Below, one piece after another: positions 1 through 42,717 of a DNA stretch of 42,717 nt (within the stretch, counting starts at the first letter, position 1; every line of letters starts with the position of its first letter). The DNA lies in the sequence record SRR22947727_660, one strand, 5' to 3'. The position numbers and the translations under genes were made by a program. The notes under the pieces were generated by a model. It had not been told where the DNA came from, made no database searches, and saw only the letters and a list, made by a program, of their open reading frames with translations.

Positions 1-1
1 A

Positions 2-538
2 ATCTAATCTAGATTTTATTAAACCTATTTGTGTATTAATTGATTGTATTTTATGATCATCTGAATCCAATCTACTTTTTACAGAAGTTATTGTAGGAGA
101 AGCAACAAGGGTTGTTTCGAAACCTCCAACTGTAACTAAAGAATCAGAATCTGTAGCTGCTTCTTTGTTAACATTAACTAATATTTTTCTATTAGCTATC
201 CAAGCATCTCTTTGATTATTATATTGAAACGATGGAGAAGTTCCTCTTTCGAATAAACTGTCACTGTCTGTTACAGTAATTCCAACATTGTTATATTGTT
301 CTGAATCATAAGCATTTTTAGCTAGTACAATATTTTTATCTGCAATAGTTAATGTAGTAGAGTTTACAATTGACTGAGCACCATAAACTCTTAGATCACC
401 ATGTATTCTTACGTTATCAAAAGACACATATCCATCAGCCTCTGAGTCAGCTAATAAGTTATTATTGTTCTTATCAACTAAACCTGTGACTTGAGATCTT
501 CCTAATTGGTTTGTAATTCTTCTAGTATTTTTGGCCAT
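2..538 (-). CDS. tail fibre / virion structural protein with RLDSD coiled-coil repeats (partial, runs off window start; absent from the ORF track)
   Basis: Manual translation from ATG (cat at 536-538) gives MAKNTRRITNQLGRSQVTG...GDLRVYGAQSIVNSTTLTIADKNIVLA...VKSRLDSDDHKIQSINTQIGLIKSRLD, open to the window edge. The G.L.V.G....VNSTT..I.DKNI.L pattern is typical of phage fibre proteins. TATAAATA lies immediately upstream on the minus strand. Confidence 0.8.
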   Translation of the reverse strand, partial: MAKNTRRITNQLGRSQVTGLVDKNNNNLLADSEADGYVSFDNVRIHGDLRVYGAQSIVNSTTLTIADKNIVLAKNAYDSEQYNNVGITVTDSDSLFERGTSPSFQYNNQRDAWIANRKILVNVNKEAATDSDSLVTVGGFETTLVASPTITSVKSRLDSDDHKIQSINTQIGLIKSRLD

Positions 539-542
539 GTTT

Positions 543-550
543 TATTTATA
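543..550 (-). promoter_or_regulatory. T4-type late promoter (TATAAATA)
   Basis: tatttata on the + strand equals TATAAATA on the - strand, 4 nt upstream of the ATG of the minus-strand fibre gene. Confidence 0.65.
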
Positions 551-584
551 TGTAAAAAAATTTAAAAATATATATAATTAGCTG

Positions 585-615
585 TTGACTTTAGTATAAT
601 ATATAGGATTATAAT
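585..615 (+). promoter_or_regulatory. possible sigma70-like promoter for the hydrolase gene
   Basis: TTGACT at 585-590 and TATAAT at 610-615, with a non-optimal 19-nt spacer in very AT-rich DNA. An AAGGAG RBS precedes ATG 643. Confidence 0.3.
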
Positions 616-642
616 ATTATATTTAATTAAGGAGAAAAAGTA

Positions 643-1140
643 ATGAACGAATTTTTAGCAGCATTGTTTATATCAAAAGCTATAATATTTTCTACTACAC
701 CAGTTGAAGTAAAGACAGCTTCTCCTGAATTGTATTGTTTAGTACAGAACATTTATTTTGAAGCTGGAAATCAATCATACGCTGGAAAAGTAGCTGTAGC
801 AGAAGTAACTTTGAACAGAGTAAAAACAAGAAAATATCCATCCACCATTTGCGGTGTGGTGAAACAAGCTATAATGAGCAAGTGGTGGAAAGAAGAACAT
901 GGTAAAGATGTACCTGTTAAAAACAAATGTCAATTTTCTTGGTTCTGTGATGGCAAGAGCGATGAAATAAAATACGCTGGAACTTGGAAGAGTTCAATGA
1001 TTGCTGCACACGATGCGCTCAATTCAGAACGTAAATTTACAGAAGGTGCACTGTATTATCATGCTAATTACGTAAATCCTAAGTGGAATAAGTCAAAGGA
1101 ATACATTACTAGCATAGGAGATCATATTTTCTACAGATAA
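643..1140 (+). CDS. SleB-like cell wall hydrolase (Hydrolase_2 family)
   Basis: Family motifs CL..NIYFEA.NQ...GK.AVA.V.LNRV, CQFSW.CDGK, GALYYHA.YV.P.W and IG.HIFY. Hydrophobic N-terminus and AAGGAG RBS. Confidence 0.9.
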   Translation: MNEFLAALFISKAIIFSTTPVEVKTASPELYCLVQNIYFEAGNQSYAGKVAVAEVTLNRVKTRKYPSTICGVVKQAIMSKWWKEEHGKDVPVKNKCQFSWFCDGKSDEIKYAGTWKSSMIAAHDALNSERKFTEGALYYHANYVNPKWNKSKEYITSIGDHIFYR

Positions 1141-1144
1141 CTGT

Positions 1145-1152
1145 CATAAATA
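1145..1152 (+). promoter_or_regulatory. late-promoter variant (CATAAATA) upstream of gp25
   Basis: One mismatch to TATAAATA, intergenic, 4 nt before ATG 1157. This spacing matches the perfect copies at 543 and 8120. Confidence 0.45.
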
Positions 1153-1156
1153 ATGT

Positions 1157-1576
1157 ATGGCTGTTTATGATCAAAAATTTATTAGAAAAAACGTATACAA
1201 AGATTTAGATTTCAATTTTTCTAAATTAGCATTGACTAATGACGTAGGTTCAAAAACTGATACAAATGCTATAAAGCAATCAGTTGTTAATCTCGTTATG
1301 ACTAATTTTGGAGAAAGACCATTCCATCCTGAAATAGGAAGTGATGTAAATTCATTATTATTTGAACCATCTGGTGTGTTAACTTATAGTGTAATTGAAG
1401 ATACAATAAGAACTGTTCTAGAAAACTTTGAACCAAGAATAGAAGTAACTTCTATAAGAGTTGATGATACTCCTAACAACATAGACAACAATAAAATTTT
1501 TGTAAGAATTACTTATATTTTTTTAGAAAAGAATATAAATGATTCTTTTGACGTAATACTTGAAAGGTTAAGATAA
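1157..1576 (+). CDS. gp25: baseplate wedge subunit gp25
   Basis: YKDLD.NF, AIKQSV.NLV.TN.GERPF.P..GS....LLFE and FEPRI.V motifs of the GPW/gp25 family. Located before gp6. Confidence 0.92.
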   Translation: MAVYDQKFIRKNVYKDLDFNFSKLALTNDVGSKTDTNAIKQSVVNLVMTNFGERPFHPEIGSDVNSLLFEPSGVLTYSVIEDTIRTVLENFEPRIEVTSIRVDDTPNNIDNNKIFVRITYIFLEKNINDSFDVILERLR

Positions 1577-3384
1577 TGAATACTTTGAATAAGCCGGTTG
1601 TAGCTAATTTAGACTTTGATGATATTAAAAAAGATATTATAGATCATTTTAAAGACAGCAATGATTTCAAAGATTATAATTTTCAAGGTTCAGCTTTAAA
1701 TACCTTAATTGATATCTTAGCTTACAACACACACCTTAATGCTTTAACTGCTAATTTTTCTATAAATGAAATGTTTATCAACACTGCACAAAAAAGAGAA
1801 AATTTAGTTTCAATTGCAAAAGGTATGAATTATGTTCCAACATCAACTACTGCTTCAAGAGTAGATGTAACTATTGAAGTTCCAAGACTTGGTTCAGAGA
1901 GATCTTTTACAATACCTGTTGGAACTACTTTAACAGCAACTAGTGGTAACACGACGTTTACTTTTAATCTCATTCAAGATTACATAGCCCAATTTTTAAC
2001 AAACGAAACATCAAAACAATTAAAAATGACTTTTTTTCAAGGTAAAAGTTTAACTGAAAGATTTATACAAAACAATTTCAATCTTGAATTTCCTACTTTT
2101 GATTTATTAAATGGCGATGTAGACACACAAACAATTACAGTTAGAGTTAATGATGTAAAATATACTATGTTAAATCCTGAAAACGAAAGTATTTCTAACA
2201 TAGATAGTTCTTCGGCAATATTTTTTGTTGAAGAAATATCTAACAAGAAACATAGAATTAAATTGGGTAATGGAGTTATAGGAAGAAAAGTAAACGTAGG
2301 AGATGAAGTTGTTGTATCTTATTTAACAAGTGCGGGTGAAAATGCAAATAACATATCTACTTTTTCAATATCTGTTGCAGGTCGTTCTGATATTTCTATT
2401 ATATCTAACGGTAATTCGTATGGTGGAAGTTCTATAGAGACTGAAAGATCAATAAAAGACAATGCACCTCATTGGTTTCAATCTCAATACAGAGCTGTTA
2501 CAACAAACGATTACGAAACAATAATAAAGAAAAATTATCCTGACATACAAGCAATCAATGCATATGGTGGTGAGGATGTAGGAAAACCAGGTAAAGTTTT
2601 TATAACAATAAAACCTAAAGTAGGAGACAAGCTATCTGATGCAGCTAAATTACATATTCAAAATAATATAATTAAAAAATTTAATATTGTTAATATAAAA
2701 CCTGAAATACTAGATCCACAATATATTGAATTGTTGTTGAAGACAACTGTAATTTATGATAATGGAAGATTAACGTCAAATGAAGCTTCGTTGAAATCTA
2801 AAATATTTTCTTTGTTTACTTCGTTTAATAATAACAGACTTAGTAGTTTTACAAAAAGTTTCTTTGAACAAAACTTAGCTGAAGAAATAAAATTATTGGA
2901 TCAATCAATTGTTTCTATAAACACAAGAACTTCTTTAAGGTATAACGCTACAATAACAAATAACAAATTAAACAAATATCAAATATCATTTAATAATCCT
3001 TTGTATCATCCTCTTTTAGGATTTAATAACGAAAAAGGTGGAATACTATCAACAAATGATTTTAAAAGAATTGGTAAAAGTTTTACATCTGGTTTTGACG
3101 ATGATGGAAAAGGTAACATAAGATTGTTTGACAATTTAGACAACGTCAAAGTATATTCTAATAATAAAGCAGGTACTATTGATTATGGTACTGGTATTTT
3201 AGACATAAAAGATTTTGATCCAGTGGATGGAAATATAAACTTTACTGTAGTACCAGATAGTTTTGATGTACTTTCTTTAAATGAATACATTCTAAGAATA
3301 AGTTTAGACTCATCTATTATAAACATAGTAGAAAAAGATAACATACAATTAATTAATCTCTTAAACAAATCAAGAAGTGTATAA
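1576..3384 (+). CDS. gp6: baseplate wedge subunit gp6
   Basis: LDFDDIK...F.DYNF.GS.L..L.D.LAYNTH, Q.RAVT..DYE and G.IDY.TG motifs characteristic of T4-like gp6. Confidence 0.93.
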   Translation: MNTLNKPVVANLDFDDIKKDIIDHFKDSNDFKDYNFQGSALNTLIDILAYNTHLNALTANFSINEMFINTAQKRENLVSIAKGMNYVPTSTTASRVDVTIEVPRLGSERSFTIPVGTTLTATSGNTTFTFNLIQDYIAQFLTNETSKQLKMTFFQGKSLTERFIQNNFNLEFPTFDLLNGDVDTQTITVRVNDVKYTMLNPENESISNIDSSSAIFFVEEISNKKHRIKLGNGVIGRKVNVGDEVVVSYLTSAGENANNISTFSISVAGRSDISIISNGNSYGGSSIETERSIKDNAPHWFQSQYRAVTTNDYETIIKKNYPDIQAINAYGGEDVGKPGKVFITIKPKVGDKLSDAAKLHIQNNIIKKFNIVNIKPEILDPQYIELLLKTTVIYDNGRLTSNEASLKSKIFSLFTSFNNNRLSSFTKSFFEQNLAEEIKLLDQSIVSINTRTSLRYNATITNNKLNKYQISFNNPLYHPLLGFNNEKGGILSTNDFKRIGKSFTSGFDDDGKGNIRLFDNLDNVKVYSNNKAGTIDYGTGILDIKDFDPVDGNINFTVVPDSFDVLSLNEYILRISLDSSIINIVEKDNIQLINLLNKSRSV

Positions 3385-6300
3385 TGGCTAAAAGAGTTTA
3401 TCCTCATATAAGTGAACAGATACCTCAATTCATTCGTAATAATTATGAAGTTTTTGAAAAATTTCTTAAAGTTTATTATGAGTATATGGAAAAACAAAAT
3501 GATTCTGATACTGATTTAGACTCTACTGTATACAAAAAAATGACTAATCCTAATGATTTAATTCAAGGTCAACAAGAATATAGAGATCCTGATAAAACAT
3601 TAGAGGCTTTTTTAGAATATTTTAAAAGAGATGTATTACCAATTTCAGCTACACCTGTTGGAACAGATGATAGATTTTTAATTAACAAGATAAGGGATTT
3701 GTATCTTTCCAAAGGTACACCTAATTCTTTTAAATTATTTTTTAGACTTTTATATGCTAAAGAAATTGATGTAGTTCAACCAAGTGAACAAATTTTAGAT
3801 GCTTCAGAAGGCACATATGTATCTAATAATGTACTTACATTTTTATCAAAAGATTCAGATGGTGTTCTTAATAATGTTGATTTTAATAACTCTTTTATTG
3901 AACAAGACGACAGTGAAATAGCTACTGTTGTGTTTGGATCTAAAATTGATAAAATTGGAAACAATTCTGTTGTTACAATTACTACTTCGGCTTCTTTTAA
4001 TAAACAACCTGATTCAGAAATTTTAATTATAAACAAAAAAGATAGAAGCAAATATGTTACAGGAACTGTACTTAGACAAATAAAAAACTTATTAATACAA
4101 GATTCAGAAATAGGTTTATATAATGTAGGTGATGAAATAATAGTAACACAAAATCAAAACAAGTTTACAATTCCAGTTAGATCTACAACGTCTGGATCAG
4201 TATCATCAGTTGTGGTTAAAAACAGAGGTATAAATTACAGTGTAAACGATACTATAATTTTTACATCTAAAGGACAAGGAACTGGAGGTTCAGCAACAAT
4301 AACAGATGTAGATTCTGCTGGAAGAATTATTTCAATTGACAACAGTAACGTAAGAACTGGAATTTTAAGAAACGGATATTTATCAAATGATTTTCAAAAT
4401 GTTAATGTACCAATATTACAAGGTGGAAATTACAACCAACTTCCTCAAGTAAAAATTATTTCAGGCAATGGACACGGTGCAGAAATTGTTCCTTTTTCAA
4501 ATACCATTGGTAGAATAAATGATTTTAATTTTTTTAACAAAGGTTTTTTTGATTCTGAAAATAATATTAACGTTTCAATGCCAATGAATATAAACATACA
4601 TGGGGAAACAGATTTAAACGAAGGTCAAACTATTAGAATTCAAAAGTTTGAAGCAGACTCTGATGGGTTTTTATTTGATAGTGATACTTTTAGATTTAGT
4701 ATAAAATTTAGTAATAGGAAATTTAACAGTCAAGACAGTGAATTAGTTAGAGTAAGAATTCCATATTCATTTAATTTTAATACTTTTCAATGGATTGATA
4801 GTGAGTTTACATTTAGCCATACAGACTCTGAATCATTAGCTCATACTTTAAAAGACATATTAGACAGAGAAATAAAAACTTCATCTACGTATAGATTTAA
4901 AGTTATCGATAGTGATGAAAAGGGAAATCCTGATTCAGAAACATTGAGAGTTTTTTTACAAGATCCAAATTTAAAAGGTTTAGATAACTTTCACTTTGAT
5001 TTATTGAATAGATATGAAGATAGCGATAAGTATAGATCAATCGCTTTTAAAAAAATTAAACAAACACCATTTTTAGGTTTAAGTGAAAACGTAGGAAGAT
5101 TTAAAAATACTAGATTTATTGGAAAGATTGTAAACGTAAACAAAGATAAAAATATTATAAAAATAAATCAAACATTGAAAATTGATTCTGATGACACCTA
5201 TCCGTTTGATTCTGATTTAAATAATATTGAAAATCAAAGATATAAAATATTAAGAGTAGTTCCTATTGACAAAGAAACAAATAACGCAACAGTTAAAGAA
5301 CAATTTAAATTCAATAATATTATTGCAAATCATCAAAGAGGAAAAGCTACTGTTACTTTTGAAGGTTCAGGTCAAACATCTAAACAATTTTTAGACGAAA
5401 AAGGTTTTTTAAATTCTTTAAGTGGAGGAGTTATAAGAGATAACTTTTTCTACGATGTATACAGTTATGTTTTAAAATCAGACATATCAATTGAAAATTG
5501 GAGAGAGTATGTAAAAAATACTTTACATCCTGCTGGAATGAATTTGTTAAGTACTTTAAATATTAATTCTGATGTATCTAGTTCAACAAAAAAAACAGTT
5601 AATGTTGAAAATATAAGCGAATCTTTTAAAATAACTTTTGATAGATCACTTGATCATTCTGTCAATGCAGCAGAGAATAAAGGTTCAATAAATGCAGCTA
5701 CTTCTATGTATGCATCAAATGCATTTAATTATTATAACGCTACATTTGAAAATGGAACTAGTATTACAGCAGATAACACTAGTTTAAATTTACAAGAAGC
5801 AGAAGAAGCTGAATTTGGAAATGCGTTTTGGGATTATGAACCAATAGGTTTTATTGATCCAAAATCCACACAATTAAAAGATAGCGATAATTCTGAATTT
5901 ATATCTGAAAGAGGTTATATTCATTCGACGTATGATATTAAACCAAATGATTCTGAATATTCGCAAGATTTTTATAAATATAAAAATTTAAAAAGATATC
6001 CTGATCAATTAAATTTATCAATAGGTAAAACACAATTTAAAGCTGGAACAAACATATACATGATGTATGATTCAGAAAAACAAAATGATATTAACTTTAT
6101 AAGATTTGATTATTCAAAAGATAGTGATAATAGTTATATAAATGATAGTGAAGAAGCAAGTATTTTTAAAGGTATAGTTTATAAAAAATTAAGAGATAAA
6201 GACTCTGATTTTGTTAAACAAGAACTCACAAAAAGAAATTATGAATATCTAATAGAACATCAAAACGATTTAAATAATGCTACTAAAATGGATGATACTT

Positions 6301-6653
6301 TTTTTTATGCAGTGAATGGAACAACCTTTTATAACATTGAAGCTTTTGAGCAAAAGTGGAATACTATTCATAGAAAAAGAGTAAACAAAGAAGGTTGGGA
6401 AGTACAAGGATATAGTTCATCGTATGTAAACGCTACTGGAGTTGATTACAGAAAAGTAAACAATTATTCAAATTTCAAACCATTATATTCAGAAATTAAA
6501 TCTTCAATTAATAAAGAATTTTGGAACACAACTGATACAATTGTTTGGCAAAACGCTTATGTTAACCCATTAAATAGTAAGCTAACTAATTTAAGAGATG
6601 TAGATTCTGATAGTAGAAATCCTAATCTATACAATAGTTTGAGAAAAGATTAA
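3384..6653 (+). CDS. gp7: baseplate wedge initiator gp7-like protein, DS[D/E]-rich
   Basis: N-terminal QIPQF....Y..F..FL..YYE and I.D.Y.SKGT..S.K.FFR.LY motifs, and C-terminal D..FY..YSY.L.S.....W...VK..LHPAG motif. Syntenic between gp6 and gp8. About 23 DS[D/E] tripeptides. Confidence 0.75.
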   Translation: MAKRVYPHISEQIPQFIRNNYEVFEKFLKVYYEYMEKQNDSDTDLDSTVYKKMTNPNDLIQGQQEYRDPDKTLEAFLEYFKRDVLPISATPVGTDDRFLINKIRDLYLSKGTPNSFKLFFRLLYAKEIDVVQPSEQILDASEGTYVSNNVLTFLSKDSDGVLNNVDFNNSFIEQDDSEIATVVFGSKIDKIGNNSVVTITTSASFNKQPDSEILIINKKDRSKYVTGTVLRQIKNLLIQDSEIGLYNVGDEIIVTQNQNKFTIPVRSTTSGSVSSVVVKNRGINYSVNDTIIFTSKGQGTGGSATITDVDSAGRIISIDNSNVRTGILRNGYLSNDFQNVNVPILQGGNYNQLPQVKIISGNGHGAEIVPFSNTIGRINDFNFFNKGFFDSENNINVSMPMNINIHGETDLNEGQTIRIQKFEADSDGFLFDSDTFRFSIKFSNRKFNSQDSELVRVRIPYSFNFNTFQWIDSEFTFSHTDSESLAHTLKDILDREIKTSSTYRFKVIDSDEKGNPDSETLRVFLQDPNLKGLDNFHFDLLNRYEDSDKYRSIAFKKIKQTPFLGLSENVGRFKNTRFIGKIVNVNKDKNIIKINQTLKIDSDDTYPFDSDLNNIENQRYKILRVVPIDKETNNATVKEQFKFNNIIANHQRGKATVTFEGSGQTSKQFLDEKGFLNSLSGGVIRDNFFYDVYSYVLKSDISIENWREYVKNTLHPAGMNLLSTLNINSDVSSSTKKTVNVENISESFKITFDRSLDHSVNAAENKGSINAATSMYASNAFNYYNATFENGTSITADNTSLNLQEAEEAEFGNAFWDYEPIGFIDPKSTQLKDSDNSEFISERGYIHSTYDIKPNDSEYSQDFYKYKNLKRYPDQLNLSIGKTQFKAGTNIYMMYDSEKQNDINFIRFDYSKDSDNSYINDSEEASIFKGIVYKKLRDKDSDFVKQELTKRNYEYLIEHQNDLNNATKMDDTFFYAVNGTTFYNIEAFEQKWNTIHRKRVNKEGWEVQGYSSSYVNATGVDYRKVNNYSNFKPLYSEIKSSINKEFWNTTDTIVWQNAYVNPLNSKLTNLRDVDSDSRNPNLYNSLRKD

Positions 6654-8119
6654 TGACTGCTAAAATAACAAACAACTTTAATTCTTTTATAGCTAAAGCT
6701 GTAAGAGACAACTTAAAAGATATTAATAACTTTGATGCTTATTATGCATTCGTAAGTTTTAATAATGATTCAGATATTCAAAGATATACAGATTCGGACG
6801 GTATAGATGAAGATGCTGAATTTACTGGTGGTATAAATCCAACTTTTAATTCTGATGACAAAAGTTATTACATGCAACATTCAATAACTGCTCACAAATT
6901 ACAAAAAGGAAATGTTACTAGAGTAATTCCAAGAATTAATTGGATTACTGGAACAAGATATAAAGTAAATGATTATGTTATGGTAACTTCAGTTATAAGA
7001 GGTATAACAAATTTAAATGTGTATAAAGTTTTACATTACCCTAACGCTTCTAGCGTAGCTGTTCCTTCAGGTGATCAGTCGACACCAATAACTACATCTG
7101 ACAAATACATATGGCAATACATGTATACAATTAATTCATCTGACAGCTTACGATTTATAACAGAAAATTATATTCCAGTTCCAGAGAGAATAGAAGATAA
7201 TGAAATTGAAAGTTTAAATGTAGGCACATCAAAATACAAACAATTTCAAGTACAAAGAGATTCTGCAGTTGGTTCTATTTACAGTGTTTCAATAAACGAC
7301 AGTGATTGGGAAGTGTGGGCGAGAAACAATTATGGTTCTTTTTCTAATATACCAACTTCAATTTCAGTAACTGCCCAAAATTCAACATCAAATATTCCTA
7401 CAAAAATATTTTCAGGTTCAATTGAAAGACACGATAGCGAATTTAACTTTAGTCTAATAAACAATGGTGAAGGTTATAGTGAAGGTACAATAATTAAAAT
7501 AAACACAAATACGCCTGATGGATTAGTAGCAAATGTTTCACCTGGTTTAGGACATGGAACAAATGCTCCATTAGAATTAAATTCAAAATACGTTATGGTT
7601 AACATTAGAAATGTTCCAGACGACAAAGTTATTAAATTTGCAAGAAACAACTTTAGAATGGTTTCTTTAATTAGAAATCCAATTGATAATTCAACAAACA
7701 AAATTGCAAAGAATGATTTTTACACAACATGTAAATCTTTTATTGGAAGTGATTCTGATGGAGGAAATACAACATTTAACATAGGAGATATTGTTTCAAC
7801 ATCAGATATTGCTGGAAACAATTATGATTCTACTGACGCTAAAGTTGGAAGAATAGTTGCAGTAGATATTTCAAAGAAAGAATATTTTTACGTGAATTTA
7901 GGTAAAGTAAAGGATAAAGATTCGTTTTTAGTAAACGACGAAGTTAAAATTGTTACTAGCTCAGGAAACGTGTCTGGTAATCCTTTAACAATATCTAAAA
8001 TAAACAACAGAGAAATATTATTCAATTCAGGAGATATTTTGCTTTCGGACATAAAAAGTTCTAAAATAAGAAGAGCAAAAGATCAAATTGAATCGTTTAA
8101 TTTTATCTTAACTTTATGA
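6653..8119 (+). CDS. gp8: baseplate wedge subunit gp8
   Basis: VIPR.NW..G..Y, NVYK.L, D.YIW.YMYTI, F....YIPVP, GHG.N...EL and FR.V.LI.NP motifs of T4-like gp8. Synteny supports the call. Confidence 0.85.
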   Translation: MTAKITNNFNSFIAKAVRDNLKDINNFDAYYAFVSFNNDSDIQRYTDSDGIDEDAEFTGGINPTFNSDDKSYYMQHSITAHKLQKGNVTRVIPRINWITGTRYKVNDYVMVTSVIRGITNLNVYKVLHYPNASSVAVPSGDQSTPITTSDKYIWQYMYTINSSDSLRFITENYIPVPERIEDNEIESLNVGTSKYKQFQVQRDSAVGSIYSVSINDSDWEVWARNNYGSFSNIPTSISVTAQNSTSNIPTKIFSGSIERHDSEFNFSLINNGEGYSEGTIIKINTNTPDGLVANVSPGLGHGTNAPLELNSKYVMVNIRNVPDDKVIKFARNNFRMVSLIRNPIDNSTNKIAKNDFYTTCKSFIGSDSDGGNTTFNIGDIVSTSDIAGNNYDSTDAKVGRIVAVDISKKEYFYVNLGKVKDKDSFLVNDEVKIVTSSGNVSGNPLTISKINNREILFNSGDILLSDIKSSKIRRAKDQIESFNFILTL

Positions 8120-8127
8120 TATAAATA
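8120..8127 (+). promoter_or_regulatory. T4-type late promoter (TATAAATA)
   Basis: Perfect TATAAATA in the 12-nt gap between the gp8 stop and ATG 8132. Confidence 0.75.
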
Positions 8128-8131
8128 GAAC

Positions 8132-11100
8132 ATGGCTAATATTGATTTAAACATTTCACCTTATTTTGATGACTTTGACGAAGACAAAGATTTTTTAAGA
8201 GTTTTATTCAGACCTGGTTTTCCAGTTCAAGCAAGAGAACTTACAACAGCTCAAACTATACTCCAGGAACAAATTAAAAGAACAGGTGACTTTCTTTTAA
8301 AGGATGGAGCTAGAGTTACAGGTGCAAAAATTGAATTCGATAAAAAACCAAAAAGATTATCTCTCACTGGATCTTCAAATACATCTTTTCCTGCTTCTGC
8401 AGCAAGATCTAGTTCTATTTTATCTAATATTCAAGATATAGAAAATTTAGTTATATCAAATTCAGATGGTACAGTAAAAGCAATTGTAATGACTAGTCCA
8501 ACTGGTATTAACAAAGTAACTTCAATAGGTAATCTGTATATAAAATATATTACTAGTAACGAGTTTGATTCAGCAGGAGGTTTTATATATGCCACACTTG
8601 CAGATAATCCACTGTTATCAGCTGAATTGTATAATACGTATTCGTCTATTTCTAGTTGCTCTCTTGCTCATATAGACGAAGGTGTATATTATGTCCAAGG
8701 ATTTTTTACTAGAGTAAAACAACAAACAGTAGTTGTAGACAATTCATCTAATAATCCAAATGTTAAATTGGGATTTACAGTTTCAGAAACATTAGTAACA
8801 CCAAATACAGATACTAGTTTATTTGATAATGCAAGGGGTTCTTCAAATGAAGGAGCTCCAGGAGCTCATAGATTACAACAAACATTAGCTTTTAGTATAA
8901 GATCTTTATCAGCAGATACAGATCCTAACTTTTTTGAAGTTATGAATATACAAAATGGTATTTCAGTTCAGCAAACATCCACAACAGATAATATAGGTGG
9001 AGGCATTTCTAAAGCTTTCAGCGATAGAATATACGAGACGTTAGGAAGCTATCAAGTTTCACCTACAAATTTAACTTATAATTATACAGATAGTGACTCA
9101 ACTTTTGCATACACTTTTGATAGAATTAAAGCATATGTAAATGGTGATAGATTTCAAAGTAAAGGTAAAACATCTATAGTTGCACCTAAGCCAGAGTCTA
9201 CACTTAAAGTTAACAGTGAGACGGTTGACATTACTGGTGTTCCTTACATTAACATTGATATAGAAACAAATAGTGCTCTTCCAGGTTTCGTGTCTGCCAC
9301 ATCAAACAATCCACATTTACATACAAATAGATTATTATTACAAGATTCAGATAATAAAACATATGGTTATGCTAGAGCTTATAGTTTAGTAAACTTATCA
9401 ACTAATGATACAAGACTTTATTTGTATGATGTTAAATTTTTTCAGAAACTAAAATTACAAGGCACACCTCACGTTTTAGGTATTGGTTATGATATAAAGA
9501 CTATAAACGACACTTCTGCATATTACACAGAGTTAGAAAATACTGGATCTTCTGATACTAATTGGGTAGGTGATTCAGATATTTTATTAATAGATCATAA
9601 TAAAAATTTTAGAGTTGGTCAGACTATATCTTCATCTGTTGATAAAAGTTTAAGTAAAACAATTGTTTCTGTTGAAAGTTATAGTTGGAACAACATTACT
9701 AACATAGCAGGTAAGTCTGGAACTTTTTATGCTAAAATAAAAAGCAATTCAAAAATACAAAATAACAACAGTCAACTTATAGGTTTAGTACCTGGAATTG
9801 TTAGAACGGCTAGAGATGACTCTAAAGTTTTTGATAATGACTTCGAAGTGTTGATGCCTAATCCACCAGTAATAGCTGGAACAGGAGGAAAGATTTCTAT
9901 AACTCCAAAAACTACTGATAGTTATATATCTACAGCTACAGCTAATGGAGATTATGTCAGAACAAGAATTGACGATGGAAATGAAGTAACTAAAAAATTA
10001 AAATATGCTTACGTAAAAATAAGAAATGGTGCAAGTAGATCTACTTCAATAAATTATGGATGGACTACTAATGATAGAGAAATGACCTTGATATATTCTG
10101 ATATACATAAAGTTCAAGGGTTATCACAAGGAACAGTAAATAACGAATTCTCACATTTTAATCAAATTAACATTAACATAGCTGGTGGTGGAATTATACC
10201 TCAGGGATCTTTAATTATTGGAGCTATTTCTAGAACTTATGCAATAGTAGCTTTATCTAACACTTCGTTAAACGAAACTGAGCTTACTAATACTAATGGT
10301 TATCATACTACAAGATCAGGTACAGGTTCAACTACTGTAATAGAAATTATTAAAAGAGACAACAGTAAATCTTTTATAACTAACGAAAATTTAATAATAG
10401 TAGTTCCTAATGATAAAGATACGTTTACAAATACAGTAACATTCGAATCTAACAGAATAAAAGTTGCAACTAATGTAACCGAAACATTTGGAAATAGAGT
10501 TGAACAGAATTATTTTGTTGACGATGGACAAAAAAATCACATTTACGAAACAGGCAAATTGATAAGGAAGAGGTTAATTCAATCACCATCTAAAGGTGAC
10601 TTAACTATTTTCTTTTCTTATTATGAAGATCAAGATGCAACAAACAAATTTTATTACAGCGCAGACTCTTATTTGAATGGTGGTTTTGGAAAATCTAATC
10701 CAGTCTTTAATAATAAAATAGTTCAAATTAAAGGAAATGAAGTTATAAATGGTATTAGCAGAAAAAATATAATTGATTTTAGAAAAAAACTTCAACCTAA
10801 TACAAACACTGGTTTAAACTCTTTTCATTTTAACCATAAAGTTTTTGAAAATAGATCTAGTATTATTCCAGGTATTGGTAACAGTTTTGATAGTAAGTCC
10901 AAATTTACATTTACATTTGAAGAATATCTAAGTAGATATGACGTGTTGTATATTAATTCAGGAGCTAATAAACAAATTTCAAGATTGTCTGGTTTACCTG
11001 CTAGAGATCCTCAAGTACCTAAATTTACTAATGCAATGGGAATGAAATTAGCAACTGTTAAAGTTCCGGGTGCATTTAAAGTTTTTAGTCAATTATCTAA

Positions 11101-12694
11101 AGTCATAGAAAATAACAGAAACTTTACAATGAAAGATATACAAGGTATTGAAAATAGATTAAAAAATCTTGAAAATATAGTTTCACTTTCAATTTTAGAA
11201 ACACAAGCATTAGCTGAAGATGTAAATGATAGAACTAAACTAGGATTTATAGTTGATGATTTTTCTACATCAACTGATAATGTTATACAAGATTATACTT
11301 TATCAACTGCTACTGCTTCGTTAAAAGATAAAACATTAAGACCAGTTTCAGTTTCAACCAGTGTAGATATGGAACTATTAGATAGTACTGATTTAGGTTT
11401 AAAAAGAAGTGGTATAGATCCTTTTTATTTCAAGAAAGGTTTTATAACTAAATCATATACTCAATTTCCTAATGTAGAAAATAATGATAACGAATATGTT
11501 TCACAATTGCAAGCTTCTTCGTCAATAAAAGTAAATCCATATTCAACTAGTACATATACAGGATACATAACTTTAGATCCTGCAAGAGATACTATAAAAA
11601 TAAAAGCTGGCAGACAAATTAGCAAGTACACTATTGATAGAGAAGGTATTGTTAATGATTCAGATGTAACTTTACAAGAATTTGAAAAACACGTTAAAGC
11701 TGTTCCAATGTCTGATAGATGGGCAGGAGATTGGGAAGACTTAGGAGCTGTATCCACAATGTCAGCTTCAAGAGGTAATTTTACTGTAACTTTAGATTCC
11801 CAACCACAGATAAAAAATACTTTTCAAAAACAATTTGTAACAAGAGACAAAGCTAACCAGTTTGACAGAGAAGATACACATATAGATACTAATGCATTTA
11901 TACCATCAAGAGAAGTTATATTTAATGCTGAAGGTTTAAAACCTAACACAACAATGATTGCAATGTTTGATCACAGAGTTGTAACTGATAAATGTATACA
12001 AGCAGATGATACGTCTGGAGCTTTAAGTTTCATAGGCAGCACAAGTGGTGTGTTGAAAACTGATGGATTTGGTTTAATAAGAGGTAAATTTACAATTCCA
12101 GCAAATACTTATAAGACAGGAAATCATATTTTTACTCTCAAAGACGAAACATCTATTTCAACAGCTCAAGCAAAATATACTGCTGGTTCTTCATATGATA
12201 TAGGCAATTTGTCTAAATTTAGAACAGATGGCATAGAAGATGTTATAGTTTTGACAGAAACAAGATTAAAAACTTTTAATAAAGTGTCAAAATATTTAGG
12301 AAGAGTTATTGCTACTGATACTAATGAAAATACTTACGAGGGTAACTCGACAAATAGAGGAGTGACTCAAACTTCAAATGTTATGGATGACATTCACGCA
12401 GCTAATAATATAGCAGATCCTTTTGAGCCGGCTTCAAATGGAACATTAGATTATTCAGATTTTTCTTCTCATGGAAATATACACAGTGGTATTGAAGGTC
12501 ACGTTCAAAATCTTCACACATCACACATTAATAGTATGTATTCTAACGATGCTGATGGCTATAATGGCGGCGGTAACAACGGAGGTAGTAACACTGGTGG
12601 TCCAAACTCAAATGATGCTAATTCACATGGAGGTGTAGATGGTCCAGGAGGTGCAGATAGTAGTGATGCTGGTATGGGAGGAGAAGACGTATGA
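8132..12694 (+). CDS. large virion structural protein, VrlC/DUF4815-like (N-terminal part)
   Basis: N-terminal N.SPYFDDF....F.RVLFRPG..VQARELT..Q..LQ.Q, APGAHR and TMKDI..IE.R...LE...SLS.LE...GF.VD.F motifs, typical of the large structural protein after gp8 in marine T4-like phages. Confidence 0.8.
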   Translation: MANIDLNISPYFDDFDEDKDFLRVLFRPGFPVQARELTTAQTILQEQIKRTGDFLLKDGARVTGAKIEFDKKPKRLSLTGSSNTSFPASAARSSSILSNIQDIENLVISNSDGTVKAIVMTSPTGINKVTSIGNLYIKYITSNEFDSAGGFIYATLADNPLLSAELYNTYSSISSCSLAHIDEGVYYVQGFFTRVKQQTVVVDNSSNNPNVKLGFTVSETLVTPNTDTSLFDNARGSSNEGAPGAHRLQQTLAFSIRSLSADTDPNFFEVMNIQNGISVQQTSTTDNIGGGISKAFSDRIYETLGSYQVSPTNLTYNYTDSDSTFAYTFDRIKAYVNGDRFQSKGKTSIVAPKPESTLKVNSETVDITGVPYINIDIETNSALPGFVSATSNNPHLHTNRLLLQDSDNKTYGYARAYSLVNLSTNDTRLYLYDVKFFQKLKLQGTPHVLGIGYDIKTINDTSAYYTELENTGSSDTNWVGDSDILLIDHNKNFRVGQTISSSVDKSLSKTIVSVESYSWNNITNIAGKSGTFYAKIKSNSKIQNNNSQLIGLVPGIVRTARDDSKVFDNDFEVLMPNPPVIAGTGGKISITPKTTDSYISTATANGDYVRTRIDDGNEVTKKLKYAYVKIRNGASRSTSINYGWTTNDREMTLIYSDIHKVQGLSQGTVNNEFSHFNQININIAGGGIIPQGSLIIGAISRTYAIVALSNTSLNETELTNTNGYHTTRSGTGSTTVIEIIKRDNSKSFITNENLIIVVPNDKDTFTNTVTFESNRIKVATNVTETFGNRVEQNYFVDDGQKNHIYETGKLIRKRLIQSPSKGDLTIFFSYYEDQDATNKFYYSADSYLNGGFGKSNPVFNNKIVQIKGNEVINGISRKNIIDFRKKLQPNTNTGLNSFHFNHKVFENRSSIIPGIGNSFDSKSKFTFTFEEYLSRYDVLYINSGANKQISRLSGLPARDPQVPKFTNAMGMKLATVKVPGAFKVFSQLSKVIENNRNFTMKDIQGIENRLKNLENIVSLSILETQALAEDVNDRTKLGFIVDDFSTSTDNVIQDYTLSTATASLKDKTLRPVSVSTSVDMELLDSTDLGLKRSGIDPFYFKKGFITKSYTQFPNVENNDNEYVSQLQASSSIKVNPYSTSTYTGYITLDPARDTIKIKAGRQISKYTIDREGIVNDSDVTLQEFEKHVKAVPMSDRWAGDWEDLGAVSTMSASRGNFTVTLDSQPQIKNTFQKQFVTRDKANQFDREDTHIDTNAFIPSREVIFNAEGLKPNTTMIAMFDHRVVTDKCIQADDTSGALSFIGSTSGVLKTDGFGLIRGKFTIPANTYKTGNHIFTLKDETSISTAQAKYTAGSSYDIGNLSKFRTDGIEDVIVLTETRLKTFNKVSKYLGRVIATDTNENTYEGNSTNRGVTQTSNVMDDIHAANNIADPFEPASNGTLDYSDFSSHGNIHSGIEGHVQNLHTSHINSMYSNDADGYNGGGNNGGSNTGGPNSNDANSHGGVDGPGGADSSDAGMGGEDV

Positions 12695-14538
12695 TAGGTA
12701 GTATAGCACAAACTTTTACTTTACCAGGTGTATTTGCACAATCGTTAGGTTATGATGCAGATGGCATTCCCTTTAATAAAACAACATCTAATGATGAAAA
12801 TTCTATAGCAGTTAGAGATGCGTGTTTTGTAACTTCTGTAGATATATTTTTTGACTATGTAGATTTGAATAGCAATCAAAATTATGTTAGAGTAGAATTA
12901 AGAGACACTAGACCTGATGGAACTCCAGGTAGTGTTGTAGTAGGTTACGCTTCTAAATTTTTAACAGACAGTGATGGTTCAGCTGTTGGCAGAGCTACTG
13001 CAACAACAGTATCAAATTTTAGATTCAATTCACCTGTTTACTTATTAGCTAGTAAAATTTATTCTTTAGTAGTTAAAACTAGATCACCTTTAACAAGCAT
13101 TTATGTATCTGAATTAGGTAAAACTGATATTACAGCTGGAAAAGGTGGTTTAATAAACAGACCTCCAGTTATAGGACAAGCAGGAGGAACACTTTATACG
13201 TCTGATAATGGTTTTACATACATACCTATTCCAACTAAAGATATGAAATTTAGATTGTACAAAGCTAAATTTGATACAACAACTAATGAAATAAATTTAA
13301 GATCTAAACTTTCAAAATTAGCTGTTAACATAGGTAAGTTAAACGATGGTATTCCTATAAGAACTTTCAATCACTCTCCTTATGTTTTGGTAAAACACCT
13401 TAACCACGGTATGTATGGAGCAAATCAAAAAGTTGTAATATCAGGTGTAGTAGGATCAAACGGTACTAGTTTGTTAGGAGGTATTCCTATTGATCAAATT
13501 AACACTCAAAAAGATGCAGCTTTAGACGGATTTGTAAAATCTCATGATGTACTTTATCCTTTTCAAAATGGATACTTTATAAAGGTTACACAAAACGCAT
13601 CTTCTAACGAAGATGGTGGTGGTTTAAATGTACTTGCAACTTCTAATTTACAATATAGTAATTTATATTCAAATCTTAATGCAGTGAATAATGAATTTAC
13701 AAGAATTGATACTAAAATAAAAAGTACTTCAGGTACTACTTTAGATAATGTAATTACTAATAATTTAAAAGTATTAGATACTACTCATCAAGATTATAGA
13801 TCTACAGGATCAAAAGATGATAGTTTTTCTCACATTGAAGCAGATAAAAATGTATATTTTGATAAACCTAAAAGTATACTTTCCTCTGTTAACTCTACAA
13901 CTAGTACTTTAGATATGAATATAATTATGAATACAGCTAGTGAAAATTTTTCTCCGGTTATACCAGTTGAATCTAACGAGTTTAACATAATTAATAGAGT
14001 CAAATTGTTAAGAAATAAAGTAGGTCAAAGTCCTGATGATTCTGATTTAGATAATAATTACTTATCGTTTCAAAATTCAAGAGCTAATGATAGTGATTTG
14101 TTAGGCGAAGGTGACTCAGACAATACTGACAAGCAAGAAAAAGTAGCTTCATATTATTCTTCATTATATGCTAGTAAAGTAGATCATTCTGATTATGTAA
14201 CTAAATTGGTTAGTTTAGAAACACCAGCAGATACTATAATTGTAAAATTTTCAGCTGATATGAATCCTTCTAATGAAATTGAAATATCCTTTAAAGCAAA
14301 GAGATTAGGAGATAATAAAAATATTAATGATCAAGATTTTGAAAACTTTAAACTTAATCAATTCATTAATGAAACTAATTTTGGACAATTTAATTCATCT
14401 GAAAATTTTAAAGAATACACAGCTGAACATAAAGTTGGTGAAGACTTTACAGATTTTATAGTAAGAATAAGAATGAAAACTAAAAATGAATCATATGTTC
14501 CTAGAATTAAAAATTTAAGGATCATTGCTGTTGCTTAA
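12691..14538 (+). CDS. virion structural protein, C-terminal part of the VrlC/DUF4815-like protein
   Basis: Starts with IAQTF..., then FVTSVDIFF, F.F.SPVYL, DMKF.LY.A.F, H.NHGM and Y.TK.V.L. It ends P.IKNLR.IA, as in the C-terminal half of this family. ATGA overlap with a GGAGGAG RBS at 12677-12683. Confidence 0.75.
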   Translation: MIGSIAQTFTLPGVFAQSLGYDADGIPFNKTTSNDENSIAVRDACFVTSVDIFFDYVDLNSNQNYVRVELRDTRPDGTPGSVVVGYASKFLTDSDGSAVGRATATTVSNFRFNSPVYLLASKIYSLVVKTRSPLTSIYVSELGKTDITAGKGGLINRPPVIGQAGGTLYTSDNGFTYIPIPTKDMKFRLYKAKFDTTTNEINLRSKLSKLAVNIGKLNDGIPIRTFNHSPYVLVKHLNHGMYGANQKVVISGVVGSNGTSLLGGIPIDQINTQKDAALDGFVKSHDVLYPFQNGYFIKVTQNASSNEDGGGLNVLATSNLQYSNLYSNLNAVNNEFTRIDTKIKSTSGTTLDNVITNNLKVLDTTHQDYRSTGSKDDSFSHIEADKNVYFDKPKSILSSVNSTTSTLDMNIIMNTASENFSPVIPVESNEFNIINRVKLLRNKVGQSPDDSDLDNNYLSFQNSRANDSDLLGEGDSDNTDKQEKVASYYSSLYASKVDHSDYVTKLVSLETPADTIIVKFSADMNPSNEIEISFKAKRLGDNKNINDQDFENFKLNQFINETNFGQFNSSENFKEYTAEHKVGEDFTDFIVRIRMKTKNESYVPRIKNLRIIAVA

Positions 14539-14701
14539 TAAAAATTTAAAAAGAATAAATGGTGCTATTATTAATACAGATTCTTCATTGAGAAATAAAA
14601 TAAAATTAAGAAGAGATAAAGAAAAAAGAATTGACAAGATGGAAGAGAAATTAAATAATATAGAAACATTATTAACAAAATTGTTGGAAAAAAATGGCTA
14701 A
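14531..14701 (+). CDS. small coiled-coil hypothetical protein (56 aa, TTG start; absent from the ORF track)
   Basis: Manual translation (L)LNKNLKRINGAIINTDSSLRNKIKLRRDKEKRIDKMEEKLNNIETLLTKLLEKNG*. It fills the gap and overlaps both neighbours. Confidence 0.6.
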   Translation: MLNKNLKRINGAIINTDSSLRNKIKLRRDKEKRIDKMEEKLNNIETLLTKLLEKNG

Positions 14702-15431
14702 TACTTTACTTTCAGATTATCTTACAAAAGCTGGTTCTATTAACAGACCATCTATTACAGATCCTGCAAACAACAACGCAGTTGTTTCTGAGAACGATTA
14801 CACAGTTAATAATAACACTCGTGTAAACGTAGGATCTTCACCAAATGCTAACGATGGTGATCCTTTAAGAACAGCCTTTCAAAAATTAAACAATTTTATT
14901 GAAGCAGTTTATAGAGTTAATGTAAATGTTAATACTGATATATCAACTTTAAGTTCATCTGGAACTTTTTTAGGAGCTAAAAGTTATGTAGAGATAACAG
15001 GGTTATCTCCTAATAACAACGATACAATAATATTAGATCATGTTATAACAACAACTAATCCTGATTTAACTCCTGTATATACAAACTTTATTACAATTGA
15101 AAGTTTTACATTGTCTAATGGTGTTTATTCAATAGCTGGTGGTTCATTTTTAAAATACAATAATACAAAATCAAAATTTGAATTAGATCATAATAACGGT
15201 GGAAGTAATGTAACTTTTGACTTTGATGGTGCAGTTTCTAGATTAGCTCAAGGTTTAGCTAATACAACTTTAACTAGTTTAGAACAACAACAATTATATT
15301 CAGAATATCAAAAATTAAATCAAGGTGCTTCTAATAGTAAAAGACTTCAAGCAACTACAGTTGAAGATGCAATAACTGAGTTGACTGTTAAATCTAGTAC
15401 ATCAGGAAGAGACGCAGGATACTATGCATAA
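14694..15431 (+). CDS. baseplate/fibre-associated structural protein with a gp9/gp10-like motif
   Basis: VNVGSSPNANDGDPLRTAFQKLN resembles the gp9/gp10 N-terminal trimerisation motif. ATTVEDAITEL fibre-like motif near the C-terminus. Confidence 0.55.
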   Translation: MANTLLSDYLTKAGSINRPSITDPANNNAVVSENDYTVNNNTRVNVGSSPNANDGDPLRTAFQKLNNFIEAVYRVNVNVNTDISTLSSSGTFLGAKSYVEITGLSPNNNDTIILDHVITTTNPDLTPVYTNFITIESFTLSNGVYSIAGGSFLKYNNTKSKFELDHNNGGSNVTFDFDGAVSRLAQGLANTTLTSLEQQQLYSEYQKLNQGASNSKRLQATTVEDAITELTVKSSTSGRDAGYYA

Positions 15432-16462
15432 TGGCTATTGTAAACAAATACATAGGTTTTTCCGTTGCTACAGAAGCTGAATTAAACAACGCTGATAATG
15501 ATTCTGATTTTGGTGTAAATCAAAACAGAAGTATCAAAAAAATTAATTCCAACTATGACATCCAAGCAGGTATATCAAATACTTATATAAATGGATATAT
15601 AAACCAATACGGATCCTCAGCTAATTTTTCAACTAACGAACAAAGACTAGTTCAAAATTTAATTAGAGAATCAATTAATACTAATGGAATAACTATTCGT
15701 TATATGCCTAGACATTCCACACACACAGATTCTGTATTCAACGAAAGACCTGAATCAAGTTTTCACAAAGGTTTAAGTATGGATATGATGTTGGTTGCTG
15801 CTGCAGGTTTCGAAGGTGAAGGCGATGTAATGACTAACTATGGAATTGAATTTAGAGAAGAAGTTATTTTATCAGTAGCCATAAACAACTTTGAGAACAA
15901 ATATAAAGATTATGATAGTGATTTGTCAGATAGTGATTCTTCAATGTACAACAGATCTAGACCATTAGAAGGTGATATTATAGTTGTACCTTTTGGAAGA
16001 TCAGCACAAAATAAAAAAAATTATGTACCAAAAATGTTTGAAATAACACGTGTAACAACATTTCACGATGGTGCTTTTTTTCAGGTAGGTGATAACTATC
16101 AATATAAACTTAGATGCAAGTTATTCGAACTTTCTGGAGAAGATATTGGATTCTCTCCAACAGCTATTACTTACAACACAACAACTGGTGCAGAAGAAAC
16201 ATCTACTAATGAAGTTGTTGCAAGAGCTAAAGCAGGTTACAATTTTGAGGACAGTGATACGAAAGCATTAAACATAGTTAGAGATTCAGATACAATAACT
16301 GATTCATATGCTAATAATAGAGCTATAGAAATAAGAGCTCAAGAAAAAATAGTATACAATGATCAAGGTGAAGTATTTTCAAAGAATAGCGTTGTTGTTG
16401 AAGACTACGGAACTTCAGCTCACAATCAACCAGGAATAATAAACCCTTTGGATAAAGATTAA
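15431..16462 (+). CDS. gp14: neck (head completion) protein gp14
   Basis: EQ.LVQ.LI.ESI...G....Y.PR, RP.EGD.I..P and F.Q.G..Y.YKL.C.LFE.S.E motifs. Located immediately before gp15. Confidence 0.85.
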   Translation: MAIVNKYIGFSVATEAELNNADNDSDFGVNQNRSIKKINSNYDIQAGISNTYINGYINQYGSSANFSTNEQRLVQNLIRESINTNGITIRYMPRHSTHTDSVFNERPESSFHKGLSMDMMLVAAAGFEGEGDVMTNYGIEFREEVILSVAINNFENKYKDYDSDLSDSDSSMYNRSRPLEGDIIVVPFGRSAQNKKNYVPKMFEITRVTTFHDGAFFQVGDNYQYKLRCKLFELSGEDIGFSPTAITYNTTTGAEETSTNEVVARAKAGYNFEDSDTKALNIVRDSDTITDSYANNRAIEIRAQEKIVYNDQGEVFSKNSVVVEDYGTSAHNQPGIINPLDKD

Positions 16463-17308
16463 ATGTTAGGTACACATTTTTACAACGAGTCTATTAAAAC
16501 GTCAGTTGCAGTTTTTGGAAGTCTTTTTAATAATATTGTTATTAAAAGAAGAGATGGTAAGATGCTTCCTGTACCTATTGCATATGGTCCTAGACAAAAA
16601 TGGTTAGATTCACAAAAACAATTTAAACCTTCTGAAGAAATGTTTGAAAAACTACTTCCAAGAATGTCTTATGAAATTGTTGCAATGAATTATGATCCTA
16701 GTAGAAAATTAACTAATAAACAATCAATGATAAGAACACCAGATGGTCTTAGTGATCCAAGACAAAGAATAAATGTTCCTGTACCTTACAATTTAGATTT
16801 TACATTAAACCTAACAGCTAAAACATTGAATGATGGGTGGCAAATTTTAGAACAAATACTTCCTTTTTTTACTCCAGCTTACACTGTTAAGGTTAGACAC
16901 TTCCCAGAAGATACAAGTAGTTTGACACCAACACCAACAAATACTTTTGATCAAACATTTAATTTATTAGCAGTTACGTGGGCTGATGATTATACTGGTG
17001 ATTTAGGAGATAGAAGATTTATAGAATGGACATTAGAATTTCAAACTAAAATATGGATGCATGGACCAGTAGCTCCTACAACTGTTATTTTAGATTCAAG
17101 AGCAATTGTGAGTGTACCACCAACAGGTGTACCAATAAATAAAATGAATAGAGCATCAAGTCAAGATGGAATAGAAACAGGATATGCTCATCAAATAGAT
17201 TCAGAAACATTATTTAGCAATGATTCTGACAGAAGCCCAACTATACTTAATTTGAGTGATAGTGATGGTAATATAATAAAAATAGTAAGAGATTTACCGA
17301 ATAAATAA
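16463..17308 (+). CDS. gp15: tail sheath stabiliser / tail terminator gp15
   Basis: M.G..FY.......V..FG.LFN.I, P.AYGP..K.L, LPRMS.E, PVPYN..F.L and Q.LEQILP.F.P motifs. Confidence 0.92.
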   Translation: MLGTHFYNESIKTSVAVFGSLFNNIVIKRRDGKMLPVPIAYGPRQKWLDSQKQFKPSEEMFEKLLPRMSYEIVAMNYDPSRKLTNKQSMIRTPDGLSDPRQRINVPVPYNLDFTLNLTAKTLNDGWQILEQILPFFTPAYTVKVRHFPEDTSSLTPTPTNTFDQTFNLLAVTWADDYTGDLGDRRFIEWTLEFQTKIWMHGPVAPTTVILDSRAIVSVPPTGVPINKMNRASSQDGIETGYAHQIDSETLFSNDSDRSPTILNLSDSDGNIIKIVRDLPNK

Positions 17309-17311
17309 AAC

Positions 17312-18742
17312 ATGGCAAGTAAAGATTTAATTAATATAGGAAGCGCTCCTGACTCAGGTACAGGAGACACAATTAGAAAAGGTGGTCTAAAGATCAACAA
17401 CCTTTTCGCTGACATTTATCAAAATTTTGGTGACAACCCAATTGGTAATGATCCAAAAGGTAATAATTATGGATATAGGAAAATTTACTCTGAAGGTGAA
17501 TATAAAGTTGGAGAACTTTTTGGAGCAGGTAAATTTAGAAGAGTAGTTTTTCAAACTGATTCTGATAGTGCTACTAAAAGAGCTGATGGTTCATTTAAAT
17601 TTTTTCATAATAATGAAGGTTATTTTATAAATGATTCTGAAGGAACAATATATTCAAATAACAATACAACTATTCCTGCTGCTTATGATAGTAAAGAATG
17701 GTATTTTTTATCAAGAGGTGAACAAATTGTTCCTGATTTAACTCAAATGGATTCGGAATATTTTCACTGTGTTCTTCCTTTAGCAAAAGCAGGTGATAGA
17801 ATAATAATAAGAGATAGCTTAGGTCACATAAGTCAAGATAAGCCTTTGTCACTTTGGACAACACCTTACGAATGGCAATCTGTATCTCAAATAAACGAAT
17901 GGATAACAAACACCCCTGAAGCTGGTTTAAGTCCTGATTCAGATACTTTTCCATCTGTCAACCATGCAAAAATTTTAAATCCTGGAGCTACAATTCCTGT
18001 AAATGCATCATTAAGAATACCACAAATATCTAACTCAGATATTGTAGCTATGAGTACATACGAAAAAGTTCAGTACGGTGGTTCTAACGGAGCTAGTATA
18101 ACTCCTAACGTAGATGTGTCTAACGTAACATTTAACGAACAGTACACACAAGTAGAGTGTAATTACTTAGGTGTTGATAAAGGTTGGACATATACAAAAA
18201 CTATAATAAGTAATGCTGGTGATACAAGTTTAAGACACACTGTAGATAATTTTACAAACAGGGAATGGTTTAAGTGGACAAATGCAGATTTAAATGATTC
18301 AGATTCTGTTATATTGCAAAATCAATATTTGTTACCTGTTATGAGTACTAAGGGTCAAAGAATACTAGGCAACAATACTATGCCAGTATTCAAAGTATAT
18401 CAAGATGTAGGTTATGATTCAGACGAATTTGGAAATAAACTTCAAAACTTTTTTGCTTCTTACGAAACAGCCAATTCAGAAAACATTACTGGAGATGGAA
18501 ACGACAACATTTTATACAGTAACAAGTTTGATTCAGATTCTATTGTTCAAAGAAAATATAGAAGAGCTCAAATAGCAACACAACATGGTACTTACGATAA
18601 CGGTGTAAACAAACCTATCGGTAGTTGGTATAACGAAATTAATTTACCTTCAATATGTACTAAAGATGGTATGTTAATTTTAATTTCAAATTATCCATTT
18701 AATGGAAGAGTAGAAATTTTTGTTAAGGGAAGTATTGAATAA
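17312..18742 (+). CDS. gp10/gp9-like baseplate or fibre-connector protein
   Basis: N-terminus LINIGSAPDSGTGDTIRKGGLKINNLFADIY..FGD matches the T4 gp10/gp9 N-terminal pattern. An LP....GD.I.I.D motif follows later. 7 DS[D/E]. Confidence 0.65.
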   Translation: MASKDLINIGSAPDSGTGDTIRKGGLKINNLFADIYQNFGDNPIGNDPKGNNYGYRKIYSEGEYKVGELFGAGKFRRVVFQTDSDSATKRADGSFKFFHNNEGYFINDSEGTIYSNNNTTIPAAYDSKEWYFLSRGEQIVPDLTQMDSEYFHCVLPLAKAGDRIIIRDSLGHISQDKPLSLWTTPYEWQSVSQINEWITNTPEAGLSPDSDTFPSVNHAKILNPGATIPVNASLRIPQISNSDIVAMSTYEKVQYGGSNGASITPNVDVSNVTFNEQYTQVECNYLGVDKGWTYTKTIISNAGDTSLRHTVDNFTNREWFKWTNADLNDSDSVILQNQYLLPVMSTKGQRILGNNTMPVFKVYQDVGYDSDEFGNKLQNFFASYETANSENITGDGNDNILYSNKFDSDSIVQRKYRRAQIATQHGTYDNGVNKPIGSWYNEINLPSICTKDGMLILISNYPFNGRVEIFVKGSIE

Positions 18743-20055
18743 TGGCTAATCCAAACATTGATTCAGATTTTAGCAGAGGTTATTATCAACACAGAAGAAC
18801 ATACAGTTCTAATGTAAATGGTGATGGAAGACCTTTAGCTTCTGATATATTAGAAGGTGAAATAGCTGTTAATCTTTCTACTGAAAAAATGTATACTAAA
18901 AAGAATGCATTTAATACCGTTGATTATAATTCATTACTTAACAAGTTAGTAACTAAAGCTGGAATATTATTAACAATAACTCCAATACCCAGTTCTTACA
19001 TTGGTCAAAAAATAGGAATTAATTTTAACAATGGAACCAAAAGTTTTTATACTATTGATTCAGACGATTCTTCGCAAGTAACTAATTTTATAACTAGTTT
19101 AGCAACTCATGTTAGTTCTAATCATACATCTGTTTCTGTAGTAAATGGTGCTGCTTTAGGTACATTTGGAAAAGATACTCAAATATTAATTTACAATAAT
19201 GATTCAGATAATAGTATGTCGCATGATTTAGATTCTGATTTTGTAAGGTTTGTAGATCATAATAAAACTACTGTTTCAAGATACATACAAGACGAATCTG
19301 AAGATACAGATATATTTACTGGAAGTGGTACTGTAAATTCTAATTCGTTTATACAAACATACAAGACTGTTGGTTCTGTCAAATCAGTTACTTCTTCTGG
19401 TCGACCTTTGTACAAGGATGTAACAAAATCAAACAATAGTTACTTTGTAACAAATTTGATTATTACTTCAGGTGGATACAATGAAGGAACAGATAAATTT
19501 AGAGCTTTTATTGATACAAATACACCTGTAATTTTAGATTTAAGTCAATCTGTACCATCAGTTTCAAACACACCTCCTGTAGTCAGTACAGAATCAGGCA
19601 GTGGAGGAAACAGCGGTGATTTGTGGATTCAACCTCCTGGCATTCAAAACGATAGTGAACCTTCGTTTTTATATTGGTTAGATTTATCAATTATTAATAG
19701 TTCAAGAGCACAAAACAAAGCACGTTCATTAAACGATTCAGATAGAACATCTAATGGAATAGTACTGTATGATTCAGATGGAGCTGGTAATGAAAGATAC
19801 GGTGAATGGAGACAAGTACAAAGTAATTCATTTTTAATTACAAGAAATTTAGGTACAACATCACAAATTCAAACTTTTGATTCTGATTCTACAACTATAT
19901 TTAACGGTAATTTTAATGTAAAAGATGGTACATTAAGAGCAGGTTCTAGATTTGAATTTCAAAACGAAATGTTTACAAAAATAAAAAGACTTAGAATAAA
20001 AGATGTTAATGGCACTACACAATTTACAATGGTTGGTTTAGACTCAGATAATTAA
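18742..20055 (+). CDS. tail fibre-like structural protein
   Basis: N-terminal RP....I.EGEIAVNL...K.Y.K motif common at phage fibre N-termini. Ser/Thr/Asn-rich, with 9 DS[D/E]. Confidence 0.6.
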   Translation: MANPNIDSDFSRGYYQHRRTYSSNVNGDGRPLASDILEGEIAVNLSTEKMYTKKNAFNTVDYNSLLNKLVTKAGILLTITPIPSSYIGQKIGINFNNGTKSFYTIDSDDSSQVTNFITSLATHVSSNHTSVSVVNGAALGTFGKDTQILIYNNDSDNSMSHDLDSDFVRFVDHNKTTVSRYIQDESEDTDIFTGSGTVNSNSFIQTYKTVGSVKSVTSSGRPLYKDVTKSNNSYFVTNLIITSGGYNEGTDKFRAFIDTNTPVILDLSQSVPSVSNTPPVVSTESGSGGNSGDLWIQPPGIQNDSEPSFLYWLDLSIINSSRAQNKARSLNDSDRTSNGIVLYDSDGAGNERYGEWRQVQSNSFLITRNLGTTSQIQTFDSDSTTIFNGNFNVKDGTLRAGSRFEFQNEMFTKIKRLRIKDVNGTTQFTMVGLDSDN

Positions 20056-20100
20056 AAAAAAAGTTATGTTTTTACTATAACAAAATAAAAGTAGGATATT

Positions 20101-21030
20101 ATGACAGTAAGAAGACCTTTTAAAATAGATGGTACAACAGGACTAAAACAAATGTCCGACGGCGAGTTAGATTACGTTTCATACGTAACACGTGTAGCAT
20201 ATGCTGCTCTAACAAATGGACCAGGACACTTAACAATTAATTCAGCCCCAGCTGGATATTCTAGTATTGGAGCTGTTACTGATGAATCAAGATCTGTGGG
20301 AAGATCTCAAAGTAACATTGGCGATGTACATGGTGTAGGTCCATCAAACTCAAATGTAGCTGTACCAGGAACTGAAAGTAGTGTAACTTACACATTATCA
20401 CAAAATTATAATAACAGCAACGATGTACCTTCATCAACAAATTGGAATTTAGGACCATTGGTAGCTGTTGATGCTTCTTTTAATAACGTACAACCTTTAG
20501 GTTACATTGATGGTGTTCAAACTTTACAAGACGTTTATGATACTTTAATTGATCCACTTGTACAAGATATAGAAGGTGGTGGCGTTGGTATTTTTAAATT
20601 AGCTACATCATCGCCTGGAGGCGATTGGACTAGTACAGGATTTTCTATGGCTAACAGAGCTGTGAATCCAGCTAACTATTCAGGTCCTAGTACAACTACT
20701 TATACACTTTATAAAAGAACTTCTGAAACTTCGCCATCAGTTGTTCGTCCAGTAAGAACTGATAGCAATACTGGTTTTAAAGAAATGTCAGATGCTGAAA
20801 TAACTAATTATACTTTACCATTATTGTACAACAGAATAAATGAAGGTAACAGATTAGTTTATACATTTGGTGCTGATTCTTCAGGTATTGATGCAGGTTC
20901 ATATACAGAAACACATTATGATGGTAGTACAAATGCATCAGCAGGACAATTAGTTTCTGGTCATACATATTACAGAGCTGTAACAGGTTTATCATCAAAT
21001 GTACATTACTTAAGGTTACTCAACACATAA
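20101..21030 (+). CDS. putative virion structural protein with an internal repeat
   Basis: Ser/Thr/Gly-rich. Internal repeat VRRPFKIDGTTGLKQMSDGEL / VVRPVRTDSNTGFKEMSDAEI. Located within the structural operon. Confidence 0.5.
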   Translation: MTVRRPFKIDGTTGLKQMSDGELDYVSYVTRVAYAALTNGPGHLTINSAPAGYSSIGAVTDESRSVGRSQSNIGDVHGVGPSNSNVAVPGTESSVTYTLSQNYNNSNDVPSSTNWNLGPLVAVDASFNNVQPLGYIDGVQTLQDVYDTLIDPLVQDIEGGGVGIFKLATSSPGGDWTSTGFSMANRAVNPANYSGPSTTTYTLYKRTSETSPSVVRPVRTDSNTGFKEMSDAEITNYTLPLLYNRINEGNRLVYTFGADSSGIDAGSYTETHYDGSTNASAGQLVSGHTYYRAVTGLSSNVHYLRLLNT

Positions 21031-21058
21031 CACACATAACAGCGCATAGGATTATATT

Positions 21059-21571
21059 ATGGAAAACATTATTTCAACTAAAACAATTTACGAACCAGAC
21101 TCAGCAATTTTTATAGACCAAGATAAAACTACAATAAATGTTAAAGTAAAAGAACAGTTTATAGTTAAAGATTGGTCAGGTAACGAACATCCAAAAGAAA
21201 ACACATTTATTAGAACTATAAGAGTAGAACCTTCTGATTCATTTACTGAATTTTTAGAACAAATTTCTTTAGAAAATGTAGAACAAAATACATTAAAAAC
21301 TAATGATTTAATCGAAAAACAAAATAAAGAATTTGAAACTAAAATAAAAAAAAATATTTTCAAAGAATTGAATTCAAAACCTATAGAACAAATATCCACG
21401 TTTGATATAAATAATTTATCAGACGAAGATTTATTTAAATTAAAATTACAGTCGTTTGAAATAGAAAAAGTTAAAAATTCAACTAACAGAGAATTGAAAG
21501 CTTCGTTGAGAAAGTCTTCTAATTTTATGGAAACTGTTGCATATACAGTTGCTATTATTCTTGACAAATAA
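21059..21571 (+). CDS. hypothetical protein
   Basis: 170-aa ORF with an AGGA RBS and a charged helical C-terminus. Overlaps the first radical SAM gene. Confidence 0.65.
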   Translation: MENIISTKTIYEPDSAIFIDQDKTTINVKVKEQFIVKDWSGNEHPKENTFIRTIRVEPSDSFTEFLEQISLENVEQNTLKTNDLIEKQNKEFETKIKKNIFKELNSKPIEQISTFDINNLSDEDLFKLKLQSFEIEKVKNSTNRELKASLRKSSNFMETVAYTVAIILDK

Positions 21572-22976
21572 ATTACCATCAGAAACCTTTTGCGCTTTAC
21601 CTTGGCTACATCTTTCAACTAGACCTAATGGTCACATGAGAGTATGTTGTACAGCTAATGCTAGTGCTGTGAGTGTCAATGCAGACTCTAATAATAAAAC
21701 AATTTCTGAATCTGGTGTGTTAAAAAGAGATGATGGAAAGCCAGCCAATCTTGCAACAACAGGGTTATTAGAATCATGGAATAATGAATACATGAAAAGT
21801 ATTCGTAAAATGATGCTTAAAGGAGAACAACCTCAGTCGTGTACAAAGTGTTTCAAAGAAGAAGAAGCCGGACACAGAAGTAAAAGAATATGGGAAACAC
21901 GTAAGTGGGTAAACGAATTAGGTATCGATGATATTATAGGTAATACAAAAGAAGACGGTAGTGTTGATCCTAAAATAAGATATATAGATCTTAGACTTGG
22001 ATCTAAATGTCAACTTGCATGTGTAATGTGTTCTCCTCATGATAGTTCTAATTGGGTACCTGAACATAAAAAAATATATCCTACATTGAAAAACGATCAA
22101 TTAAAAAAATCTATGGCATGGGAAAAAGAATCTGGTAAGCTAGCTTGGTCTGGTGGTTCGTATAATTGGCATAAAAAAAATCCTAGCTTTTGGAAAGAAT
22201 TGTATGAACAATTACCTCACCTTAAACAGTTATATTGGGCAGGTGGTGAATCTCTTATAATGGATGATCATTATACTTTATTAGAAAAAATTATTAAAGA
22301 CGGGCTAGCTAAAAATATTGAATTAAGATATAATAGTAATGGTATTGAGTGGAGAGAAGATTTATTTGATTTGTGGAAGCAGTTTCGTAATGTTATATTT
22401 CATTTTTCAATAGATGATATAGAAGAAAGATTAGAATATATAAGATACCCAAGCGATTGGAATCAAATAGAACAACAGATTCATAAATTAGATAATTATC
22501 CTCATGGAAATTTATCACTCACTACTGCTTGGACTGGAATAGCTTTAAACATATATTATCTACCAGAATTTTTAAAATGGAAACTTAAAAGTAAATTTAA
22601 ACTACTTAATAAATGGCCAAGTGGTGCTGGAATGTTTTCTTGTCATCTAGCTTATTGGCCTCCACAATTAAACATTAAAGTTCTACCACAATGGTTTAAA
22701 AATGAAACATCACAGAAGTTTGATGAAGAATTATATCCTTGGTTAAAAGAAAATTGGAAAATGTGTACCGGCACTGAAGATATAAGTTATGAAGTCTGGT
22801 CTCAAAGCGAGTATGGTATAAAAAGAATACAAGGACTTTTAAACTTTATGCATGCTGAAGATTGGTCTACAAGATTAAATGCTACTAACGAATGGTGTTA
22901 TAAAGTTGCTAAACAAAGAAATCTAGATTTCAATAAAACATTTCCTGAAATGGATTGGTTAGAGTGGTACAAATGA
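21537..22976 (+). CDS. radical SAM protein with N-terminal SPASM/twitch-like Cys cluster (start may be TTG 21561)
   Basis: CxxxCxxC (CQLACVMC), AGGE and YNSNG motifs. N-terminal FCALPW...RVCC...CTKC. Confidence 0.88.
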   Translation: MHIQLLLFLTNKLPSETFCALPWLHLSTRPNGHMRVCCTANASAVSVNADSNNKTISESGVLKRDDGKPANLATTGLLESWNNEYMKSIRKMMLKGEQPQSCTKCFKEEEAGHRSKRIWETRKWVNELGIDDIIGNTKEDGSVDPKIRYIDLRLGSKCQLACVMCSPHDSSNWVPEHKKIYPTLKNDQLKKSMAWEKESGKLAWSGGSYNWHKKNPSFWKELYEQLPHLKQLYWAGGESLIMDDHYTLLEKIIKDGLAKNIELRYNSNGIEWREDLFDLWKQFRNVIFHFSIDDIEERLEYIRYPSDWNQIEQQIHKLDNYPHGNLSLTTAWTGIALNIYYLPEFLKWKLKSKFKLLNKWPSGAGMFSCHLAYWPPQLNIKVLPQWFKNETSQKFDEELYPWLKENWKMCTGTEDISYEVWSQSEYGIKRIQGLLNFMHAEDWSTRLNATNEWCYKVAKQRNLDFNKTFPEMDWLEWYK

Positions 22977-24307
22977 GTAAAACTTTTTGTCCATTGCCTT
23001 GGAATAGTATAAATTTACGTAACAATGGCGACATGAGAATATGTTGTAATACAAATAGCTATACTCTCAATAGAGGTTTATTAAAAAAAGAAGACGGAAC
23101 TTATTTTAACGCAGGTAAAGATGATTGGAATGAAGCAAGAAACGCTCCTCTTTTGAAAGAAGTAAGAGCCACTATGATGAAAGACAAATGGCATCCAGAA
23201 TGCGAACGTTGTAGACAAGAAGAAGTGAATGGTGTTAAAAGTAGAAGAGAATATGAGAAAGAGGATTGGGTAGAAACAAACGTATTAGATAATACTAAAA
23301 AAGACGGTACGTTGGATACATCTAAACAAAAGATTGAATTTATGGATTTGAGATATGGGAATTTTTGTAATTTAAAATGTAGAATGTGTGGTCCAACAGA
23401 TAGTAATAAATGGTACGATGATCTTGCTAAACTACAAAATTCAGATACACCTACTTTCAAAGATGGTTCTTCAGAAGTTACTTTACATAAAAATAAAAAA
23501 GGTAAATTAGATACTGATCATTTCAATTGGTTTAAAAATAATAATAGATATTGGTCAAATTTTGAACAGTATGCACCAGATGCTAAAAAACTTTATATAG
23601 TAGGAGGTGAACCTCTTATAATTCCTGAGCATCAAGAAAGCCTACAAAGATTAGTGGACAGTGGTAAATCTAAAAATATAGAGCTAGAGTATAACAGTAA
23701 CCTTACAATGGTTCCTAATAAATTAATTTCTTTATGGGAACAATTTAAAGAAATAAGAATAGGTGTTAGTATAGATGGTATAGACGAAGTGTTTGATTAT
23801 CAACGTACACCTGCTAAATTTTCAAACGTATATAAAAATATGCTTTCTTTACAGAATAATGATATCATTAATTTAAAAGCATGGTTTGCTTTTACTATCA
23901 CACCATATAATATATTCCATCTTCCTGAATTTATGAAATGGAAACTTGAAAAAAGTGGTTTAGATAAATTTAATCCTCTTTTGGGTCCTAGACCATTAGT
24001 AACACACCACATGTGTCATAGTCCTAAATATTTTAACATAAAAGTTTTACCTTTAGATACAAAAAATCAAGTATGGGATTATTTTGAATTATATAAAGAT
24101 TGGATTTATTCTACTAAATATTCTGAACATGTTAAAAATAATTTTACAAAAATTTTAGACGGTGTTGTGAGATTTATGATGAGTGAAGATTATTCAAAAC
24201 AATACTTACATGAGTTTATAAGTCAAACAAAAAAATTAGACATAATAAGAAATCAAGATGTAACTAAAATAGTACCTCAATTTAAAGGATTATTTGATGG
24301 AAGATAA
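22973..24307 (+). CDS. radical SAM protein with N-terminal SPASM/twitch-like Cys cluster
   Basis: CNLKCRMC, VGGEP and YNSN motifs, plus FCPLPW...RICC...CERC. ATG 22973 forms an ATGA overlap with the upstream stop (the track start is 22955). Confidence 0.88.
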   Translation: MSKTFCPLPWNSINLRNNGDMRICCNTNSYTLNRGLLKKEDGTYFNAGKDDWNEARNAPLLKEVRATMMKDKWHPECERCRQEEVNGVKSRREYEKEDWVETNVLDNTKKDGTLDTSKQKIEFMDLRYGNFCNLKCRMCGPTDSNKWYDDLAKLQNSDTPTFKDGSSEVTLHKNKKGKLDTDHFNWFKNNNRYWSNFEQYAPDAKKLYIVGGEPLIIPEHQESLQRLVDSGKSKNIELEYNSNLTMVPNKLISLWEQFKEIRIGVSIDGIDEVFDYQRTPAKFSNVYKNMLSLQNNDIINLKAWFAFTITPYNIFHLPEFMKWKLEKSGLDKFNPLLGPRPLVTHHMCHSPKYFNIKVLPLDTKNQVWDYFELYKDWIYSTKYSEHVKNNFTKILDGVVRFMMSEDYSKQYLHEFISQTKKLDIIRNQDVTKIVPQFKGLFDGR

Positions 24308-25688
24308 TGGTGTAATATGTATGTTGCCTTGGTTACATTTTACTGTTACTATGAATGATAGTATAAGACCTTGTTGTAGATTTAGTCAAAAATCCAAAGT
24401 AAAAATTGATAACTATTACAAGGAATACGAATGGTTAAGAAAAAATATGCTTGATGGAGTTAAAACTAAAGAATGTACAAGATGTTATATAGAAGATAAA
24501 AATACAAAATCTATGAGATCAACAGCCAATTTAAACTTTAAGTTAAAAGAAATAAACAACTTAACTGTTCAACCATTACCTTTGCAATTTATTGAAATAA
24601 GTTTAGATAACATATGTAATCTTGAATGTAAAATGTGCAATAGTTTGTATTCCTCAAAGTTATTAAAAAGAGATATTATGTTAAACGATAGTAATCCAAA
24701 TATGTTTGGTAATGACATACAATTTAGTAAACCTGTTAAAGTTAATAACAAAACAAGATTCGAAAAGTTGAAAGCGTTGGACATATCGTGGGAGCATTTA
24801 ACTGAAATAAAATTATTAGGGGGAGAGCCTTTTTTATCTCCTCAGTTTAAAGAATTTTTAATTTTTTTTATATCTAAAGGTAACCCTGATAAAATTACAT
24901 TAGAAATTGTTACTAATTGTACTAATAAATTACAAGATGATGTTATAATATTATTAAACAAATTTAAAAAAATAAGACTAACTGGTAGCATAGATGGCGT
25001 ATACAAGTACAATGATTATCAAAGAGTCAATAGTAATTTTGAAGATTCAGTTAAAAATTATAAATTATATCTTCAACAACTTAACAATATAGTCAAACCT
25101 CATATACACATAACATGGTCTATTTTAAATATTAATTGTATTAATAAAACAATTGATTTTTGGGAAAACGAGAAAAAGAATTTACCTGGTCTATCAATTT
25201 CATCTGCAGTTGCAAATGGCATATTGTCTCCTACACATGCTCCTCCTTGGTATCACGTTTGGCTAGATAATATAGTAAATTGGGACCAAGATAAAATGAC
25301 TAAAGTTACTAAACAAATATTAAATGAAACTTCAAAGTTTAGTTATAAAGATTGGAAATTAATTCAAAAACAAATTAAACTTACAGATGAATTTTACAAA
25401 ATGTATTTGAAAGACTATAATCCAGAACTTTATAATTTTTTTATAAAGTATGAAAAATATGATAATTTTATTGAAGATGTTGCTTCAGAACAATTTAATT
25501 TAATTGAAGAATTTAAAACAAGACATGACAAAGAAGTATCTGAATTAAATTTAAGGAATAGACAAACTAATCTAAGGAATAGACAAACTAATCAAAACCT
25601 TCAAAACTATATTAAAAAAGAAACAATAGAAAAAGTTATAGGTAAGTCATTATATAATTTTTACTTTGATCGAAACAATGAAATGTAA
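24297..25688 (+). CDS. radical SAM protein with N-terminal Cys cluster and C-terminal coiled-coil extension
   Basis: CNLECKMC, LGGEPF and ICMLPW...RPCC...CTRC motifs. The track start is 24294. Confidence 0.85.
   Translation: MEDNGVICMLPWLHFTVTMNDSIRPCCRFSQKSKVKIDNYYKEYEWLRKNMLDGVKTKECTRCYIEDKNTKSMRSTANLNFKLKEINNLTVQPLPLQFIEISLDNICNLECKMCNSLYSSKLLKRDIMLNDSNPNMFGNDIQFSKPVKVNNKTRFEKLKALDISWEHLTEIKLLGGEPFLSPQFKEFLIFFISKGNPDKITLEIVTNCTNKLQDDVIILLNKFKKIRLTGSIDGVYKYNDYQRVNSNFEDSVKNYKLYLQQLNNIVKPHIHITWSILNINCINKTIDFWENEKKNLPGLSISSAVANGILSPTHAPPWYHVWLDNIVNWDQDKMTKVTKQILNETSKFSYKDWKLIQKQIKLTDEFYKMYLKDYNPELYNFFIKYEKYDNFIEDVASEQFNLIEEFKTRHDKEVSELNLRNRQTNLRNRQTNQNLQNYIKKETIEKVIGKSLYNFYFDRNNEM
25552..25593 (+). 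repeat. exact 21-bp tandem duplication (taaggaatagacaaactaatc x2)
   Basis: Read directly. It is in frame and encodes NLRNRQT NLRNRQT. Confidence 0.9.
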
Positions 25689-26868
25689 ACATGCATGGAC
25701 ACATTTAGATTTTAAACCTGGAGGTTATGCTCCTTGTTACAGATTTAAATTATATAATAATAAATTAGGTAAAATTCCAGATTTACCTTCTGATGTGATT
25801 AACAACGAACATTGGAAAGATATAAGAAGACAACTTAGAAGAAACGAATGGCCTGAAGGTTGTAAAGATTGTCGTATACAAGAAGAAAATAATATTAAAT
25901 CATATAGACAAAGATCTTTAGAAAGTACTATTTCAACACCTGATTATGATAATGACAATGTTGTTATTACTGATTTACAATTGAAGATGAGCAATACGTG
26001 TAATTTTAATTGTATGCATTGTGATGTAAAATCAAATTCTAATTTTCTTTTAGTTGGAAATAAAAACAAATATATTGCTGAAACTTTATATAAAAATCAT
26101 AATTTTGATCATGTTATTAGTAAAAGAGGTAAGGTGATTAATAAACCTACAAGTAAGGTAATGGATGATCTATTTTGTAATGTTATTCCTAATGTACAAA
26201 CGTTAGAATTCTCAGGTGGTGAACCTTTTTATCATATAGAAATGTACAAAACACTTGAAAGAATGATAAATGATAAAAACATTGACACAAAAAAAATTAC
26301 ATTAACTTACAACACTAACATGAGTTTAATAAAATTTAAAAATTATGATTTGATAGATCTATGGAAACATTTCAAAGGTGTAAGTATTACAGTTAGTTTT
26401 GATGGTACTGGTAATTTGTTTAATTATTTTAGACACAAAGGTGATTACGATCAAGTTGTCAAAAATCTTAAAACAATTGTTAACAATTGTAAAAATTTAA
26501 AAAGTTTATTATTAGTTTGTACATCATGTAGTTACCATGTTTTTTATATGAATGAAATTTCTAAAGATTTTATAAAATTAAGAAAAGAATTAAACAAAAT
26601 TTCCTATAACAATTTAGAGATTAATATTAGAACTACCTTTGTTCACTCTCCTGCTGGTTTAGATATAGTTAATTTAGACGAGAAAACAAAAGTTACTTTA
26701 CTCAACGAAATAGAAGAAAACGAATTTACTAAAGATATTATTAAAAGACTCAAAGGTAAGAGAACAATACCAAAAGAAACATTTAAAGATATAGTTAAAA
26801 TGCAAGATACGTTATATAATAGAGATGCCTCATTGTTAGCACCTAGGATATTTGATTATGTTTATTGA
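25678..26868 (+). CDS. radical SAM protein
   Basis: CNFNCMHC, SGGEPF and YNTN motifs, plus N-terminal KCKHAW...PC...CKDC. ATG 25678 is the likely start (track start 25666). Confidence 0.85.
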   Translation: MKCKHAWTHLDFKPGGYAPCYRFKLYNNKLGKIPDLPSDVINNEHWKDIRRQLRRNEWPEGCKDCRIQEENNIKSYRQRSLESTISTPDYDNDNVVITDLQLKMSNTCNFNCMHCDVKSNSNFLLVGNKNKYIAETLYKNHNFDHVISKRGKVINKPTSKVMDDLFCNVIPNVQTLEFSGGEPFYHIEMYKTLERMINDKNIDTKKITLTYNTNMSLIKFKNYDLIDLWKHFKGVSITVSFDGTGNLFNYFRHKGDYDQVVKNLKTIVNNCKNLKSLLLVCTSCSYHVFYMNEISKDFIKLRKELNKISYNNLEINIRTTFVHSPAGLDIVNLDEKTKVTLLNEIEENEFTKDIIKRLKGKRTIPKETFKDIVKMQDTLYNRDASLLAPRIFDYVY

Positions 26869-27367
26869 CAAAGACACAACGATTACAATTAATAGACCTC
26901 ACTCAACAATTTATATAAAAGAAAACTATGTTAAAAAAATATTGCATAAAGATTATAAACATTTAAACCACGACGGATGGTTAGACAAATATAACCATCT
27001 TAGAGAATATTGCCCACAGCTAGTTAAAATATATAGTATAAATAATAATGAAATAATCATGGAAAAAGTTATTGGAATTAATGTTGATGATTACAAATAT
27101 GAAGATATTATAAAAGAAACACAATTGTTTAATATAAGTATTAACATTAATTTATTAGTATCACAATTATATAATTTTTCAAAAAATGTAGGTGAGCAAT
27201 GTATACATCGAGATTTAACTCTTTCAAATATTATAGATATAGGTAAAGGTGAATTAAAGATAATAGATCCTGAATCTATATGGTTTGATATAAAGTTAAA
27301 CAACTTCCCATATTTAAAAACACAAATTCAATTAACCGAATTGTTTACAATAATTGGTAATAGATAA
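26858..27367 (+). CDS. small protein-kinase/phosphotransferase-fold protein
   Basis: YVKK, IIMEKV.G, HRDL.LSNII and LKIIDP match the kinase catalytic loop and Mg-binding motifs. The track start is 26852. Confidence 0.65.
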   Translation: MFIDKDTTITINRPHSTIYIKENYVKKILHKDYKHLNHDGWLDKYNHLREYCPQLVKIYSINNNEIIMEKVIGINVDDYKYEDIIKETQLFNISININLLVSQLYNFSKNVGEQCIHRDLTLSNIIDIGKGELKIIDPESIWFDIKLNNFPYLKTQIQLTELFTIIGNR

Positions 27368-28392
27368 TGACCTATGAATATAAAAATATTCGAATGGTTC
27401 ATTTAGAAACTACGCAACTTTGTCAAGCATCATGTCCTATGTGTGATAGAAATATGAATGGTGGGGAAGTTAATCCTTATCTTAAAAATAAATCTTTATC
27501 CTTAGAAAACATTAAACATATTTTTCCTGAAAGTTTTTTACACCAATTAAATTATATATATTTTTGTGGTAATCATGGAGACCCTATATTTGCACCTGAG
27601 TGTTTAGAAATGTTTGAATATATGAGATCAAAAAACAAGTATCTTAATTTAGGTATTACTACAAATGGTGGAGCTAGAAAACCTGATTGGTGGACCAAGT
27701 TAGCTAAATTAAATGTACATGTGAACTTTTCTGTTGATGGTTTAGAAGATACAAATCACTTATATAGACAGGGTGTTGTTTGGAAAAACGTAGAGGAGAA
27801 TATTGATGCTTTTACTACTGCAGGAGGTAAAGGTGATTGGACTTTTTTAGTTTTTAATTACAATGAGCATCAGGTAGAAGAAGCTGAAAGATACTCAAAG
27901 TTATTAGGTATTAATAAATTTATAGTAAAAAAATCAGGTAGATATCTTACTTCTAATTTAGAAAAAAAAGAACAACATCAAGCAATTTTTAGAGAAGGTT
28001 TAGGAACACTTTTAAGTAAACCAAAACAAATGAAATATAGAAATAAAGAATTAGAAAGAGATATAGATATTAATAAATCTCTTAAATTTTTTGATGTAGT
28101 ACCTAAATGTGTTCAAAAAAAAGAAATTTACATATCAGCTGAAGGTTTTGTTTTACCTTGTTGTTGGACCGCTGGTCAAATGTATAAATGGTATTTAGAT
28201 CCAGAAGCATCTGAAATTTGGAAATATATAAAAAATTATAATATTAATTCTTTAGATAGTTCAATTGAAGAGGTAATGGAAAATGGTTTTTTTGAAAAAA
28301 TACAACAAAGTTGGAAAGGTGAGGATAGAATGAAAGTTTGTACTGTTAAATGTAATAATAAATTTGATCCTTTTACAGCTCAATGGAATTAA
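27367..28392 (+). CDS. radical SAM protein with C-terminal SPASM/twitch domain
   Basis: CQASCPMC, CGNHGDP, TTNGG and FSVDGL motifs. C-terminal C....IYI...G.V.PCCW...C...C. Confidence 0.88.
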   Translation: MTYEYKNIRMVHLETTQLCQASCPMCDRNMNGGEVNPYLKNKSLSLENIKHIFPESFLHQLNYIYFCGNHGDPIFAPECLEMFEYMRSKNKYLNLGITTNGGARKPDWWTKLAKLNVHVNFSVDGLEDTNHLYRQGVVWKNVEENIDAFTTAGGKGDWTFLVFNYNEHQVEEAERYSKLLGINKFIVKKSGRYLTSNLEKKEQHQAIFREGLGTLLSKPKQMKYRNKELERDIDINKSLKFFDVVPKCVQKKEIYISAEGFVLPCCWTAGQMYKWYLDPEASEIWKYIKNYNINSLDSSIEEVMENGFFEKIQQSWKGEDRMKVCTVKCNNKFDPFTAQWN

Positions 28393-29123
28393 GAAATACA
28401 AATTTTGATAAAGTTAAAGTAGACATTAAAAATAATACAGTTTACAAATTTATCAATTTAAAAAACAATAATGATAAAAAACAATTTGAAAGTTTAAAAA
28501 AATATATTTTCTATATTTCAGAACAAATAGATTTTTTACCTAATGTTAAAATTTATGAGAATAGAGAATACGAAGCAGTGATAGGAACTAATTTTTTAAA
28601 AAATATAAATTCTTTTTACCGACTTCTAGAAAACAGATATGCGTTTACTAACAATGATTTAAAAAATTTTTATTTTTTTGTTAATGGAATAATTAATTTA
28701 AACTTCTTGAATGTTTCAAATTCTATATTCAAAAAAAACGATTTAATAATTTGTTATGATCCAGGGGATCATGTTAATTTTTTAAAAAAAGTATTCTTAG
28801 ACAAAAATAATAAAATTTGGTTATTGCTTAATTACACTGATATTAAAATATTAACTATTAAAAAATTGATATCTAATTATACATATCAACAAAAAGATTA
28901 CATTAACAATAGCTTGAATTATATCTACGAAAAAGTACGTGATGAGAGAGTAGAACAAGATAAAGTACGGGATGTTAAAAATATAAAATTTCAATTACAA
29001 AATACAATAAAAAAACAAAATGAATTAATTATTAAATTGCAAAATGATAGAATAAAATATTCAGATGTACAAAAAATATTAGGAGATAATTTATTCAGTC
29101 AATACTTTGGAGATAAAAAATGA
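28383..29123 (+). CDS. hypothetical protein (possibly a degenerate kinase-like fold with a coiled-coil C-terminus)
   Basis: Lys/Asn-rich ORF overlapping both neighbours, with no intact catalytic motifs. Its C-terminal motif resembles that of the 24297 radical SAM protein. Confidence 0.5.
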   Translation: MELRNTNFDKVKVDIKNNTVYKFINLKNNNDKKQFESLKKYIFYISEQIDFLPNVKIYENREYEAVIGTNFLKNINSFYRLLENRYAFTNNDLKNFYFFVNGIINLNFLNVSNSIFKKNDLIICYDPGDHVNFLKKVFLDKNNKIWLLLNYTDIKILTIKKLISNYTYQQKDYINNSLNYIYEKVRDERVEQDKVRDVKNIKFQLQNTIKKQNELIIKLQNDRIKYSDVQKILGDNLFSQYFGDKK

Positions 29124-29473
29124 TATACAGAACTAGAAAAATGATAGCTCCAAAAGATTTAAATGCTATAGGTGTATTATTTGGAGGAAGAGTACTTGAT
29201 TGGATTGACGAAGAAGCATATATCTATGTTAGTTGTCAACTTAATAGTAGAAATGTTGTTACTAGAACTATAGGTAAAATAGATTTTATCGCAGGTGCTG
29301 AACATGGTGACATAGTTGAAATTGGAATGGATACAATAAAAATAGGAAAAACTAGTATAACAATAAAAGCTACAGTAAGAAATATAAAAACAAAAAAAAT
29401 TATTACTGAAGTAGACGATATAGTGTTTGTTAATATAAAAGATGGAAAACCACATCCACATGGAATTGAATAA
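29120..29473 (+). CDS. acyl-CoA thioesterase (hotdog fold, YciA-like)
   Basis: DLN..G.LFGG.VL.WIDE, IDF......GD.VE and G.TSI motifs. Confidence 0.85.
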   Translation: MIYRTRKMIAPKDLNAIGVLFGGRVLDWIDEEAYIYVSCQLNSRNVVTRTIGKIDFIAGAEHGDIVEIGMDTIKIGKTSITIKATVRNIKTKKIITEVDDIVFVNIKDGKPHPHGIE

Positions 29474-30506
29474 AAGCAAATATAATTTCAACGATATACC
29501 ATTTAAAGATATAGAAATGGTTGGTCAACATACTATGGTAATAAGAGATTTGTTTACTGTATCTTGGTTGTTAGGAAGATTTTGTAATTACAATTGTTCT
29601 TATTGTTGGCCTTATGCTAGATCAAGTAAGAAAGATCATAGAGATACAGATTTATGTTTAATGACTATAGACGAAATAAAAAGACAAGCGAGGGACAATG
29701 GGTTTAATTCATTTCATTTTTCACTTAGTGGCGGTGAACCTACTTTTCATCCAGGGTATTTGGAAATACTCGAGCATCTTGCTGATGACGCTAATAATTG
29801 CAATTATACTTCTATACATATGACAACTAACTTATCAAGGAAAGGACCTTGGTGGGATAAGTATTTAGATATAGCTAAGAAATTTAACAGAGCTTCTATA
29901 ACAGCTTCTTGTCATAGAGAGTCAATCAATACACAAGCCAAGTTAGAAGAGTTTAGAGATAAGTTAGTTTACTTACAAGACAATGGAACTAAAATTACTA
30001 TTAATCAAGTGATGTTAGTTGATACATTTTGGCAGTGTTTAGAAGACGCTAACTTCTTTGCAGAAAAAAATATTAACGTAACTCTTAAACCTCAATCAGA
30101 TCCAACAGCTTCTTTTGTTGTTGATGGTTATACCGACGAGATGTTGGACATATTACACAATGGTATGCCTCAAAAAGTTGAGGGTAAACAAATTTTTCAA
30201 GTTGAAATGAGAGACTCAAAAAATAAAATATGGTGGATGGATCAAGCTGAAAGATTTAATGCTTTTAATTTTAACAAATTTGAAGGATGGGAATGTTCTT
30301 CAGGTTATAGATCAATAATAATTAGAGAACCAGACGGTAGTGTTAAACGTAGTTATAGTTGTAGAGATAAACCTTTAGGTTATATTCATAAAGGTTTTAA
30401 ATTATTTGACAAGCCTAAAATATGTTCGACAAAAACATGTGTATCTTCTGCTGATAGTAAAATACCTAAACGTAAAATAGGTACAGGTCATAAATTATGG
30501 CCATAA
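29460..30506 (+). CDS. radical SAM protein
   Basis: CNYNCSYC, SGGEPT and MTTNLS motifs. C-terminal W.C..G...I...G...R..C...C....C cluster. The track start is 29442. Confidence 0.85.
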   Translation: MELNKSKYNFNDIPFKDIEMVGQHTMVIRDLFTVSWLLGRFCNYNCSYCWPYARSSKKDHRDTDLCLMTIDEIKRQARDNGFNSFHFSLSGGEPTFHPGYLEILEHLADDANNCNYTSIHMTTNLSRKGPWWDKYLDIAKKFNRASITASCHRESINTQAKLEEFRDKLVYLQDNGTKITINQVMLVDTFWQCLEDANFFAEKNINVTLKPQSDPTASFVVDGYTDEMLDILHNGMPQKVEGKQIFQVEMRDSKNKIWWMDQAERFNAFNFNKFEGWECSSGYRSIIIREPDGSVKRSYSCRDKPLGYIHKGFKLFDKPKICSTKTCVSSADSKIPKRKIGTGHKLWP

Positions 30507-31222
30507 TAAACTTTTTCACATTTAAATGGGGAGCTAAATATGGCCCAGAATACGTCAATAGACTTTATGGAAGTTTACGGAATAACTGTAGTCACAATTT
30601 TATACTTAATGTTATTACTGACAACGTTCACGATATTGATAGCAATATCAATATTATCGATTATACCAGCTTTGATCCTTTTTGTTATCCAAAAAATCAA
30701 ATCTTTACTCGAGAAAAACTCGTCTTATTCAACAAGTTCGTAGAAGGTAGAAATTGTTGGTTAGATTTAGATATATTAATACATGATAATATAGATGAAC
30801 TAATTGAACAAGAATTACCTAGGCCTAAATTTATATGGAACTACTGGAATGATTATAAAGAACGTTCAGAGAAATGGTACGGTAAAGGGGTGTCTTGTCA
30901 CGTTAATTCCTCAGTTGTAATGTGGGAAGGTGATAATGGTAGGTACTTATACGACTTACTTGTAGATAAAGAAAAAGAAGCTTTCTTTACATACAAATCT
31001 TTAGATAAGTTTTTATTCTATCAAGCTCACAGAAAAGGTTTACTTGATTATTGGGATGAAGGTATAGTAAGTAATTATAACAAAGAATATTTTAAAAGAA
31101 AAGGCAAAATAAGTATATTCAACACTTCACATATTTTGCATAATAAAGGTATTACTGAACAAGCATTTGAGTTAGATGAGGTACAAGGATGGGCAGAAGA
31201 GATCTGGAAAAGTTATTATTAG
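30497..31222 (+). CDS. GT-A fold glycosyltransferase-like protein
   Basis: KWG.KY.PEYVN.LY, .TD, K..LF, DxD (WLDLDILI) and NSSV..W motifs typical of phage GT-like nucleotide-diphospho-sugar transferases. Confidence 0.72.
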   Translation: MAIINFFTFKWGAKYGPEYVNRLYGSLRNNCSHNFILNVITDNVHDIDSNINIIDYTSFDPFCYPKNQIFTREKLVLFNKFVEGRNCWLDLDILIHDNIDELIEQELPRPKFIWNYWNDYKERSEKWYGKGVSCHVNSSVVMWEGDNGRYLYDLLVDKEKEAFFTYKSLDKFLFYQAHRKGLLDYWDEGIVSNYNKEYFKRKGKISIFNTSHILHNKGITEQAFELDEVQGWAEEIWKSYY

Positions 31223-31605
31223 ATTCAATCATTAACGATGGTTACGAATCTGTTACTTTAGTTGCTTGCAACGAAAGAAGTGACCTTGTATACAAGTTAT
31301 CAGGCTTGGGTATACATGTTGATATTGTAGATTATGATCCAAAATTTAAAAATCCTAAAGATGTAATTTTTGATAATATTAAATTTAATGAATTAGTTGT
31401 TGACTTTAATGCTGAAAAGCATTATCCTATAGGTAAAGTTTATAAAGGTGATTTAATTGTTGTTGGTGATAACGATCAACATAACGGTGATTGTAACCCA
31501 ATTGATAATGTAGATATATTAATTGAACAAAATAATATAACAAATGTTGATTTTAGCTATAATATAGATAAGTGGTTTGTTGTAAAGGGAAACAATGCAG
31601 ATTGA
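31189..31605 (+). CDS. hypothetical protein, possibly a reduced Rossmann/methyltransferase-like fold
   Basis: VDIVDYDP, VVDFNAEKH and H.GDCN loosely parallel FFEIDP, LINTSCEH and DHINC in the next ORF. Confidence 0.45.
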   Translation: MGRRDLEKLLLDSIINDGYESVTLVACNERSDLVYKLSGLGIHVDIVDYDPKFKNPKDVIFDNIKFNELVVDFNAEKHYPIGKVYKGDLIVVGDNDQHNGDCNPIDNVDILIEQNNITNVDFSYNIDKWFVVKGNNAD

Positions 31606-32239
31606 ATATGCAAATATGCTCAAGTGGTTTTATAATAACCACTTAGATAAAATAGATAGATTTGTTGAATCAGTATCTCATAATCAACAAAAATCAAAAG
31701 AACAATTATTTCTTGGTTTAAAAGAAAAAAATATTGTTGTTCCTAGTAATGAAGATGGTGGCATAACTATTGAAATAGTAGGTGGGTGGTTTGGATGGCC
31801 ATTAATAGGTATGTTACAAAAATATTTTGGTAACTCAATATTAAAAATTAATTTTTTTGAAATTGATCCTTTTGCTGTAAAAGTTCTTCATAGATATATA
31901 AAAGAATTTGATCCTTATTTTACTATTAATATATTTGAACAGGATTGGTTTACTTATAAAGAAAATAGAAGAGCTCATATACTTATCAATACGTCATGTG
32001 AACACATGAAAGACTTTTCAGAAATGAGAGAATATTTTATTAGTCCTGAAAGAACATTATTAATGTTAACTTCAAATGATAAGATTAATGAACCTGATCA
32101 TATTAATTGTAAAAATTCATCAAGTATGTTAGCTATGGATAATAATGTTAGAATGCTACATGGCGATTGGTGTAGATTTAATGTTGGCACGCCTGAAAAA
32201 TATATTAGGTATTTTGTTATAGGCAAGTGGAATGGTTGA
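31595..32239 (+). CDS. class I SAM-dependent methyltransferase-like protein
   Basis: IEIVGGWFG (motif I-like), FFEIDP (acidic motif II), LINTSCEHM and H.NC. Confidence 0.6.
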   Translation: MQIEYANMLKWFYNNHLDKIDRFVESVSHNQQKSKEQLFLGLKEKNIVVPSNEDGGITIEIVGGWFGWPLIGMLQKYFGNSILKINFFEIDPFAVKVLHRYIKEFDPYFTINIFEQDWFTYKENRRAHILINTSCEHMKDFSEMREYFISPERTLLMLTSNDKINEPDHINCKNSSSMLAMDNNVRMLHGDWCRFNVGTPEKYIRYFVIGKWNG

Positions 32240-32786
32240 TATATTATTGGTCAATACAGGAGACAAGTATCCTCAAATTTATACTGATAATATAATTTAT
32301 ATGTTAGATAAAACTGGTACAAAGTATGATAATGTTCATATAATTTCTGAAGAACAGTATGATGGTGTATGGAACAAACTTCAATTGTTCAGAGACTTTA
32401 AGAAAGGTCCTTATCTATATTTTGATTTAGATGTATGTCTAACAAAAAATGTCGAATACTTACAAAGAAAACAATTTACGTTATTGAAAGCTTGGTGGAG
32501 AGAAAAGTATCACACACCATTAAATTCCTCAGTTATGTCGTGGGAAGGAGATTATTCTTTTTATTATAATATTTTTAATACAAATCCAGATTACTATATG
32601 ATGAAATACAAAGGTATTGATCAATACATATACGAATTAGATATGAGTTACACAACATATGAGCCGGTGTGTACTTCTTATAATTGGCAAGGGTTTAACG
32701 ACAATTGGGGTGTTACTATTTTTAATCAAGCATATGATAAGATGAGGGAGCAAGGACCATGGTCAAAGTATATGCTGTTCGAATAG
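32232..32786 (+). CDS. GT-A fold glycosyltransferase-like protein
   Basis: G.KY...Y, WNKLQLF, DxD (YFDLDV), NSSVM.W and G.DQYI motifs. Confidence 0.72.
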   Translation: MVDILLVNTGDKYPQIYTDNIIYMLDKTGTKYDNVHIISEEQYDGVWNKLQLFRDFKKGPYLYFDLDVCLTKNVEYLQRKQFTLLKAWWREKYHTPLNSSVMSWEGDYSFYYNIFNTNPDYYMMKYKGIDQYIYELDMSYTTYEPVCTSYNWQGFNDNWGVTIFNQAYDKMREQGPWSKYMLFE

Positions 32787-33319
32787 GTAACAAATATGGA
32801 ATTGAATACGAAGAATATTTAAAACAAAAAATTCCTGGTATAACATTTATTAACAAATCTGTAAATCCATTTATTTTACAATGGAACAAATTAAGATTTA
32901 TGGATTTAGATGTAGACGAACCTATATGTGTAATAGATGTTGATGTTGGTTTGTTTAATAACTATATGGAATTATTTAACTATCCAATTGATAAAGGAGA
33001 GTTTTTAAGTATTCCTAGTTGGTGGAAAGATACACAAAAAGAACAATACAAAATTAATGGAGGTTTCTATAAATACTACCCTAAAGAATGTAGATACATT
33101 GTCGACAGATTCAGAGAAAAACCTGAATATTATACAACTAAATATATTAAAAATCAGACTACAGTTGGACCAGTTAACGGGGAACAGTACTTTGTCGAAG
33201 ACACAGCTAGAGAAAATCTCGAGGTCAGAACAGTCCCAGAATGGTGGGTACAGCGAGCGTTTAAAGGCAAGTTTTTTCAAGACGGTGAAGTAAAATTAGT
33301 ACACTATAGTTGGCAATAA
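32759..33319 (+). CDS. GT-A fold glycosyltransferase-like protein
   Basis: G.KYG.EY, WNKL.FM, DxD (VIDVDV), NGGFYK, GEQ.FV and a terminal VH motif. Confidence 0.68.
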   Translation: MVKVYAVRIGNKYGIEYEEYLKQKIPGITFINKSVNPFILQWNKLRFMDLDVDEPICVIDVDVGLFNNYMELFNYPIDKGEFLSIPSWWKDTQKEQYKINGGFYKYYPKECRYIVDRFREKPEYYTTKYIKNQTTVGPVNGEQYFVEDTARENLEVRTVPEWWVQRAFKGKFFQDGEVKLVHYSWQ

Positions 33320-33333
33320 AATGGAGATAAAAA

Positions 33334-33864
33334 ATGTATAACATTTATAATAATTATGATCATATTCCTACGGAGGATTTCACCTTTGAATATATCGAAG
33401 GTATACAAATAGACGACAATTTATTACATAAAACAGTATCTGAAATTAAAGCAGGAGGCTTATTAAGCACTTGGAAAACTGAAGAAAGAAAATCTTTCAA
33501 CTTAGATGACCAATATAAAAAAAATAATGAAAATTCAGTTTATGATCAATTTGAAGTTCAACAAAACGTAATAGAATTATTAAAAAAACAAATTGATATT
33601 TACATACATGATAATTTAATAAGGTATCAAGTTTTAAGAAACGGTATACCTAAACACACAGATGCAAAAAGACACTGTATATTAAATTACATTATTAATA
33701 CTGGGGGGGATAATGTTGTTACAAAGTGGTATGATTCTAATAATAATGTAATAAATCAAGTTGTTGTACAAGAAAAAAAATGGTACAGAATGAAAACTAA
33801 TATTGATCATTCTATAGAAGGAATAACATCTGATAGATTAATGCTTACAATATCAATTTTATGA
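33334..33864 (+). CDS. 2OG-Fe(II) oxygenase / cupin-like protein
   Basis: HxD (PKHTD), LNYII, distal His (IDHSI) and R..L.I, consistent with a DSBH facial triad. Confidence 0.6.
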   Translation: MYNIYNNYDHIPTEDFTFEYIEGIQIDDNLLHKTVSEIKAGGLLSTWKTEERKSFNLDDQYKKNNENSVYDQFEVQQNVIELLKKQIDIYIHDNLIRYQVLRNGIPKHTDAKRHCILNYIINTGGDNVVTKWYDSNNNVINQVVVQEKKWYRMKTNIDHSIEGITSDRLMLTISIL

Positions 33865-34424
33865 AAAATTATAAATTAATTGAATGGTCAAATAAATTAA
33901 ATCTAGAAAATTTTTATAAACTAGCTAAAGAAAAAAAATATGTTAATAATAGTAATCAAAAAAATTTAGTAGATTGTTTTAAAAATGAAAAAAGATTTAA
34001 CGTTTGGATATTATATGATGATTTTGAACCTGTAGGAAGTGTTGCTGCGCATAGTTTTGATGATGTTATGGGTGAAGGTAGTTATAGAGTCTTAGCTAGA
34101 TGTTGTGTGATAAATGGAAACAGGCCCAATCATGGTTTAGGTACAGCAAAGAGATTAATCTCAGAACATCAAAACGTAAATGATCAATTTTATCTTCCTA
34201 AATGTATAGAGTGGGCCAACAGCGATAAGCTATATGTTACATCAAATCAAAATAGTGAAGGTAGTCAAAAACTTGTTGATAAAATATATTTTCCTACATT
34301 GCAAAAAAAAGGAATTGTTGAAAAAATAAAACACATACGTTATAGAAATACTGATCAAGTAGTATGGAAAATAAATATTAAAGAATTTCAAAACAATTTG
34401 AGGAGATTTAAAAGATGGCAATAA
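33861..34424 (+). CDS. putative GNAT-fold protein
   Basis: Pattern W..Y....VG.VA.H......YR..AR.C resembles an acetyltransferase beta core. Weak evidence. Confidence 0.4.
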   Translation: MKNYKLIEWSNKLNLENFYKLAKEKKYVNNSNQKNLVDCFKNEKRFNVWILYDDFEPVGSVAAHSFDDVMGEGSYRVLARCCVINGNRPNHGLGTAKRLISEHQNVNDQFYLPKCIEWANSDKLYVTSNQNSEGSQKLVDKIYFPTLQKKGIVEKIKHIRYRNTDQVVWKINIKEFQNNLRRFKRWQ

Positions 34425-35101
34425 ATGGCAAGTGGTTAATAGACCTTGAGCCTTTTGTCAATTTAACTGAATTGAAAGAATTAGATTATGAATTGTGTAG
34501 AGGTTTTGCTTTGTCTGAATATCACTTACCTACACCTGGAATAAGGCCAATTGGTTTAGAACATTCACCTAGTGAAATTGAAAAAAAATGGAAAGGTAAA
34601 GACGAAGTTCAGGGAATGTCTGATACTCAAAGAAGACTTTTTTTGAGTGTTTATGAAAAAGCAGCTTTTCCAGGTAGAGCTGTAATGATAAAAAAACAAG
34701 ATCATTATAAAAATAAACATTTAGATAAACATTGTGTCTTTACTAAAAATGCAATTTTCTTTCCTAAGTTATTAAGTTTTATTAATAAATTTCCTTTTAA
34801 AGAGTATGGAAGAATAGAATTATTTGTAGGTTATCCAAATTGTTCAGTACCTATTCACAAAGATGTGATGGACGAAAATGATGTAAATGAAAAAACATGT
34901 GATTTTTTTTGGTTGTCAACAAGAGGTAATGATAAAAAATTTTATGTTTTAGATGATAAAAATAAAAAACATTATGCAACCCACATATCTTGGTTTGATG
35001 AAAAGGATCCTCATGGTTCTGACCCATTACCTTACAGTACATTGTCACTTAGAGTGGATGGTATATTTGAAGAAGAGTTTAAAAATAAATGTCTGATGTA
35101 A
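34415..35101 (+). CDS. 2OG-Fe(II) oxygenase / Asp-hydroxylase-like protein
   Basis: GRI..F, HxD (PIHKD), WF.E.D.HG and S.RVDG motifs. Confidence 0.6.
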   Translation: MAINGKWLIDLEPFVNLTELKELDYELCRGFALSEYHLPTPGIRPIGLEHSPSEIEKKWKGKDEVQGMSDTQRRLFLSVYEKAAFPGRAVMIKKQDHYKNKHLDKHCVFTKNAIFFPKLLSFINKFPFKEYGRIELFVGYPNCSVPIHKDVMDENDVNEKTCDFFWLSTRGNDKKFYVLDDKNKKHYATHISWFDEKDPHGSDPLPYSTLSLRVDGIFEEEFKNKCLM

Positions 35102-36438
35102 TATTATTTACAGATGTCAATGGATGCTTTGGTTTTGGAAGATATGCTGGTACATATAGAATTGCTACTGAATTGAGAAATATGAATTTAAAGGTACAAA
35201 CAATAGATTTTTGTATGAGTTTTAACATTGATGAAATACTTGAAATAATAAAAAAATATATAACTAAAAAAACAAAAATGGTTGGAATATCAAGTACATT
35301 TTTAGTAACTTCTAATAACAACATTGTTGATAGAGTTAATATGGGAATAGCTAATACAAAATCTACTAGTGTAGGATGGAACAAAGAAGAGTTTAATTTA
35401 ATATCTAGTTATATAAAAAAAATTAATTCAGAAATAAAAATTGTAGTAGGAGGTTCTAAAATAAAGTATGATGTTTCTAATGTAGATTTTTGGGTAGCTG
35501 GTGAAGGTGAAAATTTTGTAAGAAAAATGTTTTCAAATAATAATAAATTTAATTTTAATACTAGTAAAATTGAATGGAATGAAAGTGATTATATTTTTAA
35601 AAACGAACACTTACCTATAGAAATTGCAAGAGGTTGTATATTTAAATGTAGTTTTTGTTCATATAATTTAAATGGAAAAAAACAAAACGATTATGTTAAA
35701 TCAACAGATGTTGTAAAGGAAGAATTATTAACAAATTATCAAAAATACGGAACAACAGGATACATGTTTTGTGACGATACGTATAACGATACTGTATCTA
35801 AAGTAAAAAAATATTATAAAATGTTGACAAACTTACCTTTTGAAATAGAATTTAGTACTTATATGAGATTAGATTTGATAGCATCCAAACCAGAAACAAT
35901 AGATATGCTTTACGATAGCGGATGTAGAAGTGTTTTTTTTGGTATTGAAACTTTTAATAAAGAAGCTGGTAAAAATATTGGTAAAGGTATGGACTCCAAT
36001 AAAATTAAAGATACTTTATATCTTTTAAAAGAAAGATGGCCTGAGACTGTTATTGGAGCTGGATTTATAGCTGGATTGCCACATGAAACAGAAAAATCAT
36101 TACACAGTACAATAGAGTGGTTAAAAGAAAAAAATTGTCCAATTGACTCACCTAGTTTACAAGTATTAAGTGTAGGCAAAAACAGTTCTATAGGTAACAA
36201 TCCATTCAATTTTGGAATTGAAATTACAAACTATGGCTGGAAGTCTAAATGGACTAATAGTAATAGAATGAAAAAAATTGTGGAGAATACTAATTTTCCT
36301 ATCCTTAACAATTTTACTTTTTACAATAGAATAAAAAATTTGAACATAGATAAAAAACATATTAAAAATAAAAATTATATAAAAATTAATGAGAAATATA
36401 ATATTTTATTTCAACAATACAAGGATAATATATTATGA
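35089..36438 (+). CDS. B12-binding (class B-like) radical SAM protein
   Basis: N-terminal B12-binding-like region (VGISSTF, IVVGG, GEGE). E.ARGC.F.CSFC, DDT.N, R.DL, FFGIET and FI.GLP.ET motifs. Confidence 0.85.
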   Translation: MSDVILFTDVNGCFGFGRYAGTYRIATELRNMNLKVQTIDFCMSFNIDEILEIIKKYITKKTKMVGISSTFLVTSNNNIVDRVNMGIANTKSTSVGWNKEEFNLISSYIKKINSEIKIVVGGSKIKYDVSNVDFWVAGEGENFVRKMFSNNNKFNFNTSKIEWNESDYIFKNEHLPIEIARGCIFKCSFCSYNLNGKKQNDYVKSTDVVKEELLTNYQKYGTTGYMFCDDTYNDTVSKVKKYYKMLTNLPFEIEFSTYMRLDLIASKPETIDMLYDSGCRSVFFGIETFNKEAGKNIGKGMDSNKIKDTLYLLKERWPETVIGAGFIAGLPHETEKSLHSTIEWLKEKNCPIDSPSLQVLSVGKNSSIGNNPFNFGIEITNYGWKSKWTNSNRMKKIVENTNFPILNNFTFYNRIKNLNIDKKHIKNKNYIKINEKYNILFQQYKDNIL

Positions 36439-37166
36439 ATAAAGTATTTTTTGATGTCGATAAAGAAGGTAGACCACTTGTTCACGCAGTACCAGAGAAT
36501 AAAACAAGAGTGTTATACCACGAACTAGACTTGAAATTAACCTTTCCTACAGAAGAAGATATGGCATGTGAGGCTCAACTTTCAGCAATTGGTACATGGG
36601 AACCACTTAGATTTATAATTAAAGATTGGTACAAAGATGAGAGTGAGTTAATTGATTTGTGGAGACCTTTTCAACCTAAAAAAGGAGTTTCAAACGATAG
36701 GGAGAGCATTCTTTTATATGGAGCTCCTGGTGCTGAACCGACTGATCCTTGTGGTCTTTCACAGATGGCATTAAAATCTGGTATAAAACCACGCGAAGAT
36801 TCAATGAGAACACCTACATCTGCTCAACCTAAACTAAAATGTTTACAAGAAGTATTTGACTATTTTGAGTTAGGTAGAACTTTTCTTGTAAGATTAAACC
36901 AAGGAGGACATTATCCACCACACCGTGATTGTCATATTCTTACTCGTCCAACTTTTAGATTAATTGCCTTTCTAGGAGATTCGACTGGAAAACTTAGATG
37001 GGAAGTTGAAGGTAAAAGGGTTTATGTTGAACCAAATCATTTATATTATGTTGATACAAGAAAGATGCACAACCTATGGAGTAGTGGTTCTAAGAGTACA
37101 ATGTGTGTATTCAATATAATGAAAGATTGGAAAAACACTATGAAAGTTCTATCCATGCTAAAATAA
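36435..37166 (+). CDS. aspartyl/asparaginyl beta-hydroxylase-like 2OG-Fe(II) oxygenase
   Basis: GR..LV.L..GG.YPPHRD (HxD), FRLI and Y.VDT.K.H (distal His) motifs. Confidence 0.65.
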   Translation: MNKVFFDVDKEGRPLVHAVPENKTRVLYHELDLKLTFPTEEDMACEAQLSAIGTWEPLRFIIKDWYKDESELIDLWRPFQPKKGVSNDRESILLYGAPGAEPTDPCGLSQMALKSGIKPREDSMRTPTSAQPKLKCLQEVFDYFELGRTFLVRLNQGGHYPPHRDCHILTRPTFRLIAFLGDSTGKLRWEVEGKRVYVEPNHLYYVDTRKMHNLWSSGSKSTMCVFNIMKDWKNTMKVLSMLK

Positions 37167-37197
37167 TAGAACTGTAATAAGTTGCCTTTATAGTCGT

Positions 37198-37205
37198 TAT
37201 AAATA
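37198..37205 (+). promoter_or_regulatory. T4-type late promoter (TATAAATA)
   Basis: Perfect TATAAATA, intergenic, 7 nt before the gp16 ATG. Confidence 0.75.
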
Positions 37206-37212
37206 ATATATC

Positions 37213-37581
37213 ATGGAAAAAGAAAAAGAATTAGAAAAAAGTTTAAAAAATGAAAAAAATAATCTAGAAAAGATTATAACAAATAGGAATGACGACTATA
37301 CCTATGCTAGAGAAATATTGTATACATCTACAGAAAGATTGCAAGATATTTTAGATGCAGCAGTAAATTTAGCACAAGAGTCTGAACATCCTAGGGCAAT
37401 AGAAGTTGCTACCGAAGCCGCAAAAGCATTAGGAGATAATGCTGCAAAGATGATGGATCACCATTTAAAAACTGAAAAGTTACAAAATCCATCAGGCGAA
37501 AATAAAAGTATTACAAATAATAATCTTAATGTTAAAATGAACACTAAAGATTTGTTAGAACTTCTTAATCGTGACAATTGA
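37213..37581 (+). CDS. gp16: terminase small subunit gp16
   Basis: DDY.YAR..L, LA.ESEHPRA.EV and TNNNL....T..L..LL motifs. Located directly before gp17. Confidence 0.9.
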   Translation: MEKEKELEKSLKNEKNNLEKIITNRNDDYTYAREILYTSTERLQDILDAAVNLAQESEHPRAIEVATEAAKALGDNAAKMMDHHLKTEKLQNPSGENKSITNNNLNVKMNTKDLLELLNRDN

Positions 37582-39418
37582 TAATTTAATAAAAAAAGAT
37601 ATATACAATCCAGATTTCCACAAAGGTTTTAAAAAATTTGGAGATGTGTATGTTAAAAATAAAAAAACATTAATTGAACATATTTCAAAACAAAGACATA
37701 ATCACGATGCTCCTACTGAACAAACTCACAGTGATTTGTTTGAAAAAAACTCTACTGGGGTTTCACATTATATGGGAAATCCAAACGTAAAAGCAGCATT
37801 CGTATCTGTAGATTACACTCCTGATCAATTAAAAGAATTCCAAAAGTGTAGTCAAGATCCAATCTATTTCACTGAAACATACATAAGAATTATGTCTGTT
37901 GACTTTGGTTTAATTCCTTTTACTATGTATCAATTTCAAAGAAATATGATAAGTACTTTCAATGACAATAGATTTACAATATGCAAACTACCAAGACAAA
38001 GTGGAAAGTCAACTACTTCTGTAGCTTACATTCTATGGTACTTACTTTTTAATCCTGGTAAGGTTGTAGGTATACTAGCTAACAAAGGTGAGCTAGCTCA
38101 AGAGATGTTAGGAAGATTAGCAACAGCATATGAATCGTTGCCTTTTTGGTTACAGCAGGGTTGTATAACATATAACAAAAGATCAATAGAACTAGAAAAT
38201 GGTTCAAAAGTTATAGCAACAGCTTCATCTGGTTCAGCAGCCCGAGGTATGTCATTTTCATTATTGTTTTTAGATGAATTTGCTTTCGTTCCACCTAATG
38301 ATGCTGAAGATTTCTTTCGTTCAGTTTATCCAACTATTTCCTCTGGTTCTGATACAAAAATGATAGTTGTTTCAACACCAAAAGGTATGAATCATTTTTA
38401 TAAAATGTGGATGGAATCTACTGAGAAAAGATCTAAATTTAAACCTATTGAAATAAATTGGTGGGATGTTCCAGGAAGAGATGAAGATTGGAAACAAGAA
38501 CAAATATCTAATACGTCTGAAGATCAATTTAGACAAGAATTCGAATGTCAGTTTATTGGTTCATCAAATACTCTTATAGCACCAACAAAGTTAAGTGCAT
38601 TAACTTATATGAATCCAATAAAAAGTCAAGAACACGTTGACTTCTATGAAGATTCAAAACCTGGTCATAATTATATAATGTGTGTTGATTCTGCTAGAGG
38701 TGTTAGGTTAGATTACAGTGCTTTTGTAGTTGTTGATATAAGCGCAGTTCCATATAAAGTTGTAGCTAAGTTTAGATCTAATGAAATATCTCCTATGATT
38801 TATCCAAACTTTATTGTTAACATAGGTAAATATTATAACAACGCTTGGGTTTTAGTTGAGGTTAATGACGTAGGACAACAAGTTGCTGTTGGTGTACAAC
38901 AAGAATTTGAGTATGAGAATATTTTATCTACTGTATCTAAAGGTAGAGCTGGTTTTCAATTAGGTTCAGGTCCTGGATCAAAATTAGGAGTTACTACTTC
39001 ACACTCAGTAAAAAATAATGGGTGTTCAAATTTAAAGTCTTTAATAGAAGCTGATAAACTTATTATTGAAGACTATGATATATACGTTGAACTTACAACG
39101 TTTGTAAGAAAAAGTGAAGGCAACACAGGTTCGTTTGAAGCAGAGCCTGGTTGTAACGACGACTTGGTAATGTGTTTAGTATTATTTGCATGGGCAGCTG
39201 GTACTGAATACTGGAAAGAGTTGACAGATACAAATGCTAAACAGCATATGTATAAACAAAAACTTGGAGAACTAGAAGAAGAAGTCATGCCAATTGGTTT
39301 TTTACCTTATGACGAAATGATCGATAAGCAAATTGATAATAATGGTGACGTGTGGTCAACTGTTGATGAGCCTGTCGTACCAGAATGGTATAATGATTTG
39401 TATAAGTCGAATTTTTAA
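37571..39418 (+). CDS. gp17: terminase large subunit gp17
   Basis: Y.GNPN.K, Walker A PRQSGKST, Walker B LFLDEFAF, STP.G.NHFY, F.QEF.C.F and nuclease motifs VD.A.G...DYS and DDLVM. Confidence 0.96.
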   Translation: MTIDNLIKKDIYNPDFHKGFKKFGDVYVKNKKTLIEHISKQRHNHDAPTEQTHSDLFEKNSTGVSHYMGNPNVKAAFVSVDYTPDQLKEFQKCSQDPIYFTETYIRIMSVDFGLIPFTMYQFQRNMISTFNDNRFTICKLPRQSGKSTTSVAYILWYLLFNPGKVVGILANKGELAQEMLGRLATAYESLPFWLQQGCITYNKRSIELENGSKVIATASSGSAARGMSFSLLFLDEFAFVPPNDAEDFFRSVYPTISSGSDTKMIVVSTPKGMNHFYKMWMESTEKRSKFKPIEINWWDVPGRDEDWKQEQISNTSEDQFRQEFECQFIGSSNTLIAPTKLSALTYMNPIKSQEHVDFYEDSKPGHNYIMCVDSARGVRLDYSAFVVVDISAVPYKVVAKFRSNEISPMIYPNFIVNIGKYYNNAWVLVEVNDVGQQVAVGVQQEFEYENILSTVSKGRAGFQLGSGPGSKLGVTTSHSVKNNGCSNLKSLIEADKLIIEDYDIYVELTTFVRKSEGNTGSFEAEPGCNDDLVMCLVLFAWAAGTEYWKELTDTNAKQHMYKQKLGELEEEVMPIGFLPYDEMIDKQIDNNGDVWSTVDEPVVPEWYNDLYKSNF

Positions 39419-39430
39419 TGTATTTAGTTT

Positions 39431-39438
39431 AATAAATA
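39431..39438 (+). promoter_or_regulatory. possible late-promoter variant (AATAAATA)
   Basis: Intergenic, one mismatch to the consensus, upstream of a GAGG RBS and ATG 39467. Confidence 0.35.
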
Positions 39439-39466
39439 AACTATCTGATCAGAGGTAAAATAAAAG

Positions 39467-39892
39467 ATGGCGCGGCAGCTCAAGTATAATCTTAATAATC
39501 GTGTATTGACTATTGAGAACATGTTAGTAGATAAACTTGATTTTCAGAGTGATTCTGATATTAGTGTTTATACGATGGCAACAGGAGCTACAGCAACGGC
39601 AACTACTTCTGCTAGAAAAATTGTAGAGTTTGCAAAAACAACGTATGGCTCTGCAAAATTTATTATCCAAGCTACGGATAAGATAACAGATCAAAAACTT
39701 GTAACAGAAGTTTTATTATCTGTTGATAGCGATTCCGTAGACTTAACAGAATATGGTACTTTGGTATCATCTAACACCAGGTTTGTTGATTTTAGTTCAA
39801 TAATTAATGGTGAAATCTGTGAGCTTAGATCACAGACAACAAGTAGCAATCAAACCGAATTTAAGGTTAGTGCTACTTTAATAAGAGTATAG
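39467..39892 (+). CDS. virion structural / fibre-associated protein
   Basis: SAKF.IQ......TEVLL.......TEYG domain, paralogous to the C-terminal domain of 39929..41356. Confidence 0.6.
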   Translation: MARQLKYNLNNRVLTIENMLVDKLDFQSDSDISVYTMATGATATATTSARKIVEFAKTTYGSAKFIIQATDKITDQKLVTEVLLSVDSDSVDLTEYGTLVSSNTRFVDFSSIINGEICELRSQTTSSNQTEFKVSATLIRV

Positions 39893-39928
39893 TTATTAAT
39901 AACTATATAGCCAATAAGGAGATATAAA

Positions 39929-41356
39929 ATGGCAAATAGAGATTTTCGAATCACCCAAGGACTTTTAGTCGGTGATTCAGATTTACATTTTAGTCTCGTT
40001 GGTAACACTTCATTAAAGTTAAAAAATAATGCAACTATTTCTATAGGTGACGCAGCTGTCGTAAAAGCAGGTGACAATGTTGATACCTTGGTTAACAATG
40101 CTAATTATTTAACTCCAAGTTCATTAACAGTTCTTAGGTCGGACATTGATTCAGATAGTGCAGCTATTCAAGCTGCTAAGACAGATTTAGCTGCGTTTAA
40201 ATCTGCTACTATTGGCAAACTGGATTCAGATTCAACTAAGATTCAAAGTTTAGGAACTCAAGTTGAAGTTATCCATACGAGATTAGATTCTGATCACGAT
40301 TTAATGAAATCAAAAATATCAAGTGGTTTATTAAATTTAGCTGACTCAGATCTTTTAACGTTTCAATTAGATCAAAAAGTAGCTGGATTAATAGCTAGGT
40401 TAGATTCTGATTCAATAGTTCAACAAACTATTAAGACTCAAGTTTTTCCAAGGTTAGATTCAGACGAAGCTAAACTACAGACAATCAAATCTGAATTAAA
40501 TGCTGAAATTACAGCTACCAATACAGATATAACTGCTATCAAAGGTAGATTAGATTCAGATAGTTCTAAGATTGAATCTTTAGGTATAGCGATCGCAGCT
40601 GAGACAACTGCAAGAGAAGCAGCTGTAACAGGTATTAGATCTGATTTAGATTCTGATTCTGCTGCAATTCAAGTATTGTCAGGATTAGTAAGTGGTAATA
40701 GTGCTTCACTCAGAGGAGATTTAGATTCAGATAGCGCAGCTATTCAAGCTGTTAAAACTGATCTAGCATCTTTTAAATCTTTAGTCAATGCAAGATTAGA
40801 TTCAGACGATGGAGCTATTCAAGCTGCTGCAAGTGCAGGAGCAGCTGCTGCTTCTGGTGCTCAAGCTAGAGCGGATGCTGCGCATGCAAGATTAGATTCT
40901 GATGCTGAAAGATTTACAAGGTTACAAACTATTGTAGATGGTATTAGATCTGATAATGATTCTGATGTATCGCGCATTTCTACTTTCAACGAGGGAATAT
41001 CACTTGGTGTAAATTCTGCTAATACTAATGGAATGGTTGTTATTGAACCACATACATTAACAACAGCAGCAACCGACCAAGTTGATATATACACTCATAC
41101 AGCGAGTGCGCTAAAAGGCTTAAAGCTAATAGTAACTGCTGCAAATACTGTTTCAGGTGAAAGACACATTACTGAACTCTTAGTAACACACGATGGAACT
41201 AACGTCGCGTTTGTAGAGTATGGTACAGTTTTTACTGGTGCAGCTGCATTAGCTACTTACGATATTGATATTAATACTGGAAATATTAGATTAAGGACTA
41301 CTCCTGCTAGTGCTAACTCTACTACGTTTACTGTATTAGAATCATATACTGTATAA
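39929..41356 (+). CDS. coiled-coil fibre protein with LDSD repeats
   Basis: MA..DF.I..GL.VG N-terminus, an Ala/Leu-rich coiled coil and a C-terminal E.LV.HDGT...EYG domain. 13 DSD in total. AAGGAG RBS. Confidence 0.75.
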   Translation: MANRDFRITQGLLVGDSDLHFSLVGNTSLKLKNNATISIGDAAVVKAGDNVDTLVNNANYLTPSSLTVLRSDIDSDSAAIQAAKTDLAAFKSATIGKLDSDSTKIQSLGTQVEVIHTRLDSDHDLMKSKISSGLLNLADSDLLTFQLDQKVAGLIARLDSDSIVQQTIKTQVFPRLDSDEAKLQTIKSELNAEITATNTDITAIKGRLDSDSSKIESLGIAIAAETTAREAAVTGIRSDLDSDSAAIQVLSGLVSGNSASLRGDLDSDSAAIQAVKTDLASFKSLVNARLDSDDGAIQAAASAGAAAASGAQARADAAHARLDSDAERFTRLQTIVDGIRSDNDSDVSRISTFNEGISLGVNSANTNGMVVIEPHTLTTAATDQVDIYTHTASALKGLKLIVTAANTVSGERHITELLVTHDGTNVAFVEYGTVFTGAAALATYDIDINTGNIRLRTTPASANSTTFTVLESYTV

Positions 41357-41370
41357 AATAACCGACCTTA

Positions 41371-41394
41371 AGGGGTAGCGCTAGCGCTACCCCT
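41371..41394 (+). terminator. perfect 24-bp GC-rich palindrome (hairpin; terminator or processing site)
   Basis: aggggtagcgct|agcgctacccct, intergenic, 14 nt after the stop. No clear U-tract follows. Confidence 0.5.
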
Positions 41395-41427
41395 CTATAT
41401 TATGACTTTGGGGAAAGTGAACCGAAG

Positions 41428-42075
41428 ATGGCTAGTAAGAATTTTTTAATTAAAAAAGGTCTTACGGTTGGTGATAGCGACTTACATGTAAGCAATAATC
41501 GTGCAAGTGTCAAAAACCTAACCGTAGGTAATGTTGAGTTCCCAGCTGACATAGGAACCCAAGACCAAATTCTTCGTGTTGACGGAGGAGTTGTTAGCTT
41601 TGGTAATCTAACTTCCGATCTTGTCATAGGTAACGCAGGCTTTGACTCAGATCAAATAAAAGCAATTTTAACAGAGAATCATGCAAAAGTTGATTCTGAT
41701 GCAATTGTTAATCTTGTAAATGAAAATGTTAGTCAAGGTAATATTGTTGATGCTAATGGATCTTTAGGTTATGATTCAGATCAAATAGTTTCAATAATAA
41801 ATGAAAATGTTGTTGCAGCTATTTCACCTTCTATATCAACAACAATTGAAAATTATAAATTTATATGTACATCTGGCCAAACTTCATTTTCAGGAAATGA
41901 TTCAAATGGAGCTTCACTTTCATATACTGTAAATTCAATACAAGTATTCTTAAATGGAATCAAATTAGATTCTACAGACTTCACAGCTACAAATGGTACT
42001 TCTGTTATATTGACAGAACCAACACAAGAAAATGCGGAACTGTTAGTAGATGCTTTCAAGATAATATTTTCTTAA
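41428..42075 (+). CDS. virion structural / fibre-associated protein
   Basis: N-terminus MASKNFLIKKGLTVGDSDLH is paralogous to that of 39929. C-terminal T.GQT.F...Y....V.LNG..L...DF.ATNGTS module is common in phage fibres. Confidence 0.65.
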   Translation: MASKNFLIKKGLTVGDSDLHVSNNRASVKNLTVGNVEFPADIGTQDQILRVDGGVVSFGNLTSDLVIGNAGFDSDQIKAILTENHAKVDSDAIVNLVNENVSQGNIVDANGSLGYDSDQIVSIINENVVAAISPSISTTIENYKFICTSGQTSFSGNDSNGASLSYTVNSIQVFLNGIKLDSTDFTATNGTSVILTEPTQENAELLVDAFKIIFS

Positions 42076-42161
42076 AAAATATATTTTTTTTATTGGTTAA
42101 ACGTATTAACACAGATACGTTTTATTAAATAAATGGTACAAAAAATTAAGAGGAATTAATA

Positions 42162-42717
42162 ATGAGTAATGGAAGAAAGATCGCAGACCTAGTTGTAGGT
42201 ACAAACGTAAAGGTTACACAAATTGATTCTGATTTAGACAATACAATAAGTTTATTAAAAACAAGATTAGATTCTGATGATGCTAAATTACAATCGTTAG
42301 ATACAGCAATTAATGCTGGTATTGTAAATCTTGTTGATTCTGATTTAATTATAAATCAATTACAATCAAAAATTAATTCTGCTATATCAAATGTTGATTC
42401 AGATTCTACAGCTTTACAAGCTGCTAATACACAAATAAGTTTAATAAAATCTAGATTAGATTCTGATCAAGGTAGAGTACAAGCTCTTAGTACATCCTTA
42501 GCATCAGAAATATTATCAACAAATACAGACATAAGTGCAATCAAAGGAAGATTAGATTCTGACGATGGTAGACTTCAAGCTCTAGATTCTAGTATTACTG
42601 TGTTGAAATCTAGATTAGATTCAGATGAAACAACAATACAATCAGCTAAAACTCTTATAGGTCAAGCTGTATCAAGTCAAGGAATGGCAGATTCTGATTT
42701 AAAAGTAGTTGCTGATT
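42162..42717 (+). CDS. coiled-coil fibre protein with RLDSD repeats (partial, runs off window end; absent from the ORF track)
   Basis: Manual translation MSNGRKIADLVVGTNVKVTQIDSDLDNTISLLKTRLDSDDAKLQ...IKGRLDSDDGRLQ..., open to the window end. GAGGA RBS and 8 DSD in ~185 aa. Confidence 0.82.
   Translation, partial: MSNGRKIADLVVGTNVKVTQIDSDLDNTISLLKTRLDSDDAKLQSLDTAINAGIVNLVDSDLIINQLQSKINSAISNVDSDSTALQAANTQISLIKSRLDSDQGRVQALSTSLASEILSTNTDISAIKGRLDSDDGRLQALDSSITVLKSRLDSDETTIQSAKTLIGQAVSSQGMADSDLKVVAD

Follow-up and report, generated by a model that had tools for sequence, protein, structure and literature searches.

The tripeptide DS[DE] (Asp-Ser-Asp or Asp-Ser-Glu) is found 92 times (74 DSD and 18 DSE) in a 42,717-nt window of SRR22947727_660, the whole stretch of DNA analysed here. 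All copies are in 13 of the 40 ORFs counted, for which composition predicts ~6.5, i.e., the motif is ~14 times over chance. DS[DE] resembles a recognition tag for another molecule, most likely a Ser-modifying enzyme, and as judged from sequence comparisons it is the mark of one uncultured marine T4-like phage clade. Its most plausible role, which we put forward tentatively and at somewhat less than an even chance, is that of a short motif on exposed loops of the tail that is recognised for Ser O-glycosylation by phage-encoded sugar transferases.

Enrichment, specificity and protein-level selection

The carriers are listed in Table 1. Gene labels were checked for the gp25- and gp6-type wedge subunits, gp8, gp14, gp15, the gp9/gp10-type N-terminus, and both terminase subunits. 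DS[DE] is absent from the other 27 ORFs of the window: ORFs 643, 1157, 1576, 14694, and 20101 have none, and neither do the 22 ORFs from 21059 to 39418 (6,175 aa), as the initial annotation of this DNA had reported. Taken alone, the absence from these 22 ORFs has little weight (expectation ~2.9, P ~0.055).

The comparison with shuffled sequences that the initial annotation had proposed gives strong enrichment. In 300 per-protein shuffles of the 18 tail-module ORFs (7,904 aa), DSD is expected 4.77 times (74 seen, z=30) and DSE 2.35 times (18 seen, z=11), and no other tripeptide is as enriched as these two. DSD alone is enriched 15-22 fold, and the motif takes up 166 of the 514 Asp residues (32%) of the carriers. 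The carriers are rich in Asp and Ser and the genome is AT-rich, which would favour an artefact of chance, composition, or DNA. This explanation has practically no probability and is refuted by composition-preserving shuffles of the window and of a second clade contig, G005 (z=30-50), by residue order (DSD 74 vs DDS 5 and SDD 7), and by the codons. The carriers have the DNA pattern GAY-Ser codon-GAN 92 times in frame 0; just 3 more are found in the window when all frames and strands are counted, and the Ser codons are mixed (AGY makes up 24% of them within the motif and 29% outside). DS[DE] is under protein-level selection, as had been claimed from the sequence earlier, and its rise in non-homologous carriers holds as well.

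The motif is also strict. For DxD in the window, x is Ser 74 times and no other residue is seen more than 7 times; for xSD, x is Asp 74 times and no other residue exceeds 6. Near-variants are rare (DTD 3, DND 3, DGD 1, ESD 0, ESE 1), and G005 has 141 DSD, 3 DTD, and 1 ESD. The residues flanking DS[DE] show no consensus. Helix caps and turns would also tolerate a central T, N, or G and a first E; strict central Ser and first Asp with free flanks therefore fit an enzyme pocket rather than such elements.

Table 1. DS[DE] carriers and candidate sugar transferases in the window. The counts for the 13 carriers reproduce exactly those of the initial annotation.
Position	Strand	Feature	DS[DE] (expected)	Sites kept in orthologues	Remarks
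2..538	-	partial fibre-like protein (179 aa in window)	5 (0.19)	5/5 in each of 3	RLDSD repeat common with ORFs 39929 and 42162
3384..6653	+	gp7-position baseplate wedge protein, 1089 aa	23 (1.15)	22/22, 21/23, 23/23, 23/23 (78-95% identity)	matches PHROG baseplate wedge / virion structural families
6653..8119	+	gp8 baseplate wedge protein	5 (0.48)	5/5 in 4	PF09215, phrog_438
8132..12694	+	DUF4815 / phrog_358 giant structural protein, N-terminal ORF	4 DSD (1.21)	4/4 in 3	weak carrier
12691..14538	+	phrog_358 C-terminal ORF	4 DSD (0.55)	4/4, locus L022 at 59% identity included	
15431..16462	+	gp14 neck protein	5 DSD		PF11649, phrog_460
16463..17308	+	gp15 tail sheath stabiliser	3		residues 246, 254, 266
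17312..18742	+	gp9/gp10-type N-terminus protein (baseplate-fibre connector)	7 (0.36)	7/7, 7/7, 6/7	
18742..20055	+	fibre-like protein	9 (0.50)	9/9 in 3, one at 62% identity	no family match
30497..31222	+	candidate GT-A/GT8-like sugar transferase			paralogue of ORF 32232
32232..32786	+	candidate, paralogue of ORF 30497			24% identity over 139 aa, E=2e-7
32759..33319	+	candidate GT-A-like protein			VIDxD motif; Atlas, alignment
39467..39892	+	small fibre-connector-like protein	2 DSD		phrog_967 (C-terminal part)
39929..41356	+	repeat fibre	13 DSD		'RLDSDxxxIQ' unit, spacing 18-25 aa
41428..42075	+	fibre-like protein	4 DSD		N-terminus common with ORF 39929
42162..42716	+	partial repeat fibre	8 DSD		

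Distribution over the virion and among T4-like phages

In relatives, DS[DE] is carried by the sheath, neck, outer baseplate, and fibres, and it is not found in the major capsid protein, scaffold, tube, portal, hub, gp6, or gp25. The initial annotation called the motif virion-wide. This is rejected because the window lacks the head genes and the head proteins of relatives are free of the motif, which is limited to the outer tail, neck, and fibres and missing from inner or enclosed parts. Sheath sites align with residues ~105-306 of RB14 gp18 and not with its C-terminal core. Every site of gp14 and gp15 is outside the conserved core: the five of gp14 are within clade-specific insertions or extensions, homologues at 28-33% identity being without the DSD-bearing segments, and those of gp15 fall past the Pfam core (residues 5-209). 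The placement on virion surfaces claimed earlier thus stands in so far as the sites align to loops, insertions, and outer domains, where they are probably exposed.

A hint of DS[DE] avoidance is seen in non-carrier proteins. The non-carrier ORFs of G005 have 7 copies vs 17.6±3.9 expected (2 of 500 shuffles are as low), the lowest ratio among comparable tripeptide groups. The avoidance is not replicated in contig G001 and locus L093 combined (6 vs 9.5; 60 of 500 shuffles), and a control contig, G008, shows 12 vs 16.5 in the same test.

None of the clade genomes used is complete, all being contigs of 15-85% completeness by CheckV. Enrichment is 7-18 fold in each of the 14 IMG/VR loci whose gp14 has at least 55% identity (626 DS[DE] vs 50.9 expected when pooled), and it is strong in G005 with 181 motifs in 18 ORFs. 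The 66 loci of other T4-like clades are not enriched (156 vs 151.0 expected), nor are RB14 (1 vs 4.9), S-RIM8 (3 vs 4.9), and G008 (29 vs 24.2). By this comparison with relatives, of the kind that the initial annotation had suggested, the motif is lineage-specific. In agreement with its statement that the motif was not known from T4-like phages, no description of DS[DE] in phage tails was found in the literature searched.

In orthologues at 59-99% identity, 223 of 226 sites are kept vs 63% of background tripeptides; by this comparison, the sites are under purifying selection. In gp14, D24 and S25 are conserved in at least 90% of 26 homologues (43-76% identity). In more distant orthologues (32-64% identity) 22 of 47 sites are in the same column, including 10 of 23 for the gp7-position protein vs G005 (32% identity). 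Sites are also gained: 77 are new in G005 orthologues, and the orthologue of ORF 14694 goes from 0 up to 5.

Where sites are lost, Gly/Asn-rich tripeptides are found in their place, which fits a location of the sites in loops. Such turn residues are also consistent with the main rival explanation, an unlikely one in our judgement, in which DS[DE] is a cation-binding (Ca2+, Mg2+, or Fe3+) or structural turn/cap surface motif that needs no enzyme. Two carboxylates and a hydroxyl would act as ligands in seawater, and three copies would meet on the three-fold axes of fibres. The motif of the repeat fibres, recurring every 18-21 residues ahead of a helix-like segment, points the same way, as does a predicted gp14 model (pLDDT 55) in which two sites flank a helix-loop-helix junction. 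Pairs 8 residues apart, a possible binding loop, are seen 6 times in the window vs 1.4 expected; however, this spacing is not in excess in G005 (3 vs 3.35 expected). Metal sites and caps normally allow E at the first position and T, N, or D at the centre, whereas DTD, DND, and ESD are at background, and the flanks show no DxDxDG or EF-hand-like pattern. The motif-free capsid, which is equally exposed, and the hint of avoidance in other proteins would be left unexplained.

Alternatively, DS[DE] might dock a non-enzymatic partner such as a tail-specific chaperone, a decoration protein, or fibres retracted along the sheath and neck. This is improbable, although the strict site conservation and the split between assembly lines (present in that of tail, neck, and fibres, none in that of the head) are in its favour. 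T4 fibres stow along the tail, and stowage of this kind would predict that fibres, sheath, and neck are all carriers. The 92-190 copies per protein set, the tandem DSDSD runs (8 in G005), and the fast gain and loss, however, suit a density-type signal better than defined interfaces, and no candidate partner was identified.

Candidate modifying enzymes

If the motif directs O-glycosylation, it would be a short linear motif for recognition, placed in loops, insertions, and outer domains at the surface of the outward parts of the tail (sheath, gp13/gp14 neck, gp15, the peripheral gp7/gp8/gp10-type baseplate, and all fibres). A phage-encoded enzyme would read it in the cytoplasm of the infected cell and act on the central Ser. 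Most plausibly, soluble sugar transferases would use phage-made nucleotide sugars, and the tail and fibres would become decorated with glycans.

The block between the tail genes and terminase had been annotated as non-structural. It is indeed motif-free, but what had been missed is that it is an island of radical-SAM, sugar-transferase-like, and oxygenase-like genes. The Atlas clusters nearest to ORF 30497 are named 'nucleotide-diphospho-sugar transferase' (a language-model naming), 2 of 28 members of its family match PF01501 under the cut-off, and its invariant residues are D90-L91-D92 (DLD) and S211-H212 (SH). ORF 32759 is 51% identical to its G005 homologue and 53% to that of G008; its AF2 model (pLDDT 41) is too poor for use. 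The candidates have no sequence relatives in PDB, and their assignment as sugar transferases, from language-model naming and sub-threshold Pfam matches, is weak. In the window as well as in G001, G005, and six more clade loci, GT-A/GT8-like ORFs are neighbours of tail genes. G008, which is not enriched, also has GT-A-like genes (48-53% identity), and host surface sugars could be an alternative target of such genes. G001 and G005 have a five-gene cluster in common, and four contigs from other clades were searched for it with no match; in G005 it adjoins genes for GDP-mannose 4,6-dehydratase (E=1e-136) and a DegT aminotransferase (E=8e-73).

A sequon with other chemistry, i.e., Ser phosphorylation by an acidophilic kinase or Asp beta-hydroxylation by a 2OG oxygenase, has a similarly low probability to docking. 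A kinase-like HRDLxxxN...D loop is seen by eye in ORF 26852-27367, but this ORF is in 3 loci only and not in L010, G001, or G005, and the Hanks kinase family (PF00069) is absent from five clade contigs. Acidic residues are not enriched at Ser+3 (the CK2 rule), and an S-x-E pattern is absent. As for hydroxylation, ORFs 33334, 34415, and 36435 have HxD...H patterns (by eye), and G005 encodes a PF05118 Asp/Asn beta-hydroxylase-type protein (34.3 bits, above the Pfam cut-off). However, the oxygenase-like ORFs of the window have no Pfam match, and the neighbours of the G005 gene are a desaturase and a dehydrogenase; PF05118 also takes in lipid A hydroxylases.

It is very improbable that the radical-SAM/SPASM block (21537-36438) modifies DS[DE] in the style of RiPP maturases. 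In the stretch that separates the tail genes from terminase there are seven radical-SAM ORFs, and four of these pass the NF033640 cut-off; enzymes of this kind often act on peptides. The phylogenetic profile contradicts this role: the block is not responsible because G005 is enriched without it (a lone radical-SAM gene, 22-24% identical, is ~70 kb off) and G008 has the block (37-75% identity) and is not enriched.

Comparison with known systems

Like DS[DE], the DxDxDG and EF-hand calcium loops have acidic residues at i and i+2 in surface loops. The phage motif differs in that its central residue is always Ser and its flanks are without a conserved Gly or more ligands. The general O-glycosylation motif of Bacteroidetes, D-(S/T)-(A/I/L/V/M/T), is also a three-residue sequon with Asp first and then a hydroxyl residue. 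While this motif is periplasmic, takes Thr, and has a hydrophobic third residue, the phage clade excludes Thr and has an acidic third residue. G008 fibres show an excess of DSA, the letters of which match the Bacteroidetes motif.

In mycobacteriophages, chloroviruses, and mimivirus fibrils, virus-encoded sugar transferases decorate virion proteins in the cytoplasm, and giant viruses encode 6-deoxy/4-amino sugar pathways. We know of no DS[DE] sequon described in these systems. Similarly, G005 has Gmd and the DegT aminotransferase beside transferase-like genes. The known targets are capsid, tail tube, or fibrils, whereas the capsid and tube of the phage clade are motif-free and its modification is putative. 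That the capsid is motif-free, though known virion glycosylation hits capsids, speaks against the glycosylation reading.

The initial annotation also drew an analogy with SdgA/SdgB. In staphylococci, long tandem SD repeats form one disordered stalk, whereas the phage clade has mostly isolated tripeptides in folded non-homologous proteins, uses DSE besides DSD, and has no SdgB-type GT-B (PF00534) in five clade contigs. The proposed phage system would share with SdgB/SdgA a soluble cytoplasmic enzyme and a decorated surface fibre-like protein. The analogy is apt: SdgB by itself O-GlcNAcylates a minimal DSD peptide (PMC8561734), the acceptor Ser being flanked, as in the phage motif, by two Asp.

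Motif frequency and specificity

The window spans 42.7 kb (GC about 29%) and contains a T4-type tail and neck module, an 18-kb island and the terminase genes (see table). No close cultured relative was found in the phage collection; the best terminase match has 54% identity (cyanophages) and the best gp14 match 27%. The two ORFs of the split giant protein overlap by 4 bases and are equally split in close relatives (1516 and 615 aa), while the counterpart in G005, a relative of the same clade, is a single 2090-aa ORF.

Features of the window
Feature	Coordinates (nt) or location	Basis or content
Endolysin-like ORF	643	
gp25- and gp6-type wedge subunits	tail module	family searches
gp7-position protein and gp8	tail module	family searches
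Giant DUF4815/phrog_358 protein, split	8132-12694 and 12691-14538	family searches
gp14 and gp15	tail module	family searches
Protein with gp9/gp10-type N-terminus and several fibre-like proteins	tail module	
18-kb island	21059-37166	followed by small and large terminase subunits and further fibres
Radical-SAM stretch	21537-36438	seven radical-SAM ORFs

The tripeptide Asp-Ser-Asp or Asp-Ser-Glu (DS[DE]) occurs 92 times (74 DSD and 18 DSE) in 13 tail, neck and fibre ORFs (the carriers) and not once in the other 27, exactly as counted ORF by ORF in the initial annotation. From composition, about 6.5 are expected in the carriers. The zero reported for the 22 island and terminase ORFs is also correct as a count, although it is weakly informative, since only about 2.9 are expected there. 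The proposed enrichment over shuffled controls is borne out: in 300 per-protein shuffles over the 18 tail-module ORFs (7,904 aa), DSD is found 74 times vs 4.77 (z=30) and DSE 18 times vs 2.35 (z=11). These are the top two tripeptides of the tail module, and the next ones (LDS and RLD) come from a fibre repeat.

Specificity for the three residues is near-absolute. Among DxD tripeptides of the tail module, serine is the middle residue 74 times and any other residue at most 7 times, and related tripeptides are rare in the window (DTD 3, ESD 0, ESE 1, DDS 5, and SDD 7). Outside of repeat fibres, no flanking consensus surrounds the motif. At the DNA level, the carriers have the corresponding pattern 92 times in frame 0, against 3 occurrences elsewhere, and AGY codons make up 24% of motif serines vs 29% in the background. 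Selection therefore acts on the peptide. A DNA-level motif (e.g., a methylation or binding site at GANTC) is ruled out by the frame-0 restriction and the mixed codons. A composite loop, DS[DE]-x5-DS[DE], was also considered and rejected; it is found 6 times vs 1.4 in the window, but no such excess exists in G005.

Two fibres of the window (39929-41356 and 42162-42716) and fibres of the related contig G001 (L090, 12527-15629) are built of 18- or 21-residue units, xLxxRLDSDxxxIQxLxT. In the G001 repeat fibres, the commonest distances between motifs are 18 (12 pairs) and 21 (13 pairs). Pfam gives weak coiled-coil hints only for these fibres.

Distribution among virion parts, clades and sites

Virion parts beyond the window were read from G001 (69.5 kb, gp14 76% identical). 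Its carriers are five fibres (16, 9, 4, 15, and 19 motifs), the sheath (5) and a gp13-type adaptor (2). The tube (0), portal (1), protease (0), scaffold (0, with 1.0 expected) and major capsid protein (0) are non-carriers, and the major capsid protein of G006, another clade contig, has a single DS[DE]. The region upstream of the window encodes a phrog_350 tail protein with no motif and a gp5-type hub/lysozyme with one. The motif was initially described as virion-wide; it is not, as the major capsid protein, scaffold, tube and portal (0-1 each) do not carry it. The split between carriers and non-carriers indicates that the motif marks the outward-facing parts of tail, neck and fibres rather than the entire virion. 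Sheath sites align to residues ~105-306 of gp18 of the T4-like phage RB14, which we take to be its outer domains, and none lies in the C-terminal core. The gp15 sites are located beyond the Pfam core and the gp14 sites in clade-specific insertions. In G005, two proteins of no known family (36231-36878, 216 aa, and 41968-42930, 321 aa) have five DS[DE] each and are encoded well away from the tail module; these may be virion components not yet recognised, e.g., decoration or whisker proteins.

The lineage specificity raised in the initial annotation was found in the comparison of homologues, where enrichment is confined to relatives whose gp14 is at least 55% identical. Enrichment in these IMG/VR loci, all 14 of them, ranges from 6.9 to 18.5 fold, and together they contain 626 motifs where 50.9 are expected. 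Where gp14 is at most 36% identical, the count over 66 loci is 156 vs 151.0 expected; ten small loci among them reach 3-4 fold, partly via gp15-type proteins with 3 sites. Structural proteins of RB14 (1 vs 4.9 in 18 proteins) and of another T4-like phage, S-RIM8 (3 vs 4.9 in 14 proteins), are not enriched. In G005 (a 152-kb contig, 85% complete), 181 motifs are found in 18 ORFs (10,007 aa), with DSD at 141 vs 6.5 (z=50) and DSE at 40 vs 3.3. Records of the clade's gp14 and candidate transferases come from many samples, on contigs up to ~175 kb.

Four non-clade loci (L134, L173, L174, and L175) have gp15-sized ORFs of 263-265 aa with 3 DS[DE] each, and the gp15 homologue (263 aa, 86441-87229) of G008, a T4-like contig of another clade used as a control, has 4. 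Should the 263-265-aa ORFs be gp15, its sites may predate the spread of the motif through the clade. The top tripeptide of G008 is DSA (36 vs 11.6, z=8), which is concentrated in fibres (e.g., 12 vs 1.0 expected in the 1097-aa fibre at 79826-83116) and present in gp14. DSA may be a sister motif of DS[DE].

Nine tail and baseplate carriers (ORFs 2 to 18742, named by start coordinate) were aligned with their IMG/VR orthologues (59-99% identity). Motif sites are kept in 223 of 226 cases, compared with 63% for background tripeptides and 80% for other D/S/E residues. Even in L022, the set of most divergent orthologues (59-82% identity), 27 of 28 sites are kept, and non-carrier ORFs have zero DS[DE] in all orthologues too. 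In a large protein collection, gp14 homologues as little as 43% identical still have DS[DE] in matching positions, with D24 and S25 retained by at least 90% of 26 sequences; those at 28-33% identity lack the site-bearing segments. Sites are also gained and lost, as only 22 of 47 window sites fall in a shared column with G005 (32-64% identity), which has 77 sites in those same proteins. Lost sites are replaced by DGG, DGK, EGN, SNG, GSG and similar residues typical of loops. The 245-aa protein between the giant and gp14 (14694-15431) has no motif in the window lineage, and its 280-aa G005 orthologue has five; from the alignment this reads as a clear case of site gain.

There is a hint that other proteins avoid the motif. 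G005 ORFs with fewer than two motifs have 7 vs 17.6+-3.9, as low as in 2 of 500 equally censored shuffles, and the avoidance ratio of 0.32 is the lowest among comparable tripeptide groups. The avoidance is significant in G005 alone (6 vs 9.5, not significant, in G001 and the related locus L093 together), and it is weakened by the control G008 (12 vs 16.5).

Genes that may act on the motif

Four of the seven radical-SAM ORFs are N-terminal-twitch paralogues above the NF033640 cut-off, two are related and shorter, and one is a B12-binding PhpK-like protein. The island also encodes a 4HBT thioesterase, small DxD-motif proteins and ORFs with HxD...H patterns. PHROGs assigns no function to 9 of 10 block ORFs. 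PMC5332604 mentions a T4-like genome from the ocean that has 12 radical-SAM genes. As the modifier of DS[DE], the block is contradicted by its phylogenetic profile: G005 is motif-enriched yet lacks the block, and G008 has the block at 37-75% identity yet contains 29 DS[DE] vs 24.2. Since gp14 and terminase of G008 are just 30% and 43% identical, sequence comparison suggests that the block moves horizontally between T4-like clades. Another ORF (26852-27367, 171 aa) contains HRDLTLSN...IIDPE, which by eye resembles a small Bud32/RIO-type kinase loop; its sole family match is a PHROG without assigned function, and homologues exist in three loci (L008, L009, and L025).

The GT-B family of SdgB (PF00534) is found in none of five clade contigs, all incomplete (G005 85%), while the control matched in 14 of 14 genomes. 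PF00069 kinases are likewise found in none of the five, and PF03407 and PF05159 in no clade contig. Three island ORFs (30497, its paralogue 32232, and 32759) fall into viral families to which the Atlas, a source of protein-cluster names, gives the name nucleotide-diphospho-sugar transferases. DLD and SH motifs are invariant in the 30497 family, of which 2 of 28 members give sub-threshold PF01501 matches. PDB sequence and profile searches with the three families gave non-significant or spurious matches (IsdB NEAT, E=1e-3; KpsC, E=0.17), and AF2 models were poor (pLDDT 41 for ORF 32759 and 55 for gp14). G001, G005 and six other clade loci have homologues of these candidates beside the tail genes, and G008 has them too; the 32759 protein was not found in five contigs of other clades.

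A second, clade-restricted cluster of five genes is common to G005 (105-6299) and G001 (62.1-66.9 kb). Its gene C has weak Epimerase_2/DUF6716 matches (GT-B type) and gene E a weak GT8 match. Gene C has only 24 relatives among 5.8 billion clusters, and the six IMG/VR loci in which it occurs belong to the G005 or G001 type. A search for genes B and C in G008 and three other non-clade contigs found neither, which is weak evidence because G006, the incomplete clade contig chosen as a positive control, did not yield them either. The cluster in G005 surrounds a GDP-mannose 4,6-dehydratase and a DegT aminotransferase, and a ketoacyl synthase lies close by. The wider region (105-9278, L177) is a nucleotide-sugar cassette among transferase-like genes, including the DegT/EryC1 aminotransferase and a short-chain dehydrogenase. 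From the dehydratase and the aminotransferase we infer a perosamine-type route.

Interpretation and comparison with known systems

DS[DE] would be better explained as a short linear motif that another molecule reads than as an element of a fold, since it is stringent in three residues without flanks, arose convergently, combines fixed sites with turnover, lies in loops and is restricted to one assembly line. We tentatively favour serine modification, most plausibly glycosylation, at a little under an even chance; in PMC8561734, SdgB acts on a minimal DSD peptide, which shows that an enzyme can read bare DSD. A broader proposal, unlikely as a whole, is that marine T4-like phages write clade-specific "tail codes", each clade with its own short serine sequon read by its own soluble transferases. 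All tail, neck and fibre proteins that face outward would display the sequon (DS[DE] here, the DSA excess in the G008-type clade), the tail and not the head would be coated with an unusual sugar (e.g., a phage-made 4-amino-6-deoxyhexose), and the pair of sequon and enzyme would evolve together and change from clade to clade.

Should the serines prove to be modified, a simple and predictable three-residue sequon would extend over the entire outer tail of an ocean phage clade that is abundant and uncultured. Tail-surface chemistry would then be readable from sequence, DS[DE] peptides would be a precise target for metaproteomics, and the purpose of the large sugar/oxygenase/transferase islands of marine T4-like phages could be explained. 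A cation-binding or structural role is rather unlikely; cation binding would make DS[DE] an unusually stereotyped build of a seawater-adapted tail surface. DxDxDG/EF-hand calcium loops have further ligands and Gly in fixed register, whereas DS[DE] outside the repeat fibres has no such surroundings. Under either reading the motif is central to how these tails work, since 166 of the carriers' 514 Asp residues (about 32%) are committed to it.

Partner docking and other chemistries are each very unlikely. G005 encodes one Asp/Asn beta-hydroxylase (PF05118, 34.3 bits); the window candidates have no Pfam match, and no Cys-framed (EGF-like) consensus surrounds DS[DE] in the window. In radical SAM/SPASM maturase systems genes co-occur with the substrate motif, unlike in G005 and G008. 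Phosphorylation by CK2 (acidic Ser+3) or Fam20C (S-x-E) is unmatched, as D/E is not enriched at those positions. The Bacteroidetes O-glycosylation sequon, D-(S/T)-(A/I/L/V/M/T), is also unmatched, the third residue here being D/E (DSA 7 and DTD 3 in the 18 ORFs). A literature search found no description of the DS[DE] motif on phage tails.

Phage-encoded virion glycosylation modifies the capsid or tail tube, whereas here both are nearly motif-free; its transferase genes lie beside structural genes, and ORFs 30497, 32232 and 32759 may be of that kind, being GT-A-like only by Atlas naming and sub-threshold PF01501 matches. SdgB-type O-GlcNAcylation acts on a disordered stalk made of long tandem SD repeats, with the GT-B enzyme (GT4) encoded alongside, whereas the window has no DSDSD run (smallest motif spacing 5), G005 has only eight, and that enzyme family was not found in the five incomplete contigs. 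The Asp-Ser-Asp acceptor itself is shared, with 74 DSD in the window.

Follow-up and report, generated by a model that had tools for sequence, protein, structure and literature searches.

Large hypervariable islands in the structural region of marine T4-like phages have already received brief mention in work on pelagimyophages and in the Tara literature. The pelagimyophages carry a hypervariable 'host recognition cluster' (HRC) with fibres, GT8 glycosyltransferases and radical SAM (rSAM) cassettes, for which the authors favour modification of the O-chain of the host LPS (Zaragoza-Solas et al. 2020, PMC7029224). rSAM genes can also be numerous in marine T4-like genomes, the highest number being 12, in a genome of 183 kb (Nishimura et al. 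2017, PMC5332604). As far as the relevant sections of these papers go, the former gives no enzyme-level analysis, and the latter treats the rSAM genes along with genes of Fe-S cluster assembly and says nothing of how an island is built, of glycosyltransferases or of function. In mycobacteriophages, virion proteins are glycosylated by phage glycosyltransferases (Freeman et al. 2023, as cited in PMC12619734); the acceptors are capsid and tail-tube C-termini, and the glycosyltransferase genes adjoin structural genes, as in the island described here. As summarised in the citing paper, these phages differ in being siphoviruses of Actinobacteria with a few glycosyltransferases and no rSAM array, and for the island a glycan is a prediction. 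In thymidine hypermodification clusters, kinases, rSAM isomerases, acetyltransferases and further tailoring enzymes occur in permutations that extend across metagenomes (PMC8989533), and these clusters resemble the island in this combinatorial use of tailoring enzymes, rSAM included, that vary across viral metagenomes. According to the same source, their neighbours are genes of nucleotide and DNA metabolism, and they depend on 5-hmdU, 5-HMUDK and aGPT-Pplase, none of which was detected here.

We analysed a stretch of 42,717 nucleotides (record SRR22947727_660), called the window below. Its source is an uncultured marine T4-like phage, kin of the pelagimyophages and cyanomyophages, and judged by gp6, the cultured phages closest to it are myophages of OM43 and SAR11 (33-34% identity). 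The island occupies 21059-37166 on the plus strand and has T4-like genes on both sides, with gp14/gp15 and fibre-like genes upstream and gp16/gp17 downstream. The first-pass annotation, made from the sequence alone, had described 20 co-oriented and nearly all overlapping ORFs between the structural genes and gp16, and this description is confirmed: ORFs overlap at 18 of 19 junctions, and the sole gap is 14 nt long (33320-33333). The position differs from that given for the HRC, VrlC to gp14 (PMC7029224), as the block in the window follows gp15 and fibre-like genes and lies directly before gp16. The earlier statement that no obvious intergenic promoter or terminator separates the island from the virion genes is also borne out, with no excess of terminator-like sites (2 vs 3.7 in shuffled sequences) or sigma-70-like promoter sites (120 vs 124). 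One promoter-like element lies in the gap before gp16:

37198..37205, plus strand: TATAAATA, T4-late-promoter-like element

By its place, TATAAATA delimits the island's transcription unit on the downstream side; overall the pattern is not above chance (7 found vs 12.8 expected), and the gap preceding the island has no such element. Late co-expression of the island with the virion genes, as proposed in the first-pass annotation, is an inference. In none of the 20 island proteins does a 19-residue Kyte-Doolittle window exceed 1.31, so that there is no transmembrane helix, flippase or polymerase among them, and all products are soluble. Family scans of the 20 ORFs found no DNA-metabolism genes, in agreement with the earlier annotation, and sugar-nucleotide synthesis genes are absent from the island.

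At least 117 contigs of IMG/VR contain the island core, and 80 loci were retained from 117 matches for orthologue counts. The conserved core consists of three rSAM genes (o21537, o27367 and o29442), three GT-A-like genes, the methyltransferase-like o31595 and the small acidic o31189. The accessory cassettes hold extra N-twitch rSAMs, a thioesterase, a B12-type rSAM, a cupin hydroxylase-like gene and several genes of unknown function. The number of rSAM genes per locus has a median of 8 and ranges from 6 to 13 (38 loci of at least 20 kb). Accessory cassettes are exchanged even between near-identical strains. The TerL of contig G006 is 99.5% identical and its gp15 99% identical to that of the window, and there 8 unrelated ORFs replace 33334-37166 and other rSAMs replace 22955-26868. 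Orientation and position vary as well. In L004, L005, L008 and L010 the GT block runs counter to the structural genes, as does an accessory cassette in G007; since parts of the island are antisense to structural genes in these relatives, the description as a late operon is not general. In G001 the island lies between VrlC-like genes and gp14, which does fit the HRC position as published, and it lies elsewhere in G005, which has the whole core including all three GT-A paralogues.

Seven rSAM proteins had been proposed, and seven island ORFs indeed exceed the Pfam cut-off for Radical_SAM (29.5 bits) with scores of 30.7 to 63.5 bits, each with the CX3CX2C motif:

21537..22976, plus strand: o21537, N-terminal-twitch radical SAM (N_Twi_rSAM), NF033640 390 bits; core
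22955..24307, plus strand: o22955, N_Twi_rSAM paralogue 2, NF033640 346 bits; variable cassette
24294..25688, plus strand: o24294, N_Twi_rSAM paralogue 3, NF033640 201 bits; variable cassette
25666..26868, plus strand: o25666, N_Twi_rSAM paralogue 4, NF033640 219.5 bits; variable cassette
27367..28392, plus strand: o27367, radical SAM with C-terminal SPASM-like domain, Radical_SAM 47.2 bits, SPASM E 0.004; core
29442..30506, plus strand: o29442, radical SAM enzyme, Radical_SAM 54 bits; core
35089..36438, plus strand: o35089, radical SAM, class-B-methylase-like, Radical_SAM 63.5 bits; accessory

The first four are tandem paralogues of the N_Twi_rSAM family (NF033640, 201-390 bits against a cut-off of 170 bits) that share only 21-33% pairwise identity within the window; no match to N_Twi_rSAM was found in HTVC008M or Melnitz. 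In distant contigs, three of the four have orthologues at 52-65% identity (52-59% for o25666, with gene order conserved) and the fourth, o24294, at 37-43%. Such distinct orthologous groups, together with the conserved order of the core in distant contigs, fit a multi-step pathway. The most conserved core gene is o21537, with CQLACVMC at residue 158 and orthologues in all 80 retained loci. At 40% identity or more, orthologues of o27367 are found in 59/80 loci and those of o22955 in 29/80; o22955 is replaced in G006 and L003, and o24294, which ends in a short NLRNRQT tandem repeat, is replaced in L003. The accessory o35089 has a weak N-terminal B12-binding signal (20.3 bits, below the cut-off of 32.1), scores 107 bits against the PhpK family (cut-off 600) and has no match among 50,697 phage records. 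No PDB relative of o21537 was found at E 1 or better, and the other island rSAMs have only generic PDB matches, so that no characterised member of these families is known.

The glycosyltransferase block comprises the following genes:

30497..31222, plus strand: o30497, GT-A-fold GT8-like glycosyltransferase-like protein with DxD, from AF2 and Foldseek; core
31189..31605, plus strand: o31189, 138-aa acidic protein conserved with the GT block, matches in 21/80 loci; core
31595..32239, plus strand: o31595, class-I-methyltransferase-like, weak PDB profile matches; core
32232..32786, plus strand: o32232, GT-A-like paralogue of o30497, BLASTP E 1.7e-7 to o30497
32759..33319, plus strand: o32759, third GT-A-like paralogue, from hhalign to the A1 profile

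The AF2 model of o30497 (pLDDT 86, pTM 0.87) has 295 Foldseek matches at E 0.001 or better, to retaining glycosyltransferases of GT8, GT24 and GT6. They include GlyE (5gvw), which is the top match, UGGT (7zll), LgtC (1g9r) and alpha-1,3-GalT, at E about 1e-7, TM 0.5-0.6 and probability 1.00. Fold and DxD are shared with these enzymes, whereas identity is only 9-14%, the island proteins are much shorter (184-241 aa) and Pfam scans give them no GT family match. The motif D90-L91-D92 is invariant across 25 aligned sequences, is retained by o32232 in the A1 alignment and lies in the region covered when o32759 is compared with the A1 profile (hhalign, 96.2% probability, E 2.4e-9). The proposal of three GT-A-like genes therefore holds up, on one AF2 model, homology and the invariant DxD. 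For o31595 the methyltransferase-like label is suggested by profile matches to a putative methyltransferase and a spermidine synthase in the PDB, both at E 0.02; the gene has matches in 26/80 viral loci. Profile scans found no family match for o31189.

The remaining ORFs of the island are mostly accessory, and one further gene upstream travels with it:

20101..21030, plus strand: o20101, 309-aa Gly/Ser/Thr/Asn-rich protein that travels with the island in relatives
21059..21571, plus strand: o21059, 170-aa charged protein, conserved partner of o20101, matches in 14/80 loci
26852..27367, plus strand: o26852, small protein with a weak protein-kinase-like signal, Pkinase E 0.61; accessory
28383..29123, plus strand: o28383, 246-aa accessory protein, found in 3/80 loci
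29120..29473, plus strand: o29120, hotdog-fold (4HBT) acyl-CoA thioesterase-like, PF03061 45.6 bits; accessory
33334..35101, plus strand: o33334, o33861 and o34415, three accessory ORFs, whole segment replaced in G006 and G007
36435..37166, plus strand: o36435, cupin-like, Asp/Arg-hydroxylase-like putative 2OG oxygenase, sub-threshold profiles; accessory

The labels first given to these genes fared differently. The thioesterase is clear, as o29120 exceeds the PF03061 cut-off of 20.6 bits (its YciA-like score of 29.7 bits is below cut-off); it occurs in 3/80 loci. A kinase-like nature of o26852 is at most hinted at by its Pkinase signal; the protein matches phrog_4098, of unknown function, at E 8.6e-6 and has homologues in just 2/80 loci. 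Among three proposed HxD...H oxygenases, o36435 may be one, given matches to Cupin_2 (E 0.013) and Asp_Arg_Hydrox (E 0.032) that are both below cut-off, Atlas neighbours in viral clusters with PF05118 in 10-16%, and a tblastn match to an Asp_Arg_Hydrox protein of Pelagibacter phage Mosig (E 3e-4). The other two, o33334 and o34415, contain an HxD tripeptide and have no domain match, and none of the 6 homologues of o34415 has a Pfam domain. Scans of Pfam, NCBIfam and PHROG are empty for both and for o33861, for which no tool supports the GNAT label, and also for o28383.

Homologues of o20101 adjoin the island in 11/80 loci and in G005, where an o21059-like gene again lies beside the o20101-like gene, and the two genes remain beside the island through three different rearrangements. 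The AF2 model of o20101 has a pLDDT of 40, and the protein has no Pfam or PHROG match; family scans of o21059 were likewise without a match. We suggest that o20101 is possibly an acceptor, or else a virion protein of fibre-like type.

It could also be a protein substrate of chemistry that does not involve glycans, in which the rSAMs modify a protein or peptide or make a small molecule or lipid, and the GT-A enzymes are secondary. The protein or peptide changes meant here are crosslinks, epimerisation and C-methylation. The secondary NCBIfam matches of the N_Twi proteins, far below cut-offs, are to peptide SPASM maturases (PapB, YhhB, TIGR04083, nif11), and the island combines a B12-type rSAM with methyltransferase-like and hydroxylase-like genes, as proteusin-type clusters do. 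A thioesterase is present, and o35089 weakly matches HpnJ and a lipid rSAM. Nevertheless we consider this reading unlikely: the single 14-nt gap in the island leaves no space for the gene of a precursor peptide, the GT-A paralogues belong to the conserved core, and no PKS, NRPS or lipid-synthesis genes were found.

Relatives of the rSAM core outside viruses bear on the same question. The trio of o21537, o27367 and o29442 is also found in Bdellovibrionota chromosomes, at 51-54%, 35-43% and 54-60% identity respectively, and among 32 loci of this type o27367 is present in 29 and o29442 in 27. Like the island, these loci often have an o22955-like gene and an o31595-like gene (the latter in 9+5 loci). 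Some of them also have GT2 glycosyltransferase (5/32) or carbamoyltransferase (5/32) genes. They differ in being cellular rather than viral, in lacking an o20101-like gene and in lacking the GT8-like trio, which tblastn did not find. No small ORF is conserved beside the trio (the best family is in 4/32 loci and is unrelated), again in disagreement with a peptide substrate.

The neighbouring GT2 and carbamoyltransferase genes count in favour of the virion decoration discussed below and also of remodelling of the host surface, in which precursors of the LPS O-chain or capsule are altered and superinfection by competing phages is blocked. GT8-rich hypervariable islands are explicitly read in this way in the HRC paper's account of them (PMC7029224). 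LgtC-type LOS glycosyltransferases are among the fold matches of o30497, enzymes with GT8/GT6/GT24-like folds can also have LPS or free glycans as substrates, which counts against decoration of the virion, and hypervariability would suit an arms race waged at the cell surface. Against host-surface remodelling, none of the 20 products is a membrane protein, flippase, polymerase or polyprenyl-phosphate transferase, and in the window the island and the late-type structural genes share one orientation with no spacing between them. In T4, exclusion functions are expected early. We therefore think it rather improbable, if still worth considering, that the host surface is the target.

A third possible target is the phage DNA, where the island would build a glycosyl or amino-acid-derived base modification that evades restriction. 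The thymidine clusters are likewise combinatorial across metagenomes (PMC8989533), virus glycosyltransferases are known to hypermodify DNA (Pyle 2024, as cited in PMC12619734), and strain-level cassette swaps would fit an arms race with restriction systems. This is very unlikely in our view, as the island lies amid structural and packaging genes with no DNA-metabolism gene inside, and Pfam, NCBIfam and PHROG scans gave no 5-HMUDK-like or aGPT-Pplase-like match. A gene of the thymidylate-synthase/hydroxymethylase family was found in one of five island-bearing contigs and is absent from G002 (87% complete); the other four contigs are at most 73% complete, so that its absence there is weak evidence.

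The first-pass annotation had gone further and proposed that the island modifies the serine (or aspartate) of a DS[D/E] tag in virion proteins. The motif itself is real, is a feature of the proteins and is under selection. In the window DSD occurs 63 times (4.35 expected) and DSE 16 times (2.32 expected), with varied codons at the sites, and 40 of 43 sites are kept in orthologues (13.8 expected), while the 20 island proteins and the terminases have 0 sites. Every DS-enriched genome seen carries the island (the window, L002, G006, G007/L015 and G001), L004 bears the island and has one 1088-aa ORF with 7 DS[DE] (0.82 expected), and enrichment was not found in five island-free genomes. G001 favours DSA (25 vs 3.4 expected), which could be a drift of sequon specificity, and the top fold match of o30497, GlyE, is a glycosyltransferase of serine-rich proteins. 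However, the genomes that have the motif are related to one another and do not count as independent cases. In nine distinct island-bearing contigs (G005, G019, G029, G024, G025, G023, G026/G002, G032 and G003), G005 with its complete core among them, the baseplate and fibre ORFs show no DS enrichment (ratios 0.69-1.11); across phages the island thus occurs independently of motif enrichment, an outcome that the first-pass annotation itself had named as refuting its proposal. The structural proteins of G006 are DS-rich and 87-99% identical to those of the window despite its different accessory cassettes, so no accessory gene is the writer, unless an analogue replaces it. The co-travelling o20101, moreover, has no DS[DE] site. 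The island is not a dedicated DS[D/E] writer and is not specifically tied to the motif, and we give the proposed tag writing little credence.

What stands of the earlier proposal is the broader idea of virion decoration. With an enzyme island in the structural string, GT-A genes beside fibre genes and no DNA-metabolism or membrane genes, decoration of phage proteins is the most economical explanation. We tentatively prefer, with somewhat less than even confidence, to see here a hypervariable cytoplasmic tailoring island that belongs to the host-recognition region and whose likeliest role is to decorate acceptors made by the phage, for instance virion proteins. Points against this reading are the absence of sugar-nucleotide synthesis genes from the island, the differing strand and position of the block in relatives, the lack of a known characterised member of the rSAM families and the preference of the pelagimyophage authors for the host O-chain. 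During infection, the rSAMs and the other tailoring enzymes would work in the cytoplasm on a sugar nucleotide of the host, or on a sugar already in place, and turn it into an unusual sugar or adduct that is specific to the strain. This product would then be transferred or extended by the GT-A enzymes on an acceptor made by the phage, most probably a protein of the virion's fibres, neck or baseplate, and possibly the co-travelling o20101. For these marine T4-like phages, the outcome would be a variable virion surface.

The window, with a GC content of about 0.22-0.36, is a stretch of a T4-like myovirus. Among cultured phages, cyanomyoviruses have the large terminases closest to its own, with an identity of no more than 53-54%, and the nearest relatives of its gp6 are OM43 and SAR11 myophages at 33-34% identity. 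No near-identical match to the island DNA was found in 50,697 phage records, and tRNA and Rfam searches returned no match. The genes around the island, with the flanks annotated from PHROG profiles and ORFs named by their start coordinate, are as follows.

Gene content of the island and its flanks
Upstream of the island: gp25, gp6, gp7-like, gp8, two VrlC-like giants (phrog_358), neck protein, gp15 and three fibre-like ORFs
20101-21030: o20101, a Gly/Ser/Thr/Asn-rich protein of 309 aa
21059-37166, + strand: the island, 20 ORFs beginning with o21059
Downstream of the island: small and large terminase subunits and further fibre-like ORFs

All 20 ORFs in 21059-37166 lie on the + strand and 18 of their 19 junctions overlap, the sole gap being 14 nt. 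GC skew over most of the island (~0.16-0.33 at 27-36 kb) exceeds that of the structural genes upstream (0.01-0.19), and GC dips to 0.22-0.25 near 24-29 kb of the window. This pattern over 21000-36000 is compatible with either a separate history or a distinct amino-acid composition. Among the structural genes, o14694 (14694-15431) and o17312 (17312-18742) share an N-terminal segment of ~31 residues. Baseplate/fibre-connector PHROGs match it at their own N-termini, which suggests a common attachment module carried by different fibre-like proteins.

Seven island ORFs score above the cut-off for Radical_SAM (PF04055, 30.7-63.5 bits against 29.5), and CX3CX2C is present in all seven. The first four of these radical SAM (rSAM) ORFs stand in tandem and belong to N_Twi_rSAM (NF033640, 'twitch domain-containing radical SAM protein'), with 390, 346, 201 and 219.5 bits against a cut-off of 170. 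The SPASM-like Cys-rich domain of these members is N-terminal, Pfam SPASM being located before the rSAM domain at residues 19-105 of o21537 and 12-86 of o22955. Their mutual identity is 21-33%, and we read them as old paralogues. In the third, o24294, the short peptide NLRNRQT is repeated in tandem (NLRNRQT NLRNRQT) near the C-terminus (window 25500-25650). Two further rSAM proteins, o27367 (60 bits) and o29442 (53 bits), fall under the 170-bit cut-off and are not counted as members; o27367 has its SPASM-like domain at the C-terminus and o29442 is a plain rSAM. Membership of o35089 in the B12-binding rSAM methylase/PhpK families was also rejected (PF02310, 20.3 bits against 32.1; TIGR04479, 107 against 600), so that this protein resembles B12-dependent rSAM methylases while scoring below every family cut-off; a tblastn search with it against phage records gave no match. 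In PDB sequence searches o21537 had no match, and o27367 and o29442 had generic rSAM matches only (E 0.006 or worse). We know of no member of the N-terminal-twitch family with a known reaction.

The glycosyltransferase assignment comes from structure prediction. The AF2 model of o30497 (pLDDT 86) has 295 matches in the PDB at E <=0.001; the approximately 45 matches listed are all GT-A enzymes except one phosphotransferase (CpsY), and the best are retaining GT-A glycosyltransferases of GT8/GT24/GT6 type. The model therefore predicts a Rossmann-like, GT8-like GT-A fold and makes o30497 a putative glycosyltransferase. Its DxD motif, D90-L91-D92, is invariant across 25 sequences, and DLD or DVD is found in all three GT-A paralogues, the other two being o32232 and o32759. 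Sequence profiles gave no match to Pfam or NCBIfam families, including Pfam GT8, for o30497 at 0.01 or for its neighbours even at E up to 10, and a PDB sequence search with the GT-like profile yielded nothing meaningful. The product of o29120 is a 4HBT hotdog thioesterase (PF03061, 45.6 bits against a cut-off of 20.6). For o36435 the score against PF05118, the 2OG-Fe(II)/cupin Asp-Arg hydroxylase family, is below cut-off (14.5 bits against 22.6); the protein has HRD at 163 and later His residues at 202 and 212, and three weak signals concur (Pfam, Atlas and tblastn), so that it is probably a cupin-type, Asp/Arg-hydroxylase-like oxygenase. In o33334 and o34415 we find the HxD tripeptide only, and tblastn of o34415 and o33861 against phage records gave no match. 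The rSAM, GT-A and thioesterase labels of the first-pass annotation are hence confirmed, and one of its oxygenases, o36435, is probable. Its two further oxygenases, methyltransferase, kinase and GNAT come down to short motifs, with sub-threshold support at best.

The relatives of the island show a conserved core surrounded by exchangeable genes. Scanning IMG/VR with o21537 matched 117 contigs, and each of the 80 loci retained has an orthologue of this gene (52-98% identity). Where the locus spans 20 kb or more (38 cases), the median number of rSAM-like genes is 8 (range 6-13). Other orthologues, frequently in the same order, are those of o22955 (~61-65% identity), o25666 (52-59%), o24294 (37-43%), o27367 (41-69%) and o29442 (58-87%), and the genes of the GT-like block (o30497, o31189, o31595, o32232 and o32759) each turn up in at least 11 and at most 29 loci out of 80. 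The core consists of o21537, o27367, o29442 and the GT-like block (30497-33319). No close homologue of o21537 was seen in cultured phages, the best being four records at 23-26% identity. The contig G006 has a terminase 99.5% and a gp15 99% identical to those of the window, and it carries different rSAM genes between o21537 and o27367 as well as 8 unrelated ORFs in place of 33334-37166. Eight opposite-strand ORFs replace the same region in G007, and four loci (L004, L005, L008 and L010) have the GT block in inverted orientation, upstream of the rSAM genes. These comparisons indicate that accessory genes are swapped between near-identical strains. Contigs from four DNA runs mapped to 19500-38500 are short and mosaic, and some fits end at the gene boundaries 22951, 28383 and ~33321; they are too fragmentary to count, but agree with cassette exchange.

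Two non-enzyme genes, o20101 and o21059, remain beside the island through the rearrangements of the relatives, including the distant G005. An internal repeat relates residues ~4-30 of o20101 to ~216-245 (RP.K.D..TG.K.MSD.E...Y), and its gene, at GC 0.35, is richer than its neighbours. AlphaFold with a 10-sequence alignment gave no usable fold for o20101 (pLDDT 40), and an Atlas search with it retrieved unnamed viral clusters only.

A similar arrangement is the pelagimyophage host recognition cluster, a hypervariable island for which the available text of PMC7029224 describes fibres, glycosyltransferases and rSAM cassettes, all of which also occur in the window. That cluster is placed there between VrlC and gp14, as is the island of the relative G001, whereas the enzymes of the window follow gp14, gp15 and three fibre-like genes and precede gp16. 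Remodelling of host-surface glycans, the view published for pelagimyophage islands in the same text, is one less probable reading of the island. A transmembrane-grade hydrophobic segment is absent from all 20 island proteins, and this lack of membrane machinery is among our reasons for preferring an acceptor made by the phage itself.

A cellular counterpart was found in a collection of species-representative genomes, where the 35 matches comprise 31 Bdellovibrionota, one unclassified MAG and three MAG contigs with viral-looking gene order. These three, labelled Verrucomicrobiales (L089), Chloroflexota (L090) and Planctomycetota (L091), carry island genes at 56-76% identity; the gene order of L089 is like that of viral L005 and that of L090 like viral L017/L022, and all three were probably derived from phages and ended up in bacterial MAGs through binning. 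The Bdellovibrionota matches include megabase-scale chromosomes, for example a Bdellovibrionales chromosome of 1.56 Mb and ~30% GC (L096), and chromosomes of this phylum (L092-L123) hold the closest cellular relatives of the phage rSAM trio (o21537, o27367 and o29442), at 51-60% identity. The 32 Bdellovibrionota-type loci all have the o21537 orthologue (51-54%), with o27367-like genes in 29 and o29442-like genes (54-60%) in 27; they often also include o22955-like and o31595-like genes. GT2 glycosyltransferases and a carbamoyltransferase are neighbours in 5/32 loci each. The commonest neighbour of unknown function is unrelated to our GT profile (hhalign probability 0.2%). A conserved small ORF that could encode a precursor peptide was sought in these loci, and none occurs in more than 4 of the 32. 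The island itself has no intergenic room for a precursor peptide gene either, and we do not class it as a RiPP maturation cluster.

The first-pass annotation had proposed that the island writes a DS[D/E] tag on virion proteins. The motif itself stands out: an unbiased scan of tripeptides in the window's structural proteins ranks DSD first among the outliers (63 against 4.35 expected, Poisson P ~1e-49) and DSE second. All 79 DS[D/E] sites are in structural proteins, and there are none in the 20 island proteins and the terminases. The enrichment is 10- to 20-fold in non-homologous virion proteins (window 3384-20055 and 39467-42075), with 23 sites against 1.15 expected in the gp7-like protein and 13 against 0.66 in o39929. 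The flanking sequence is variable, and the serine codons at these sites are mixed, which points to selection acting on the protein. Orthologues with 52-82% identity retain 40 of 43 sites, compared with 13.8 predicted from background tripeptide conservation. From these sequence statistics we take the motif to be real and selected, and so far without explanation.

Its distribution does not follow the island. DS-dipeptide ratios, computed in baseplate and fibre ORFs, are high in three genomes that have both island and motif (window 2.20, G007 2.77, G001 2.13). Nine other distinct contigs carry the island without the motif (0.69-1.11), among them G005 with the full core. Both are absent from HTVC008M, Melnitz, P-HM1, G013 (95%-complete) and G015 (81%-complete), with ratios of 0.98-1.07, and among 79 gp6-centred IMG/VR loci DS enrichment is found in L132 only, a close relative of the window. 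Every motif-bearing genome seen carries the island, but these genomes are kin. The core is the same in the motif-bearing and motif-free groups, and the accessory cassettes differ among the motif-bearing strains. The proposal had itself named an island occurring independently of motif enrichment as the observation that would refute it, and this is what the nine motif-free contigs present: most island-bearing lineages lack the motif, and by sequence comparison the island does not predict it. The motif needs another explanation or another writer.

The structural proteins of G001 (L085/L086) prefer DSA (25 against 3.4 expected), with DSD and DSS enriched too, which suggests a DS-x motif whose third position varies by lineage. 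The O-glycosylation sequon of Bacteroidetes is D-(S/T)-(A/I/L/V/M/T), and the DSA preference of G001 would fit it. DT is enriched neither in the window (38 against 47 expected) nor in G001. Otherwise the data do not match Bacteroidetes-type sequon-directed O-glycosylation: the third residue in the window is D or E at all 79 sites, DT shows no excess, and genomes with the island are not regularly enriched in DS.

Sigma-70 promoter and terminator scans gave no excess over shuffles. The late-promoter-like element TATAAATA is found at 37198, in the gap before gp16, and in the gaps before some other structural genes, and none is found in the gap before the island. As its count in the window is under chance (7 against 12.8 expected), we note the intergenic placements alone. 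They would fit a scheme in which transcription of the fibre genes upstream runs on into the island in this phage; the opposite-strand arrangements of relatives call for caution in generalising this. The gap after o39929 holds a perfect GC-rich palindrome (41357-41427, GGGGTAGCGCTAGCGCTACCCC), the sole such structure in the intergenic gaps of the window, which looks like a terminator.

The best fit to the anatomy of the island is, in our opinion, a cytoplasmic tailoring pathway. It would equip an acceptor made by the phage, most likely one of the virion proteins, with a variable sugar-like adduct. We put this forward tentatively, at somewhat less than an even chance. We prefer it because the enzymes are soluble, a conserved multi-step rSAM set is accompanied by three GT-A paralogues, linkage to the fibre genes and o20101/o21059 is tight, and cassettes are exchanged at strain level; the absence of a precursor peptide agrees with it. 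DNA hypermodification, as treated in the available text of PMC8989533, is a second, also less probable reading, and the lack of DNA-metabolism genes in the island favours the protein acceptor instead. A third is radical tailoring that involves no glycan; here the GT-A trio, together with the glycosyltransferase and carbamoyltransferase neighbours in bacteria, favours a sugar-like adduct. Within virion tailoring, a more specific scheme is that an rSAM-tailored sugar is put on the serine of conserved DS-x sequons in baseplate, neck and fibre proteins, that specificity drifted by lineage (DSD/DSE here, DSA in G001, another target or none elsewhere) and that the cassettes diversify the glycan between strains. 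We consider this scheme quite improbable; if it holds, abundant marine phages would possess a sequon-directed system for glycosylating their virions.

Islands of this kind are already known but unexplained. PMC7029224 mentions in passing hypervariable islands in the fibre region that carry GT8 enzymes and rSAM cassettes, and PMC5332604 marine T4-like genomes with up to 12 rSAM genes; in our literature search, neither these rSAM arrays nor NF033640 turned up as the subject of a functional study. The present analysis adds an anatomy at the level of enzymes, a conserved core, a counterpart in Bdellovibrionota and the negative result for DS[D/E]. These provide handles for further work: a minimal conserved core for expression, an rSAM trio in a cultivable lineage that is open to knock-out, and a clear negative for the motif. 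Many uncultured marine phages, T4-like or larger, carry arrays of 6-13 rSAM genes, with the o21537 orthologue alone in at least 117 IMG/VR contigs. Should the islands serve to decorate virions, a major source of surface diversity in ocean phages, with consequences for host range or defence evasion, would have gone unrecognised; should their targets be host envelopes or DNA, they would form a large reservoir of new radical chemistry.
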